Positions 1 through 64,000 of a stretch of DNA of 64,000 nucleotides are shown in pieces; the stretch's first letter is position 1; every line of letters starts with the position of its first letter. The notes under the pieces are model-generated. The model worked only from the letters and a program-made list of their open reading frames with translations. It made no database searches and had not been told where the DNA came from. Source of the DNA: Amphiscolops sp. MND2022. Lineage: Eukaryota. Made by a program: the position numbers and the translations under genes. The stretch covers positions 49,912,001-49,976,000 of the forward strand of contig OZ076409.1 in the NCBI GenBank assembly GCA_964187785.1, in the 5' to 3' direction.

Positions 1-53
1 ACACAAACTTAGAGACTCCAAGATCCAGTTCTTGGGCAATCTTCTGTTGTCTA

Positions 54-164
54 CCAACGAGTCGTCTTCTTCTAGTCCGGGTCGTCCACCAACGAGTTGT
101 CCGGGTCGTCCACCAACGAGTTGTCCGGGTCGGCGGACCAACGAGTTGTCCGGGTCGGCGGACC
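54..164. repeat. 24-25 bp tandem repeat (CCAACGAGTTGTCCGGGTCG..), ~4 copies
   Basis: Unit visible directly, with TCCA/GCGGA variants. Confidence 0.85.
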
Positions 165-1569
165 GAATGTAACGGCTGCTTGCCCTTATCCTGCGCTGAG
201 GCTTGACAAGCTTTACGCCGCCCTGATCCGTTGCTTAGTGCTGTGGACCGTCACTAAACAATTCCTGGTTTTTCGTGTTTAAAGGACTGTATCTTTTGAC
301 TGGTGGGTCCGATGTGACCCGTGGAATCTCCTGCGATTCCTCTGTTCACTGAATTGGATCCGATGTGATCCTGCACACACTTCCCTCACAGTATCTTCAC
401 GCGCTCCGGCTCTCCAACTATGAGAGTAGCTACTTAGTCGCTCTAACTCTAGCGAAAAGTTGTGAAGATTGAGAAGTTGATTAATTAGTCTCTTGGTCCT
501 AAGACCCAACTTGACTATAGCTATTCAGTGGAGAAAATCTCTATCTAACAATGGTATACATATGGTTTACAGTTCTACAGTAAATATAAGCAAATATCAG
601 TTGAAATATGTTGTATAAATAAATGACATTTAAAGCATAAAATGAAGTTATTGGCTAAGTAAACAAACTATGTGGTGGTTTTGGCATGTTGGTCAGGTGG
701 GTTAGAAAGTATGTTTACACAATGTAAATATCAGTAATTTCAACAGAGATGAATTTCCTTCAAGGTCATATAGGAAAATCACATAATAATTAATATATCA
801 AAATTGGGATTTCATGGAGTCCGACCTAGGTCACTTTGGGTGTTAATTGCTCGGAACCCAGGTGAGATACGGGGTAGGTTGTTAAGAGTGAAAAGTTAGT
901 GTATCACCACCACTATATGTGTGCCAAGTTTCAAGGTGATTGAATCAGTGGTTTTCCGGGACGGGGGGGGGGGTGGTGTTTTTTTACATAGGGTCATTTT
1001 TGCTTAGACTTGTATTTTTCCATCTAAAATCTTGATAAATTTTCTAAGTGTTTTGAGTTGTAAGTTTCATCAGTCACGTTCGAATTTGAGTTTCTGATCT
1101 CGCAATTGACTGGCGCCAACAGGCTTGTTTTAAGCCTTGTTTAACAATCTCAAGATCCTTTTGAATTTACAACCTTTTAGTCAGGTTTTTGATTTCACGA
1201 TTTTTGCGATTTCACACCTCTTGTTTTGTTTCTTTCCTGCTGCATATTTGCAGCATAATTGTTAATCATTCCTTTTTGCTTCTTGTCCTGCGACTAAGAT
1301 ATTTATTATGCATAGAAAAGTCTACAGCATAATGCAGCAAAATTGGTTCTTTTGATCCATTCCTTTCTTCGAATTTACTTCATGATTCATTGACGCGTGA
1401 CAGCATAAACACTCGTATGTCTCATGACGTAATAGTGTTGACCTTTGTTGAATTTTATGTATTGCGAAGTTAGTCATCAACTTCACCGTTATGTCATTGT
1501 TTTTGTGCGTGCTTCTTTTGAGTTAGTTGTGAGTCATAACATTAGTATGTTGACGTTGTTTTGTTCCAG

Positions 1570-3222
1570 ATCATCGTAAACCTTGACTAAGATTTACACC
1601 AAGCTGTGGAACTTTTGGACCACCTCGTCAGCAATTGGGACAAAGTCGTGAAACATCTCAAAGATAGCCGACGTATTCCCATCTATCGTTCCCATATGCA
1701 AGAGGTTTGTATTCATTGTTTCTTTTCATTTTCGTCTTCAGTACGCAATTCATCTTTTTATCTTATTTGACACATATGCTGCCAGTGTTTCGTTCTCGGT
1801 ACTGTTATAATTTCCTCTTTGGTTCGAAATCTTCTTTTTCTTTTCAGCCCTCTGGGATGGACGATCTTCTCATCGGGGACCAAGTTTTTGTGGCACGATT
1901 GTTCATAACACGCAATGTCCTGAGCCAATGTTAGTATCTTGTTGCTTTTTGTCTAGTCTTTTACTTGTGTGTTTGTTATTATTTCTTTTCTTTGAACATT
2001 TTATTGTTTTAATGGTGATCCCTTTGATGTTGAATGTGTATTTTTGATTTCCTTGTGTTTCAGACAATTCGACCTTCCATGAAGTACACACTGCAGTTGC
2101 CGGCGGGTTCCGTCTTTTCAACCAGTTCTGTGTATTTGTGTATACCCAATTACTTGCCATATTTCCAGCTTCGTTCCTGGGCGACATCTCAAATTGGATA
2201 CTTATCTTTCCCTAGATTTGAACGACGATACACTTCCTTACAAAACTGTGGACCAATTTTTACAAGATCCAGATTTCTCAGTTTTGCTATCACGGAGCAA
2301 GATCTCGACGCCTCGACGTTTTGTGGGGCAGGCCATTGCCTTTTACCGTCATTTCACAGAATTGTTGCTTGCTAGTGATCTCGCTTCGTCCACATTTGCT
2401 CGAGGGTTATCCTCTTTTGATGAAGCCGTGATAAAAGATGGTACAGAGGCGCAATATACTGACTTCATTCAGCTCCTGGCAAGCTACTTTGTTCATCAGA
2501 ATTGGATCGCTCCTCATGTTAAACTTGTGATCGTGAGTGAGTATTGTTCTCTTGTCACGAATTTCAGGGCGATTAAAGTCTCCAGTACCAAAGATTGGGT
2601 CAGCTTCTTTTCATGCTATTATGAGTTTCAAAACTGCCTCGAATTGTTCCGGCTGTTCAGGACTTGTTGTGAGACCCTACGTAGTCCTTGCAATCCTCCA
2701 ACGCCATTCATCGTTGCTGTTCCAAGCCTTAGGTCAGATGCTGAAGAACTTTCGTCGTGTGTTCGGAGTCTGCAGTGTTCCATTGCTTCAATCCAGAAAG
2801 TCGAAAGTCTGTTTCTATCCGCTGTTGCACTCCCTCGGGCATATGATTTACTTAGTCAGGGACCTGGGTTACTGCACAAGCGGAGGTTTTCAGTTGGTCA
2901 TTTGCTTTCCTCAACTTATTTCCGTAAAATTGGGATCATAAAGACTCTGGAGGCGAGTTTTTCAAAGAGTTCTGCAACTGAGGAGGGATTGTGGCTCGTC
3001 TCCGAAGACAAGGACCCAGCTAGTTCCAGTCGTAGCCCTGGTGTCGCAAGCACCCCAACTACTTGTTCCCCAGAGAAGGTCGCTACACCTTCAGTATCTA
3101 GTCCTGTTGTAGGACGACTTGTTGAGATTCCCTTCATGCCGGAACCTGTTATTGCTAGTTCGTCCAGCAAGAAGGTGGTAAAGAGAAACAGTCCTGGTAA
3201 ATTGCTACCTAAGAGCAATTAG
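1570..3222 (+). pseudogene. Spliced antisense accessory gene of Gypsy A (hAT-transposase-derived, C-terminal part)
   Basis: Exons ~1570-1704, ~1848-1929 and ~2064-3222 with ag/gt edges. Peptides AVELLDHLVSNWDKVVKHL, DQFLQDPDF and FRLFRTCCETLRSP align by eye with the ORFs at 11079-12657 and 61130-62430. Confidence 0.65.
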
Positions 3223-3368
3223 TTTGTTCATGTTGTCAACTTTTGAACTGTCAATTTTTATGTATTTACAGTTTTTGTTTTCATTTAGATTAGGAATTTT
3301 GCTGTGTTTATCAGTATTTGTGAGCAGCATGTGAAGATAGCGATTTGAGTCTTGTTAGTGTTCTGTTT

Positions 3369-6300
3369 TCAATATCTGTAATAATCCGAGAAGTTAGGAT
3401 TTGGGTTGGGTCGTAGATTGTATTTTTCACCACGTGTATTGGTAGGGGTTTTTTCTTTTTGAACCTCATCGTTTTCTTGATTTTCAGCTGTATTTTCTGG
3501 AAAAATTTCTGTATCAATAGTAGGGTTAGGTAGTAAGTCTTGCTGATTATCAATTGCATCAATTTCATTTTCTGCATTTTCGGTTGGGGTTTCTACATTA
3601 GGAACGGTAGTTTGTTCTACCGGGCCTCCCCCACTGTTTTTTGAAATTTCGAGGGAGGGTGGGCGGTTTATCGGTACATATTCTTGTATGTCATCTTGTT
3701 CGTTATCTGGGAGTTCTGTGTCAAATGGATCTGTACCAAAGTTTGTATCCCATGAATGGGCATACAGATCATCGTGTGTTACTACTATGTTGTCATCTTT
3801 TTGCCAATCTGTTTCTCTGACAAAATTATCGGCTAGTGGTGCGCTAGGTGTAAATTTCCTCAAACGAATTCGGTGTAACAGTTGTGTTTTGTTTGTCCCT
3901 AGCCTTCGTACAATGTAATTATTGTTAGGTAGGACTTTTTCGACTTTGTAGGGACCTATCCAACGGAATTCCTGAAACGGAATTTTTGTTGCTTGTGTGT
4001 CTGCCTTCGGGTTCAGTATGTAGCAATAGACTGTTGTATTAAGCAGTGCTGCTTTAGCCTTGCGGTCATAGTATGCTTTATATTTTAAGTATGACTGAAT
4101 GATATTCTTTTTGGTTTGGTCATTCAGTATCTCCATTCTGCGTTTTATTTCTTCTGCAATGTCAGTCTGTGGAGTATAACTTGGGTTCGGATTATAGCCT
4201 AGGTTGTAGTCTAGTATGTTATGTGGTATCCTGCCGTGGAAAACACGGGTGGGTTCACATCCTAAGCTGGCATGATACGTTGTGTTGAGGTTTAAGACAG
4301 CCAGTGGTAGGAATTTGTGCCAATTATTGCGAAATTCACCTGTAGCTGCTTTCAAATGTGTTTTTACTGTAGCTTGAGTGCGTTCTAGCATGCCGATTGT
4401 TTGTGCATGTTTTGTCGAAGCATGTTTTAGTTCAACTCCAAGCACTGCTGCTACTTCTCGGGTGATTTGTGAGTTGAATTGAGTGCCCATGTCAGTTATT
4501 ATGGTCGTTGGTAAATATGCGTGTTTGCACAAAATGTCCATAATGACTCTTGCGACAGCAGGGGCTGTGATTCGGGTTGTTGAATAAGCAAATAAGTATC
4601 TTGGGAAGACATCAATTGCTGTTATGATGTTATCAAACTATTTTTTTCTGTATCTTGGTGGGAGATTAGGTAAGATGTCCATCTGAAGAATATCTTCTGG
4701 ACCGAGGTCCCATTCTGAGCAATTTAGAAGTTCTGTTTTCAGTAAATCGTTATTGATTCTTTTGTTTTGAATGCACATTTGGCAGTTTTGAACCCAATTT
4801 TTGATGTGCTTTGCCAAGTAAGGGTAACAGTATTTCTGTCGCGCTTCCTGTATCATTTTTGTTATTCATGGGTGATTTGCATTGTGTCCATGCAATGCTT
4901 GTAGGAACTCCTCGAGAAGCTGTTTCGGTAAGAGTATTTCGTAGTGTCAGATTTGTCCAATATCATTGTAGTATTTTTGTGCAAGAATGTCTTGGCGGAT
5001 TTCGATGCGGGGTATGTTTTGTAGGTAATGTTGGTAGCGATTGTCTTGTGTGAACACTGATTCATCAAAAAGCTCACCCTCTATTTTTGCTCTGAGATTG
5101 CGAAGGACTGGGTCATTATTTTGTTCGAGTCGGATTTTTGCGTTGTCTCGAAAAAGTCCTTCCTGATAATCTATTGTTCCGGCAGTTGGTTTATGGAAAT
5201 TTTGTAATTTAGTTATTTCATTTCCCGGTTCATTATGTGTTCCTGTTTGTGCTTGATTTCTGATTTTGTCTTTTTGTTCCCAGAGTGTTTTTTCATCATT
5301 TTCATCGTCTGGGTGGACGTAAATTTGTTCTTCTTCAGCTATGCCAGAGGATTGGATATTAACCTCGAAAGCTTTTGATTGTATGTAGTTACGTAAATTC
5401 ATTTCTAGTTTTTCTGTCGGGTTGATTTCCGTTCGCGACAAGAAGTCTGCAGCCGTATTCATTGCTCCTGCTACATGTGCTCTGACAAAATTGTACTGCA
5501 GGACGTAGTCGCATGCGTTCCATAGTGCTGGGGGAATGATTTTTGTTTGGAAAAATCTGGTGACTGCTCGGTTGTCGGTAAAAACAATTACAGCAAAAGT
5601 ACTACCCCACATTAGGTGTCCAAATTCTGAAAATGCGAAGAAAATGGCTAAAAACTCTTTCGCATATATTGACATTTTTAATTGGGTTGGGTTGAAAGTT
5701 TTTGAGCCAAATGCAATTGGTGCGTATGTTTTGCGTTTTGATTGTAGTTTTTGTCGAGGGTCGTCTTCAATCATAATCGCATATCCTGCAGCTGTAAAAC
5801 TGGCATCTGACATGACGATTAGTTGTTTGTCTTTAGGTGGTTGTTTGAGTGCCATTTGGCATGATTGAAGGGGAACGTTGTTTAACTGTTCAAAATTGCT
5901 CGTGAGTTCGGTAGAAATGTGGAATTTGTTGGTTTCTTTCAGTAGTTTGAAGAAAGGGGTGAGTCGTTCCGAAAGGCGTGGTATACAATTTCTGTAATAA
6001 TTCAGAAAACCAATATATCTTTGAAGGCCTTTTTTGGATTTGGGGAATTTAAGTTTCGCTAAGAAATCTTTACCTTTGTCTACATGGGGAGAAACTCCTT
6101 CAGGTGTGATCGTTCTTCCCAGGAAGTCGACTTGTTTCACTCCAAAATGGCATTTTGACATTGAAAATTTCACTCCTGCGTTCCGTATACATTCAAAGAC
6201 TGCTCGGATGTTTATACACAGTTGTGTCACTGTGTTTGCTGCAATTCCGATGTCATCGACGTATTGGGCGCATTGGTCTGCTTTGATGAGGGTGTAGGGT

Positions 6301-7895
6301 GTCTAAGTATTCCCGTATGAAACTGGAGAATGCTGATAGTGATCGGCTAAGGCCTTGTGCTAATCGCCGATACGCAAAGGTTCGGCTAGCAAAGTTAAAG
6401 GCCAACATCTGAATTGATTGGTAATCTGCCATCTGAAGGCAGTGATACGCTTGTGAACAGTCAAGTTTACAGAATAATTTCTTTCTTGCCATATGTTGGG
6501 CTGCGTCGGAAAGTGTACTGACTGGGTGGTTGTTGTTTACGTAGTCTTGGAGATGAGATTATTTATTTTGCGCAAGTTGACTAAGAGTCGTAGTCGGCCA
6601 TTTGGTTTTCGTTGCGCAAAAATGGGACTTGCATATTTAGAGAAAGGTAGAGTTGTTATTATACCATACTTGTGAAGTAAGGCAAGTTCTACCGTGATGT
6701 CGTCTTTTAGGTTGATCGGTGTTGGAAGGTTCGGCTATATGCTGTTCGGACATCGTTTGGTGTAAGTTTGACTATGAATTCTCTATTTGTTCCTATGTCA
6801 AACCTGTGTCGGGCGAAATTATCGTGAAATTCAACCAGCAATTCTTCCACTTTCTGTCGTTCAAACAGTGTGAGTGTGGTGTCACTCCAGTCAAAGTTGT
6901 CAAGAAATGTTTTGCGTGAATTTTCGTCATCCTGTGGGTTAAGTTTTTCTAGTGTTTGAAGTTCCACTAGTTCGTCAAATATTCGTTTCTGAAAAGGTGT
7001 GTATGTTGTGGCGTCTCCAGGTTGTTCCGCTCTTGGAAACCAGTATTGTTCCGTTTTGTCTTCTTTGTTATTTACTTTTAGAAGTTCATTGAGGTACACA
7101 TCCGTAACTTCAGTATGTTGATGCATGATGAATGTTAGCATTGAAGGGTTGATTGGTTTAATATATTTCAACTGTGCTGGGGTTAAAACTCGAAAGTCGG
7201 CTAGATGTGTTTCTGTTGTGATTGTATAGGGTAGTTCTGAGAAATTGCAGATCTGGTATCATACTGCGTTATTGTTAACTGTACAGGCAGAGGAAGGATA
7301 CAAGGAAAAGTGTGTCATGATCTTCAAGGTGCGTAGATGGCGTTACTATGCCTGTTGCGTCATGATCAAGTTCGGCATTTTGCTTGCAATGAGCATCGTT
7401 TCACCCGGTTGCAGTGTGTATGTTGCTTCTGCAAGTAGTGGTGTTGATTGTCGTGTTGGAAGAGTGTGTTCTGGTTTCAATTGCATTGATAAATGCGGAA
7501 AAGTTAATATTCCTTGTCGTATGTCGAAAATGGCATTGTTCCTCTTTAAGAAACAAAGTCCAATTAGAGGATTCGGTAAGACTTTCATGACAATGAAGTT
7601 TTCTTTGAACATAAAATCTGCCACTTCAAATGTTAGGCAGACTGTTCCTATTGGCGTTTCCAATTGTCCGTTTGCTACCATTATTTGAAAAGTGGGTGCA
7701 GGACCTGTCTCGGGTGCAAGAAGTTTGATTTTATATAGGTCTTGTTCCGATATTACGCTCGTGAGAGCTACGGTATCGATTAGGCCGTTAAGTGTAAATT
7801 TTCGAAATCCATCGGAAAGTAATACATTTGGCGTGTGCTTTTCAGTGTCAGGTTGGTTGATAGAAGAAGCATTGGTATATCTGTTTCTTTATTAA
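3369..7895 (-). pseudogene. pol: Gypsy pol (protease, RT, RNase H, integrase), frameshifted
   Basis: LIDTVA protease-like motif ~7770, YVDD ~6255, RNase H SDAS/KEFLA/TDN, integrase CxxC, TDMGTQF, MLER and the WIGPY GPY/F motif. Confidence 0.92.
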
Positions 7896-8139
7896 TCGTA
7901 AGATGATTTTAAATTTCATCATCTTTGAGGGGTACCTTTTGTATTGATGCAGGTTTGGTTGGTATTTCAGATAAGTCTTGTGTTTGGAGAGGGTCAAAAT
8001 TGTTTTTCGGAAGAGGTTCTGGTAAGTTTTGTGGTGAGGTTTCGTGTTCAGATTCAAACAGATTTTCTGGTATTTTTTCGTTACTTATGTCAAGATGTGT
8101 GGTTATGTATCTGTCAGGGGCGTGTCTGTATATTTCGAA

Positions 8140-9915
8140 CAAAACGTCCTCTGATTCGTTTTGTTGAGTTCCTGGAGTATGAGAGTCGGTCTGTTGTGTG
8201 AAAGTGTTTGTTTTTATTGGGTAAGGAGTTGGATGCTGCCAGTCATCTTTCTCCTCTGATTTTGTGGGGTGTGGCTTTATTAAATTAAATCCTTCGATGA
8301 TGAAGGTTGTTGTCGGGGTGCTTTCGGGTTAATATATTTGTCGGAGTTTTTGTAATTTTCAATGAGTTTTTTCTGTGCTTCGGTTAGTGTTCATTTTGGG
8401 GGGCGATTTTCCATATTTGCTCCGAAGTAGCATGTTGGTTCCTCATGTCCTTGTGCGTTACAATGCGTACATCGTATTGCATCAGGGTCTTCTTCCAACT
8501 TACGACGTTTTGCTAGTTCAGCTTAGTCTGCTGCCTTGTGCCCTGTGTTTTTACAATAACGACATCGGTCATCTTGCAATGTATTGTTGGGCTCCGTTTT
8601 TGGTGTTTGTTGGTGCTTTTTTGTTGTTGCAGTTTTCTGCTGCGATGGTTTGTCTTCTGCTGGTTTGTTTATTACTGCCATTTGTGTTTTAACGACAGTG
8701 TCTTCTGATTCAAGTCCGTTTAATACCAACTCACGTTCGAGATGTCGGACTTTTGCTCGTATGTTCCATTGTCAAGATAGGCTTGATTAAAAGAACGTTT
8801 CAAATGTGGTGGCATTTTTGCATATGATAGACTTTCTATCATTTGTGATGCAATGTCACCAAAAGCTTTTTCGGCGCTTTTTTGTAATTCTTCTAAGAAG
8901 TCTGGTAGTTTCTGGCGTTCCGAGTCGAAAACCAAGCGATGAATTCTATCTTTTGCGGACGCACTAGATTCGGGCTTGACGTATTTTCTCCTGAGCACTA
9001 CCAGTATATCTTCAAGTGTGGTTGTTGGTGTTCGTGGAATATTTTTGAATTTTTTCAATGCTAATCCACGCAAATGCGCGTGAAAACGATTTATTTTCAA
9101 TTTCTCAGTTAATGCGTTGGTTGCATTCTGAGTGTTGTGTGGAAAAGATCTTCGAAATATTCGAATTTCCCATTCTTTTCCAATTTCCCAATGAAAGTGA
9201 GTGTATTTTTGGATGAAAGAGTGATGGTTGTGAATTACGACTCGCTAATTTCTCAATAGCCATTGCTATTTGGTTAACGGGGTCTTGCTGAATGGTGAGT
9301 GGTATTGTTTGAGCTTTGACGATGAAGTGGTTTGGTAACTCCTGTCACCATGTGATAATCCTCTCCTGTGCGGTCCTCATTTATGACCACAGAGTCATTT
9401 AGATCAATGTTTTGCATGCTCAAAGGTTGCATTGGCGTTCTAAGTTCGTTTAAATTAGATGGCCTGAAAGGATTTTCCTGTATTTCACATTCTTGATTTT
9501 CTGGCTCAGATGCGTTTTCTTCACCGTCCTCATTACTTGCATATTTTGAGGTTCCTGCTCTGGGGTTGTTTTGTTCTCGATATCGTCTGTTTGGTACGGA
9601 TTGTGTTCTTCTGTTATTTTTCATCTTTTCCAGTATTTTCTCTAGTTTTTTATCCATTTCTTTCCTTAAGTTTGCTACTTCTTTGTTCGTCTTATCTGAT
9701 ATTCTTTGAGTCCAAATTTGCATTTCATCTTCATTTTGTGTTCCACTGTCTAGAGCTATTTCTTCGTCCCTAACTGAACTAACATTTTCAAAGTTACTTA
9801 AAGTTTCGATAACAGTTTCATTACCTTGTGATGTCTCTATTTCGGATGTGCTCAACTCTCTCTCAAGTGAGGGTGATTGTCCTCGTCTAGATCTTTTATT
9901 TCTCTTGTTACCCAT
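8140..9915 (-). pseudogene. gag: Gypsy gag, frameshifted; starts inside the LTR
   Basis: MGNKRNKRSRR start at 9915, capsid-like segment 8720-9100, zinc knuckle CRYCKNTGH ~8545-8570. Confidence 0.75.
9337..9350 (-). promoter_or_regulatory. Primer-binding site (tRNA-Leu-like)
   Basis: TGGTGACAGGAGTT immediately follows the LTR end ...TATCACA on the minus strand; close to the TGGTGTCAGGAGT complement of the tRNA-Leu(CAG) 3' end. Confidence 0.7.
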
Positions 9916-10251
9916 TTTAGTTAGGTTAAAATGCTGTTTTGGAGAGAAGAATTTCAATTAGAATGATGTGCAAAGTAAAATTAGGTTGAAATGAATTTGA
10001 AGAAAATGCGCATTATGTTAACTTATCAAAGTTGAAACAAAGGTTGTGAGGATGAAAAAAAGGTCTGATTAGTCTGAAAGTTTTCTGTTGAATGGTTATT
10101 TTTGTGTTTTTACTCTCCTTTTTGATTTGGGCTAAATTTAGCAGCATGACAAGCATTTTTTAACGAATCATCATTACATCAATATTAAGTAATGGCTAAA
10201 AATAGCGATCCGTTATTTTCCAAAATTATATAAATAGATACTTACATCACA
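9351..10251 (-). repeat. 5' LTR of Gypsy A (outer end tentative)
   Basis: TGTGATA at 9351 abuts the PBS; candidate inverted end CATCACA at 10245-10251. No second LTR to confirm. Confidence 0.45.
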
Positions 10252-10679
10252 CAATTATCTATTAATAGCATCCTGCATGACGTCATATACTTCATTTGAT
10301 TGGTTACGTCTAGATCACCTTGAGCACTGATAAAAAGTGAATACTACATCATGATTCATTTGACTCCATACCAGTACATTACCGAAGTAACTAAGTGTGA
10401 ATACAAATGAGTCATATCTTCGAAGGTCATGTTCTAAATTTCAAAGGAATGAAATTATACTGCATTATGCTGCAAACGTTATGCAGAATCAATACCAGTT
10501 GCAGGTCACATGCTATTATGTATAACAGTATTATACTGCCGCATAATTTATTCATTTCACAAACTTCTGAACAAGGTAACATTAGGCATAAAGCGAATGA
10601 ACAACTATTACCATGTGCGTGTTTGTATGTAAATCAGCAGTAGTAAGGGTATTTACATAGCATCAATAGCAAATAAAAC

Positions 10680-13600
10680 TTAACACAACTGTTTTAAAAA
10701 ACATCGCAAAGAAATTAACATAACACGAGTTTTACGTGGTGACAATATTTTGAATGGGGACAGTAGACGGTTTGAAGCATTTGCCGTCAACGCTGCACCC
10801 CGGATCCAGCACATGCTCTCGGCGGTGACAACGAGAGACATGAACCTTAAAGAATTCACAAAAGCGCTCATAAAGACAGCATGTCCATCGCTACATATCC
10901 TACTCCAAGGATCAAAGCCCTCTTGCGCCATGGAATCTTGAGAATCGGAGATAGCAGACTAAACACACTCTATGGTGAGCATTGAAAAAGTGCCCCCTGC
11001 TTGTAATTGGGCGCTGCAACATAACTTTGAATGCCACGGATACAAGATTTAACAACTACAGATGGCACACTAGATCCGTCAAATCAACCTCCTCATGGGG
11101 ATATTGCAAAAAGGGCCCCGGATTATCAGGCAGCACAACTTGAGAACACGGCATAAAATTTTCTGCGTCACGAAAACATTATCAGCCAGTAAATGTGTGA
11201 TAACATCGGCGATATCTTCAGACTGACAACCACTACCCAAATGACGAGCACGTACGTCCACAACGAATGTGGCAAACTCGTCCACAGCTGCTTTCGACTT
11301 CACAGAGGACACAACAGCACCCGAATCAATCTGCCAAACAGGGTAAACACACAGTGGTCGTCCCTTTCCAGGAGCACCGCTGGATAAAACAACACACGCC
11401 CTGCAAAAACTCGGATGACACCAATAAATGCGACAATATAACGTCGCCGAGACGGTCAATAAATCGTCGACATCGACTGTGGAAATTATTGAATTCACTG
11501 GTTTTCATCTGTCGCAAAGTAGCACCAAACTCGTACTACGAATGAAATCAGCATCTCCAACCTTCGCAAAACTGGCAATCTTCTTAGCATCCATATAATC
11601 TTCCCATGAATTCAGATCAAGCAGAGAAGATGCTTTCAGGTTAGCTGACAATACTCGAATTGGCAGAATTCTACGTAACAGTGGAAAGCGTAGTCGGCAC
11701 GTGTCGAACTCTGCTTCTTAAAGGAACACGAATCTAAACACCATCACTATCTAGCACCGATAATAGAAATCGTAGAAAAAAAGCAAACGAATACTAACGC
11801 AACTCCCTGACGTGCACGAAGAGTCCCAATCTCAACTCGTTAGTATTCTCCGAGAACACGAGCCAGTCGATGCCACGCATCTACAAGTTAAAACAATGAT
11901 TCAAAGATCACAACAATGAACACAATATGAGAGAAAAAAACCTCAACTACAACTGAAAACGAAATGACGACGTTCTACTTAAAACATACCCTCCAATTTC
12001 AACCTGAAGAAAGGAATGCACTTACCCTATCAGGCTGGGTCTGGATGTGAGGAGGGCCAGTATAACGCACGTTTTCACGAACCGAATCCCACACAGAAAT
12101 CAGTTCCGTTACAACCGCACAAATTCGGCAAAAGAGACCTGTACAGCAATTACACTGCGTCGGAGGTTCACAATGTCCTCCATCCAGGGCTTTTGGAGGG
12201 CACCACGCAATTCCACCATAAGGAAGTCGATAGTCGACGTCATTTCCAACATGCCAAAAGTTTCCTGGTGTGCTTCGCGATACACTTCGTCTGTGAAATC
12301 CCGGCAAACAACAAAGCGACGTCCATCAACACGATTATCACTCAGAATTCGATGCAAGGTCGGACTACCACCGTTTATTGAAAGTGGCCACTGGCAGGAC
12401 GCAAGACTATTGATGATGCGTGACAAACAAAACAACTCAGCACTCAGCAAATGTGACTTGCGGCCCGAGTGACTCCACACACGCGCAGACGTCCTGAAGA
12501 TATACATCGTCCTCTGTCCGCAAAATCCAATAAAGTTCATCTCCACGCTCTTCATAGAAGTCGCTGTGGTCTTTAAAGGTCGCAACCCGTGCAAACAGAG
12601 ATCGCAACATCCGAGGAAATATGGCACGACAGAGCAACGCCTAAAACAGAAACTCAATGTATCGAATGATTACTGACGACAAGACACACCACTATATGAA
12701 ACAAGACACCATTCAACGAGATCTACATAATACATACGAAACAATAGGAAGAGGAAAGCAAAAGAAACAACTTACCAAGGATTCAGCTCGTCTTCAATTC
12801 ATTTTATACAGAGAGGTTGCCGGGGCCCAATGTTGCGCGGAAGCAACCCCACAATCTACGCAAAAAATGGTAGCTTCCACCACAACGACACAGTTCAAGC
12901 AGACAGTTCACCATCGTCATCAAAGGAACTGAAGAATGTACGCGCGTACAAGCCGGCAAAAGCTCCTTTTGAAACCTGAAACCCTCGGATTTTCCTTTCC
13001 AGGGGCGATTCATGTAGCGTTTCACTTGCGCTTCGGACAGCTCCACAGGGTCCATCAAACAATTGAAAATCGGCAGGTTGTTCTGCACACAATACGTCAC
13101 GTCTAAATCCCAATAGCGTTTCCCAAAGAAATGGCGAGTAAACTCCGCTGCTCTTTGTGACTCCATTGAGACGTCACGATGACCAATCATGCAATGGAAA
13201 AACTTATCCTAACCAGTGCTGGAACCACTCACAAATAACTCGAAAACGGGTTGGTTAGCCACCATATCACGGCGGAGTCGATTCTGCGAACTGTACACCC
13301 GTTTCCGGCCAGAAAAAGACCTTTTAAAGTTGTTTCCACACAATTCACCAACTTCTCGAATCCTACAATCACAACACGTAAACTGTTGACTCGACATTGA
13401 TGACAAGAATGGGAACATCTAAAATACAACTCCGAAACGGCCCAACAATTGTCAATGAATATGTTTACAAATGAGAAGAAAGAGAACGTACTTCCAACAA
13501 AGGGCTCTAAAGATCGACCCTCCAATTCAGAGACTTCAATTGCTTCTCTCAGTCTATCAGATTGCTGATCACAACCAGAAGGTGAAGACTTTGGCAGATC

Positions 13601-14303
13601 AACAGCCTCATCATCTGTGCTGCCGAACGTAAACCCTCTGGGCCTCGGAAGCCCATCAGAAGCCGATGGTCGTGGATGACTCGACAAAGCCTGCACACAA
13701 GTTCCTTGCACAGTCGGGGACACCACACGAACTATCAAACACAAACCATACAAATTACCATCATAACTCACCCGCGAACAGCAGTTACATGAAGATAAAC
13801 ATGGAAAAAAGAGAGAAGGGAAGAAAATAAACACAATCTCTCACCTCGTTTAACTATTAGAGAAGACGCTTGACTCCCAAAAGTTTGCACAAACTCAGGC
13901 AAGAAAGTGCTAAAACGGGGCGAAGTCATGGTTTGGCTGTCAAGTATCTCTGCTGATTGTCTTGGCTGCTCTCCTTCGCTCTGCTCAGGAGGTGGGATAG
14001 ATGCTCACCTCCGTGAGCCTCAGCAACAACCGCAGAAGATGGGGCACTAGAGGCAGCCGCCAAAGGAGCTTCAGAGTCCCCCTCACAAGAAGCAGAAGAA
14101 AGTTTACCCTCAGGAAGAACGAAAGAAGCAGCAGCAGCAGACACGGGAGTAACATCAGGTATGACTGCCGTAGACAAAGAAAGGCCACCAAGTGGCTCCA
14201 CGGAAGTATCAGAAAGATCTGCTGGAAGTGTAGTAACTTCAGGATTATTCGAAGTGACGACAGAAGAAAAAACTGGTCCAGACACTAAAATAACATTCCC
14301 CAA
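10680..14303 (-). pseudogene. Multi-exon antisense accessory gene of element B (zinc finger plus hAT-like body)
   Basis: FHCMIGHRDVSMES..RH zinc-finger remnant ~13200, LISVWDSVR, FATFVVDVR and LCRVLKLCC. GTAAG/GTATG donors at ~12775, ~12025 and ~11990. Stops and frameshifts present. Confidence 0.7.
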
Positions 14304-14559
14304 TTTCGACGCGTCAAGAAAATCTAAGCTGTGGAAATGTTTTTACAGGAAAGGCCTATCTGTTAAAAAAAATTTCCGCAAAAACTTAATGGAATAAGCT
14401 GATAACATGCATAGCAAGTGCTGGCGGATCGACAAGATCAGCGTCACTATCACGCACATCCCCCTCCGAAAACAGAAATTGCGTCCCGTGATCGCTCTGT
14501 GCGCCAAGATCAATAACTGGAGTCGTAGTAGGACGGGAGTCTGAAAGCACAACCAACAT

Positions 14560-14801
14560 GAATTAGCTAACAAAAATCGACGGACGTCAGCAAAACGCTG
14601 ACAAACAAGATTAAACGGAATAATACAATCCTATAACCATAATATGGAAGTTAGCTAACATTAATAAAACTGACGTCATCAAAACGGTGACAAACAAATC
14701 AAACTTAGCTATACATCAATATTGACTTCATCAAAACGATGACAAATAAAATAAACGTTGGCTGAACATTAACGAAATTGACGTCAGCAAAACGTTGACA
14801 A
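14560..14801. promoter_or_regulatory. Four copies of TGACGTCAGCAAAACGNTGACAA (CRE-like), putative internal promoter/enhancer
   Basis: Copies at ~14583, 14671, 14723 and 14779 lie between divergent ORFs; CCAAT at ~14903. Confidence 0.55.
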
Positions 14802-15044
14802 CTTTGGTCAAGCGGATTATTAATTTCGCGGCCGATAAAAACGCGACGCTGGCATAACGTCAACACCTGTTTAGGAATGAAAAGGATTAAAAAGATTGTT
14901 AACCAATCAAAGTAAAGAGATTTGTCCCAATAACACCGTTAATCCTAGTTAATCCTAAATTCATTGTCAAACAACAAGCAGTGAAAATCAGCAGCCCAAC
15001 AATCTACAACAGTCACAAATAAAGATGAGCATCTATAAAGGAAC

Positions 15045-15587
15045 ATGAACTGGTCGCTGGTCGACAGTTCGTCGAGTGATGAAGAAGGGATCCTGGAAAG
15101 AGCTGCGTCCACCCCTCTCGCGAGACTCGAAGTTCCAAACTATCGGGTAGTGTTGGAAATTCCTCACTCCCCTGCTGAAGTTACAGTAGGAGAAGAAGAA
15201 TACTTCGATTTGTTATTGGAATCTCTCGTATCAGACTGCAAGCGAATGAAATTGAGCCTGGGCTATGAATCTATCAGATCAGAAAAAATCACTGATGCGG
15301 AAGGAACGTCGGAAGATTTGCATCAAGAAGAACCCACAGAAAGTCCTGAAAGCCCTGACGAAAGCCTGAATTCAGAGATATTCGTAGTGGAGGGGCACCA
15401 AACTCCGGAAGGATCTGTGTCGAGCAGCCAAGTACTACAATATTTGGAACAAGTGGCTCAGGAAGATTCAAATTCGTGCTTCGTCACTCCACCAGGCCCG
15501 TTAAAGAAAGCGTACTTACAAAATTCGAGTCCCCTAAACGATCTGGAAAAACAAAGAGTCCTATCAAAAACACCACTGCCAGCGTGA
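15045..15587 (+). CDS. Acidic, Ser-rich orphan ORF inside element B, upstream of the PPT
   Basis: 180-aa open frame with ATG, preceded by TATAAA at ~15034. No recognised domain. Confidence 0.45.
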   Translation: MNWSLVDSSSSDEEGILERAASTPLARLEVPNYRVVLEIPHSPAEVTVGEEEYFDLLLESLVSDCKRMKLSLGYESIRSEKITDAEGTSEDLHQEEPTESPESPDESLNSEIFVVEGHQTPEGSVSSSQVLQYLEQVAQEDSNSCFVTPPGPLKKAYLQNSSPLNDLEKQRVLSKTPLPA

Positions 15588-15713
15588 ATGTGCCCCATTT
15601 TCCGTTCCAGCGTGGTCAACTGTAGAGCGGTTCGACCCATGACAGTGGCCCTGTCACAGTCCACTCCCGGACTGCCTTGTGGGTGGAGACGACTAAGAAT
15701 TGGGAGAGACAAT

Positions 15714-16242
15714 TGTTGCGGATCGAGATTCCCAAAATGGTACTTTAATTGTTAGACTCAAAACTTTGATTGAAATAAACTGTGACTAGGAACAAACTTA
15801 CACGTCTATTTGTTGCGCAAACATTGAATGAAAATGAATACTAGAAAACTAAAATAGGCAAAAATGATTTCACGCATTTTCGCTAAGACGTTTACGCCAC
15901 GCTGAAATAGAAACATTCTCCACCTCAAAACTAAATTAAAATGCAAATTCTCAAACTAAGACGTATCAGCAACGGAGCCTCCTAACTCCAGATCCCCCAG
16001 GGTTGAAAATAGTGTCTTAGAAAGTTTGCGAGCTTCTTTGAGAGCGAAAATAACTTCTGAGATTAAAACCCTCCTAATAGAATCTCAGAAGATGATGAAA
16101 CTGCCGAAACACAAAATAGGTGAAAGTGCAAGAGAAAAGGACGAAAACGACCTGGAAAATGAAACTCGTAGTTTTTAGACTCCTACAAAAGCAGTAAGAA
16201 TAAACTCTACGCATAATAACGACCCGAGTACAAGTCGTAACA
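15714..16242 (+). repeat. 3' LTR of element B
   Basis: TGTTGCG...CGTAACA imperfect inverted ends, upstream PPT, AATAAA ~15774, gag-N-like degenerate frame running to the CA end as in LTR A. Confidence 0.6.
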
Positions 16243-16547
16243 CAAAGGTTTACTATTTTCACTGTTATCATTTTTTTCGAATTTTTTGCTGTTTTTGAGA
16301 TGTTCGACTTTGAGACTGCCTTAGATACTGCTTCTTTCTATCAATTCTTTGCTACTATGCAGTTTGTGATACATTTTTACCGGTACACAGTACTTGTAAT
16401 TAACTCAGAGAATATTCAATGTTTTCGCATATTGTTATTTTCCGCTGACATAAATGGGGAGGAAAATCATGATCTGTGTTGCGTTTTTTTTACAAATTCT
16501 GCCAAATCTCCACTTTTATTTACTCCATTTAGTAAAATGATAAACTA

Positions 16548-16620
16548 GTCACCGTGGCACAGTGGGTAGTGCGTCTCCCTTCCAGGTAAGAGGTCATGGG
16601 TTCGAACCCGGGCGGGAGCG
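16548..16620 (+). pseudogene. tRNA-like sequence / tRNA-derived SINE head
   Basis: A box TGGCACAGTGG and B box GGTTCGAACCC at tRNA spacing; acceptor stem pairs poorly. Confidence 0.6.
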
Positions 16621-19269
16621 TTACATTTTTTGTAGCGGAAAATGTCCCGGTGCTTAGCGGGCGCCTTGTTGCTGTTGAAATGTTGGTTGTAATTAATAAG
16701 CAAAGCAGTAAAACAGGGATATATTTCCGGTTTGTCAGCCTGAAGTAAAATCTACTTCCTGTTCGGGAGGAAACAAAAGGACGCCGGAATGAAATGATAT
16801 GATCATGTTTGATGACTAATACCAGATCAGAATTTTGGTGTCCCAAAATTTGACAGTATGTTGACGCAAATTAAGGATCGTGATGATTTTTTCACCGAAA
16901 TAACAGGAAATGGCTAATGGCTCATAAGTATTCAGTGTTTTCGTTTGTAATCAAATGATGCTAGGAGGGTATAAATACGGCGTAGCCCGGAGGTTAAGGG
17001 ACTCAGACTTTTGCTTTGATACAATACAGATGTTCTGAAATTTCTCGTTAACCATGCCTCAGCTCAGTTCAAACGTTCAATCAAGAATCGATTTTTTATA
17101 CTTCTCTTTTTCCCGGCCAACTTGCTCTTTTTGCTTGAATTTTCGCCATATCAAGGAACCTTAAACATGATAAATACCTTAAAATCAAACTAAAGGAGCT
17201 TTTACTATGTGAACTAGTTTTTTAATTCTGAAACTTATTTCCAATATACCTTTTTTTTTACTTTGAAGTCAGTGAGAAACACAATGTCGCTATAACGAAA
17301 CAATCCGAAACGTGATCTTGTATGGCGAAATACAATCGACACGATTCACGATTAAAAAACAGACGTGCTCATGTGTTGTAAGTTGTTTTTCAACTCATCT
17401 TCGCAAAGGTGGAGTGGAATAACATTAACTTTCATTTTAACTTTAACTTGTTTTTAGTCTTGTACACTGCCTTTAATAATTTAACGATAGCGTTTTATTT
17501 GAAAAGGAAATTCAGTGTTTTTTTCTACCTGCAGTATGCGTTCTAGACCAGTAACAAAACCAATAGAGATTACTAGAAAATCTAAAAAAATGAGTCGCAA
17601 ATTTTTTCTTTTTCGGTTGACACAATTACAGGATATATGATATTGGGTGGAGATTCCCATGGAAGCTATAAAGTTTTTACTTACAAATCTGTCGTTTTGT
17701 TTGTAAATGAGAACAATCGAATGTTTCTCCACTTTGATGCTTCTTCAAAACGTAAAACTTGGGTACATCCTCTGATTTGTCTTCTACAAGCTCGCATTGT
17801 TTCATGTTGATTGCCACTCTGGCAAAAGTAACATGCCACAAAGTGTACAAAACGCAGTTTCTCGACAGTCTCTGAAATCAAACCAAGGAAATTTCAGCTG
17901 TAACCATGCATAGCAGAACGTAAAAAGTGAATTTTTTGAATTGAACGAGCAAGGATGCTTGAAAGGAAAGGAATGAAGGGACAAGTCGAGAAAGAGGAGA
18001 AAATAATTGCGTGTTTTTCTGAGTTTTGAACGAACAATCGATACCCAACCCAAGTTCCCAGAAATCCAAAGAAGGACCTCCGAGAGTCGCTTCCATTTGA
18101 AAATATCAAGGAACCTAAACAAGTGATAAATTTTTTGAAAAAAAACATTCTGCCGGAAAACGTAATAAAAACCCAGAACTGTTATAATTGAAAATATGAT
18201 GTCCGACTTTCATATTTCAAATCGTTTTACCATTTATGTGTTTTATCAAAAATGTTATGTTGTATTTATTTTTTTGAGATGGAAAAATCGGCGTTAGTTT
18301 TGGTTGGTTACCACCTTCGAAGCAGCTAATACTTATCAGTTTTGTAGTTTATATTTGTAGTCGCGGACTCACGGTCCAAGCGTTTAAATGGGGAGAACTG
18401 TGCGAGGCAATACTGAGTTATCTCCGTCAGGGAATATGTGAGAGTAGGTGCCATCGCATGCGGGAACCTGCGACACCGTTATTAAATTTTCGAAATCCTA
18501 CACTGTAGTGGACTCTGCATCGTGATCCTACAAGCGTTTCCAATCATTCAATCACGCAATTTCATTTTATGAGTATTTAAAAGTTACCCAGTGTAAAAAC
18601 TCTTGAAACTCTTGCCAAGATCTTGCATATTCTTACATAATCCCGTTTACCCTTGAAAGTCTTGATAAGATCTTGTTTATTCTTGCTTCACACAAACCTC
18701 TTAAAATTCTTGATAGGACTCTTGGTAAGAGTCTTATCAAGAGTGTCAAGAGAATAAATAAAAAAAAGTTGTAAAACAAACAGTAATTTTGTTTACAAAT
18801 ATCTCGCTGTTGTTCGCACTACCAGCTACACAATCATTCTATGAAGTATTGGATATAGGACAACACAAAGCTTTGAATTTCAGAACGTGATAGCTTGGTT
18901 GGTAGCGCGGAAGGTGCCTATTCATACAGCAGAAAATGAAAATTTGGTCCCATACAGCCGATTTCAAATTACTAGCTTTTAGTGCTGTTACAGCCAATAT
19001 GTTGGATTTTGAAATATTTGAAAAGGTTTGCATATTTGTTGTATGTCTCGGTCGTTTCGCTCCCTTCGCCAAGTAGCAACATTCAGGCATGGCCATATGG
19101 CACGTCGCTCCGCTTCGCTTCGCTCCTGCATTCGGGGCACTAGGGGTATGTGAACATAGCTGACTACATTATTACACTTGCGATAAGCAAGTGTTATGGG
19201 AACGTGCGAATTTTTTTTCCGGGTGACAACTCTCTCATTTCAGACCGCAAGTCGCATAATTCAGACTTT

Positions 19270-19490
19270 TTTGGTCTAGTGGTAAGATGCTTGCTTTTCA
19301 ACCCAGAGGGCCTGGGTTCGAACCCGTGCCTATGCACTATTTTTTTTACAAGCTGTGCTGCTTCCAATACTTGCAATTGTTTTGAAACACTTGCTTTTCA
19401 ACCCAGAGGGTCTGGGTTCGAACCCGTGCCTATGCACTAATTTTTTTACAAGCTGTGCTTCTTCCAATACTTGCAATTGTTTTGAAACAC
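19270..19490 (+). repeat. tRNA-derived SINE-like head with ~100 bp tandem partial duplication
   Basis: TGGTCTAGTGG A box; GGTTCGAACCC B box present twice. Confidence 0.6.
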
Positions 19491-19733
19491 ATTTTGTAAA
19501 TGATCAAGTTGAGTTCATGCATTCATGTAACATGTAATGATGTACCTAGCAAGGTTTTATTTTTGAGTGTATGAGGTTTACCTGAAAAACGTTCCGGCAA
19601 ATATTGGTACAAATCAGCCATAATAAAAAGGTTTGTTAGGCTGAAGATTGCAGCAGTTGATGTCGACGACGAAATACAAAATTTCAAGAGTTGAGACATG
19701 GCGTACCAAGACTGTCGAGTCCGAGATTTTAGC

Positions 19734-20543
19734 AAGTTGCATGTAGAAGGGGTGCGAAACTAGCGAGTCCTTCCCGGGCAGGTCGTTCCGGGCCACCCAA
19801 GGTTAAACACATGTAACAAAATATGAAACTGAGTTCACCGAATTAAAAATTTTTTTAGTATAATTATGGTTCATTTTGTTTTTCGTATTTTCACAATGTG
19901 TTTTGGCGGACGTTTTATGTTACATCAAATTATGGATGTTTTCCTATTGCGGAATCATTTGATCCCTAAGATGTCATTTTTTTTGGTCCTCAACTGAGCA
20001 GAGGTTGCTGGCCTTTTTTTCGGTAATTTAGCTTTTCATATAAAGACTGAGGAAACTTTTCAGGTTGTTTCAACATTTTTTTCGAACTCAGTTGATCCAT
20101 TTTTTAATGAAACATTATTCTACCCAAAAATGCCAAATTTAAGTTGCATGTAGAAGGGGTGCGAAACTAGCGAGTCTTTCCCGGGCACGTCGTTCCGGGC
20201 CACCCAAGGTTAAACACATGTAACAAAGTATGAAACTGAGTTCATCGAATTAAAATTTTTTTTAGTATAAATATGGTTCACTTGTTTTTCGTATTTCCAC
20301 AATGTGTTTTGGCGGACATTTTATGTTACATCAGTTTATGGATGTTTTCCTATTGGGAAATGATTTGATCCCTAAGATGTCATTTTTTGGTCCTCAACTG
20401 AGCACATGTTGCTCGCCTTTTTTCGGTAATTCAGCTTTTCATATTAAGACTGAGGAAACTTTTCAGGTTGTTTCAACATTTTTTTCGAACTCAGTTGATC
20501 CATTTTTTAATGAAACATCATTCTATCCAAAAATGCCAAATTT
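19734..20543. repeat. ~407 bp tandem duplication; third partial copy at ~21272-21470
   Basis: Units start AAGTTGCATGTAGAAGGGG at 19734 and 20141. Confidence 0.85.
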
Positions 20544-21695
20544 GAAGCGATCGTCCCAATTTTTAACGGACGCCATTCGTGCTTGAATTCACTCAATACG
20601 ATCTCGAACAGTATCTCTCGATGTTGCTCAGAAGAAAAATTTGTTAAACCTAAAATCTGAGACCGCAAACCGGGTTCGACCTTGCCCTGATCCAGTTTTT
20701 CTTGATTGTCGAACCTGTGTATGGGAAAACCCTGTCCTAGTGGTTAACCTATGCCCAAATTTTTTCCAACCCCTATGCTTTGCCCGTGTGATTTTTCTTC
20801 CGTAGATTCGATGTTAGCAACTCTACTAAATTGAGACTTCGGACGAAAAGTTCGTTGCCTATTCAATCGAACCTTTCAGTGATGTTTCAACCAATTCACT
20901 CTTCCAAAATAATTTCGAGGAAAGTCTTTCCTTTGCCAACTGATATTCATCGAGTTGTTAACATTAAACGCTAATAGTGTAGTGCTACATGTGTTGTATA
21001 TTTTTCTGCGATAATTTTTTCATCAATCATCAACTCCTTTGGCTTCATCATGAACTATTGTCACTCCCGCCTCGTGTTTTAGTTACTTCTTTTCAACCAG
21101 GTCATTTTTAGCGACCTGAAAATGCCAATTATTCACGAAATAGAATTGCCAAGCCTCACGAAAGCTGAAGTTTTTTCTGAGAATGAACGTTTTCCAATTC
21201 GTTTGCTAGGAAATTTTTCATTAGTTTTTTGCGTTTGTTTTGTGGGGATCTCTTGAGTTTTGCACAGGTTACTGGCCTTTTTTCGGTAATTCAGCTTTTC
21301 ATATTAAGACTGAGGAAACTTTTCAGGTTGTTTCAACATTTTTTTCGAACTCAGTTGATCCATTTTTTAAAGAAACATCATTCTATCCAAAAATGCCAAA
21401 TTTGAAGCGATCGTCCCAATTTTTAACGCACGCCATTTGTGCTTGAATTCACTCAAACCGATCTCGAACAGCATTTCCCGGTTTCAGCGTTTGTTTGTTG
21501 TCACTAAGCTATATCGTTCAGCAATAGAAACATGTATGTCTCCTCAGGTAATTTTGCTGGGTTAAATTAGGTATGCTGATAGGCTGCAGTTATCTACCGT
21601 TTTTTGGAATGTTCCCGAGCTTTTTGTAAGCTTCGTAATGCATGATCCGACTCACTCGAATGTTCAATTCAATCATCTCATCTTTTTCAGACAAA

Positions 21696-22416
21696 ATGAA
21701 AACATCTTCTACCTTGCAACCCATGTCTGATGACCAGAGGTTTCTGAGCATCAAAATGCAGTCCAATATTATGTCGTCCTATCGTAACAAGAATGAGGCG
21801 AAGGAGTTTTTCATCCAGCAGATTCAGTCTATGGGATTTACTGGATTTAAAGTTCAGGTCACAAACTACCGATTCCTCATTCTTCACGTCAATTGCGACA
21901 ACTCTGAGGTTTTTGTTTTTTAGTGTTAAAAATATGTTCAAAGATGAAAAGTAAAATTTTTAATGCTGTACGTTACATCGATTCTCCATTTGCGGAGTAC
22001 GTTTTTTCTGCTTTGATCCTGATTCAGCATCTGCATTTCACGCCACATTTGATGCCTCTAGTGTAAAAATATTTTGTTCTTTGAAGTCTAATCTACTTTT
22101 TTAACAGACTGCATCGGCCCTCTTCAGAGCTTTGAAGTTGAAGAATTTCATCCACAGTCAAAAAATTGTTCTTACACCGGCGAATTTGCAACTCCGGAAC
22201 CCCATCTTTCGAGACGGTATCCAAAGAAAACACAACGCCTATCGCGATAGAAGTGACAGACTACATGCAAGCAATGTATACAGCGCACAGGAAGCGAAGA
22301 AAAAGAAATCCGAGAAAGCGGCTTTCCAACAGAATGCTACAACTCGTTGCCTGCCGCTAAAAATTCGACAGTCCTTGAAAAAAAAAGCTGATAAGCATCC
22401 GTCCGAGAGGGAGTGA
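21696..22416 (+). CDS. Two-exon orphan ORF upstream of the RPA-like gene (possibly RRM-like with a basic tail)
   Basis: Donor ~21909 and acceptor ~22107 join ..NCDNSE to TASALFRALKLK.. in frame. Confidence 0.35.
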
Positions 22417-23063
22417 ATGTTTCAAGGTTCTCTTTCCTTAGACTTCTGGATATTTTGATTGATTTGACTTTTGATTTTGTTATTTTAAGATTGATTTTGC
22501 ACTTTTAGTTCGTTCAGTCATGGTTTTTTCTGCTTGGCACAAAGATTTTACTTTGTTTTCGGAGTTTCCAGAATCTTCTGAGAATTTTTGACATTGATTT
22601 TATTTTTCATTTGAAGTTTTATTTATTGTTTTTAGTTTCTTAGGTTATGTTTTTTCTGGCAAACCGTTTTTATTCGAGTGAATTCACCTGTACTCCGATC
22701 CTGTTTTCTCCAGAAAGGTGCTCATGAGTTCAATATTCGTCTCTGTCGAAGTATTAATTTTAAATTCTGGCGTTTTTTCTGGTGCTTCTGCATCTACAGG
22801 TTTGAGAATATTTGTAACTAAATTTAGTAATTTTTTGAATCATAGTGACTACGAACGAGCGAGCTACGATTGGTTGCATTGGTTGATGGAAGTCTTAGTT
22901 ATTCTTTATATTTCAAAAAATGCGCGTGTTATTTGTCCTGTATCCAAGTTTTCTCAATGTTTTGAATGACCTACTTTTTAACTTTTCTTTGAAATACCTC
23001 AAACTGTGACGAAAAAATGAGTAATATCTTCTTTAACTCTGCTTTTATGAAATTGCTTTTTAG

Positions 23064-24255
23064 ATGCGCATGGCTTCTCCGTACAAAAAACTCAACACTG
23101 AGGTTCTGTTCCATGATGGCTTTGTTAGCAAAACAGCCAACGGCCACCTTTTCCGTTTCTGCTTTTCAACCGCTGACAGGTGTGTCGATGGATCTTGTTT
23201 CGACAAAGGACAGCATAACCTTTATAAGAAATTTGCTGATGAGAAGACTTTTGTTACTCTGCAATCACGTGTTGGTTTGGACGAGGAAAAGCGGATCGTA
23301 AGCCTAACCTCACTGAGCAACAAACCACCTGTTGTGTGTGATAAAGAAGCACCGGATACAATCATCTGTCAGAATTATCCACTGAAAACGTTGGTTTTTG
23401 TGTCCGACGAGAGCCTCAAATGTATAATTACAATTGTGGCAAAAATTGTCCAGAAACGTGAAAGCGACTTTTCCTACTCCTTAAAGAAGTCCTTGGATGT
23501 ATATGAGCTAACAGATGATACGAGCACGGGCGTAATGAAAATCTGGGAACCACGCTTTGATCTACTCGTTGGTGCCATTTACGAAATTCGTGGCACTGTT
23601 AAGGCATTCAAAAACGAAGTCTATCTCGAGGTTGTTTTCATATTTTACACTTGGAATGAGGTTTGAACTTCAAATAAGTTTGTTACTTTTATTCTCTTCA
23701 GGTGGCTCAGTACCCCTCCAACCTGATTATGCTTGAGGATGCGCCCGCGTGCTCAGGCGGAGTCACCAACCAACCGGATTTGACATTCGCTTTGAAAAAT
23801 AAAGCTGTGGCGAGTGTTTAAGTTAGTAATTCCGGCTGGGTTTGATTTTTTTACATAATGCCTGAGTGGTTTTCTTTCTTCAGGTAACCAAAACATTCAA
23901 AACTCAGCTTTGCCTGGTGTGTAGCAAAAACTTCACGCCCTTAGCTGAATCTGCCATTAACAAGAAGTACGTTTCTGTGGAATGCCGTCATTGCCACGCC
24001 AAAGTGAAGGTTCTAAGAAAGGAAGTCCGAATTTTGCGGACAACTTTGGTTGTAGACGATCACGTTCTAGAAGTTGATCTGTCTCTACTTGCGGAATTAT
24101 CAACAGAGAAGGAAGTGAAAGACTTTTTCCTTACACACAAATTTGACTTCAAAGTTCGAGGGAAAAACATTCTGTCGTTGCAGCAAAAAGGACTTGAAAG
24201 CGACTCAGACGCTAGCAAATCTTCCTCGTCCCGTGTCGGCAGTGTCAGTTACTGA
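23064..24255 (+). CDS. RPA70-like OB-fold ssDNA-binding protein with zinc ribbon, spliced
   Basis: OB-like LTDDTSTG..KIWE..GAIYEIRG.VKAF, C-terminal CLVC...CRHC; acceptors at ~23701 and ~23883. Confidence 0.6.
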
Positions 24256-24875
24256 CTCACGAGTTTTCTCAAAATGAATGAAACTAGACAATGATTTACA
24301 AAACTATGCTCTTCACTTACTCGTTTGGTATCGAGCTATTTACTTTGTGTTGTTAGTAATTACTTAATCACTTCTGATACCTTGAATGATTTTTGCTAGT
24401 TTTTTGAATTGTTTGTTCACATCGTTTTGCTCCCTGGCATCATTTCGATGTGAAACAAGTACATGTTCATATTTCTGCCCTTTAGCTTTATGATAAAAAC
24501 ATTCCAGCTGTTTTTAAACGTTTGTCAGCTTTTTAAATGATCTTGATGTTAATTAGCTGGTTAGTGTTTTTCCATTTCTTTCCAGTTTGTCTGTCGAGTC
24601 ATGCAGAATAGATTCTGAAAGAACATTTTTTGATTCTGCTGAGTTTCATAACCGTTTTTCGGTAATGCTGCATAACTTGCTTCGAGTTTTTGTTCTTGTG
24701 CGTTCACATGCTATTCCGAAGGCTGTTATCTACTGGCTCCTTTATAAGTATTACCAAGTCAAACTTCTCAATGTTGCCATTTCTATCAGAGGAATGTTTC
24801 CAACATGTTACTTGAATGCAATTGCAAAAATAAGTCAATGTTTTTTCAGAAGTGAAAGATGTTTGGTAATCAAAG

Positions 24876-26849
24876 ATGGTTTCAACTAATACCTCGAAAC
24901 AACTGCAATTCAGAGGATTGACCAACGTGGACAATATTTGCTACTTGAATTCAATTTTGCAGTCGCTGTTTGCTTCAAAAGTTTTCCGAGAATATTTATT
25001 GGGTTTTACAAACCGTGGCTCTGCTCATTCATGCTTGAGGCGAATTTTCCAAACATACACGAGCTGCCGAGGTCCTGTTTGCGAATTGAGAGATTTGAAA
25101 ATAAAGCTACTGAATCTTTTGAACCAGCTCTCTGATGCCACCGTTTTTCATGTGGGCGCTCAACAAGATGCACACGAAGTCTTGACGTCCTTGTTGCATT
25201 GTTTGGAGCACGAAGCTTCTCCGAATGACATTTGGCCCTTCAAGCTCAAACTGATACGAACTTTCCGATGTATGGTTTGCCTTCGACAATGGCAGAAAAC
25301 TGACACTTCAAATTGTTACAATATTGAAGTCCCCAAAAACGGCTCTCATATCGAAGATGTTCTAACTGCCTCCTTCGCAGCAGAAACAATTGACGTGAAA
25401 TGCCATGAAACATCAGCATGTTCCGGTACGAAGGCTGTTGTTACCAGCGAATCATTTCCAAATGCTCTCTTATTTTTAAATCTGAAACGTTATCGTCATA
25501 CTGCTGGAGGTCGTCAGTATTTGAAAGTTTCAATTACAACAGCATTGTCTTTGACGTTCCACAATCGTTATAGTTGGAGAGCAGCCATTGTACATTCAGG
25601 ATCTTTCGATTTCGGTCATTATCATGCAGTTGTGACCGATGATGTCAGTTGTTTTTACCTTAGCGACACAGATATTCGGCAGTCGTCTGTCAGCGAAAGT
25701 AATTTAGCTTACATGCTTTTTTATGAGAAATTTTCTGATGATTCTGTTCATGATCAACTTAGTACCACCGCGACTAATCCTTCGTATCCACCGCTGTTTT
25801 CATCTTCCAAAAAAGCTTCATCAATTGCAGCTAAAGAATTTCCGACGTCTATAACCAGTTCAAAACCATCTACTGAAACTCCAACCACCGAATTCCAAGT
25901 TAAAGGGTTGACGAATACAAATAACATTTGCTATTTGAACTCGATTTTACAATGTCTTTTTGCTTCGAATCTGTTTCGAAGTTACATTTCGAAGTTTACT
26001 AGTTCTGGTGAGACGCATTTATGTTTACGTCAGATTTTTGAGGCCTATGTACACTGCCAGGAGCGCATATGCCAAGTGGGACAATTGAAAATCAATCTCT
26101 TGGGACTTCTTAACAAGAAGTCAAACAACGTTTTTCATTTGGGTGATCACCAAGATGCACATGAAGTGCTGACATTGTTCTTGCATTGTTTGGAGCAAGA
26201 AGTTTCGTCAGATGACCTCTGGCCCTTCAGTCTAAAAGTGGTAAGGTCTTTCCGATGTACCATTTGTCATCGCCAATGGCACCAAACAGAAACCTCAAAT
26301 TGTTACGATGTAGAAGTTCCCAAAAGAGCATCCCACATAAAAAAAAGTTTGGATGCGTCTTTTGGTGCAGAAACCATTGAAGTGGATTGTCACGGGAGAA
26401 CATGTTCCGGAAAGAAGGCTGTTGTCACAGTCGATTTATATCCGAATTCGCTGTTGTTTTTGAATTTGAAACGTTACCGACACACGGCTACCAGTCGTCA
26501 GTATTTGAAAGTTCACATTACACCTGCCTCGTCTTTGAATTTTAACACTCGGTATACTTTACGGGCAGCAATAATACATTCAGGGTCGTTCGACTTCGGT
26601 CATTATCATACAATTCTGGTTGACGGTGTCAGTCTGCAACGTGTGAGTGACACAGATATCAGTGTAACGACAGCCGATGAACTGAAACTAAGCTATATAT
26701 TTTTGTATGAATCAGACGTTTCATCTACAGTGAATGATATCAATTGTCTAAGCTCCTCGCTGACATCAGAAAAATGTCAAACCGTCTCGTCTGTGTCCAC
26801 ACAACTACCAGTACAAACAAAAAAAGAAAACTACCTTCTCATCCTTTGA
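24876..26849 (+). CDS. Tandem ubiquitin-specific protease (peptidase C19/USP) domains
   Basis: Two Cys boxes GLTNxxNICYLNSILQ, two QDAHE motifs, two His boxes HSGSFDFGHY followed by SD. Confidence 0.9.
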   Translation: MVSTNTSKQLQFRGLTNVDNICYLNSILQSLFASKVFREYLLGFTNRGSAHSCLRRIFQTYTSCRGPVCELRDLKIKLLNLLNQLSDATVFHVGAQQDAHEVLTSLLHCLEHEASPNDIWPFKLKLIRTFRCMVCLRQWQKTDTSNCYNIEVPKNGSHIEDVLTASFAAETIDVKCHETSACSGTKAVVTSESFPNALLFLNLKRYRHTAGGRQYLKVSITTALSLTFHNRYSWRAAIVHSGSFDFGHYHAVVTDDVSCFYLSDTDIRQSSVSESNLAYMLFYEKFSDDSVHDQLSTTATNPSYPPLFSSSKKASSIAAKEFPTSITSSKPSTETPTTEFQVKGLTNTNNICYLNSILQCLFASNLFRSYISKFTSSGETHLCLRQIFEAYVHCQERICQVGQLKINLLGLLNKKSNNVFHLGDHQDAHEVLTLFLHCLEQEVSSDDLWPFSLKVVRSFRCTICHRQWHQTETSNCYDVEVPKRASHIKKSLDASFGAETIEVDCHGRTCSGKKAVVTVDLYPNSLLFLNLKRYRHTATSRQYLKVHITPASSLNFNTRYTLRAAIIHSGSFDFGHYHTILVDGVSLQRVSDTDISVTTADELKLSYIFLYESDVSSTVNDINCLSSSLTSEKCQTVSSVSTQLPVQTKKENYLLIL

Positions 26850-29800
26850 CTTCGCTGCTAAAATTTTCAAGACAAGTATTGAAGAAACTCCTACTAAAAA
26901 AATCAGGACCGAAAGCACCCTTAGAAATGAAAAACAATCGACACCTCAAAGCACTCGTGCTAATTCTGACTTGAACCTGCAATCAGAGAATACTCATTTT
27001 TCTCTTACTTCGATTTCACCACAGTTTTCGAAAAGAAATCAACAACAGCGTAACTTTCGACAGAATGTTATAAAAAATCTCAGCAATAGATTGCTTAAGA
27101 GAAAAGCTGATCGTATCAACTATCAAGAACATCCTCAAAAGAAGATTCTAATTCAAAAAAAGTCTGACGCTACTAAACTACTCTTGATGGCAAACTCAAA
27201 TTACAAATTGATGAATAATGATCGCGCACGGCTAAGAATGAGAAAACCTGAAGTTTTGGAAATAAATCGGGCGCGAGCTTCCAGGAGATACGATCTGAAT
27301 GTCAGAAAACACAAGCCCAAGAAACAAAAAGAACAGATGACACTACAGAAGTTGGTCAGAAAGTGGAATCATCACATTAATTTCAATTGCTTGCAGTATG
27401 TTTGCGTATCTTGCAATCAAGAATTTTATCAGAATCAAATCAGCAAATTGAATAACGCTCTTATTGATCGCGCTCGTCTTATAAGAGTGTCTCTTAAAGA
27501 GTCCACCTCTGTACAAAACAAACGATGGATTTGTTTAACTTGCTCGAAACACTTACTTAGGAATAAGGTACCTCCAATGTCCATTAGTAACGGTTTTTCT
27601 TATCCTGAGCAACCTGAAATATTTCGGCGATCGACGAGGATTAGCCGTTTGATGGTTTCGCCGAGAATTGGCTTCATGAAATTGGTATCAAAACCCAAGG
27701 GTGGTCAACGGGGTCGTATAGGTGGAGTTGTGAACGTGCCCAGCCTCGTTGAAGAACTTCATAAAACTCTGCCTCGTTGCAATAATGACAAACATCTTTT
27801 TGCAGTGCAGTTGTTCCGTGATTCGTTTCAATCCAAACCATATATACAACAAATGTCTATAAAGGCTGATGCTTTTGAGATGGCGAAGTTTCTTTGCCAA
27901 AAACCTCTTTTCATTGAAAATGGTATTTCTTTCCAACAGTCTGATGTTACTTGCTGTCAAAACACCGTACACGCTGACCCAATTGCAGTTGAAACAGACT
28001 CAGATTCATCGACAGATACCCAAAGCCTGATTGACCGAGACCTGAATTTACCAACTGTAGTGACCTGCGAAACTCCCTGGAGCTCAAATTCTCTAATTCG
28101 CGTTTATCCCACTTCTGGTCAACAACCTTTATCTATTTTCACTGACCAGAACTCCGAAGAGTTGACATACCCCGAACTTTTTTGTGGCGAAGCAAGGGTC
28201 GATAATAGTCGCCGCAGAATTCCAGTAAGTTACTCAACAATTGCGCAAGCTGAATTGAAGTCAAGTGACCGACGCTGGGCACGACATGAAGAAAATCTAT
28301 TCTGGAAAGCTACCAAGTTGAAAATTTCTTCTCTTTTTGAGAAGTTGAATGTCGTGACGAGGAAGCGCTACAATAACCTAACAGCCAAGGATTTGTCTGA
28401 AGATTCTATCAAGTCACTCTTCGCCTCCGACCGTGCTTATGCTTTCACAAGTGCGTTCCGAAATTCCCCCGAGTTTTTTAGGAATTTGCAAAACGAATTT
28501 TTTGCAATGGTCAGAACCCTTGGACCACCGCAGTTTTTTATCACGTTTTCAATGAGTGAATCCCGATGGCCTGATCTTTTACGTTTGCTATATCAATCCA
28601 AATACCCTCAGAAACCGACTCCTCAGGACCATGAACTTCTAACGCTTCCATGGCTTGAAGTTTGCTCTCTGATTCAAACAGATCCTGTCAGAATTGTACG
28701 TCATTTTGTGCGCAAACTGCGTTCCATTCAGAATCAGGTTTTGAAAAGTAATCTGAGCCCGATTGGAAAAGTCGTTGATTTCAAGTCTCGAGAGGAAGAC
28801 CAAAAACGTGGTACTTTGCATGACCATGGAATCTATTACGTTGAAAATGCTCCAGTTTATGGTGAATCCACTGATGCTTCCATTGTCACTTTTATTGATA
28901 AAGCTGTTAGTTGTTCTCTATTTTTACCCGACATCGTGGACTGCAACTTAACGGAAGCAGACGAAAGATTGCCATTGGTTCAAATACATAAACATCAAGC
29001 AAACTGCAAAAGACCTTTCGTCTGCCGCACAGGTTTCCCCCAACCGCCTCTTCCCAAGACAATGATTCTACGTCCTCTTGAAAATGATATTACGTCGTCG
29101 GAACACGCGTCAATTTTCGCTCTCCACAAAATTGTTTACACGTTTTTGAATGATCCTACGAAAGTGCCTCCTGGTGAGGATTGTACTTTCGGTTTCAATG
29201 AAATGCTTACCAGGATGAATGTTTCATACACAGATTATCTCAAAGCTGTACGATATCCGTTGAAACGCCCAGCTGTTTTTCTACGAAGGGAGCCAAATGC
29301 CACCAGGGTCAATGCTTACAACCCCTTTTGCTGTACCTTTGGCGATCGAATATGGATATTCAATATATTCTCGATGCATATGCGGTTGCGAAATATATCT
29401 GCTCCTATATTGCAAAGGCTCAGAAAAATATTTCCAGAACTCTCAAAATGGCGTCGGATCAAGCTAAAAACGGGTTGCTCGAGTATTCTGACCAGTTGAA
29501 AGAGATCGCTCGAACATTCATTGAGCATGAAGAAATCGGTGCACAGATGGCTGCTTTGCTGGTACTACAATTGCCGATAACGGTGTCCACGAGATCGACT
29601 CTCTTCGTTAATACTTCCCCTCCGGAACAAAGAGTGAGAATGCTGAAAAGTCACCAGGAACTGGCTCAGCTTCATCCTGACTCAACCGAAGTTTATGCGA
29701 ACAACTTGTTCCATTATTATACATCCTGCCCGCGGACTCTGGAGAACTTATGTTTAGCAGATTTTGCCGCTGAATTGGTTCGTCGCTCTCATAATGAAAC

Positions 29801-31516
29801 GTTTGAAACATCTGAAAAAGTCATAACATGGCCCAACAAGGCACAATTCTATAAATTAAAACGGAATCGAATCCTACGATACGTCAGGTTCGATGTTAGA
29901 AAAGACCCTGAAAACCATTATCGAGAGTTGTTACTTCTCTTCCATCCATTTCGTGATGAAATGAAGATCTTGGGTAATTCCGACACGTTTGAACAACAGT
30001 ACCATCTTTTAAAAGAAAAAATTGAAGCAAAACGAGTTGAGTTCGAACACTGGCGGTCTGTTACACAAAGAGCTTGTGATGAAATAGAACTTCTCAGCCC
30101 CGACGAACTGGAACGAATTAACACCTTCTTGCAAGACGAAGACGAAAACTTTCAAACGGAAGCAGTAACTCATCTGGACGATACGGAGTCTCCAATTGTC
30201 ACCATTGGTCAACTACCTGCCCTGATAACAGAAACTGACTTCGTCTCGCTAATTGCTAGTTTTAACTCCGAGCAGTCAATGATCTTTCATTCCATTTTAC
30301 ATGAGCTTATTCGGAAATCACAGACTTTAAGGGTTTTCGTTACAGGTGGTGCCGGTACTGGCAAAACAGTTCTTGTTCAAGCTCTTTACCAAGCTATATC
30401 CCGAACGAATGATCAACCCGGACGTTCACTCGACCAACCGCTCGTCCTTTTATGTTCCTACACAGGCATCGCTGCTTCCCATATTAAAGGAACTACTATT
30501 CACAGCGCTTTGGGGTTTACGAGTCGATCCAATAACCCAAACGAGCTTTTGGAAGTATCTCGCTCTCGACTTCATACCTTACAAATTCGATACCAATTTC
30601 TTCAAGTTGTGATTATAGATGAAATTTCATTTCTTGGGTCGAACTTTCTTTGCCTTGTTGATTACCGCCTGCGAGAAATTCGCGCGTCTACTTTACCCTT
30701 TGGTGGCTTGACCGTTTTGTTTTTCGGTGATTTATACCAATTACCTCCAGTCAAAGATAGGTTGATTTTCCAACAACCTTCTGATGTGATAGAGTTTCCA
30801 CGCTTCAACGTCCAACTGTGGAAACTTTTCTCAATGTTTGAGCTCAAAATAATCATGCGACAATCGGATGACTTGCCTTTCGCTGAGCTACTTTCTCGAG
30901 TTCGAACAGCTTCACATACAGTTGATGATATTCGTATCCTTGAAAGCAGAATAATTCCAGATGAGATTCATCACCCACCCCGCTTACGTATCTGTCATAC
31001 AAATCAACGAGTTGCTGAATACAATGAAAGAGTTTCGTCGGTATCAAGTTGCCAGTCACACACGATACTTGCCATTGACAACATTTCAAGGGATTGGCCC
31101 ACTGCAGAAGTTCAAAACGACGCTTTGTCACGGAAAATATCAAAGATGACTTCTCATCGAACAGGAAATCTCGAAAGCAGTTTGTGTGTCGCAACCGGTG
31201 CTCGTGTTATGCTAACTTGCAATCTTAACTTAGACGATTCACTGTGCAATGGAAAGATTGCTGTTCTCAAAAAAGTTCAATTAACGAATGGTGAACCAGT
31301 CATACTTTGGCTCCATTTCGAAAACAGTGATGTTGGCCAACTTCAACGAATAAAGCATCACCGTTTGTATCGTGACGGCATTCAATCGAATTGGGTCCCC
31401 ATTTTCAAATTATCTCAAAGCTTCGATGTAACTCATGGAACAACATCAAGTAGAGTTACCAGAATTCAGTTTCCTGTCGTTCCTGCATCTGCTATCACCA
31501 TTCATAAATCGCAAGG
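26830..31516 (+). CDS. Helitron Rep (HUH) - Pif1 helicase, one frameshift at ~29325
   Basis: FFITFS, EDQKRGTLHDHG, YICSYIAK; GGAGTGKT, IIDEIS, GDLYQLPPV, MRQ, TIHKSQG. Confidence 0.92.
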
Positions 31517-31649
31517 TGAGCTATTTTTGTTCTTTTCGGGAACGTATTTTAGCACTTGTTACTAATCGTTTCAACCTGAAGTGAAACGCTATCTTCCTTT
31601 TATATTAGATTTCACAACTCTCGGAGAATGAATCTGTTAATACTTCAGA

Positions 31650-32574
31650 CGATACCTTCAATGACTTGGAGTGTGACTTCCGTTCTCGACCAACAATTCA
31701 TCATTTGGTGTACACGGCACTGAGTAGAGTCCGAAAGTTGGAAAATTTGTTCATTGTCGATGAATTCCTCTCCAGAAAGATATCTGTTCACCCAGAAGTT
31801 AGTTCAATCGTTGTCGACCCTGCTTCGGTTTTTGAACTGCTCTACAGCCAATTGTTACTTTCCCTGAGTTGTTTGGTTATACTGAATCCTCTTGCTCAAT
31901 ATACACTTTTTTCGTTACAGGTTACGCTGGAGATGGACCGACTTAGACAAGAGGCTGTTTTTCCAACTTTACAATCTCTGTCCAAGTGTTGCAAAATCCG
32001 CCTATTGTTCCAAAATGTACAGAGTCTTCGAAAAAATTTTTGCATTGCTACCAAGCAACCATTTTTCGACATTGCAACTTTCAACATTTTCTGTGAAACT
32101 TGGTTGATGTCATCAGACACACTTCCATCCACATTCAATGATATGTTCATCACACGACTTGATTTTCCTACGTGTAATTCGAATCAGAGACACAGAGGAG
32201 GATTTGTAATTTTCTCGAAAGTTCGTCTCGACATAACATCCGAAGTCACGAACAATGTGCAAATAGCATGTTTCGAATTCATGAATCTTCTTTTCATTTT
32301 TGTTCATCGACGACCGTCAGAAACACCAATATCATTGTTCAAAGAATGTCTTTCTCAGATTAATGTAAACTTGAAATGCGACAACAGCTCCTTTTTACGC
32401 TTTATGGGGTCAGAAGGTTTCCACTGTCTAATTGATGATACCACCACGAAAGAGCACACACTTCTTGATCACGTATACTGCAATGAATCGAATCTTCTTC
32501 ATAAGTTGAACTGTTTTGTGGCCTACAATGTTTATAGTTTCCATGAGCCCATTGTTTTAGAAGTTTGTGATTGA
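31650..32574 (+). CDS. Helicase motif VI exon plus APE-type endonuclease exon
   Basis: YTALSRVR; introns ~31517-31649 and ~31798-31920; QNVQSL, CETWL, LLDHVY, SFHEPI. Confidence 0.75.
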
Positions 32575-34003
32575 TTTTGTTTCAGTAGTTTAGCTTGTTT
32601 ATCTTATCTTGAATTATATCCAGCTGAGATGAGAAATTTCGAAACAAGAAAAATGATAGCGTATAGTGTTTTTTCTCGCTTTTCGATTTTCTGAAATCCA
32701 GGCACCATATGTGCAAAGATTTTCGCGCTTAGTCAAAAGCCTACTTCACGTTGCGAGCCATGATTGCTAACATTTGAGAGAAAGCTTTAGGCCATCTTAT
32801 TGGGCCGAATGAGTTGCCGGAGTTGTTTTTAAAGAGATTCCACAGTTTGAAGTTGAAGGCCGGAGGCTCGAGAAGTGAACTCAAGGTTAAAACTCAATAA
32901 TTTCTATTTTCAATTCCAAATTACAACCCAATGATTTTCTCTTTAGAATTAGTACCCACTTTTGTAGTATGATTTATTAGTGCTAATGAATATGATTTAT
33001 TTTCAGAGGTGTAAAATGCATTTTCGTTGGTAAAATCTCAAATGTTGCCTGGCAAATAGCGATGTGACGTGTTGTGCTTTAATAAAAGCGATGTGTTTTG
33101 CGCTGTGCTGTTGCCTTCGTCAAGAATGCAGGCTTTTTTTCAGAGGAAATCGGCCACTCAAGACATTTTTTGGCTGGTTCCCCCAACAAGCATTTTCATT
33201 TCAGGACCTAATTTGTGTCTTTTTGTGCTGTTTTTAAATTGATCAGTAAGTAAAAAATTGTCTTGCCTTTTAAGCCATGGTCCTTCGTGTGATATTGCTT
33301 ATGCGGTTTTTTCAAAATTTGCAACTTCGCAAGTGTTTGCGAAGCACGGCTTCGCCTCTGTGTAATAATAATTCCGACAAAATCTGACACGCGTTTTCAG
33401 CTTAGTGAATTCAATTCGATTTCAAATTTCAGCCAATCAGATTGCAACATAAAAAAATATTCTGATGTTTGAGACCAATTTTTCATTTTCTGCTGTTTGG
33501 TACTTCGGCTGTTTGGGAATTCCCCAGCGCGGAAAGCTGCGGCATAATAGGTACGCTGATCAAGCTGCAGTTGGCGTCGGTTTTTGTTTGTTTTCATTCA
33601 CTTCTGTCAGTTTTTCTCTTGAATTTCTTGGCACGATCTTGCAAGATCTTGCAAATTCGTGGATTTCTTGGTAAGAATCTTGGCAAGACTCTTACTAAAA
33701 AATCCAGGAATATTCGAGATTCTTATCAAGAGTTGCAAGAGTTTATACACTGGGTAGTTTTTGATTAATGAAAGTAGCGTGAAAAGTTTCCAGCAAATTT
33801 AACAAGGGAACATACATAAACTTGACTTCTATAGAAATTTGAAATAGGCTTGAACCAGACTTGAAATATAATTGAAACTTAGCAACGAGAAGTACAGTCG
33901 TGGAAAAAAGTTTTCGTAATGAAAATTGAATTTGCAAATGACATCAAAAATAGTAGTTATAACTTTTATTGGGTAAATTGAATAAAATGAAATTTGAAAC
34001 ATA

Positions 34004-34125
34004 CTAATAAAAGCTGGTTCTACCACCAGCCATAATGTCAGATTCTATACGTTTCGGCAACGAGGCAATCGGCTTTTTTATAAATTGTGCATCAATTCGA
34101 GCCCATTCTTCTTTCGTCACAAATT
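34004..34125 (-). pseudogene. Tc1-like transposase C-terminal fragment
   Basis: EEWARIDAQFIKK..SLPKRI...AGGRTSFY resembles the Tc1 C-terminus. Confidence 0.5.
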
Positions 34126-34575
34126 TTTCATACAGAAGTTGTAGCGGGAATATAACACTGAATGATATTGAAACCGTGAAAAGTTTGTTCATTCACTACG
34201 AAAACTTTTTCCATGAGTGGAGTCGATAAACACAGACACCGATGAATTTTAAGGTTGGGTATTTCCCTACTAATGTGATATCTCTGATTACGACACCGAA
34301 AATGAAATTGACACTAACCAATGGTTTTATACCGTTTTTCTTATACCAGTTTTCGTAATTGATTTTGAACGAGAACAGGTGTTTTATAACGTTTACAAGC
34401 TCTCCAACTCCACTAAAGATGCTGTGGAGTTTCGATGAGCCATCTTGACCTGAGGGTTGAAGAAAAAAATTGAAATGAACTTGATTGATTCAAGCTTCAA
34501 CGAAAAAGGTTGAACTCATCCCTAATAGATTTCCATCATTAAGTGGCTGTAATGTTTGGATCAGAAGCTCAATTG

Positions 34576-34806
34576 TTATAAAAGATTTCTAACTGAGTGT
34601 GAAAAGTAGAAGCAGGAAGCATTTTGAAGACACAACAAGCAGCAGTCATTTAAGCTTTGATCAGAATGAATGGATAGTTTGTTGACATTGACCGATGAAG
34701 TTATTTCTTCAACACAAGGACATTCATCTGAGTATTTTGCCGCAAAGCTTTCCAATTCCGGGGTAGCTGAAAAAATAGCAATTTCTATTCTTTTAACAGT
34801 CATCAA
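34576..34806 (-). pseudogene. PAN/apple-like domain fragment adjoining the Polinton insertion site
   Basis: SLNDCCLLCLQNASCFYFS cysteine spacing; stop codon where the last Cys is expected. Confidence 0.4.
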
Positions 34807-34807
34807 G

Positions 34808-35663
34808 AGTAGTAAGCGAAATCCAGATTCGGGCCAACCAAAGAAAAAATTTCAAAAGCCCCAACACCCCCCCCCCTTTAGAGGCCCAATCAAGCCAAGC
34901 AAAATTCAAAAAATCAAAGTTCACAAAATCATTGAAATTAGGCCCCTTTCCAAAAATAAATCATCAAAATTAGCGGTTGACCAAGCAAAAAATTCACCAA
35001 CCACCCCCAAATTCACAAAATCATTAAAATTAGGCCGATTCTGACCAAGCAACAAAAAATTTCAAAAGCCCCAAACCCCCCCCCCCCTTTAGAGGCATTT
35101 TTCCAAAAACAAATCAACAAATTGGCGTTTTTACCAATGCAATGTAAAAGCAATGCAATATAAACAAATGGCGTGTACATAAATTTGGTTCCAATGGCTC
35201 AGTGGTTAGGCCACTGGAATTTTACGTTCGCGCAGCTTCACACGTGTTCGAGTCCGCGACAAAGCATATTTTAATTTCACCATTAGTGGAGGGGGGTATA
35301 TAAGGAAGTTAGTATATTATTTTTACTGACAAGTTACTCATTGCATGAAAGGATTTGTCATCCTTTCCTCCGCTTTCGAGCAGTATTGGCAATAGTTACG
35401 TGAGCTTTACCAGGACACACTTTCGGGAGGGGAAAAGATTGTGTGTTACATAAACTGGAGCTCCATAGTGAATTAACCAGTGGGAGGTAAAATCCTGTGT
35501 AAATAACTTGCGAGCGTTGGACGTCTGTAGCACATGGTGTCGGTCGACGGAAGCCGCGATAAGCTTTTGCGTTAAGCTTTCGCGTTAAGCTTTCCCGTTA
35601 AGCTTTTGCGTTAAGCTTTCGCGTTAAGATAAGTTGCCTAATACCTCAACGGGAAACGATTTT
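34808..35663 (+). repeat. Left TIR (with internal ~200 bp expansion)
   Basis: Reverse complement of 49438-50108. Confidence 0.92.
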
Positions 35664-35696
35664 CTCGACACCCTTTCAATTTTTTCATCCTAATAA

Positions 35697-36434
35697 ATGT
35701 ATGAAACTCCGTCTCTTCATAAGTTTGGTTTTTCTAGTGAACAGCTAAAACTGAGAGAATATCAAGAGCTAAAAGATATGATAAAAAGTCAAGAAAAATT
35801 AGCCCAAATAACCCATTCCAAATTAAAAGAAGATTTGCAACGCGATTTTGAAAATGACATACAAAATCAAGAGAAATTAATAGAAGAAAAAATGCTAGAC
35901 GCGAAGCTGCGCCAAATACTAGACCCACAGGAAGTTCAAAGTGTTTTATTAAACACAAAGTTAATCAATGATATTTAATCCCAGTTTTCAGACCTTTCAA
36001 AAATCATAAATAACTTAGAACAAATAATGAAAAAATCTTTCGCCGATTAAAGAACTGCTTCAGAAAATGAAGTACCAAATTTAATACACAACAATAGTTT
36101 TGAAATGTTAACAGTCCGTAACTTAAAGTTTATGTCAACTCCGGGTCAAGCTGGAATGATTTTAAATGAAAATGAAATAAATTTTATTCTTAATAGCCTA
36201 GATCAAAATATAATTACTTGAACTAAGAACATATTTCAACTGCTTTATGACAAAGGTTTATTCGATTCTTTTCCCAATAAAGATCAAGCTTTTGCAGATT
36301 ATCTAACTTTCAGTGATACCTATTTAATGGAAAAATATGGAAAAACAATACCTACTTCATATGGTGAATATTATCTGTCTGATTTAAAATATTCTACGAG
36401 ACCAATAATTTTGAAGTCATTGAAAAAGATTCCT
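35697..36434 (+). pseudogene. Polinton orphan coiled-coil ORF, interrupted
   Basis: ATG just inside the TIR; coding-like frame continues past stops. Confidence 0.4.
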
Positions 36435-36510
36435 ATAAAGACCTTGTTGATATGAAACACAGAATGAAATTAACACCAACGGTAATAAATTTCATTTTAT
36501 ATGATTATTA

Positions 36511-37078
36511 AATGAAACAAAAACTCTATCCCTCAATGACCCCCTCCGCACCATATGATGTAGAATCAATGATAAATAAGCAATTACAAAGGTTTTTCAA
36601 TAATTCTATTCAATAATTCTATTCAAAGAAATAAAATACAAGAAAAATTACACCAAATGCAAGCTAGTAAATAACATATTTAACTCGACAGATGGTTTTA
36701 TAATAAAAGGAACAACTTCAGCATCAATTACACTAAGTATTACTGGTGTGGGTATTATAGTTGTTCCAATCACTGCAGGAGTTGGTTGTGCAACTTGTTT
36801 TCTTGTTAAAATTTAGTCCAGTTATTTGAAGAAAAAAGAGCAAAATTATAAACTTAATTACGCTATTATTCAGAAGACACTTGCTGACTTTTGAAAAAAA
36901 ATATCACCGATTTGTGAACATGTATGAAAATTATCGCGTACCTTCACAATCACAAACTATAACAAACAAGTGTGATACAGCAACACCGACTACAACACTG
37001 ACATCGCATATGCCATCGCATAAGCCATCGCATAAGCCAAACAGTTTTTTACAATTAATTTATTCAATTTCAACATAA
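36511..37078 (+). pseudogene. Polinton small membrane protein
   Basis: Hydrophobic stretch SASITLSITGVGIIVVPITAGVG; frameshifted. Confidence 0.45.
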
Positions 37079-37224
37079 AAAGTAAAATAAAAATTAACAC
37101 ACATTAATTGAAAAATACACTATTTTTAACATAAAGAGTAAAATAAAAATTAACACTCATTTTTAAAAAAATTTACTATCGAAAAATATACTGCTATTAA
37201 ATTCGTAAATTTTTTTATAACTAA

Positions 37225-40200
37225 ATGGAGAACTGTAGTATTTGGAATTCTGATTATAAAGAAGGTTTCAAGTCGGACCATCTATAATCAGTAAAACATT
37301 TAGAAAAATTAAATCAATATTATTGTAAAAAATGTAATAAAATTATGCCCCTATCAGACAAGTCAAATCATTTAAGTTCAGACCAACACAAGAACAAAAT
37401 TAAACAGCAGCAAATTTGGTGTGAAGATTGTGGTAAATACATAAGTGATAAAACAAGACATTTCCAAAGTGAAATTCACACGTTAAGAAGTCAGAACAAC
37501 CGCGAAGCCACACAAATTAGTCAAGATACACGAAGCACACAAAACACCTTCGGTAAGGGAGTAGAAGTAATTGTGAATAAAAAACATACAGTAAACTGAG
37601 AGTAAATCCACCTGGCACAGCTTCGGAAAATCTCGAACTTCACATAAATGAAATTTTAGATAAAAATTACTTTCCCTGATATAAATATCAATTGAGTTAT
37701 TTAGCTAAGTTTTCAAAAATAGTTAATGGAGAAGAAAATGTATTTCACAAATGTGTTAAATCAGATTTTAATTACAATCACATGCAAAGCACCTCCGGCA
37801 CAAATCATACAATTCACAACACATTAATGCAGAAATTAGATGATGAACAATTAGCAGGATCAGGTTTTGTGTTAAGCGGTATTGTCAATGTTTTATTAGA
37901 AATATTTAAAGTCAATGATATTCAAGCTTCTTCATACATTGAGTTGCCAGAAAAATACAAGAATAATAAATCAATTATAAATATAAAAAATGATGATCAA
38001 TTTTGTTTTCTATGGTGCATCCTAGGACTCCTTTGTCCCGTTGAGGATCATTAAAACAGAACATCAAGTTGTTCAATGCACTTCAAAAAACTCAACCTGA
38101 AAGGATTGGAATTCCCCATGAAAGTTAAAGACATTCCCAAGTTTGAAAACTTGAATAATTCAAATGTAAATGTTTTTAAACTCACAAAAACAGTTTTAAC
38201 ACCAATCCACATAAATACGAAGTATGATCAACCACAAATTGACTTGCTGCTATTTGAAAATCATTATTACTTAATAACAAAGTTGCATTGTCTAATTAAT
38301 AAGGATTCACACATGAAATGGGTGTGTAGAAGATGTCTAACTGCATTTAGTTCTGAGGATATTCTCAATCAACACATTGACCGTTGTCAAAAACAACAAC
38401 CAACTAATATCACATTCAGTTGGAAGGATCATTTAAAGTTCGAAGATTATCATATGAAAGTTCTTGTACCAATAAGGGTATATGCAGATTTTGAATGTAT
38501 TAATCAACCAACAGATGACCGCGAAGCTGCGCCCAAAGTATTATTTAAACAAATTCCAATTGCAGTAGGCTTTTATCTAATTTCACCATTTGGGAACGAG
38601 TACTACTCATACATTGGAGTAGATTGTGTAGCATGGTTTGTAAATGGAATGTTGACTTTAGAAAAAATTGCATCGGAATATTTCGAAACAAATATTCCTC
38701 TTGAAATCGAAGAAGAAGAATCATTTCAACAATCCAAAGTGTGTTGGTTTTGCGAACAAGCACTACGCGAAAATCCACTCGGTAATTCACAAAGCGTCCC
38801 CGGTGAAAAAATTCGAGATCATGATCATCTTACAGGCAAGTACCGAGGAGCAGCTCACAACAGGTGTAATTTAAAATGTAAAAAAAGTCAAGTTCATTTG
38901 TTCCCATATTTTTCCACAACTTTTCTGGATATGATTGTCATCTTATATTTGAACAACTCTTAACCGAATCTTTCAATCAAAATTTTAATCCGACGATAAT
39001 ACCAAAGTCAATGGAAAACTCGTATCAGTCCAAGTAGGTTGTTTGAGGTTTTTAGTTTCATACCCATACCGATATCTTTCTTCTAGTCTAAAAAAACTTA
39101 TTGCATCTCTGGATACTCTTAAGTATATAAATAGTGAGGGTTTAATTGATGATTTGTTTAAGAAAAAGTTAGCCTATCCATATGAGAAATTCAATCTTAA
39201 AAATTTCCAAGAACCATTAAATCTAACAAAAGAAGACTAGTGGTCAACATTAACACAATCTTACCCGTGTGATGATGATATAAAAAGAACCCAACAATTA
39301 ATTGACAAATACAACACTACAACTCCCCAACATACTATGTTATACTTAAAAATGGATGTCATTCAACTGACTGATATTTTTGAGAGTTTTGTGCAAACAT
39401 CCACTGAAGAGTATGGCATCAAAGTATTATACTCCTTCTCAGCTCCTGGGTATACATGGAAAGCTGGATTGAAGTTGACTAATATAAAGTTAGACTTTAT
39501 AAATAATAAACACTTGTTACTGTTATTGGAAAATAATATACGTTGAGGAATTTCAAGTGTCATGGGTGATCGATTTTTTGAATCAAACGAAAATAAACAA
39601 ATCTTGTACATCGACGCTAATAATCTAGATGGATGGGCAATGAGTCAATACCTTCCTACAGGCACATTTGAAAAACTATACTTTCCACAACAGTATGAAC
39701 TAGAACAAATAGTAGAAGATTTGAGATTTATTCCAGACAACAACCTATATGGATTTTTCATTGAATGTGATTTAGATTATCCAGCTGAAATCAAAGAAAA
39801 AACAGAAAACATTCTTTTTGTCCTTATCAAACCAAAGCAGATCCAGAGTGTATCCCAGATTTTATGAATAGTGTAAAACAACCCAATTACAAACCAACCC
39901 AAAAACTTGTGTGTGACCTAACAAACAAACAAAATTATATGATACACTACAGGATGTTCAAGTTTTACACTAAAATGGGGATGAATGTAACACACATTCA
40001 TACAATCTACCGCTGCAAGCAAAGTCCATGGTTAGCAAAATACATTGATCATAACACCCAAAAACGCACCAAAAGCAAAAACAAACTTCGAAAAAGACAT
40101 GTACAAATTAATGAATAAGGCTTTCTTCGGTAAGACTATGGAAAATGTAAGAGACCGTGTTAATATAGAATTCATTGATCATTCTCAAATACAGCAAACA

Positions 40201-41066
40201 ATAAAAAGACAATCCAAGTTAAATTTTAAAGATATTGTGGATTGGTACAGTGTGTTTAGTGTGTACAAGTTTGATAAAGGAAGAACAGTCTTTGACAAAC
40301 CAATTAATTTAGGTTTTACAGTTTTAGAACTAAGTTAGTTACTAATGTATGAATTTTATCACAATACTTTAGAACCACATTGGCAAAATAAAGTACAACT
40401 TCACTACATGGATACAGATTCTTTTGTTTTAGTTTTGACAGTCAGTTGGAAAATTTTATTGAGTTTTTAAAACAAAATAAAGATGAATTTGATTTCAGTG
40501 AACTAGACAATGTTCATCAACTGTACAAACCAACCAACAAAAAAGTTATAGGAAAAATGAAATTTGAAACAAATCCAGTTTTGTTGTTAGATAACTTCAC
40601 AGCTTTACGATCGAAATCGTATTCTTTTAGTTATAATAATGTGCAAAAGGCAACGCAAAAGTCGAAACAAAAAGGAATACAAAACGCCCCTGAATGTGAA
40701 GATTACACACGGTGTTTGTTTATGTCCGAAACAACAAGTGCAACAAATTATTCAATTAGATCTAATTTACACAAACTAAGTGTGGAGAAACAAAACAAAC
40801 TAGCTTTGAATCCTTTTGATGACAAGCGTGTGTACTTAAATCCAATACAAAGTTTATCAAGGGACAAACACACCCAGAAAGGTGGTTGTCCTTGTATATA
40901 CTGTTTGAAATTAATTGGTTTGTATTATAACGAATTGAGCACAAGTGAAACGGATGGTAGGTGCTTCCGGGATGAAGAAATATACTATAACATTTGGACT
41001 ATGAAAAAAAAATTGAATCATCAAGATCGTTTAAATCTGATAAGTGATGGGGCCCATTTATTGTGA
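37225..41066 (+). pseudogene. Protein-primed family B DNA polymerase with N-terminal zinc fingers and an endonuclease VII/HNH-like insert
   Basis: YADFEC exo I, DHDHLTGKYRGAAH..CN, KLAYPYE, YIDANNL, KLMNKAFFGK, YMDTDS, LRSKSY, DDKR. Many stops and frameshifts. Confidence 0.92.
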
Positions 41067-41189
41067 CACACATCTTTCATGATTGCGCGAAGCTGCGCGA
41101 AGCTAGTTATACTATTGTCGTTTATCATCATTTATTATCATCATTTTTTATCATAATCTGATACATTATTATATCACTATTATAATTCA

Positions 41190-42420
41190 TCATTCCTCTC
41201 TTATCAAATCAAAATGCCTTTGTCCATCATTACTAATACTTATTAGTTTTGTGGTTAGAACTAAGGCATAAGCTATATAATCTGCAACACCAAAAGGAGC
41301 AATAAATTTAAATTCTAATCTGATTTGTTGAGAAGCTATTTGGTTTTTTTGTTTGCTCAGGTCAAATACATAAAAATTATAATTTCTTCTGAATTTGTGC
41401 AAATCAATAAATTGGTTGAGTAGGTTAGTTTCACTTTTTAAGTGATAAAAGTTTTCAATTTCACTGTATGCTTGATCATATTTGTCGCGGTCGTAGTCAC
41501 ATTCTATTCCAACATCGGGATCTTTTTCTGATTCTATTTTACAAACAGCATTACTAATCAAAAGTCTATCAAATGTTGCATTAACGTGTGTTTGTGAATC
41601 AATTTTATTTCTAGCTTGAAATCCAACATTCACAAAAGTTGGTGTTGATTTTCCTGAAGTGCCTAATTCAAATGTCCAATTGTTATTGTTGCTAACATCT
41701 TTTCTAAAGACGGTACGTTCGGTGTAGTACAACTCGGTTGGGTCTTTATTTAATATTTGAATAAGGGCAAGTTGTTGGTTTTCTAAGCTAGGAACATAGT
41801 GTGGAATATACCAACTTATGTCTTTTACAACCACTTTTGCAGCATCCACACCGTTGGTACGAAAGACAACATCATTAATTCTATTCCGTTTTAACGTAAG
41901 AGTGTAGCCCAATCCTTAAGTTATTTTTTCTTGATCAGCAAATCCAAACAGTCGTTTAATTTTATTCCCACAAAAAAGGTTCCTTTATCTGTCTTATTGT
42001 TCGTTAGTTCTTGTCGTCTGATAGTAGTACTTTCTTCAAACCCATACAATAACTGGCTGGTTTGATAAGTGCTAGTTAAAAGTTTATACATTAAAAAAAT
42101 TGGGTGCAAATTATCATTTTTTCCAGTTGTTTCCCACTAGATAATGTCAGCTTAGCTTCCCTAAACAAAGCTACGGGCCCAAAGTTAACCAAGCTTATTT
42201 CATCACCGTTGGCATATCTTGTATCATAGTTTTTATGTACTTCGAATTCTACACTTATGAAAGAGTGTTGCAAACATATGTATGCATCTTCTCTTGGTAA
42301 ACTGACACTTATATTCGAGTTGGCGTTATTAACTGTCGCCAAACTACTTGGACTATATTTAATAAAATCAATTTTATGAATAGGTTTTTCGAGTGTGAAT
42401 TCACTTTTTAAAGAAAACAT
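41190..42420 (-). pseudogene. Major capsid protein (double jelly-roll), frameshifted
   Basis: ~400 aa beta-rich ORF (..VNFGPVALF.., YVFDLSKQ..IRLEFKF) typical of Polinton MCP; position in element. Confidence 0.7.
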
Positions 42421-42565
42421 TGATTATGAAATTATAGAAATCATTTATAATAAAAAATAATTTCTTTTTTTTCGAATTACGTTTTTTCGAAGGACTTGGG
42501 GATATAAATTGCAACACCCAGGCGAACAACAGAGCAATTTTCAATATGGGTAAATTGTTGGAAAA

Positions 42566-43485
42566 TTACTCATTTTGGTGGAAAATATTCATACTTTCTA
42601 ACGTTTTATTGTTAGATTCAAAATTGAAAGCAGATCTCAAAAGTTCTTGTTCAAAGTATTTTCGTTGAATAATTTCTTCGTTTTCATCTTCCAAAGTGTA
42701 TGTTTTTGGGTTAGTTGAATTAATTTTGTGTTTTTTGAAAATTTATCTGTTCCAATTTGTTGTATAACCTTTACTATACACACTGCGTTTTTCAGGAACT
42801 CTTATAAAATCCCCCACTTGGAACTTGGGGGAATTTATTGTTATGATTATTATTATCAATATTGGTTATCAGATTGAGCGAAGCTGCGCGCGAAGCTGCA
42901 CAAAAATTTATTTCAAATGGTGTCATTTTTGTTGTACCATGGACACGATTATTATAAATTTGTAAAGCAGCATCAAGGTGATTCAACCAGTTACCTTTAC
43001 CCTCAATAAACATTGGTTCTTTAATTAAGTCCAAAAGTGTTCTATGGAAACGTTCAACAAAAACAGCCTTCAAATCTGAATTGGTTGAAAAAATTTGAAT
43101 GTTTTGCTCGTTTAAATAGTGTAAAAATGTCTGGTTGTGCGAAGCTGCGCAAAACTCTTCACCTCCATCACTCCACACTTTTTGTGGTTTTCTCTTTTTT
43201 TTTAAATAAGACTTTTCAATGCAGTTGTGGTACTTTTTCCTGATTTATCTTTGAGGGGAATCGCCTATGCGTATTTAGTATGATTGTCAATTATTGTGAA
43301 AATAAACTTGTAGTTTTTGTTGTATTTGCTTGAACTTGAGCGATCAATTAAATCGATACTGCGGAGCTTCGCCCAACACTCATCTTTATGTTGAGTTTGT
43401 AATTGAATTCTTTGAAACTTCCTAATTACAGGAGAAAATATCTCTTTAGTGATTGCTTTAGCGAGTTCTTTCTTATTTTGATTCC
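42566..43485 (-). pseudogene. Retroviral-like (rve) integrase
   Basis: W..SIDL, IIDNHTKYA, WSDGGEEF, VERFHRT, YNNRVH..TKMTP, KGYTTNW. Confidence 0.9.
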
Positions 43486-43827
43486 TTTATTATAGTATTA
43501 TACAATTTTTTAAATAAATGAATGATGATTATGGCATAGAAGGTATTGCTAACGCCACTACCGAACGTACCAGTTGGTTACAGTATTTTAATCCAAGAAG
43601 CTACGCGCGAAGCTACGCAATATTTATTATTGTTTGTATAATTATAGTAGTAATTATGTTCATAATTTATCGGCGTTAGATTCGCCCTAAATAGTATAAA
43701 AATAAATAAAAAACTATTACAATTTGAAGGATTCAAATACTCACATCTTACAAACCAAGGCGAAGCTTCGCAACAACAAGGCGAGCCGCTAACTCAACCA
43801 GTCAGTAATACGCAAACAAACTGTCAT

Positions 43828-44655
43828 ATGTTAATTTATGGAAGTAGTGCGTCAGGGAAGACATCTTTCCTCAAGCATTATTTAACACAGGTTCAACGAA
43901 GTTATGTAATATTTGGACGAGATGAGAAAGAGTTTCCTGCCTATAACTTTGTACCCTTGTTACAGTTAGAAAAAATAGGCATTGAATCACATGCTAATAA
44001 AACGGTTATACTGGATGATGCAGGTGCATACAAAAGTCTTAAAACAAAAGTAGAAGACTTGTTCCGGTTTGGTAGACATCATGGTATAGTAGTAATTTAT
44101 CTCGCTCACTATGCAAAGGATGTTCTCCCAATTTTGAGAGAGAATTGTTTTAAGATCTTTATAACAATTAATAACCCAGATAACTTTTTTGAAACTATAA
44201 TACAAACCTATTCAATCAAGGCTGCCAACAACATTCTTGACAATTGGAAACAATACCGTGATCAGTTAGAACTTGGTATTATTGATTTTGACGCTAGGAG
44301 TCAGAAGTACAAGGTATTAAATCACAAGTACAATTTAATTTATGATTCTAGCAAACAGAATAAGTGGAGTCCAGAGGACTACGTTGCTTTTGAAAGTTAT
44401 TTTTTCACTGGTGATGAGTATAACAAACTCAAGGTCTTTTTAGAGGGTATGTCTGACCAGACAATTGAAATAACATCATACAACATGGCTTTTTAGTATG
44501 TATAATATTGTAAACAAAATAAAATAAAAGTGAAAGAATCCAAAATAGACAACTACGTTGAGCGTATGCAACAACCACTAATTAGTGATTCTGTTAAAGA
44601 GGACTTTAAGAAAATTATATATGATCATGCAAAAAGTTTACTAAAACTAAGTTAA
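43828..44655 (+). pseudogene. A32/FtsK-like packaging ATPase 1
   Basis: GSSASGKT, ILDD, GRHH; one internal TAG at 44494. Confidence 0.8.
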
Positions 44656-44659
44656 ACAA

Positions 44660-44960
44660 TGTTTAGTGAAACCTTAGTGATTTCTTGAGTAAATAGTGAT
44701 TATTTAGTGATTATTTGGTGATTCTTAGAGATCTGAGTAATTAGTGACTATTCACTAAGAAACACTATACAATCACTAAGCAATACTAAGATCATTTATT
44801 TTCTCTAAAATTCCTTATACTCTTTAATCTTAGAGAATTAAATGCTCTTAGTGATTGTATAGTGAATACATAGTGATTTAGTGAAGTTTGCTTAGTGATT
44901 ACATAGTGATACCGAGTGATTACATAGTGAATGCTTAGTGATTATTAGTGATTTTTCACT
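44660..44960. repeat. Low-complexity TAGTGA/TCACTA array
   Basis: Many TAGTGA(T) units in both orientations. Confidence 0.75.
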
Positions 44961-45200
44961 AAATAAACGAGTACAATAACAAGATGTTTAATCTGTAATG
45001 GAAGTAGTGAGAGATGTGTGTGATGATTGCTCTAGTAAAAAAGATGTAAAGTTTGTAATGAGATGAAGATGGACTTCTATTCATACAAAAATGCTAAACT
45101 GTACAGTACTTGTAAAGAATGTTTCAATGAAAAGGTGAGGTGTGAATTTTGTATTAATGAAATAAATAAGACTTAAAGATCATACATTAAGAAACAACAC

Positions 45201-46035
45201 TTGTATCCGCATAGCTTCTCACAGGTTCCCGCACAGGTTCCCACACATGAGTATTCGCACGGCTATTTGCAAGCCTATTCGCGTAGCTTCGCACATACTG
45301 GGAGTGAAGCTGTGCGTGGCTTACATCCCCAAGGGTTTTCGCTTTGGCATTCGCGTATCTTCTCGCAGGTTCCCACACATAATAATAATATTAATGATAA
45401 TGATAATAAGTGTAATAGAACATTAATAGTTGGTCCATCATTTTGTGGTAAGACTCATTTGTTGTTGAATAAAATACGATTGATTCGTTTGGAAGATCCA
45501 GAGAAACAAATTCGTATCATTACGAGGAATCCGGAACAATATGAGGACGCAGAGCTACGCACTGATATTTATGGAGCTTCGCAAGGCGCCTTGTAAGGAA
45601 TAGAAGTGGAAGAAAATGTGGGGGGTTTTGGAAGAGTATAGGGGGTGTTGTGTAGTATTTGATGATATGTTAGACTCCAACCAAAAATTGATTGATCCAT
45701 TTTTTACTAGAGGAAGACATAAGTTGTGTGATGTTCAATATTTATGTCAGAGTTATTTGGATGCACCAAAAAAGGCAGTTAGAAACAATTCAAATATAAT
45801 ATATTTATTTCAACAAACACTGAAAGATGTAGAACACATTCATAGGGACATATCAGGTTTTGATATGTCTTATGAGGAATTCAAAAGTTTGTGCACAGAG
45901 GCATGGAACGAAAAAATCAATTATTTATTATTAAATAGATTGGAAGATAAAAATGGGAGTAGGTACAGGATTTGTAATGAATCTAATCCAAATTACAAGA
46001 TCTTTAATCCACAAACTGATCCTTTAAATAATTGA
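45201..46035 (+). pseudogene. A32/FtsK-like packaging ATPase 2
   Basis: GPSFCGKT, VVFDD, FTRGRH, QSY, VRNN; frameshifted. Confidence 0.85.
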
Positions 46036-46049
46036 GAAGATCATGTTTT

Positions 46050-47046
46050 GGTGTTGATTTGTTGTAATGCATTCATACTCCAATAGTTTATCTACAGTTG
46101 CTATGATTTGTTCATTGAGTTGGAGTTGTCAATTCCTCCTAATTTTTAAAAAATAACGAAGTTTTAATTGATCCACTAGTTCGTCTGGATCAGATGGGAG
46201 GAAGACATACTGATTTGTATGGCTTCGCGCAGCTTCGCCATTTAATCCACTTCCCGCGTAGCCCTGCACTTGATTGGGAAGTTGAGTGGAAAGCTCTGCG
46301 GAAAGCTCTGTGGATTGTTGATAGTATTGCTTAATCAAGTTTTTATTAAAATAATATCTCATTGATTTTTTATCCCCATAACTTATGTTATAATTCATAT
46401 CATTCAAGAAAATAAAAATTGTGTCCAGGTTATTTATTTGTTTGTCAAATTTTGTATTAGTTATAAAATATTGAAGATCTGAGTCATTTAAATTGTATAT
46501 GTTACCACTACCCAAGAAGGTTAGTGTAGTATTTTTAATTATTACTTGTTGTGGATTGGAGGGGTTAATCGTGAATTAATTTGGATTACCCATAATTGGT
46601 TCTAAACAAAATAAACTGACTTTTGTTTTTGTCATTAAGAAGGTTGGAAACTGTCTTTACAATACTAGAATCAACTTGGTTGGAATTAACAAGATTCGTA
46701 AGTAACTGAATATTACAGTTAGTAATTTCATCATATTCTTGTATTCCTTCTTTTATTGATTTTTGCATTGTGTTACTCGATTCTCGTATTGCTCTAGTTT
46801 GGTCTTGTATTGCTTGTGTTGTAGTTTGAGTCGAAGCTCGTGGTGCTTGTATATGCTTTTCGGAAAATTCTTGTTGTTTAGAAATGTTTTGTTTCTGGTT
46901 TTCTGTTACGGGTTCAAAAACTTCCGTATCGGAATGAAAATCTTGCTTCCCTAGTTTCTCTTCAATCTTTGTTTGTGTAGTAAAGATTTTGCTTCTTGTA
47001 ATTTTTTTAATTTTTCCAAGTCATCCCGATTATGAATTGAATACAT
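46050..47046 (-). pseudogene. Polinton conserved unknown (putative virion core) protein
   Basis: GSGL and FLPSDPDELVDQLKL C-terminal motif; frameshifted. Confidence 0.45.
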
Positions 47047-47072
47047 TTATTAGGTAAAATTAATGAATATAT

Positions 47073-47446
47073 TTAATGAATTTTCCCCAAATAAAACCCC
47101 TTCCCTTGATGAACAAATTTTATAATATCATGAGCAGTTGCAGCAATAAGTTTTGGATTTTTACTTGCTGCTGCAGTTCCAATATTTGCTGCTATTGTCA
47201 ATGCGCGGCCTGATTTATTGAGTATTTTCTTTCCAACATTCTTAGCGGCTTTTCCTACCGAACGAAAGAAGTCACCCAATCCTTCTGCTTGTATAGTTTG
47301 GTCAGAAACAATGAGACTCTTACTTCTTTTACAAGTTGAACAAGTACATCTTAATAGTTTCACTGGCATACCAGTTTTTTTATTGACTGTAATATCTCCA
47401 CGAATCTTTGTTTTCCACGGAATAATGTTTTCCACCAACACAATAT
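47073..47446 (-). CDS. Small virion core protein (zinc ribbon plus basic amphipathic helix)
   Basis: CSTCKRSKS, then AEGLGDFFRSVGKAAKNVGKK. Confidence 0.55.
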
Positions 47447-47496
47447 GAATAATTTTTAAATTTATTGAAGGCGCTTTGTTTATTAATGTTCATTTA

Positions 47497-48723
47497 TTAG
47501 TTTTGAATCTTGATAATTTGAATTGTAAATGTTATTGTCTCCCCGTTGAAACCAACTCTGTCGTGGTTGAAGTCTTCAAGGAAAAATTGAATGGTGTCCA
47601 GTCGTGCTTTGTTTATCAGCTTGTACAAAACAGTGGTTGGTTCTTTTATAATTTTTAATCCGGGAGGAGCACTAAGAATAAAAGAAAATAAAATTTGTTC
47701 TCGTATACCATTAACTATTGAACCATCTACACAATCACACTTCAGATGAACTTTGTCTTTTGTTGTTATCTTAACTGGTTTTCCTGAAGTGTGAGTTCCT
47801 GCTTGGTAATCTTTGTTTGTAAATCCAAAAAGAATGTTAGGTCTAGAGTTAAAATGAATAGGGTTTCAGGTTGTTAAAACTGATTTCATTGATATTGTAT
47901 CTGCTTGGATGTCAATTTTAAAATCATAATCATTTTCAACAATTTTTTTTCAATAGCATTATTTATATCAACTAGTTCATAAACTCCTGGTGTTAGTTGT
48001 ATTCCAAAGAAATCGTTTTCAATAATTCCAAAGGGGCGTAAATTTCTTTGATTTATTTGGTTTACTTCGTCCTCTTGATTTTCTTGGGTTGTTTCGTCCA
48101 GAATCATTTCCTCCCACTTTACTTCCTCCCAATTTATTTTTGCATGTTTTAGGTGGTCTTTATATGCTTGAAGTATTCTTTCTTGATTTTCTTTTTTCTT
48201 GGTTTTTATTTTCTGGCTTTATTTTTTCTTGATAGAGGCGTTCTTTATATATTTGATTAAGTGATTCAATTATCTTTGTTAAATAGGTAAAATCTACTCT
48301 AGTAAGTTTCTTCTTTTTGGAATAACTAGTAGTTATAAGTTTATTAACCTTTTCTATAAATTCACTATACTTGAAAGGTTTAACAAAATAGGATTTGAAT
48401 AAATCTTCAACAAACACTAATATTTCACTGTCAAGGTTAAGTTCTTTGAGTTGTTCATATTTGAGAAGAATTTGTAGTTTGTTATTCTTTTCAGTAATAT
48501 TATATACGGTGTTGTGTACTTCTTAGCTTGTTATTCCCATCATCCATTTTTTATTTAGTTGGAGATGAACATCAAATGAGAAAGAAGATTCTTTTTGTTT
48601 AGCCATTTTATATTCTAGAGTTTCTTGTGGTTTAGTATTTTCAACAATTTTTTGATTAGATTTTGCAATACTTAAAAGAAGAGATTCTTTTTTATCATAT
48701 GTTACGAAGGTTGATAGATCCAT
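47497..48723 (-). pseudogene. Minor capsid (penton-like) protein
   Basis: LTPGVYEL, HLKCDCVDGSIVNG..ILFSF..PPG..EP..LY and FNGETITFTIQI. Confidence 0.75.
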
Positions 48724-48947
48724 TTATTATAGATTAAATTGTTTGAATCCACTAGCAGCTATGTTATTTATAAATTCTTGCCTATCTTTTGATAATATTT
48801 TTTTTATGCGGAGCGCGCCATCTTTTGCCTTCGGGATTCTTATTCGCGAAGCTCTGCTCTGTGCGAAGCTTTGCGGATTCGTTGGATTCGGATTATTTTT
48901 ACGTGGTTGTATAATTTTATATTGAGCTGAACAAGTATTAATTTTCT

Positions 48948-49371
48948 TCATTTATTAAGTTTGAAAGTTTGATAGTAAAAATTCAAAACTGCCTTTTTGA
49001 AGCCTATATTTTGTGTAAGACATAAAACATATAAACAATACGCCGCGCAATAGTTATCATTTTTCTGAATTTGATATTCTGAATAATTACCTTTTTTAAT
49101 CTGATTAAGTTTATTAGTTGGATGTGGACATCCATATGAATCAAAATAAAACTCGTTAACAAACATAACCCAATGTGTTCCTTTAGTTGGATGTTAGTTA
49201 ACTATACCACTGGTAGTGGTAAATTTATCAACTCTCATGTATATCCCGGTTGAGTTTAATTTGAGTATGTCTAGGATTTCTTTTATTTTTACATCAGAAG
49301 TTGCTTCATTTTTTAGTCTGTATTTTTCAACAAATTCTTTGAATGAGAGATATTGACATGACAAATAATTC
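48948..49371 (-). pseudogene. Adenain-like cysteine maturation protease
   Basis: GTHWV, YFDSYG and QIQ....CAAYCL (His-Asp-Gln-Cys). Confidence 0.85.
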
Positions 49372-49437
49372 ATTTATAAGTTAGTTTTCATTGTTATGTG
49401 TGAATACTCTATAGTTTTTGTTCCTGACGTATTTCTC

Positions 49438-50108
49438 AAAAATCGGTTCTCGTTAAGATATTAGGCAACTTGCAACTTATCTTAACGCAAAAGCTTAAAA
49501 CAAAAGCTTAACGCAAAAGCTTAACGCAAAGCTTAACGCGAAAGTTTAACGCGGCTTCCGTCGACCGACACCATGTGCTACAGACGTCCACCGCTCGCAA
49601 ATTAAGTACACAGGATTTCACCTCCCACTGGTTAATTCACTATAGAGCTCCAGTTTATGTAACACACAATCTTTTCCCCTCCCGAAAGTGTGTCCTGGTA
49701 AAGCTCACGTTGCTATTGCCAATACTGCTCGAAAGCGGAGGAAAGGATGACAAATCCTTTTAAGCAATGAGTAACTTGTCAGTAATAATAATATACTAAC
49801 TTCCTTATATACCCCCCTCCACTAATGGTGAAATTAAAATATGCTTTGTCGCGGACTCGAACACGTGTGAAGCTGCGCGAACGTAAAATTCCAGTAACTT
49901 AACCACTGAGCCATTGGAACCAAATTTATGTCCACGCCAGTTGTTGCAAGCCATGTCCAAGCCATATTGCATTGCTTTTACATTGCATTGTTAAAAACGC
50001 CAATTTGTTGATTTGTTTTTGGAAAAATGCCTCTAAAGGGGGGGGGGGGGGGAATTGGCTTTCGAAATTTTTTGTTGCTTGGCCCGAATCGGGATTTCGC
50101 TTACTACT
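49438..50108 (-). repeat. Right TIR
   Basis: Inverted copy of the left TIR. Confidence 0.92.
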
Positions 50109-50757
50109 ATCAAGTTCAACTTTCAATGAATTTGTAATCGATAACTCGATTCTGGAGGCATCCATCACAAATCATGAGTACATGTATTCAAAAGTTCCTA
50201 ACAAACCCCCACTAAACTTGGTGCCAATTACATCGATATTTTGATTGAGGTCTGGAGCCGGAAAATTATACATAGTTTTCATTTTCCGTGCTTCTTTTTT
50301 GGAAAAGTGTTCGAAAAAGCGTTCCAACTCTTCAACTAAAAGTGCTTGTAATATGTTACTTCTTTAGAAAATATAATGAATTTTATTTGTACCTGAAGCT
50401 GCTTTGTGTAACTAATTGAAAAGATGATCGTTTCTGACTGACAGCTATAATATAGTTCAAATTAGTTGTTTTTGATGAAGTTCTTTAAATATTCGGTGTC
50501 ATATAGTAACGTCTGCTCGAATTCAATAGCGCAAAATTTTGTTGGCAAATTGGATGAAATTGATAATTGGGTCAATTACTGTAATAATTCAAACCTGAAG
50601 GTGGTATTTTCCAGTCTACTCTTGCAGAACACGTAAACTACAACTGTTCTTTTAGCCTTTGGAAAGTCTCATTTGAAGCATTCCACGATAATAATCTTAT
50701 TGAAAAATTTACAAATAGTAACATTATTTACATTTTAGTCGCTCTGTCACATGTATG

Positions 50758-51437
50758 CTAACCCATCTTGGCGTATATTTCTACTTCGCAAAATCCCAGA
50801 GGCCTGTTTGGGTTTTGAATGCGGACTTCAGTAGCAATCTCCTCAACTGGGCACTGCACGTAACTCCAGTCACCAGGGTTGGCTGCTGGCATCACTCCGC
50901 AAAGTGAACAATCGTTGTTTTCAAAGCAGGTAGTTATTGTTGTACCTTCTAGCATCATAGCTGTGAAAGCTGGAATCAAGGACATTGGTCTCAGTGGTGT
51001 AAATCTGTGTCGATTTTCTTAAAGCTCAATAATGTTTTGCAATGTCTTTCTGGTCTACAAAATGATTAACTTTCAACAACCAGATTGCGGAAGAGCACAA
51101 AAATCCACCAGAAAGCGAAATGAATGATGAACAAGTCCTTCAATTTACAAGTCCTCGTTAAAGTTTGGAATTACCAACGTGTTTCAGCTCGGTTGAGGAT
51201 GCCCACAATATTGACCAAGGCAGTTTGAAAAGTAACTCTAGCCATTCCTTTGGATTCCAAGTTGGAAACATAACATTGACCGGCCTCAGTTGAGTAATTG
51301 CCATCAATGGATTTTGCTATCACGTCTTTGTCCAAGGGACTCAATGGGTTATCAGCCAAGATACCCAAATCAACATTTTTTTCCTCCTCTCCGGGAACAA
51401 CAGGAACTGAAATTTTCATATTTTTTGCTGCTGTCAT
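50758..51437 (-). CDS. F-type lectin (fucolectin/FTP)-like domain gene, spliced; phases not resolved
   Basis: SIDGN...C....V.ILNR in the upstream exon; CG...VQC...LGFCEVEIY in the downstream exon. Confidence 0.6.
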
Positions 51438-52191
51438 TCATTGATCCTGAAATTCAGCCAAACTGACTTTTCACAGTGAGAAGTGTTTTTGAAAGATGTG
51501 AAAAGTCCACTTAGCTGGAAATAAAATAAACGGAATGGTAGAGCAGTAACTTAAAACATGCATGAATTTAAAACATTCATCAAAATTAGTAGCATTTATC
51601 GGATTTATATACTGAATTTACTTGGTGTCAAATGAGCACTTTTCGCAAGCCTTAAGCAATTGCGCTAAACACCTCAATACTTATATTTTGCGACAAAAGC
51701 TTGCGACAAATGCTCATTTGACACCAAACTAATTTTGATAAAGCGTCCCCTCCGCTTCGTCTACAAAACTCACCGTTTTGCGGTTTTTGACAGTGCGACT
51801 TGATTTTGAAAAAAGAATTTCTCAGGAAATTTTTCACCATTTTGGATTTTTGGCCTCTCAAGTTGAGGAAAGAATTCTTAAAATTGAGGTTCCTAGTTTT
51901 GGGTTCTTGTTTGTCATTTCGGACTTTTTTGCCGTTGGTTTTTTACCAAACACTCTCCCGGGCGGGAATTTGTATCCTACTAGTGTCAAATTAGAGTATC
52001 TGTTCACAATGAACTAAAATAGTAACATATTTTGAGGTAAGAACTAATTCGTTGAAATACGCACTGTCACGTCTTGTTGACGTTTAATTTGACTTTTTTC
52101 AAGTCAGAAAATACGAGTTGTGTTAAGTTATACCAGAAAGAGTGCGAGACTTGACTCTGCCCTCGGCCGAACTTTTATATATTCAATTCAA

Positions 52192-52561
52192 GAAGGTATT
52201 TGTGTTTTTGAACATTCATTGTTATCTCTGTCATAACAATAAACGGAAAGCTGTCATAATAAAATATGGAACGCTTTTTTTCCAATTTGCAAAAAAAATC
52301 GACACTGATCAAAATCAAGACGCACCATCTTGCAACTTGGCAAAACGTGAAATCATATGTATGAAACGTCAAAAGCCCGAATGACGCGGGTTTTTTGTCG
52401 CTATCGGCATAAAATCTGAAAACGATAATATTATTATTTAAATTGACAAGATATATCAAGATATTGACAAGAAAAAAAGCGTTCCGTATTTTGTTATGAC
52501 AGCTTTCCGTTTATTGTCATGACAGAGATAACAATGAATGTTCAAAAACACACATACCTTC
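52192..52561. mobile_element. MITE with ~90 bp TIRs
   Basis: 52192-52281 is the inverted copy of ~52472-52561. Confidence 0.8.
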
Positions 52562-55500
52562 CCGAATGATATTGCGTCTTGTGAGGACGAACGAGGGCAA
52601 GAGAAATACTGTTCTCGGCAATCTACGTGCATTTTTGCATGAAATAACATCATGGAGTTTTTCAGATTTGAAAATCTATTTTCTGACAAACAGTTGAGGC
52701 TGGTAAGTGTCTGAATCGATTACGTTTTGAGTAGTATGTTTTTCGTCAGACTACAACCCTGACACTGGTTCGTCCCGTTCAGAACATTCAGAACACGTTC
52801 AGTCTAAAATCTGAAAGAATTCAAAATGTCTCCTCTGTTGTCACTTCAATTTTGTTTCATTTTTTGAACGAAACAAGAACATATTAAAAGGTCTCTTTTT
52901 GGTTTTTTGGCACAGTGACTTTTGAAAAAACTTTTTTTTCGCATATCATTCTACACTTTAATTAGAACACTTTTCTTTTGAGCTGTAATATCAAGCTAGC
53001 GGCGTACATATTAGAGCCGGGACAATGCCTACGTTGCCTTGATCGGAGACCATGGTGTTACAACTGTAGACATTTTTTTCTTCCGAAACGGTCTCCAAGG
53101 GGGACTTTTTGTAACGTCAAGGAGGCTCCTGATTTAGGGCTCCGTGGCGCCATGCCGGCATATTCAAAGTCCGAACATTCTCCCAGAAGCATATAAAAAC
53201 GGATCCTCAGGATTCTAGCGGGTGTTCCCTGCGACTTCCTACATACTGCCGAGGTTCAAAAAGGCATATCTGATTCCTTTCTTGGGTAGTTTTCAGAACC
53301 ATGAAAGTTATCAGAAGTTTTTGGAATTGGTAGTCGAAAACGATATAACACGGAACGATTTTCTTTAAGGAAACATTTTTATATCTTGTTAGATTGCTTT
53401 GTTACGTTAAATGTTAAACTTCTGATTTCAGAATTTTAAATGATAAATGTTAAACTTCTGAGGTGATTTCAGAATTCTTGAGTTCTATGATTTTCAAGTG
53501 CTGGGTACTTCTGAGGGAAATTCTGATGAATGAGTGAATAGAAGAAATATGAAATTATAAACGGATTTTCACGGGTTGAAACTTACCTAGGATGCCTTTG
53601 ATTTCCATCTCGCAAAAAATCAGGTGGAAATTTGGGTTACTGAGTCTCACAGTGTTTCCCACGATTCCCTTATTGTCGCATTCGAAGGTCACCCATTGGC
53701 CAGTTGGTGAAGATTCAGTGGTTGCGCATTGAGAGCATAAAAATTCTCCGGAACAAATTTGGACCTCAATTCCAGCACATCCTGTACAATCGAATTTTAC
53801 TACTTTAAAGTATCAAACGTTTGTTGCATGCTTCAACCAAGAGCCCATAAAACTAAATATAATTTATTTGATTTCATCATTATATAATTTTGAAGTATAT
53901 AATTTCAAAAACATATACTTTATATATAACCACTATAATTTTTGTAAACAGAGATAAACGGAATTTCTTCGATTTCACCATCAATCAATTTCCCATTGAG
54001 GCCTAGAATTTTGAAAGACTTAGAGCAATCTTAAACAAGAGACATTTGTTCGAAAATTTTTTCATGTCTCCAAAGGTTACCCCCTTCAATTTTGTTGATA
54101 TTCTGCAACAAATTGGATGTTAAAAACTCCTTTCAAGTTTTTCGCCATTATGAGACTGTTTCAAATTCTCATTTTTCGTCTGCAATTAGATTTTCTCAAT
54201 GTATAACCACCAATTTTTCCATTAGAATTCAAATTTTTGACGTAAGTTGCGTTTCACTAGAGAGGAGGTCGATGTTGGAAAATTTCGCGCTACATCCGAA
54301 GTAAGTAAACTGTGTTTTTCTAAGGAGAAGGTAGAAGTTCGAAAGAGAGATCCAATGTTACCCAGCACCTTCGAGGTGTTTGATGAGCACGAACTGCGAA
54401 CCATTGCGGACAAAAGCGTCAAATCTTCTTTCCATATGATGAGTTCCTTTCTTATTCAAGCAGTCCGAGGAACCCACTGACAAGTGCCGATCCCGAGGTA
54501 AACCCAAACGGACAGCTCCCCCATCTGGGGATTCGTCTTTATTTAACAGAGGAGGGATTGTAGATGACGGCCACTCCTCCGACGGGTTTACCGATGTATC
54601 CAGGCAGACAATGCATCCGGGCTAACCAGACAGACGAAGACTTATAAGCCTATATGCAGCTTGACCTACAGTCATTCAGCGGATGTAATTTTTGCTTCCA
54701 CATCCACCGCTGAGATTCCAGCCGGTTTCGAATGTCTTTTAGTTCGGGAGACCACATAGGTGTTTCCAGCAAGTCCTGGAAGTGGGCATAGTAGCATAGA
54801 CACCCCCTATCTAGTTTACTCCCTGCAAGCAGAAATGTCAAAACGCCCACCAGTCCACCCAAGAAACGCGGACGTCTGATGTGTCGACTGGAGAAGGTGA
54901 TGAATGAAGCCTATTTTAAGGGCATCAAGTTGCCCAAGACCTTCTTTGCCAGGCACTAGAACCCTAGGCATAAAAAGCACAAACTTTATTGCCAAATCTG
55001 CAAACCGAATATATCGATCTGAGGCATTACCACGCAGTTTCGCAGAAATCATTGCCCATCTGCTCGCAGTCGTCTCCAAGAGTCTTAATCTCATCAGTGA
55101 GTAAGTGAGTGTCCTTCTAGTCTGCTCCAAAGCCTTGATAAATCTACCCTCTTTAAATATGGATTTCAGTATCTCTTTCGCTTTGATGACCTTTCTTTGC
55201 CTTCAATTATGCACCAACGTTTCGTACCTGTCATTGGGGCAAATGATTTTCCCTCACAACTGATTTTTCGGACCGTTTTCGTGAACGGGTGCTTTGATCA
55301 TCATTGGACGCAGCCGACTCCTGAAGCTGTGAGGGTTAGTTGTTGTTCGTTGTTATTGTTAGCGTATTCTATCGCAAATTGTTTTACCATAATCATTTAT
55401 CCTCTAGGCCATAACAGCATGCAACGTGGAATTGAGGCATATTTCAACTATCTGCACTGAGTTAGTGACCAACTGGGACGCCATCCTTAACACCCTGAGA

Positions 55501-55890
55501 CCCTGAGCAAGATGTCAGCACCCCAAAAAATGCAAGGTGTACGACGCAAGGTAATTATCCTGCTGTTATGGCTTCTATTATCTGGTGGTTTTGTTTAAAC
55601 ATTGTGACAGAGAGCCTATTGGGCTTATTTGAGTCAGTTGTTTTGTTTCGTTTTAGTCACAAAGTTTTGAATGGAGCGTCGTAATGGATGATTTCTTCAC
55701 TGTAAAAATGGAATTATTCGGGCGCGTCATCCGTGTTTGTTAGTACCTTCAATTCTCTTTGTACCTTTCCATATAATTGTTTCATTTCGCAAAAGTTCAA
55801 TTCGCTCAGGAAAGGTCCTTTCAGGATGAGTGGAAAAACCCTTCCACTGGTCTCAACTGCTTTGTTCTTTTTAAACAACAAGTGTTTTGA

Positions 55891-56868
55891 ATGAAGTTTG
55901 CAGACAAGAAGGACTGCAACTTCTTCACCCACTACCAGCTATGCCAAATTATTCGAAAAATGGGCTACCGATGTACCCTGCCAAAGCACATCCCCGCCGA
56001 CACCAACTGGTCTGGCGTTATCCGACAGACTATTCGGGAGTTACGTTTGCTGTCTAGTCACCACTTCCTTCACTATTTGAAACTCAAGTCCGATCTTGAT
56101 TACGCTGCGAGAGTTAATGCACAAAGAGAGCTCAGTGACAAAAAGACTCCTGAACTGGTATTGATGAAGCTATGGCGAACATCAAGGAAGAATTCGTTGC
56201 CAAGACCTGTGAGGCTAACTGACGCCCCTTTTGGAATCGTTCTTGCAGGTTATTCGTCTTACTGCCGACATCGTCCTAGGGATGGCGTGTTTCGATACTA
56301 CTGTTTTGCTCTCTTTACCAATGTCATAAGTGACCTTCTGCTTCACATCAATGTATAACAGCTTCCGGCTCCGGGGTTTCCCGAGCATATCATCGGAGTT
56401 TCATTGTAAAGACGAGTGTGTCGAACTTGTGGACTTCCAGCTCTCCGTTGTCGACCACACGTATTCCGAATATACCAGCTCTGTTGTTTGTGTTTGACCA
56501 ATTTCAGAGCCAATTTGCCGTCTGTCAAATTTCACGAAATAGATTCCTCAGATCCCCCCGTGTCAAAAAGTTATACTTTGCATCCAGCTCATTCCTATTT
56601 AGCCAATGGACCCAATTCCGTGGCACAAATTGTCTGCACAAATGAGTTCTCCAGAGTAAAACACCGACAATTGCTGGAGCAGGTTTCTTCGGGTCAAGAT
56701 GCGGGGACCCTTGGATTCCTTACCTCAGGCTATAAAGAGCCAATTGTTGCTCCTGCGGTCCCTCCTCGTCCTTCATTCATTCCTACAGTCGAGGGAAAGT
56801 CAGTATTTCGCTGGATTAAACAAAAGGATGGGCGCATTTTGGTAGCATCCCTTCCTTCAGTTCTGTAG
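55891..56868 (+). pseudogene. Orphan Cys-rich ORF, one frame with two stops
   Basis: ORFs 55891-56358 and 56416-56868 share a frame; CRTC and CCLC motifs; AATAAA ~56904. Confidence 0.4.
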
Positions 56869-56969
56869 ACATCGTAAAAAACTTCAGCAGAGCTCGTCTA
56901 CAGAATAAATGTACATAGTGTACATTTGTCCTCTGGTTTCTCTGCTCAACAATTCAATTTTTGGTGGTT

Positions 56970-57641
56970 TTGGTCGGCGCTTTTCCATTAAGGGAAAAAT
57001 GCCCGACTATAGCAGTGACCTTTTTTAGTCGGCGCGTTTTCCTTTTAAGGAAAAATGCCCGACTATAGCAGTGACCTTTTTTTTCTTCAGACTACAATCC
57101 TCACACTGATCGGTCCACTTTTTACAATTCTGCGCAGAGCACCTGAGGCCAAGTCCGCCCAAGGCAAACTTTACTCCAAAGGGTCCCCCTTTCATTTTTT
57201 ACTTTTTCAAGGAAACATACAAAACCGGACTGCCCAAAGGGTCCCCCTTTGGATTTTTTTTCGGCACTGTGCGACTTTTTTTCGAAAATTTTTTAATCTC
57301 CCCAAAGGGTCCCCCTTTCATTTTTTACTTTTTTAACGTAACCTACAAAACCGGACGTGCCTCAAGGGTCCCCCATTTGGATTTTTTTCGGAACTGTGCG
57401 ACTTTTTTTTCGAAAATTTTTTAATGTCCCCAAAGGGTCCCCCCTTTGAGTTTTTTGATATTTTGCAACGGAATGTTTGTTAATAAATCCAGAAGGGTCC
57501 CCCCTTTTACATTTTTTGGCACTATGCGACTTCTTTTGAAAGAAATTTTTTTTTCAAAAATTTCAATTTTTTCCAAAAAAAAGTGTTTTACGCTTTTTGA
57601 GCCTTAGATATGGCGCCGAATTTAGACGTTCTCGTCTTGTT
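56970..57641 (+). mobile_element. HINE/DINE-1-like non-autonomous element
   Basis: 5' GTCGGCG...CCCGAC stem (duplicated), AAGGGTCCCCC internal repeats, 3' CGCCGA subTIR plus AGACG-ttct-CGTCT hairpin and TT end. Confidence 0.6.
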
Positions 57642-57699
57642 TCCTTATGTTTGTACTCATTTGCATTTGTTTTGAAGTCTGTTTGTACTTTTTCGTTAT

Positions 57700-58340
57700 A
57701 TAGTCAGTCTAGTACCATCAAGTTACAATCGTAAAAGTGGAATGGGGATTTCAAACTTACATATCTGACTAATATCTGTGTTCGTCAGTATAATTGGGAG
57801 TGGAGTTATTTCGAAAATTGTAGTTCCCTTTTCTCGGGCTAGATCTTTCGTTCGTTTTTTCCTGATATTTCGACGTGTGTGATGATGGTGTTTTTTTTCA
57901 GTATCAATGCATTCTTTTGCTTTGACGTGATTTGTTTTTCTGCCGAAATAGACGTTTCGTCTTTTATAGAAGACTGCATTTTATTTTGTTTCGTCTTGTC
58001 GATCAATAATTGTATCCTTCCGCAAAGTTAGTTGTTGACAAAAAACATTTTTGAGGTAAATTCCAAGTTTATGATCTGAGACGTTGTAGGGAATGCGTCC
58101 AAGAAAGACCTTGTTTGGCTCGCATCCAATAATAAAATGGTATGCAGTATTATATTTGAGCATTGTTATTAGCAAGATTTACGCCACTGACACCCGTATT
58201 CTGAGGCTGTTTTCAAGTTTGTTTTGAGAGAATTATTTGTCCTTTCGAGTCGAGTTGGCCAATTGTTTGCGGATGTTTCGTAGTAACACATTCGAGCGTT
58301 ATTTCCAAAGTTCGTGTAATTTCCGTTAATTTCGTTGACG
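57700..58340 (-). pseudogene. Inverted Gypsy integrase fragment
   Basis: LERTNNSLK and GCEPNKVFLGRIPYNV on the minus strand. Confidence 0.75.
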
Positions 58341-58344
58341 TAAA

Positions 58345-60340
58345 TGCTGATACGCAAAATACTGCGTCTGAATTCCTGTCAAGAATCGACCTTAACCCCA
58401 AAACAAGAGTCGAGCTGAAAATCAGAGACGATATCACAATTCGACCGATACAAGTAAACTTACAGTCAACAGACGTTGCAGACTAGGAACAACTTTCTTC
58501 CTTCCAGACGAAACAATCGAAACTGAAGAAAACATCCTCTAGCAAAAAGAGTAAGCCAGACAAAACGCGCACGATGAAGAGACAGGAAAAAAATTGACTA
58601 TAAAAGAGACAACCCCAATCTCAATGAACAAGGCATCGTACACTTTTGGAGCTATTAAGGAACGCACGTATAAGAGTTGAACACGATTCAAACCTAGTCT
58701 TCAATGCAATCAAAAGAAAACTGATATGTGAAAAATATGACAAACATCACATACAAACTGATCCGACGGCAAAGTGTCTCTTAGTCCACGAAAACACACT
58801 AATAGTCAAAGACGGCATATCGATGAGGAAATATTACGGGAAATGCGGACAAGTCACTCATCATCAAATACTAATTCCTGATCACCTCATAACGGAAATC
58901 CTAAGATCAATTCTCGGACAAATGGGAAAATACACAGGAATCACAAAAACGATACAGGAATGCAGATCAAATTACTACTATCCCCGACTAGCCAAACGAA
59001 TCAAACAATGTGAATTACAATGCGAAGATTGTATCAAATACAAAAAAAAAAACAAAAACTGCCAAATCAGACCAAAGATGATTAACAACACGGAACACGT
59101 GCTGGAATCAGAAGACTCCGTAGAGATCGATATACTACCAAACCTACCAAATTCTGCAAGGTACCAAAACATCGTAACGATGATTGATGTATTTTCATGC
59201 TATCTGTTCGCATACCCAACGCCGAATGTCACAGCAAAAACAATTGGACGATGCATTGTCGATGTCATGACAAGGCATGCATATTTGCCAACACTAATCC
59301 TCTAAGATAAAGGCTCCTAGTTCCGATCAGAAGTTGTCACGCAAATAACGCAGACACTAGAAATTCAAATCAGCCACGCGTCTACAAATCAGTCCATATT
59401 GCAGTCATGAACTATAATACGACATATCATGAGACTCTAGGCTGCGAACCATCCACAGTGTTCCATGGACGAATACCCTACAACGTCCTTGATCTAAAAT
59501 TGAGCATCAAACCAAAGTGGAAAACTACGCCTAATTACGATATAGCAGAACAACTACAAAAACAAATTGTTGAAGTGCGCGCGACAGTAAAAGACAACAT
59601 CATGTTGTCTTATCTCAAATACAAAAAATTTTACAACTGCAAAGCGTCTGCAGCCCCGCTTAAAATAAATGGCTACTGCTACATCCTCAATCCGAAAGGC
59701 GACAACCAGTCGACAAATTTCGCATTTCAAGATTGCATCTGGATGGGACCGTATATAGTAAAAAAAGGTTCTATCAAACAATAATTAAACGATACGGAAA
59801 ATTGGCACCAAATATACACAAACACTTCACAGAAAACGTATTTGCCCGTATGTGCCAGAACAACGTATACCCGACGTCACAGTACGAGCAAATGAATACC
59901 TCCCAGACCCAGATATCAGAGTGTCGCACAACGAATGGTATGCAGCTTCTTGGAAAATGGATTTCGTGAAACAAATAGACAAACACGAAACGTCAAAAAT
60001 TGCAAACAATAACAAACAAGCTGTGACACAAGAAATAGAAAACATGAATGATGAAAAAACGGGGCAAACAGAGATAGAAAATCAAAGCGAAGATACGAAG
60101 GACGTGACACCTTCGTCACCAGATTTTTCAAGTCTAACCACGGACGTGGGGGACAATCCACATAGTCCCCCATCCATTGAAAGTCCACCAAATTCAAGTC
60201 CACCTATTCACCCAAATTCACAGCCTACAGTCATTGGATACAACCCAAGAAAAACAGCAAAGTACAACTTGAGAACTAATCCTAAACCTAACACTAATCC
60301 TGACTTCAGACGACTCGACGCTATGACTACCACTCACTAA
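58345..60340 (+). pseudogene. pol: Gypsy pol C-terminus (integrase)
   Basis: CEDC, IDILP, IDVFS, GCEPSTVFHGRIPY, WMGPY and KYNLRTNPKPN. Confidence 0.9.
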
Positions 60341-60699
60341 AAAGAAAAGATATCAAGAGTCCAAACCGAAACGATCTGACGAATTGTAATTACGAGATTA
60401 ACTATGGCCCCACCACTCTCCTCCGTTTTTCTCACAATCGACTATTCTAATCATAATACAGAGGAGCCCGGTTCACTTGTGTTACTAAGGTAACATTTCA
60501 ACAAGATTACAGTCCGCTAACAAAAAACGAAAACTGCATCTTTGCAACTACGATAACGGATTAATAAGATAAATAGAAAGTTCAAAATACAACTCAACAA
60601 CATATAAATCAGTAGAAACAAAATTAATCTCCCTTTGGATCTAACATCAATTTTCTTCCCAGCAGACTAGGAAGACCTCCCTCTACAAACAGCACCGGA

Positions 60700-63600
60700 C
60701 TGCTCCGCCTCTTTCTTGTTTTTTCCTCCAACTCACTTTCGAGATTCTGATGAAGACTTCATAGCTGCACGAGCATTCTTCTTTCGGTCAAGCAAAGACA
60801 TCACACTGAGGTGAGAAAACGGATCACTAGGCCCTGCAGCAGCATGCTTCTCACTGACAACACACCCAGAAGGACCAGGCGAACTCGCAGTCTCTGAACC
60901 AGTCGAAGCATTAGCAGCACTTAACATTTAATCCCGACGAGTCGTTTTGGAGAGTCCTTTACTGAAAGACCTCTTCTTGTCGGCCAAATACTTCTTGAAT
61001 GAGGTGGTATAGCGCGACATAAAGCCATCCCTATTGCCCAGACATATACTCGACCGAGGATCGAACGCTGCAATGGTCATAAATTCTCCTGCACCAGCTA
61101 CAGCATCCCGCACACCTTCCATTGTCGCCTCAGAACAACGCACCTTGCCGATAAAGAAAGGATACCACGTAGCTCTGCACACAATGCAAGGCAGAAATAA
61201 CGCACATCTTTGCAACAGCACAACCGGATAACTCAATTGAGACGTCAGGCAAGCGTAAAGATGGCCTACTCAGGACCAAAACACAAAGTTTCAGCACACG
61301 ACACAAACTTCTGCGAGAGACAAAACTATAATCCTCTAGCAAATAATGCACCACGTCGGGGATAGACTCAGCACATTTTCCGGATGCTCGATGTCGAATT
61401 CGGGCGTCCACAACAATAGTCGTGAATACTTCAGAACTCATCCCGGACTCTTCAGCTGACAAATTGCCACTACGCTCCAACACACGCAATAACTTCGCAA
61501 ACAGCTGGAACACGTATCGATCGTCGCCCTCTAACAACAGCTCAGGGCAAAATGCATAAACACTCTGCAGCAAGTCAGCACGTACTAAGGTTAATCCCAA
61601 AATAGCATCGATAAGACAATCAACAAATTTGCGACTCTGGTTTAGAAATTCGGGCGCCTCACTAGATCGGCTTTGACGAAGCTCAGCTCCAAAACTGTCA
61701 TGTATCAAGAAATCATCAGTGCCCAACTTGGCGATTGTCGCCACCTTGTCAACACTCATGTAGGAGTCCCGGTCGTTCATATCTGGCAATGCAGCTAACT
61801 TCCGGCTACCAGAAAGCAGACAGAACAAGAACTGGCCAAGCTCCAATAAACAATGGAACCCATAATCTGGTCGCGATGCCCGCTGTTTTTTGAATGCGCA
61901 GTGATCTAAACAAGAATCACTAATAAACAAGAAGTACCACAAACGCTGTCCACCCAATGAGCATACAACCATACTTGCACTCAACCCGTAGCATTAGATA
62001 ATTAACGTACCCTACCAGTCGAACCAGAGTGACTCTGAATATGCGGTGAAGCAGTGAAACGAACAAAGTCTCGCACAAAGTCCCACACTGAGATCAGCTC
62101 GCGAACGACACCTCGGAGGGCACCAAAGCTGACGTGGCCAGCGACGACGCAGCGACAAAACTGCGGAGTGTCCTCAATCCAAAGCTGTTGGAGTGCACTC
62201 TTCAAGCGAAGCATCAGAAACTCCCACCATTGTGACGACTTCCAACATGCCAGAAACCTTTTCGTGAGCCTGACGATAAAATTCCAAAAAGGTATTGGCT
62301 GTGAATTCTTGGCAGAACACAAACTGACTGGGAACCAGACTACAGACACCGCGAGATAGCCCAGCAAACTCAGCAGTGGGTACTTGCTGCCCCAGTGGTT
62401 CAACCCAAACACAGATTTCGAGCAGAGCATTGTCCTCCCATGTCTTCAGTATGCAGAACTGACCAGCTGAGTGGTCCTCGAAACAGACTGAATACTGTCC
62501 AAATCGAGGAAATCGTGAAAATACAACCCGAAGAATACGAGGGTACAAAGCGCGACACAACGACTCCAACAAACAATAAAAACTGAAGAAAGAAGGAGAA
62601 GGAAAAGAGGACGTTGGGAAAGAAAGGAACAAGACGGGAACGTCTCAAGTCGGCGCTAAATCGAAGGCTCAAAAAGCGCAAAACATTTTTTTGGAAAAAA
62701 CTTGAATTTTTCGAAAAAAAATCTTTCGGAAAATGTCGCACAGTGCCAAAAAATGTAAAAGGGGGACCCTTTTTGATTTATAAACACGCATTCTGTAGCA
62801 AAAAAAAACAAAAAACTCAAAGGGGGGACCCTTTGGGGACATTAAAAAAATTTCGAAAAAAAGTCTCACAGCGCCGAAAAAAAATCGAAAGGAGGGGGGG
62901 AAACTTTAGTCCCGTCCGGGCTCGTATGTAACGTTTAAAAAGTAAATGAATGCGCTCCCCGTTTGCCTTTAGCGGTCCAGTAGTTTAGTACTTATTTAGT
63001 AGTTGAACGTTAATTTTAACGTTCGTCGCTTCGAGTCTGTCTTAAAAAAAACGAGTGACTGTAATAGTCGGGCTTTTTTCTTAAGAAAAACGCCGACCAA
63101 AAACGACTATTAATCAACGGAATCAAAATAACATACTAACCAGAGTTTCAGTCCGATCCAAATTCAACGGGTACAAGGGGTTCTCACGACCCAAGATGGC
63201 TCGAAAACACCCCCACATTTTGCGCAGAAGGAGTTAATTGCCTCGGACCTGCAAAAACTCCACAATATTATTCACCATAGTCAGAATCGGCACAGTAGAA
63301 TCAGGCAGGAAGGTAGTAAGTCTTAAGGGAAACTGAACCCGTCTGATTTATCCTTGAAGGGTTTTGCAAGGTAGTCCTCCCTCTGAGAGTCACTCAGTTC
63401 CATTGGGTCCATTAGCTTGTTGAATACGGGCAACCCACAGTGAACCCTGCATGAAACGTCTGCACCCCAATGACCGACGCTCCCAAAATGGCGACCAAAC
63501 TCCCGTGGGCCCCGCGACTCCATTGAAACATCTCGATGACAGATAGTGCAGAAGAGCCTAGTCTACACCCTAGCCATCAGAGCTTCAAAGCCTATAACGA

Positions 63601-64000
63601 ATATAACACTTAGAGTTAAATACTATGCGATGACGATACCGCCCCTTCCTCAACAAAAAACCAACGCTATTTGACCCAAATGACAACATTCTTAACAACA
63701 AAACTACTTACCAGCAAACAAATGGATCAACGATCCCAACAGACAATCTGGTTGCAGAATGCCTCACAGCAGCTTCGCTCTGAGACGTCGCAGAGGCGCC
63801 ACCAGCTTGCACATCTTCCACTTCATGCACAGCATCATCGCCGCTATCGAGGATCTTGTCATATGCGCCAGTCTGCCGACGCTTTTCCCCAGCAACATCC
63901 TCTTCTGGACTGTGGAACGACACTAAAACAGCAAACAAATCAAATACACAAAAGAAAACCTCTTTCTCTCGCAATCAAGGATATCAACCACCAAGCAAAT
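60700..64000 (-). pseudogene. Multi-exon antisense accessory gene of element C
   Basis: LFCTICHRDVSMES..RHFGSVGHW zinc finger ~63470-63555, LISVWDFVR, DDFLIHDSF and LCRVLKLC; GT donors at ~63711, ~63139 and ~62009. Confidence 0.7.
62628..63100 (-). mobile_element. HINE/DINE-1-like element, same family as 56970-57641, inside an intron of the antisense gene
   Basis: Inverted homology including the terminal hairpins and GGGGGACCCT repeats. Confidence 0.65.

Follow-up and report, generated by a model that had tools for sequence, protein, structure and literature searches.

An antisense, multi-exon gene with possible hAT transposase ancestry is carried by a clade of Ty3/Gypsy retrotransposons

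The 64,000-nucleotide stretch of Amphiscolops DNA analyzed here (the window) contains Gypsy remnants accompanied by a multi-exon gene on the strand opposite to pol, which raises the questions of whether this gene belongs to the retrotransposon, from what it descends, and what it does. Domestication of transposases is normally carried out by hosts; in the present case, a mobile element itself appears to have taken over and domesticated the enzyme of a different element class, keeping the introns by antisense placement. For the additional antisense genes of LTR elements, passages of PMC11963269 and PMC7264820 treat both origin and function as open questions.

The window hosts three broken copies (A, B, and C) of one Ty3/Gypsy clade, whose elements are ~16 kb long and are organized as LTR–gag–pol–(antisense gene)–(small sense ORF)–LTR. 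Pol shows the order protease-RT-RNase H-integrase, and the LTRs (TGTCAC...TAACA), a primer-binding site (PBS) starting with TGG, and short target duplications fit the Ty3/Gypsy assignment; the duplications are 5 bp in 7 of 7 young C-type copies, as well as in A and B. The features of the window are as follows.

168-1121 (no strand assigned): one LTR of a nested, unrelated LTR element of 5.4 kb, inserted in a gene A intron; its twin LTR, left of the window, is 99.4% identical; 5-bp duplication GGCTT
1570-3222 (plus): antisense gene A, 3' part; exons 1570-1704, 1848-1929, and 2064-3222; one stop and one frameshift
3372-9957 (minus): element A gag-pol (protease, RT, RNase H, integrase); several broken frames; the gag frame starts within the LTR
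9352-10830 (minus): element A 5' LTR, ~1.48 kb; the matching 3' LTR, left of the window, is 92-95% identical; duplication ACGAG at 10831-10835
10836-14530 (minus): antisense gene B, decayed and of C-type; element A interrupts its last exon
14563-14822 (no strand assigned): repeats (TGACGTCA-type core) separating the sense ORF from the start of the antisense gene; putative bidirectional promoter region
15030-15750 (plus): small acidic sense ORF of element B, entering the 3' LTR; its SUMO-interaction-like motif is degenerate
15652-16242 (plus): element B 3' LTR, TGTCAC...TAACA, internally deleted; duplication CAAAG
58316-60337 (plus): element C pol remnant (end of the RNase H region and integrase); 5' part missing in the window
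60700-64000 (minus): antisense gene C; last exon from ~61905, middle exon ~62010-62566, finger exon ~63140-63590
~62620-63105 (no strand assigned): foldback/MITE-like insertion in the gene C intron that follows the finger exon; second copy at ~56970-57650

Element A is nested in the last exon of the antisense gene of element B, flanked by the 5-bp duplication ACGAG, and the tail of gene B, together with the pol, gag, and 5' LTR of that element, lies left of the window; element B has its own target duplication, CAAAG, common to its 5' and 3' LTRs. The segment at 1570-3222 represents just the 3' third of gene A, with the finger and middle exons located left of the window, past the nested 5.4-kb element. 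Gene C runs on to the right of the window, where the sense ORF and LTR come after it. All three gene copies in the window carry stops or frameshifts.

The original prediction described an antisense multi-exon gene converging on the integrase stop, and our analysis bears this out for A (1570-3222, plus strand, facing an integrase ORF that ends at 3372) and for C (60700-64000, minus strand, facing an integrase that ends at 60337). In B, a homologue is indeed found where one had been placed (10680-14303, minus strand), although its limits require correction, given that 9352-10830 is the 5' LTR of A and that the gene starts at ~14530. The zinc finger said to be common to B and C has decayed in B (C-x2-G ... 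H-x5-Y) and remains intact in C, and the blocks L(I/V)SxWDxV, LxR(V/L)xxxC, and D.FL...F are present as quoted. B and C are homologous and collinear, sharing ~32-65% amino acid identity in BLAST of window segments. Direct BLAST of the raw window segments was empty for both A-B and A-C; the homology of A to B and C is revealed by intact relatives, which bridge them at 18-26% identity across three exons.

The link to Gypsy pol drawn from these copies holds across the genome, and it is virtually certain that the antisense gene is integral Gypsy cargo. The gene converges on integrase in 103 of the 105 loci tested; a convergent integrase lies at most 1.5 kb away in 58 of 60 loci, and further sets gave 30/30 and 15/15. 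A reciprocal search found the gene at 28 of the 30 best integrase matches. Among 19 loci of 20 kb, pol comes after the gene on the opposite strand in 18, and the remaining one is an LTR-gene-LTR unit without pol. The exceptions to linkage are L004, which is LTR-gene-LTR without pol, and L038, L284, and L309, in which the similarity to the element stops just beyond the gene or integrase end. The gene is absent from 13 of 14 loci of other Gypsy families, chosen by integrase finger family, and a third, diverged gene version is located behind an integrase end of this clade in L270. The LTR pairs of most loci are 98-100% identical, and the clade is very abundant and young (thousands of first-look candidates). 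In addition, the gene is not a free DNA transposon: neither of the two young copies scanned (2/2) has shared terminal inverted repeats (TIRs), their inverted matches being short and unshared.

Two young copies yielded open gene models with exclusively GT-AG introns, one of 7 exons and 1,102 aa and the other of 5 exons and 1,149 aa. Both GT and AG of C-type introns 3-6 are kept in 9 of 9 copies, and among A-type copies the intron that follows the finger exon retains both in 10 of 10. The last intron has been precisely lost in one lineage, such that 1 of 10 A-type copies reads through, as does P0009. Because the GT-AG sites are conserved and one intron has been lost precisely, the antisense RNA is presumably spliced. 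Moreover, 142 of 150 C-type matches are free of stops within the match, and dN/dS is 0.02–0.15 where dS is measurable, indicative of purifying selection. Judging from these sequence features, the gene very probably encodes a spliced protein under selection.

As for ancestry, the original prediction named a hAT-like transposase. The domain order (C2H2 finger, predicted RNase H-like sheet, and helical region) fits hAT on the basis of separate exon models, the exons having been folded one by one, and the three blocks occur in that order within one natural ORF, P0273. The finger has the form C-x2-C-x16-H-x5-H in 5 of 5 copies checked, and the 6 transposases compared from one hAT group of the same genome all have C-x2-C-x12-17-H-x5-H fingers. 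The middle exon is predicted, from a poor model (pLDDT 59), to adopt a five-strand RNase H-like fold. In structural scans, this exon matched residues 152-380 of the Hermes transposase (Z 5.1, rmsd 3.6, 105 residues; rank 45) and the last exon (pLDDT 79) matched residues 365-609 (Z 5.0, rmsd 7.7, 168 residues; rank 1 of 48,161 chains), both Z-scores being under the tool's own meaningful level and tied with unrelated folds. Another scan of the middle exon placed Hermes outside the top 50.

Sequence and profile searches point to no family. A Pfam search that included PF05699, PF04937, PF14291, and PF04195 gave no match (for PF04195, none at E<=1), and profile and sequence searches of PDB revealed no family either. 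Comparison by HMM and hhalign with four hAT groups of the same genome gave no link, in a method that, as a control, links hAT groups mutually at just 36-99.7% probability. Foldseek searches of PDB and viral libraries with both exon models returned nothing at E<=0.001, and rescoring of the last exon on the 217 Foldseek chains gave no Z>=5. Among other candidates, the ESM Atlas leads RasGAP (0.89) and HEPN-like (0.90) were rejected as low-recognition. A search of the genome for a donor recovered many hATs by PF05699 and PF04937 and no matches to PF14291 or PF18658; no hAT found matched the gene by HMM or hhalign. Relatives of P0273 were sought in metagenome contigs, with none found, no longer proteins were found, and a cluster look-up returned no names for distant proteins.

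We also looked for the hAT catalytic residues at three expected sites, assigned from the predicted strands and from the hAT motifs RW and CxxH. None of the acidic residues is conserved (D+E fraction <=0.33 at the three sites), and there is no conserved D, D, E, no RW, and no CxxH, in agreement with the loss anticipated originally. A hAT origin is plausible through domain order, predicted fold, and two collinear Hermes matches, but sequence, profile, and Foldseek searches do not support it. We consider descent from a DDE transposase probable; that the ancestor was specifically a hAT, as the structural models suggest, is somewhat likely and weakly shown.

The gene behaves as a cassette, in that deeply diverged versions reside on near-identical backbones (the tree of last exons was built by a quick method, and the bootstrap of the integrase tree had not settled). 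In L090 and L092, for instance, the LTRs are 98-99% and the integrases 98% identical, and the last exons are just 69% identical, with silent sites saturated. Co-variation between gene and LTR was tested and rejected, as none was found, which leaves a family-specific LTR-binding code unsupported; the transactivator role floated originally is weakened in its simplest, LTR family-specific version.

A component missing from the first account of this locus is the small sense ORF, which points away from the antisense gene into the 3' LTR. In relatives, this divergent ORF carries an N-terminal SUMO-interaction-like motif in 15 of 19 loci, against a background of 0 matches in 69,796 residues. The repeat region between the two reading frames may be an internal, bidirectional promoter common to both; A-type elements show no clear promoter repeats, except for L095 and L098. 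Because the clade offers numerous young copies, a near-uniform backbone bearing many gene versions, and a candidate partner protein, both origin and function are testable by comparing versions.

We propose, at about even confidence, that a dead hAT-type transposase has been reused as a nuclear DNA-binding accessory factor that helps integrated copies escape host silencing. The gene is carried within LTR-bounded elements with 5-bp target duplications and is convergent on integrase. An internal two-way promoter would drive the antisense gene in one direction and the small acidic ORF in the other, and the antisense RNA would be spliced to give a protein of 1,100-1,150 aa; the introns would persist, as the RNA that is packaged comes from the opposite strand. 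The predicted protein would comprise a C2H2 finger, a helical linker, an RNase H-like core, a helical insertion, and a hAT-like C-terminal part, followed by a predicted basic low-complexity tail, and would bind DNA without cutting it. Gene versions may be swapped by template switching in reverse transcription, with their diversity kept by host conflict. At its most speculative, the protein together with the SUMO-motif ORF would keep element chromatin open. The anti-silencing role as such may apply, a possibility that we rate somewhat below even. It is a tentative and rather unlikely extension that an intron-bearing hAT transposase, domesticated and disarmed by a retrotransposon, forms a two-protein counter-silencing module with a SUMO-binding partner and a two-way promoter, and that its many ancient exchangeable versions represent a balanced polymorphism from a host arms race.

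The same dead transposase could instead serve as an integration tether or pre-integration-complex cofactor, the versions corresponding to different target preferences. The predicted DNA-binding architecture and basic tail, the variation of the cassette independently of integrase and LTR, and the insertion of element A in the antisense gene of a related element would all suit such a role. However, the seven target duplications have no fixed common sequence, and a single nested case is no more than an anecdote where the genome abounds in such elements, so we regard this role as quite unlikely. A repressor or immunity factor that limits its own element or excludes competitors (other Gypsy versions or hAT transposons), with rare versions favored, appears distinctly improbable in a clade that is so abundant and young, even though deep, selected versions on a common backbone are the expected residue of frequency-dependent selection, an LTR-gene-LTR derivative without pol persists (L077/L078), and the text of PMC11963269 cites regulatory roles for viral antisense genes.

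The two other explanations dispense with a domesticated transposase. Every sequence and profile test against hAT being negative, and Pelota, actin-like, and ribosomal eL38 folds equaling or beating Hermes for the middle exon, the gene might have been captured from a host or a virus and combine a zinc finger with an RNase H/actin-like fold, its Hermes matches arising by chance. This is improbable, in that two separate exons align with adjoining stretches of Hermes in the correct order, one of these matches ranks at the very top of its scan for a hypothesis named in advance, and the finger spacing is like that of hAT transposases of the same genome. Lastly, given the many intact hAT families of the genome, one could imagine a nested hAT transposon that has stayed independent, or else a neutral passenger, but this reading is exceedingly improbable and already contradicted by the fixed position and orientation of the gene, the lack of shared TIRs in the two young copies, the absence of catalytic residues, and strong purifying selection.

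A transposase-derived accessory gene in antisense orientation invites comparison with several known systems; our literature search, which covered sources outside subscription journals, Repbase Reports, and supplements, found no description of this element. Plant Retand/Tat Gypsy elements carry antisense TRP28 (Transposase_28, PF04195) ORFs, e.g., gene23 of maize Grande and rice RIRE2, according to portions of PMC11963269 and PMC7264820; the same portions report an own upstream promoter and a nuclear product for the Grande antisense gene, with a regulatory role proposed and the origin debated, and those of PMC11963269 report no similarity of TRP28 outside TEs. As in Retand/Tat, almost every copy has an antisense coding region located after pol and before the 3' LTR. 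Unlike TRP28, the gene described here lacks PF04195, has 4-6 predicted introns, and would encode ~1,100 aa that include a finger and a predicted RNase H-like core. Neither a hAT origin nor cassette swapping is described in the available sections of those two papers, and the word "intron" has 0 occurrences in PMC7264820.

VANC of MuDR/VANDAL, TnpA of En/Spm, and the ASY2-like protein of ATLANTYS, which excerpts of PMC13547354 describe as TE accessory or anti-silencing proteins, likewise represent fast-evolving accessory genes next to conserved core enzymes. They derive from host chromatin proteins, as stated in those excerpts, whereas here the donor is apparently another transposon class and anti-silencing is only proposed. 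The giant planarian Burro Gypsy elements are also large and have extra domains, but in the parts of PMC6431247 at hand their cargo is mostly in frame in one polyprotein, with no antisense spliced gene mentioned. The HTLV/STLV retroviruses, too, carry a regulatory gene in antisense orientation within the 3' half of the element (passages of PMC11963269 and PMC7264820), a likeness for which we claim no homology; the HTLV antisense promoter resides within the 3' LTR (passages of PMC7264820), whereas that of the present gene is likely internal and common with the sense ORF. Finally, hAT transposases (Hermes, PDB 8edg/8sjd) and their inactive domesticated derivatives show the order of finger, RNase H-like core, helical insertion, and C-terminal part that is predicted for the present gene, with weak collinear structure matches; the gene described here differs from them in having no conserved D, D, E, no RW, no CxxH, and no TIRs in the copies scanned, and in that its carrier is a retrotransposon rather than a host genome.

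In this genome, the antisense gene stands as a real and well-supported structural part of Ty3/Gypsy elements. Searches with the last (C-terminal) exons of three subfamilies yielded 150, 148, and 131 scored matches from 6,212, 4,324, and 6,567 first-look candidates, respectively, which are not copy numbers. A convergent integrase occurred ≤1.5 kb from the gene in 58 of 60, 30 of 30, and 15 of 15 loci. In the reverse direction, the gene was present beside 28 of the 30 best integrase matches of element A; these counts rest on best-scoring matches and are therefore biased toward well-preserved copies. Among nineteen 20-kb loci, pol followed the gene on the opposite strand in 18, and one had an LTR-gene-LTR arrangement. 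LTR pairs were 98-100% identical in most of them, and 5-bp target duplications flanked all seven young C-type copies (C-type and A-type being the two major clades). Other Gypsy families, sampled at 14 loci, lacked the gene at 13 of them. No shared inverted repeats flanked it in either of the two copies scanned, which argues against a free transposon with its own terminal repeats.

At locus L270 (5661-7831), a strongly diverged third version of the gene lies behind an integrase end that is only 44% identical to that of element A, apparently fused to the pol of another family. Other abundant Gypsy families have large post-pol sense ORFs with signal-peptide-like starts (L279:4876-6900, L280:4891-7167, L275:6435-8567, and L274:1553-3370), which are possibly env-like.

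Six-frame translation combined with Pfam placed two coding regions in the window:
3372-9957, minus strand, gag-pol of Gypsy element A
58316-60337, plus strand, integrase remnant of element C

The stretches originally singled out as genes A, B, and C indeed encode parts of one protein family. Genes B and C align exon for exon; gene A has no direct match to them and was bridged via intact relatives (18-26% identity for the finger exon, the middle exon, and the last exon). All three are disrupted by stops, frameshifts, or insertions. With flanks of 20 kb (left) and 10 kb (right) added, element A was found to end at 10830, flanked by the duplication ACGAG, and to be inserted in the last exon of gene B. 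The tail of gene B, together with the pol, gag, and 5' LTR of element B, lies left of element A, and element B has its own target duplication (CAAAG) at both ends. The first exons of gene A lie outside the window on the left, past a nested LTR element, and gene C runs on to the right into a sense ORF and LTR. The gag frame begins well within the LTR (window 9277-9957; L089 and L068), about 200 codons inside in A-type elements, so the primer site sits within the gag frame.

The window also hosts other elements. The nested 5.4-kb LTR element (window LTR 168-1121; L061:5730-10000) has LTRs that are 99.4% identical and one 913-aa frame; no pol was detected in it, and it is probably non-autonomous. 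A related solo LTR occurs at L076. A Helitron/Helentron-like element (23064-32571, plus strand) contains two small ORFs and a ubiquitin C-terminal hydrolase (PF00443) duplicated in tandem, along with Rep (PF14214), a PIF1 helicase, and a further downstream ORF without a Pfam match. A decayed Polinton/Maverick-like element (about 35035-50092) has long terminal inverted repeats that span about 650 nt and are 90% complementary; judged by eye, its frames resemble those for DNA polymerase B, a capsid protein, an integrase, and an ATPase. Short foldback elements occur at 52186-52567, 56970-57650, and 62620-63105, the last in an intron of gene C.

Two copies gave gene models with GT-AG introns and a sole, terminal stop: one of seven exons and 1,102 aa (C-type), and one of five exons and 1,149 aa (A-type). 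In C-type copies, the donors and acceptors of introns 3-6 are conserved in 9 of 9, and introns 1-2 show 6 mismatches among 36 splice sites. The A-type intron after the finger exon is conserved in 10 of 10 copies and introns 3-4 in the 7 closer ones; in the three most distant copies, 5 of 12 sites differ, where the DNA alignment is poor. Internal exon lengths are mostly constant modulo 3, and intron lengths are not. One of the 10 A-type copies lacks an intron that the others, and gene A (1930-2063), carry, and its uninterrupted reading gives the same peptide as removing the intron from the others, the pattern expected from loss via spliced cDNA. These sequence features point to splicing of the antisense gene. 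Its dN/dS was 0.02-0.15 for pairs with measurable dS, most A-type pairs being saturated. In both clades, intron 1 is more conserved than the following exon (window 14270-14420; L067:4170-4300), which suggests a cis-element on one of the two strands.

The C clade splits from the A clade in the integrase tree and also in the last-exon tree (a quick tree of 30 rows that excluded partially covered copies and those with stops), which dates the gene to that split or earlier. Copies of one clade share a near-identical backbone but not a near-identical gene. For example, L090 and L092 share LTRs that are 98-99% identical and an integrase that is 98% identical (dS 0.03), and their last exons are 69% identical with saturated silent sites. 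In sliding windows, an identity of about 90-100% gives way to 31-73% over the stretch that runs from the promoter region to the stop codon and then recovers, a profile seen in four further pairs. Faster protein change is ruled out as the cause by saturated silent sites beside near-identical LTRs; versions of the gene have been swapped between backbones. Moreover, the gene does not follow LTR type, which lends no support to a family-specific LTR-binding code.

The protein consists of a low-complexity N-terminus, a C-x2-C-x16-H-x5-H finger, a helical linker, a middle domain, a helical last domain, and a basic tail; one natural database ORF (P0273) contains the finger, middle, and last blocks in the same order. 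The last-exon profile matched 825 representatives (E≤0.001), and database proteins P0273, P0271, P0247, P0263, and P0218 are only 23-34% identical to the loci sampled from this genome; the family may also be present in other organisms.

The middle exon has a low-confidence predicted fold (pLDDT 59; helix-three strands-helix-strand-helix-strand), for which Foldseek gave weak matches, mostly to integrases and other RNase H-like folds, and VIA gave Z scores of 5-7 to pelota, eL38, actin-like, and integrase folds. Against residues 152-380 of the hAT transposase Hermes, it scored Z 5.1 over 105 residues, below VIA's own trust threshold. The last exon is well predicted (pLDDT 79) and had no Foldseek matches, but a wide VIA search ranked Hermes 365-609 first of 48,161 (Z 5.0, rmsd 7.7, 168 residues), likewise under that threshold. 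These matches draw their weight from being collinear and from the hAT hypothesis having been stated beforehand. Against them, sequence and profile tests versus Pfam, PDB, and four hAT groups of the same genome gave no link. A hAT group outside those four, one with TRWLSL-type motifs, presumably resembles the last exon in its C-terminal half. We regard a DDE-transposase ancestry as likely and a hAT origin specifically as moderately probable. The absence of catalytic residues was borne out: at each of the three places where hAT enzymes have D, D, and E, no more than a third of copies carry an acidic residue.

A second accessory gene, a small sense ORF encoding about 230-380 aa, is located between the antisense gene start and the 3' LTR and ends within the LTR:
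15030-15750, plus strand, sense ORF of element B
L067:2871-3566, L086:7321-8457, and L098:7853-8902, sense strand, sense ORFs at other loci

Its product is acidic and Pro/Ser-rich, with no Pfam match. A hydrophobic core with a serine/acidic tail marks its N-terminus in 15 of 19 loci (a scripted count gave 16, the L079 match sitting elsewhere) and was absent from 69,796 background residues. Examples kept in both major clades (LIDISSSSEEE, LINISSDSGEE, and VIDISSGSGDE) resemble an acidic, serine-flanked SUMO-interacting motif; such motifs are described, in passages of PMC12751080, as loose and frequently with CK2 sites alongside. The region between the two genes contains TGACGTCA-type repeats in C-type elements, a different repeat in L095 and L098, and none in most A-type copies.

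The gene has a set position, is conserved and swapped between backbones, and has lost its catalytic residues; the two-way promoter, the splicing, and the fold and ancestry of the protein are inferred. This internal promoter would act in integrated copies and drive both accessory genes. Transcripts of the antisense gene would be spliced, and the packaged RNA, as the other strand, would retain the introns. Using its finger and its transposase scaffold, the protein may bind DNA but not cut it. Piwi-interacting RNA (piRNA)-guided silencing involves SUMO, and we hypothesize that the protein, with its SUMO-motif partner, counters host silencing. Cassette versions could pass from one backbone to another by template switching among RNAs packaged together, and conflict with the host could maintain their diversity. 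We give an even chance to this explanation as a whole, an inactive transposase-derived antisense gene acting as an accessory factor against silencing.

A literature search, with most subscription journals and Repbase Reports outside its coverage, yielded no paper on a Gypsy antisense gene that is spliced and derived from a transposase. Plant DNA transposons are known to encode accessory proteins that act against silencing, according to passages of PMC13547354. Antisense ORFs, of an origin and function stated as unknown in parts of PMC11963269 and PMC7264820, have already been described from Gypsy elements of plants, and they occupy the same place, between pol and the 3' LTR, as the gene described here.

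Follow-up and report, generated by a model that had tools for sequence, protein, structure and literature searches.

A Helentron of Amphiscolops sp. MND2022 with two USP deubiquitinase domains encoded upstream of its Rep-helicase

Results

The element and its ends

The window, by which we mean the whole 64,000-nucleotide stretch of DNA analysed, carries on its forward strand a Helentron (HLE2) copy of about 14.2 kb (19168..33373), whose genes and ends all read in this direction and whose limits were placed from structure. The 5' end (19168..19194) has a T-rich terminus, a subTIR at 19174-19183 and a nested inverted repeat at 19187-19194, which folds into an 8-bp hairpin of -8.1 kcal/mol (DNA parameters). 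The 3' end (33325..33373) combines a subTIR at 33327-33336, a palindrome at 33339-33355, a second inverted 10-mer at 33360-33369 and a T-rich terminus, and its subTIR lies within the strongest 25-nt hairpin of 32575-33960 (-8.6 kcal/mol). When 16300-24875 was compared with 32575-35000, a single subTIR pair was found that has a nested inverted repeat on its 5' side and a hairpin on its 3' side; no such pair arose in 500 dinucleotide shuffles, the pattern having been defined after the pair was seen and modelled on the available text of Thomas et al. 2014 (PMC4067079). The exact subTIR measures 10 bp, one below the 11 bp of the family-naming criterion given there and outside the 11-15 bp of canonical Helentrons; both inferred ends are T-rich, where the criterion is TT insertion without target duplication.

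The Helentron appears to be inserted into a small TIR element (18587..33754) with CCCAGTG ends and TA on both outer sides, whose halves occupy 18587-19167 and 33374-33754. A pair of 39-nt inverted arms (I15), first read as Helentron ends, was assigned instead to this flanking element. An Rfam search of 16000-36000 gave no match.

Upstream in the Helentron lies an RPA-like OB-fold gene (23064..24255), for which the sequence suggests about two introns (23631-23701 and about 23816-23883) and which has a CxxC...CxxC motif in its last exon. Its Pfam match to tRNA_anti-codon is weak (E 0.089), and the clusters that resemble it in the Atlas, at 0.91-0.94, are of OB-fold/RPA type, taken as a lead only. 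Three other copies of the gene, at 94-96%, were found.

Two complete USP domains

Two UCH/USP domains are encoded in ORF1 (24876-26849, 657 aa; Pfam UCH, E 2e-44); Pfam and motifs thus agree with the first-pass annotation, which had claimed two complete C19 domains with Cys box, QDAHE and GHY..SD. Domain 1 (peptidase C19; 24912..25724; Pfam UCH residues 13-283) has finger zinc-ribbon cysteines, Cys22 at 24939, His248 at 25617 and Ser263-Asp264 at 25662-25667. A glycine-free linker of 41% Ser/Thr (linker 1, 25731..25892) leads to domain 2 (25902..26714), the second Pfam UCH stretch and a tandem duplicate of domain 1, with Cys352 at 25929, His576 at 26601 and Ser591-Asp592 at 26646-26651. Each domain has a Cys box that contains the oxyanion Asn and the catalytic Cys, a kept QDAHE motif (QQDAHE and HQDAHE), GHYH, and a Ser-Asp pair after the His; Ser stands in this position in 5 of 34 aligned rows, and Asp fills its own column in all 31 rows that cover it. 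According to the available text of PMC10867860, Ser-Asp at the third and fourth positions is found in active USP16, USP30 and USP45, and Ser is allowed. By their residues, all of which are kept, both domains are catalytically complete, and we consider it highly probable that they are active enzymes.

An AlphaFold2 model of domain 1 (pLDDT 92.8) has the thumb-fingers-palm USP fold: Foldseek returned USP12, USP30, USP35 and USP46 at TM 0.83-0.86, all listed matches being USPs. Identity to all solved USPs is 18-25% with many subfamilies scoring alike, the nearest by sequence being USP46 and USP12 (E 1e-8). The two domains share 60% of amino acids and 68% of nucleotides over 275 codons; their dN/dS of 0.22 (bootstrap 0.14-0.31) at a dS of 1.28 shows, at the codon level, purifying selection on both since a deep split.

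In a FastTree of 165 USP domains, from which near-duplicates and two multi-repeat proteins were left out, the window USPs group with P0014, P0016 and the sister family (SH 89), and the C-terminal UCH of P0140 stands apart, branches being long. The tree only suggests that the USPs were captured independently of that C-terminal UCH. A search of 1.84 billion representatives brought up no close cellular donor. The one locus returned by a JGI metagenome scan (L001) is a long USP gene, multi-exon and of cellular type; inspected by eye, it showed no Helitron-like ORF. The Atlas look-alikes of domain 1 are giant-virus USP clusters, which mirror minimal domain size as much as kinship and are not read as a sign of gene transfer.

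Rep, helicase and endonuclease

Downstream, 26827..29329 encodes N-terminal basic and Cys-rich regions, DUF6570 (27559-27903; Pfam E 5e-9) and the N-half of Rep, with Helitron_like_N at 28366-28833 (Pfam E 9e-20). Compared with its relatives, the HUH-like motif (28819-28827) is a non-canonical H-D-H, against H-I/L/Y-H in six of seven, the seventh being unmatched by the pattern. A second frameshift inside Rep, absent from the first-pass annotation, is CCCCTTTT at 29322..29329, a homopolymer one base short. It separates the HUH-like motif from the catalytic tyrosines, and it is here that tblastn of intact Helentron proteins switches frame. The C-half of Rep (29326..31515) has its tyrosine motif, with Y at 29394 and 29406, includes the PIF1 helicase (30261-30872; Pfam E 3e-27) and is about 30% identical to fish Helentron proteins. 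The Rep-helicase scores 281 bits against EN/VTD proteins vs 60 against P0140, and among its seven long relatives Herpes_teg_N (VTD) lies within the Rep ORF of four, and four have an AP-type endonuclease (EN). An IMG/VR scan with the helicase gave no match, and in ORF1-ORF4 Pfam gave no match to Herpes_teg_N (VTD), even with E as high as 1.

The path from helicase to EN would require two introns (31516-31648 and 31798-31920), placed from sequence, whose T content of 40-41% resembles that of the element's other introns; the helicase tail exon between them (31649..31797) bears a TALSR motif. The EN exon (31921..32574), assigned by fish EN profile match and alignment, outscores the rest of the 712 ORFs of the window against a profile built from four fish Helentron ENs (E 3e-5) and has a BLASTP E of about 2e-4; a Pfam search of it gave no match. 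About 18 residues are missing from it, among them the GD of the GDFN motif, and the helicase motif is probably HKSQD. Because of these two features and H-D-H, the window copy may be non-autonomous.

Rep with PIF1, DUF6570, a C-terminal AP endonuclease, and subTIRs with a 5' inverted repeat and a 3' palindrome are all present, and the element is a Helentron. An autonomous Helentron is expected to have an unbroken frame and to show the HUH and tyrosine motifs in canonical form; here the tyrosines are kept, next to two frameshifts and H-D-H. The window copy looks damaged, in a family that is multi-copy and rolling-circle.

Other copies of the USP ORF

Near-identical USP proteins occur in six other copies on six other contigs, three of which are the same size as a contig bearing an RPA-like copy. 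With these copies, and with the USP ORF flanked by the inferred element ends, the ORF is on present sequence to be regarded as Helentron cargo and not as a host gene; the first-pass annotation would have been undermined by copies without the USP ORF or by a host gene, and its Helentron with USP cargo stands. The frameshifts visible in other copies number six; all fall at homopolymer runs of 5-8 and are one base short. Four copies have an identical slip inside USP2; if this slip is real DNA, most copies would make USP1 only. Of 15 ATG-started ORF2, ORF3 and EN proteins looked up by exact match, none was found, so that Rep is not tied to the other USP-bearing contigs.

Junction of ORF1 and ORF2

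The apparent passage from ORF1 to ORF2 (26764-29499) is an A7-G-A4 run at 26819..26830, the first frameshift, where a continuous frame would need one base fewer or two more. As first annotated, the ORF2 frame is open upstream to this run, and indeed beyond it: from the run to the first ORF2 Met (27187) it crosses 120 codons without a stop, a length matched by 6 of 20000 base shuffles. Ser/Thr content in the ORF1 frame passes from 40% before the run to 11%, with stops, after it, and in the ORF2 frame from 5% to 33%; similarity to the sister family begins at 27118, upstream of Met 27187. On the strength of the stop-free codons, the homology upstream of the Met, the linker frame change and the homopolymer slips elsewhere, the original state was most likely a single USP-USP-Rep-Hel-EN protein, and this fusion, which the first-pass annotation had taken as given, we infer to be probable. 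It is weakened by the slips of the other copies, which are one base short, unlike that of the junction.

None of the six other USP copies reaches across the junction in frame. Two lines of evidence were dropped: the similarity of linker 1 to the post-run frame is not significant (p 0.19), and the FDxAAxIF motif common to the sister family gave p 0.15 in the Rep frame and p 0.02 in a stop-ridden frame. Word-index searches, a weak test in both cases, yielded 5 matches among 6416 candidates for long fused ORF1 relatives, none with a Helitron Pfam domain, and 0 among 3527 candidates with the first 479 codons of ORF2. The annotated notion that one base links USP-USP to Rep-Hel-EN was too simple, given the second frameshift, the two tail introns and a run that is one over or two under.

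Alternative readings

The USP-USP ORF could instead be a separate element gene, ending at 26849 after 657 aa, whose deubiquitinase acts in trans, with Rep-Hel-EN starting at Met 27187 or from another 5' exon. The window sequence as it stands reads so, UCH is placed in ORFs other than RepHel by HELIANO (Li et al. 2024, PMC11417382, available text), and in five sister-family proteins the USP part stops just after the His box, the next ORF having its own Met. The open codons and homology upstream of Met 27187 and the linker frame change nevertheless argue against a separate gene, as do the only ~340 bases, coding-like, from the ORF1 stop to that Met, and we judge it unlikely.

If the protein is fused, the main targets of its USPs might be chromatin or repair proteins of the host (ubiquitinated H2A, H2B, PCNA) at either the donor or the target site, where they would counter silencing or steer repair. 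USP46 and USP12, the nearest solved relatives by sequence, are histone deubiquitinases. Rep would tether the USPs to DNA, and a repair role has been suggested for transposon OTU and Ulp1 domains (Bao 2010, PMC2836005, available text). Such a role is doubtful all the same, since a targeting domain is absent and the substrate is not readable at the low identity to solved USPs, with subfamilies alike.

Splicing might also join USP-USP to Rep, the product still being a fusion: a phase-0 donor at 26730 keeps the frame when paired with an acceptor at either 26769 (40 nt) or 27024 (295 nt), the latter with a pyrimidine-rich tract, in an element that has other introns. We find this improbable, as the donor is weak, the candidate introns have 25-30% T vs 40-48% in the four inferred introns, and the long one needs two chance-open frames (0.0056 x 0.099) vs the A-run slip (0.32 x 0.77).

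Cutting of a polyprotein into parts by the USPs, in the manner of viral papain-like proteases, was among the roles first proposed and fits worst. USP cleavage occurs after a di-glycine end, whereas glycine is absent from both linker stretches examined, and Pfam found no ubiquitin-like domain. Although viral deubiquitinases often process polyproteins (PMC9741609, available text), this is very improbable here. Finally, passive or chance capture of a host USP gene useless to the element, conceivable in that Helitrons often pick up gene fragments (PMC11417382, available text), is largely refuted by an intronless, tandem-duplicated, multi-copy ORF under purifying selection, related to the USP of a sister Helentron family and with no close donor among the representatives searched.

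Discussion

Deubiquitinase-bearing Helentrons are already known, and the tandem N-terminal USPs are a new arrangement of a known theme. The premise of the first-pass annotation, that tandem USPs in Helitrons had not been described, is weakened by available descriptions of UCH as HLE2 cargo (PMC11417382) and of tandem VTD (PMC9741609). In zebrafish, the Helentrons DrT1 (two VTD) and DrT2 (VTD and OTU) carry active tandem deubiquitinases; their VTDs cut K48 as well as K63 chains, an activity that in the authors' proposal guards against degradation by the proteasome (Erven et al. 2022, PMC9741609, available text). The window element resembles these VTD Helentrons as described there in being EN-bearing, with deubiquitinases in the transposase ORF, catalytic residues kept and, as in DrT1, a tandem; in VTD-bearing relatives the VTD likewise lies upstream of DUF6570-Rep. 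It differs in that its domains are USPs (C19) of a different fold class, with no VTD or OTU detected, and are known from sequence and a model where the DrT1 and DrT2 enzymes were assayed.

In the available text of HELIANO (PMC11417382), UCH (PF00443) is a stable HLE2 cargo tied to subgroups c and d, usually in an ORF separate from RepHel, DUF6570 is an HLE2 marker, and EN and VTD mark subgroup b. UCH cargo and DUF6570 are common to the window element and the c/d elements; unlike them, it has EN, upstream doubled USPs and an EN/VTD-like Rep-helicase, and the subgroup b markers of its closest RepHel relatives argue against the c/d clade. That text is silent on the side of UCH and on tandem copies, and its Figure 7 might show an upstream UCH. 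With canonical Helentrons and HINE/DINE-1 (PMC4067079, available text) the element shares subTIRs, a nested inverted repeat at the 5' end, a palindrome near the 3' end, T-rich ends, an RPA-like ORF and Rep-helicase-EN; unlike those, it has USP in place of OTU, and its HUH and EN motifs are non-canonical in the window copy. Fold and Cys/His boxes are those of cellular USP30, USP16 and USP45, which also have Ser then Asp at the third and fourth positions, and of the minimal USP12 and USP46. The window USPs are unlike cellular USPs in their 23-25% identity, size of ~275 aa, want of accessory domains and transposon encoding, and orthology is not assignable. The searches, which did not extend to Repbase or Dfam, found no other EN-bearing Helentron with N-terminal tandem USPs in the place where its relatives have VTD, and a Paramecium Helitron paper (PMC13085455) does not, in its available text, touch on ubiquitin, UCH, OTU or protease.

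Taken as a whole, the explanation we moderately favour is a young EN-bearing Helentron family whose transposase starts with USP-USP, is broken at homopolymers in the window copy and acts with a tethered deubiquitinase. The ancestral protein would have read USP-linker-USP-linker-DUF6570-Rep-PIF1-EN, at ~2,450 aa, next to a separate RPA-like gene, and the two breaks would be homopolymer slips arising from assembly or copy decay. The USPs would occupy the N-terminal slot held by VTD or OTU deubiquitinases in related Helentrons. Tethered to the transposase, they may remove ubiquitin, most probably K48 chains, both from it and from its partners at the rolling-circle intermediate, so that a large transposase would be spared by the proteasome for the time that nicking, unwinding and insertion take. 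Protection from the proteasome fits best among the roles first proposed and, by analogy, has about an even chance of being right. No experimental tie to transposition was found in the literature searched for OTU, VTD or UCH in Helentrons, or for OTU, Ulp1 or C19 in other transposons.

USP30 prefers K6, and the Ser-Asp active site common to it and the window USPs leaves room for an unusual linkage preference; the two 60%-identical domains may divide substrates. The window USPs offer soluble 275-aa enzymes for assay and open no new kind of system. Two compact, self-contained USPs in the VTD slot strengthen the case that deubiquitinase activity is selected and interchangeable. The evidence is evenly poised on whether an EN Helentron lineage captured a USP independently of the C-terminal UCH found in other HLE2 elements, placed it in the N-terminal slot that in its relatives is taken by VTD or OTU, and duplicated it, with both copies active in one transposase protein. 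If so, a third unrelated deubiquitinase class would have entered the same slot, and deubiquitination would be a near-obligate accessory step of Helentron transposition.

USP domains of ORF1

The deubiquitinase part of the element lies in ORF1 (24870-26849, plus strand, Met at 24876), a frame of 657 aa in which Pfam UCH is matched twice (E 2e-44). The first-pass annotation had described two complete C19 domains, and this description stands: the oxyanion Asn and catalytic Cys (C22 and C352), QDAHE, GHYH (H248 and H576) and a Ser-Asp pair are present in both. Ser fills the third position less often than Asn or Asp do, in 5 of 34 aligned rows; according to the available part of PMC10867860, it also occurs in the active enzymes USP16, USP30 and USP45. 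An AlphaFold2 model of domain 1 (pLDDT 92.8) matches USP12, USP30, USP35 and USP46 with TM 0.83-0.86 at 23-25% identity. Over 275 codons the domains share 60% identity as protein and 68% as DNA, and their dS of 1.28 and dN/dS of 0.22 (bootstrap 0.14-0.31) indicate that purifying selection held both long after the duplication. They are real, complete and Helentron-borne.

Boundaries of the element and its surroundings

A 10-bp subTIR at 19174-19183, followed by a nested inverted repeat, has its inverse copy at 33327-33336, within the strongest local hairpin and adjoining a palindrome (33339-33355). Helentron ends of the same kind are described in the accessible part of PMC4067079. The flanks hold no second such pair and 0 of 500 shuffles yield one, the pattern having been defined after sight of the pair. 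Judged by these ends, the Helentron spans about 19168-33373, with the USP ORF inside. The Helentron appears to have split a small TIR element of ~960 bp, with CCCAGTG ends at 18587 and 33754, into halves at 18587-19167 and 33374-33754; TA stands on either outer side of it, and TCTTG motifs are repeated within it.

Upstream of ORF1, a weak Pfam match and an Atlas lead point to an RPA-like OB-fold gene (23064-24255, plus strand), whose exon at 23064-23663 has three other copies. Six residues present in all three are absent here, an in-frame deletion private to the window copy. The 5' part of the element (19734-21480 and 21642-22416) also contains an internal duplication of ~405 bp plus a third, incomplete copy, multi-copy elsewhere, and a small, probably spliced gene. 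A tRNA-like B-box (GGTTCGAACCC) in a SINE-like repeat occurs twice in tandem at the 5' end (19290-19489) and once outside (16589-16631).

Elsewhere in the window, long inverted repeats delimit a degraded Polinton/Maverick-like element (35035-50108), which carries an A32-type ATPase (43666-44496, Pfam E 5e-9), a capsid domain of the double jelly-roll type (41190-41915, minus strand, E 1e-13) and what we take to be polymerase-like and integrase-like pieces. Broken gypsy-type LTR retrotransposon remnants lie at 3369-9957 (minus) and 58628-60340 (plus); RT and RNase H were confirmed at 4947-6302, the other parts being labelled by eye.

Other copies

Among 1.84 billion representatives, the search returned a protein 98% identical to the USP ORF (P0013), in a cluster of seven proteins, each on a separate contig. 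One of them, P0162, equals ORF1 from codon 18 onward and was taken as the window locus itself; the remaining six are 96-100% identical across aligned parts. The three other copies of the RPA-like exon sit on contigs with the same lengths as those of P0013, P0164 and P0165; judged by these lengths, the USP and RPA-like genes probably travel together in three of these six cases. Exact look-ups meant to tie Rep to the contigs of the other USP copies gave 0 matches out of 15. Five of the six copies carry frameshifts, six in total, and every one leaves a homopolymer short by a single base: A8 at 26339 is affected in four copies, T5 at 26700 and A6 at 25809 in one copy each. One-base-short homopolymers are the pattern of under-calling in long-read assemblies; a real shared mutation could also account for the slips.

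Transposase and its probable link to the USPs

Rep is encoded by ORF2 (26764-29499, plus strand; Pfam DUF6570 E 5e-9, Helitron_like_N E 9e-20) and the helicase by ORF3 (29202-31565, plus strand; Pfam PIF1 E 3e-27). The initial proposal that one base links USP-USP to Rep-Hel-EN falls short: a second frameshift within Rep and two tail introns are also needed. The former lies at CCCCTTTT (29322-29329), where intact Helentron proteins switch frame relative to the window, with the HUH-like motif on one side and the catalytic tyrosines on the other. The helicase-to-EN tail would require introns at 31516-31648 and 31798-31920, and the helicase motif (31491-31650) probably splices to HKSQD. The EN match, the best among 712 window ORFs (E 3e-5), lacks ~18 residues around 32330-32380, GD of GDFN among them. 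The HUH motif of Rep reads H-D-H (within EEDQ..RG.LHDH, 28795-28827) as against H-I-H, H-L-H or H-Y-H in six relatives. As assembled, the copy falls short of an intact autonomous element; the odd Rep, helicase and EN motifs may reflect either decay or a divergent family.

We consider it likely, on sequence grounds, that USP-USP is fused to the transposase, and a frame slip at the A-run (A7-G-A4, 26819-26830) is nearly as probable as the fusion itself. As first noted, the Rep frame is open upstream toward the A-run, with 120 codons free of stops between it and the first Met, a length matched by only 6 of 20000 shuffles, and similarity to the sister Helentron family begins at 27118, upstream of that Met. 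Linker 1 is 41% Ser/Thr; before the A-run, Ser/Thr makes up 40% of the ORF1 frame against 5% of the Rep frame, and after it 33% of the Rep frame against 11% of the ORF1 frame. The Rep break at 29322-29329, a homopolymer too, and a VTD deubiquitinase within the same ORF in four of seven long Rep relatives also count for fusion. That USP-USP and Rep are separate proteins is a minority prospect, favoured by the separate ORFs in which UCH sits in the HELIANO survey (PMC11417382, as far as available) and by the junction itself, which requires +1 or -2 whereas the slips of other copies are all -1. None of the six other copies reaches the junction in frame, and two sequence-similarity tests bearing on fusion were not significant (p 0.19 and p 0.15). 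A spliced fusion, in frame from 26730, fits more poorly than a frame slip and is improbable.

Relatives

Beyond element copies and three fragments (P0014, 52%; P0015, 66%; P0016, 29%), no close USP relatives were found among the 1.84 billion representatives. With 13 proteins, the sister family (P0022 cluster) shares 35-38% identity with ORF2. In four members (P0022, P0180, P0181 and P0183), the reading frame of the DUF6570 region carries on into the C-terminal half of a related USP without Cys box; several sister-family proteins share the same two contigs, so that this layout would have arisen by tandem rearrangement from an element whose USP lay upstream. Pfam misses the USP of these four, and USP cargo may therefore be under-counted. 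The intact P0140 (3020 aa) combines DUF6570-Rep-PIF1 with a C-terminal UCH. The window helicase scores 60 bits against it and 265-281 against EN-bearing fish proteins, and the P0140 USP separates from the window USPs in a FastTree run with long branches, which weakly suggests independent captures. This element is not alone in having USPs in tandem: vertebrate proteins without a Helitron domain (P0017, P0018, P0019 and P0087) have 2-10 tandem UCH domains. In P0004 (1688 aa), UCH precedes RT, RNase H and integrase of a gypsy-type pol, placing USP cargo in a retrotransposon.

Discussion

In the established Helitron model, Rep nicks and joins, PIF1 unwinds and an RPA-like protein binds the displaced strand. 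Here, these Rep and PIF1 activities would reside in one element protein of about 2,450 aa whose EN part may open the target, and strand binding would fall to a separate RPA-like protein. The tethered USPs would strip ubiquitin, most likely degradative chains, off the transposase and nearby proteins, giving the transposase a longer life. This role is borrowed by analogy from the VTDs of zebrafish Helentrons: these cleave K48 and K63 chains, and an anti-degradation role was proposed for them (PMC9741609). The main rival is that the USPs act on histones or PCNA. Polyprotein processing, also proposed initially, is unlikely since the linkers as printed contain no glycine.

Deubiquitinases in Helentrons, Pfam UCH included, are already published, which limits the novelty claimed for the tandem USPs. 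In the accessible parts of Li et al. 2024 (PMC11417382), 20 domains are listed as stably captured, UCH being one of them; it is nearly confined to HLE2 and shows enrichment in subgroups c and d, with EN and Herpes_teg_N as subgroup b markers; upstream UCH may already be plotted in Figure 7 (domain positions). Erven et al. 2022 (PMC9741609) described Helentrons that bear EN together with either two VTDs or VTD plus OTU, and showed activity; these zebrafish elements bear EN like ours and carry VTD/OTU where ours has USP. The available part of PMC2836005 records that other transposases carry OTU and Ulp1 and that a Trichomonas transposase bears a C19 domain. As for the arrangement, Helentrons with tandem or N-terminal USPs, or with two USPs upstream of an EN-bearing transposase, turned up in no paper of a full-text literature with few subscription journals and separate from Repbase/Dfam, most matches being judged from their listing. 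For the transposon specialist, the element is a neat addition and no surprise: with it, a known Helentron slot gains a third class of deubiquitinase, and two small enzymes become available for assay.
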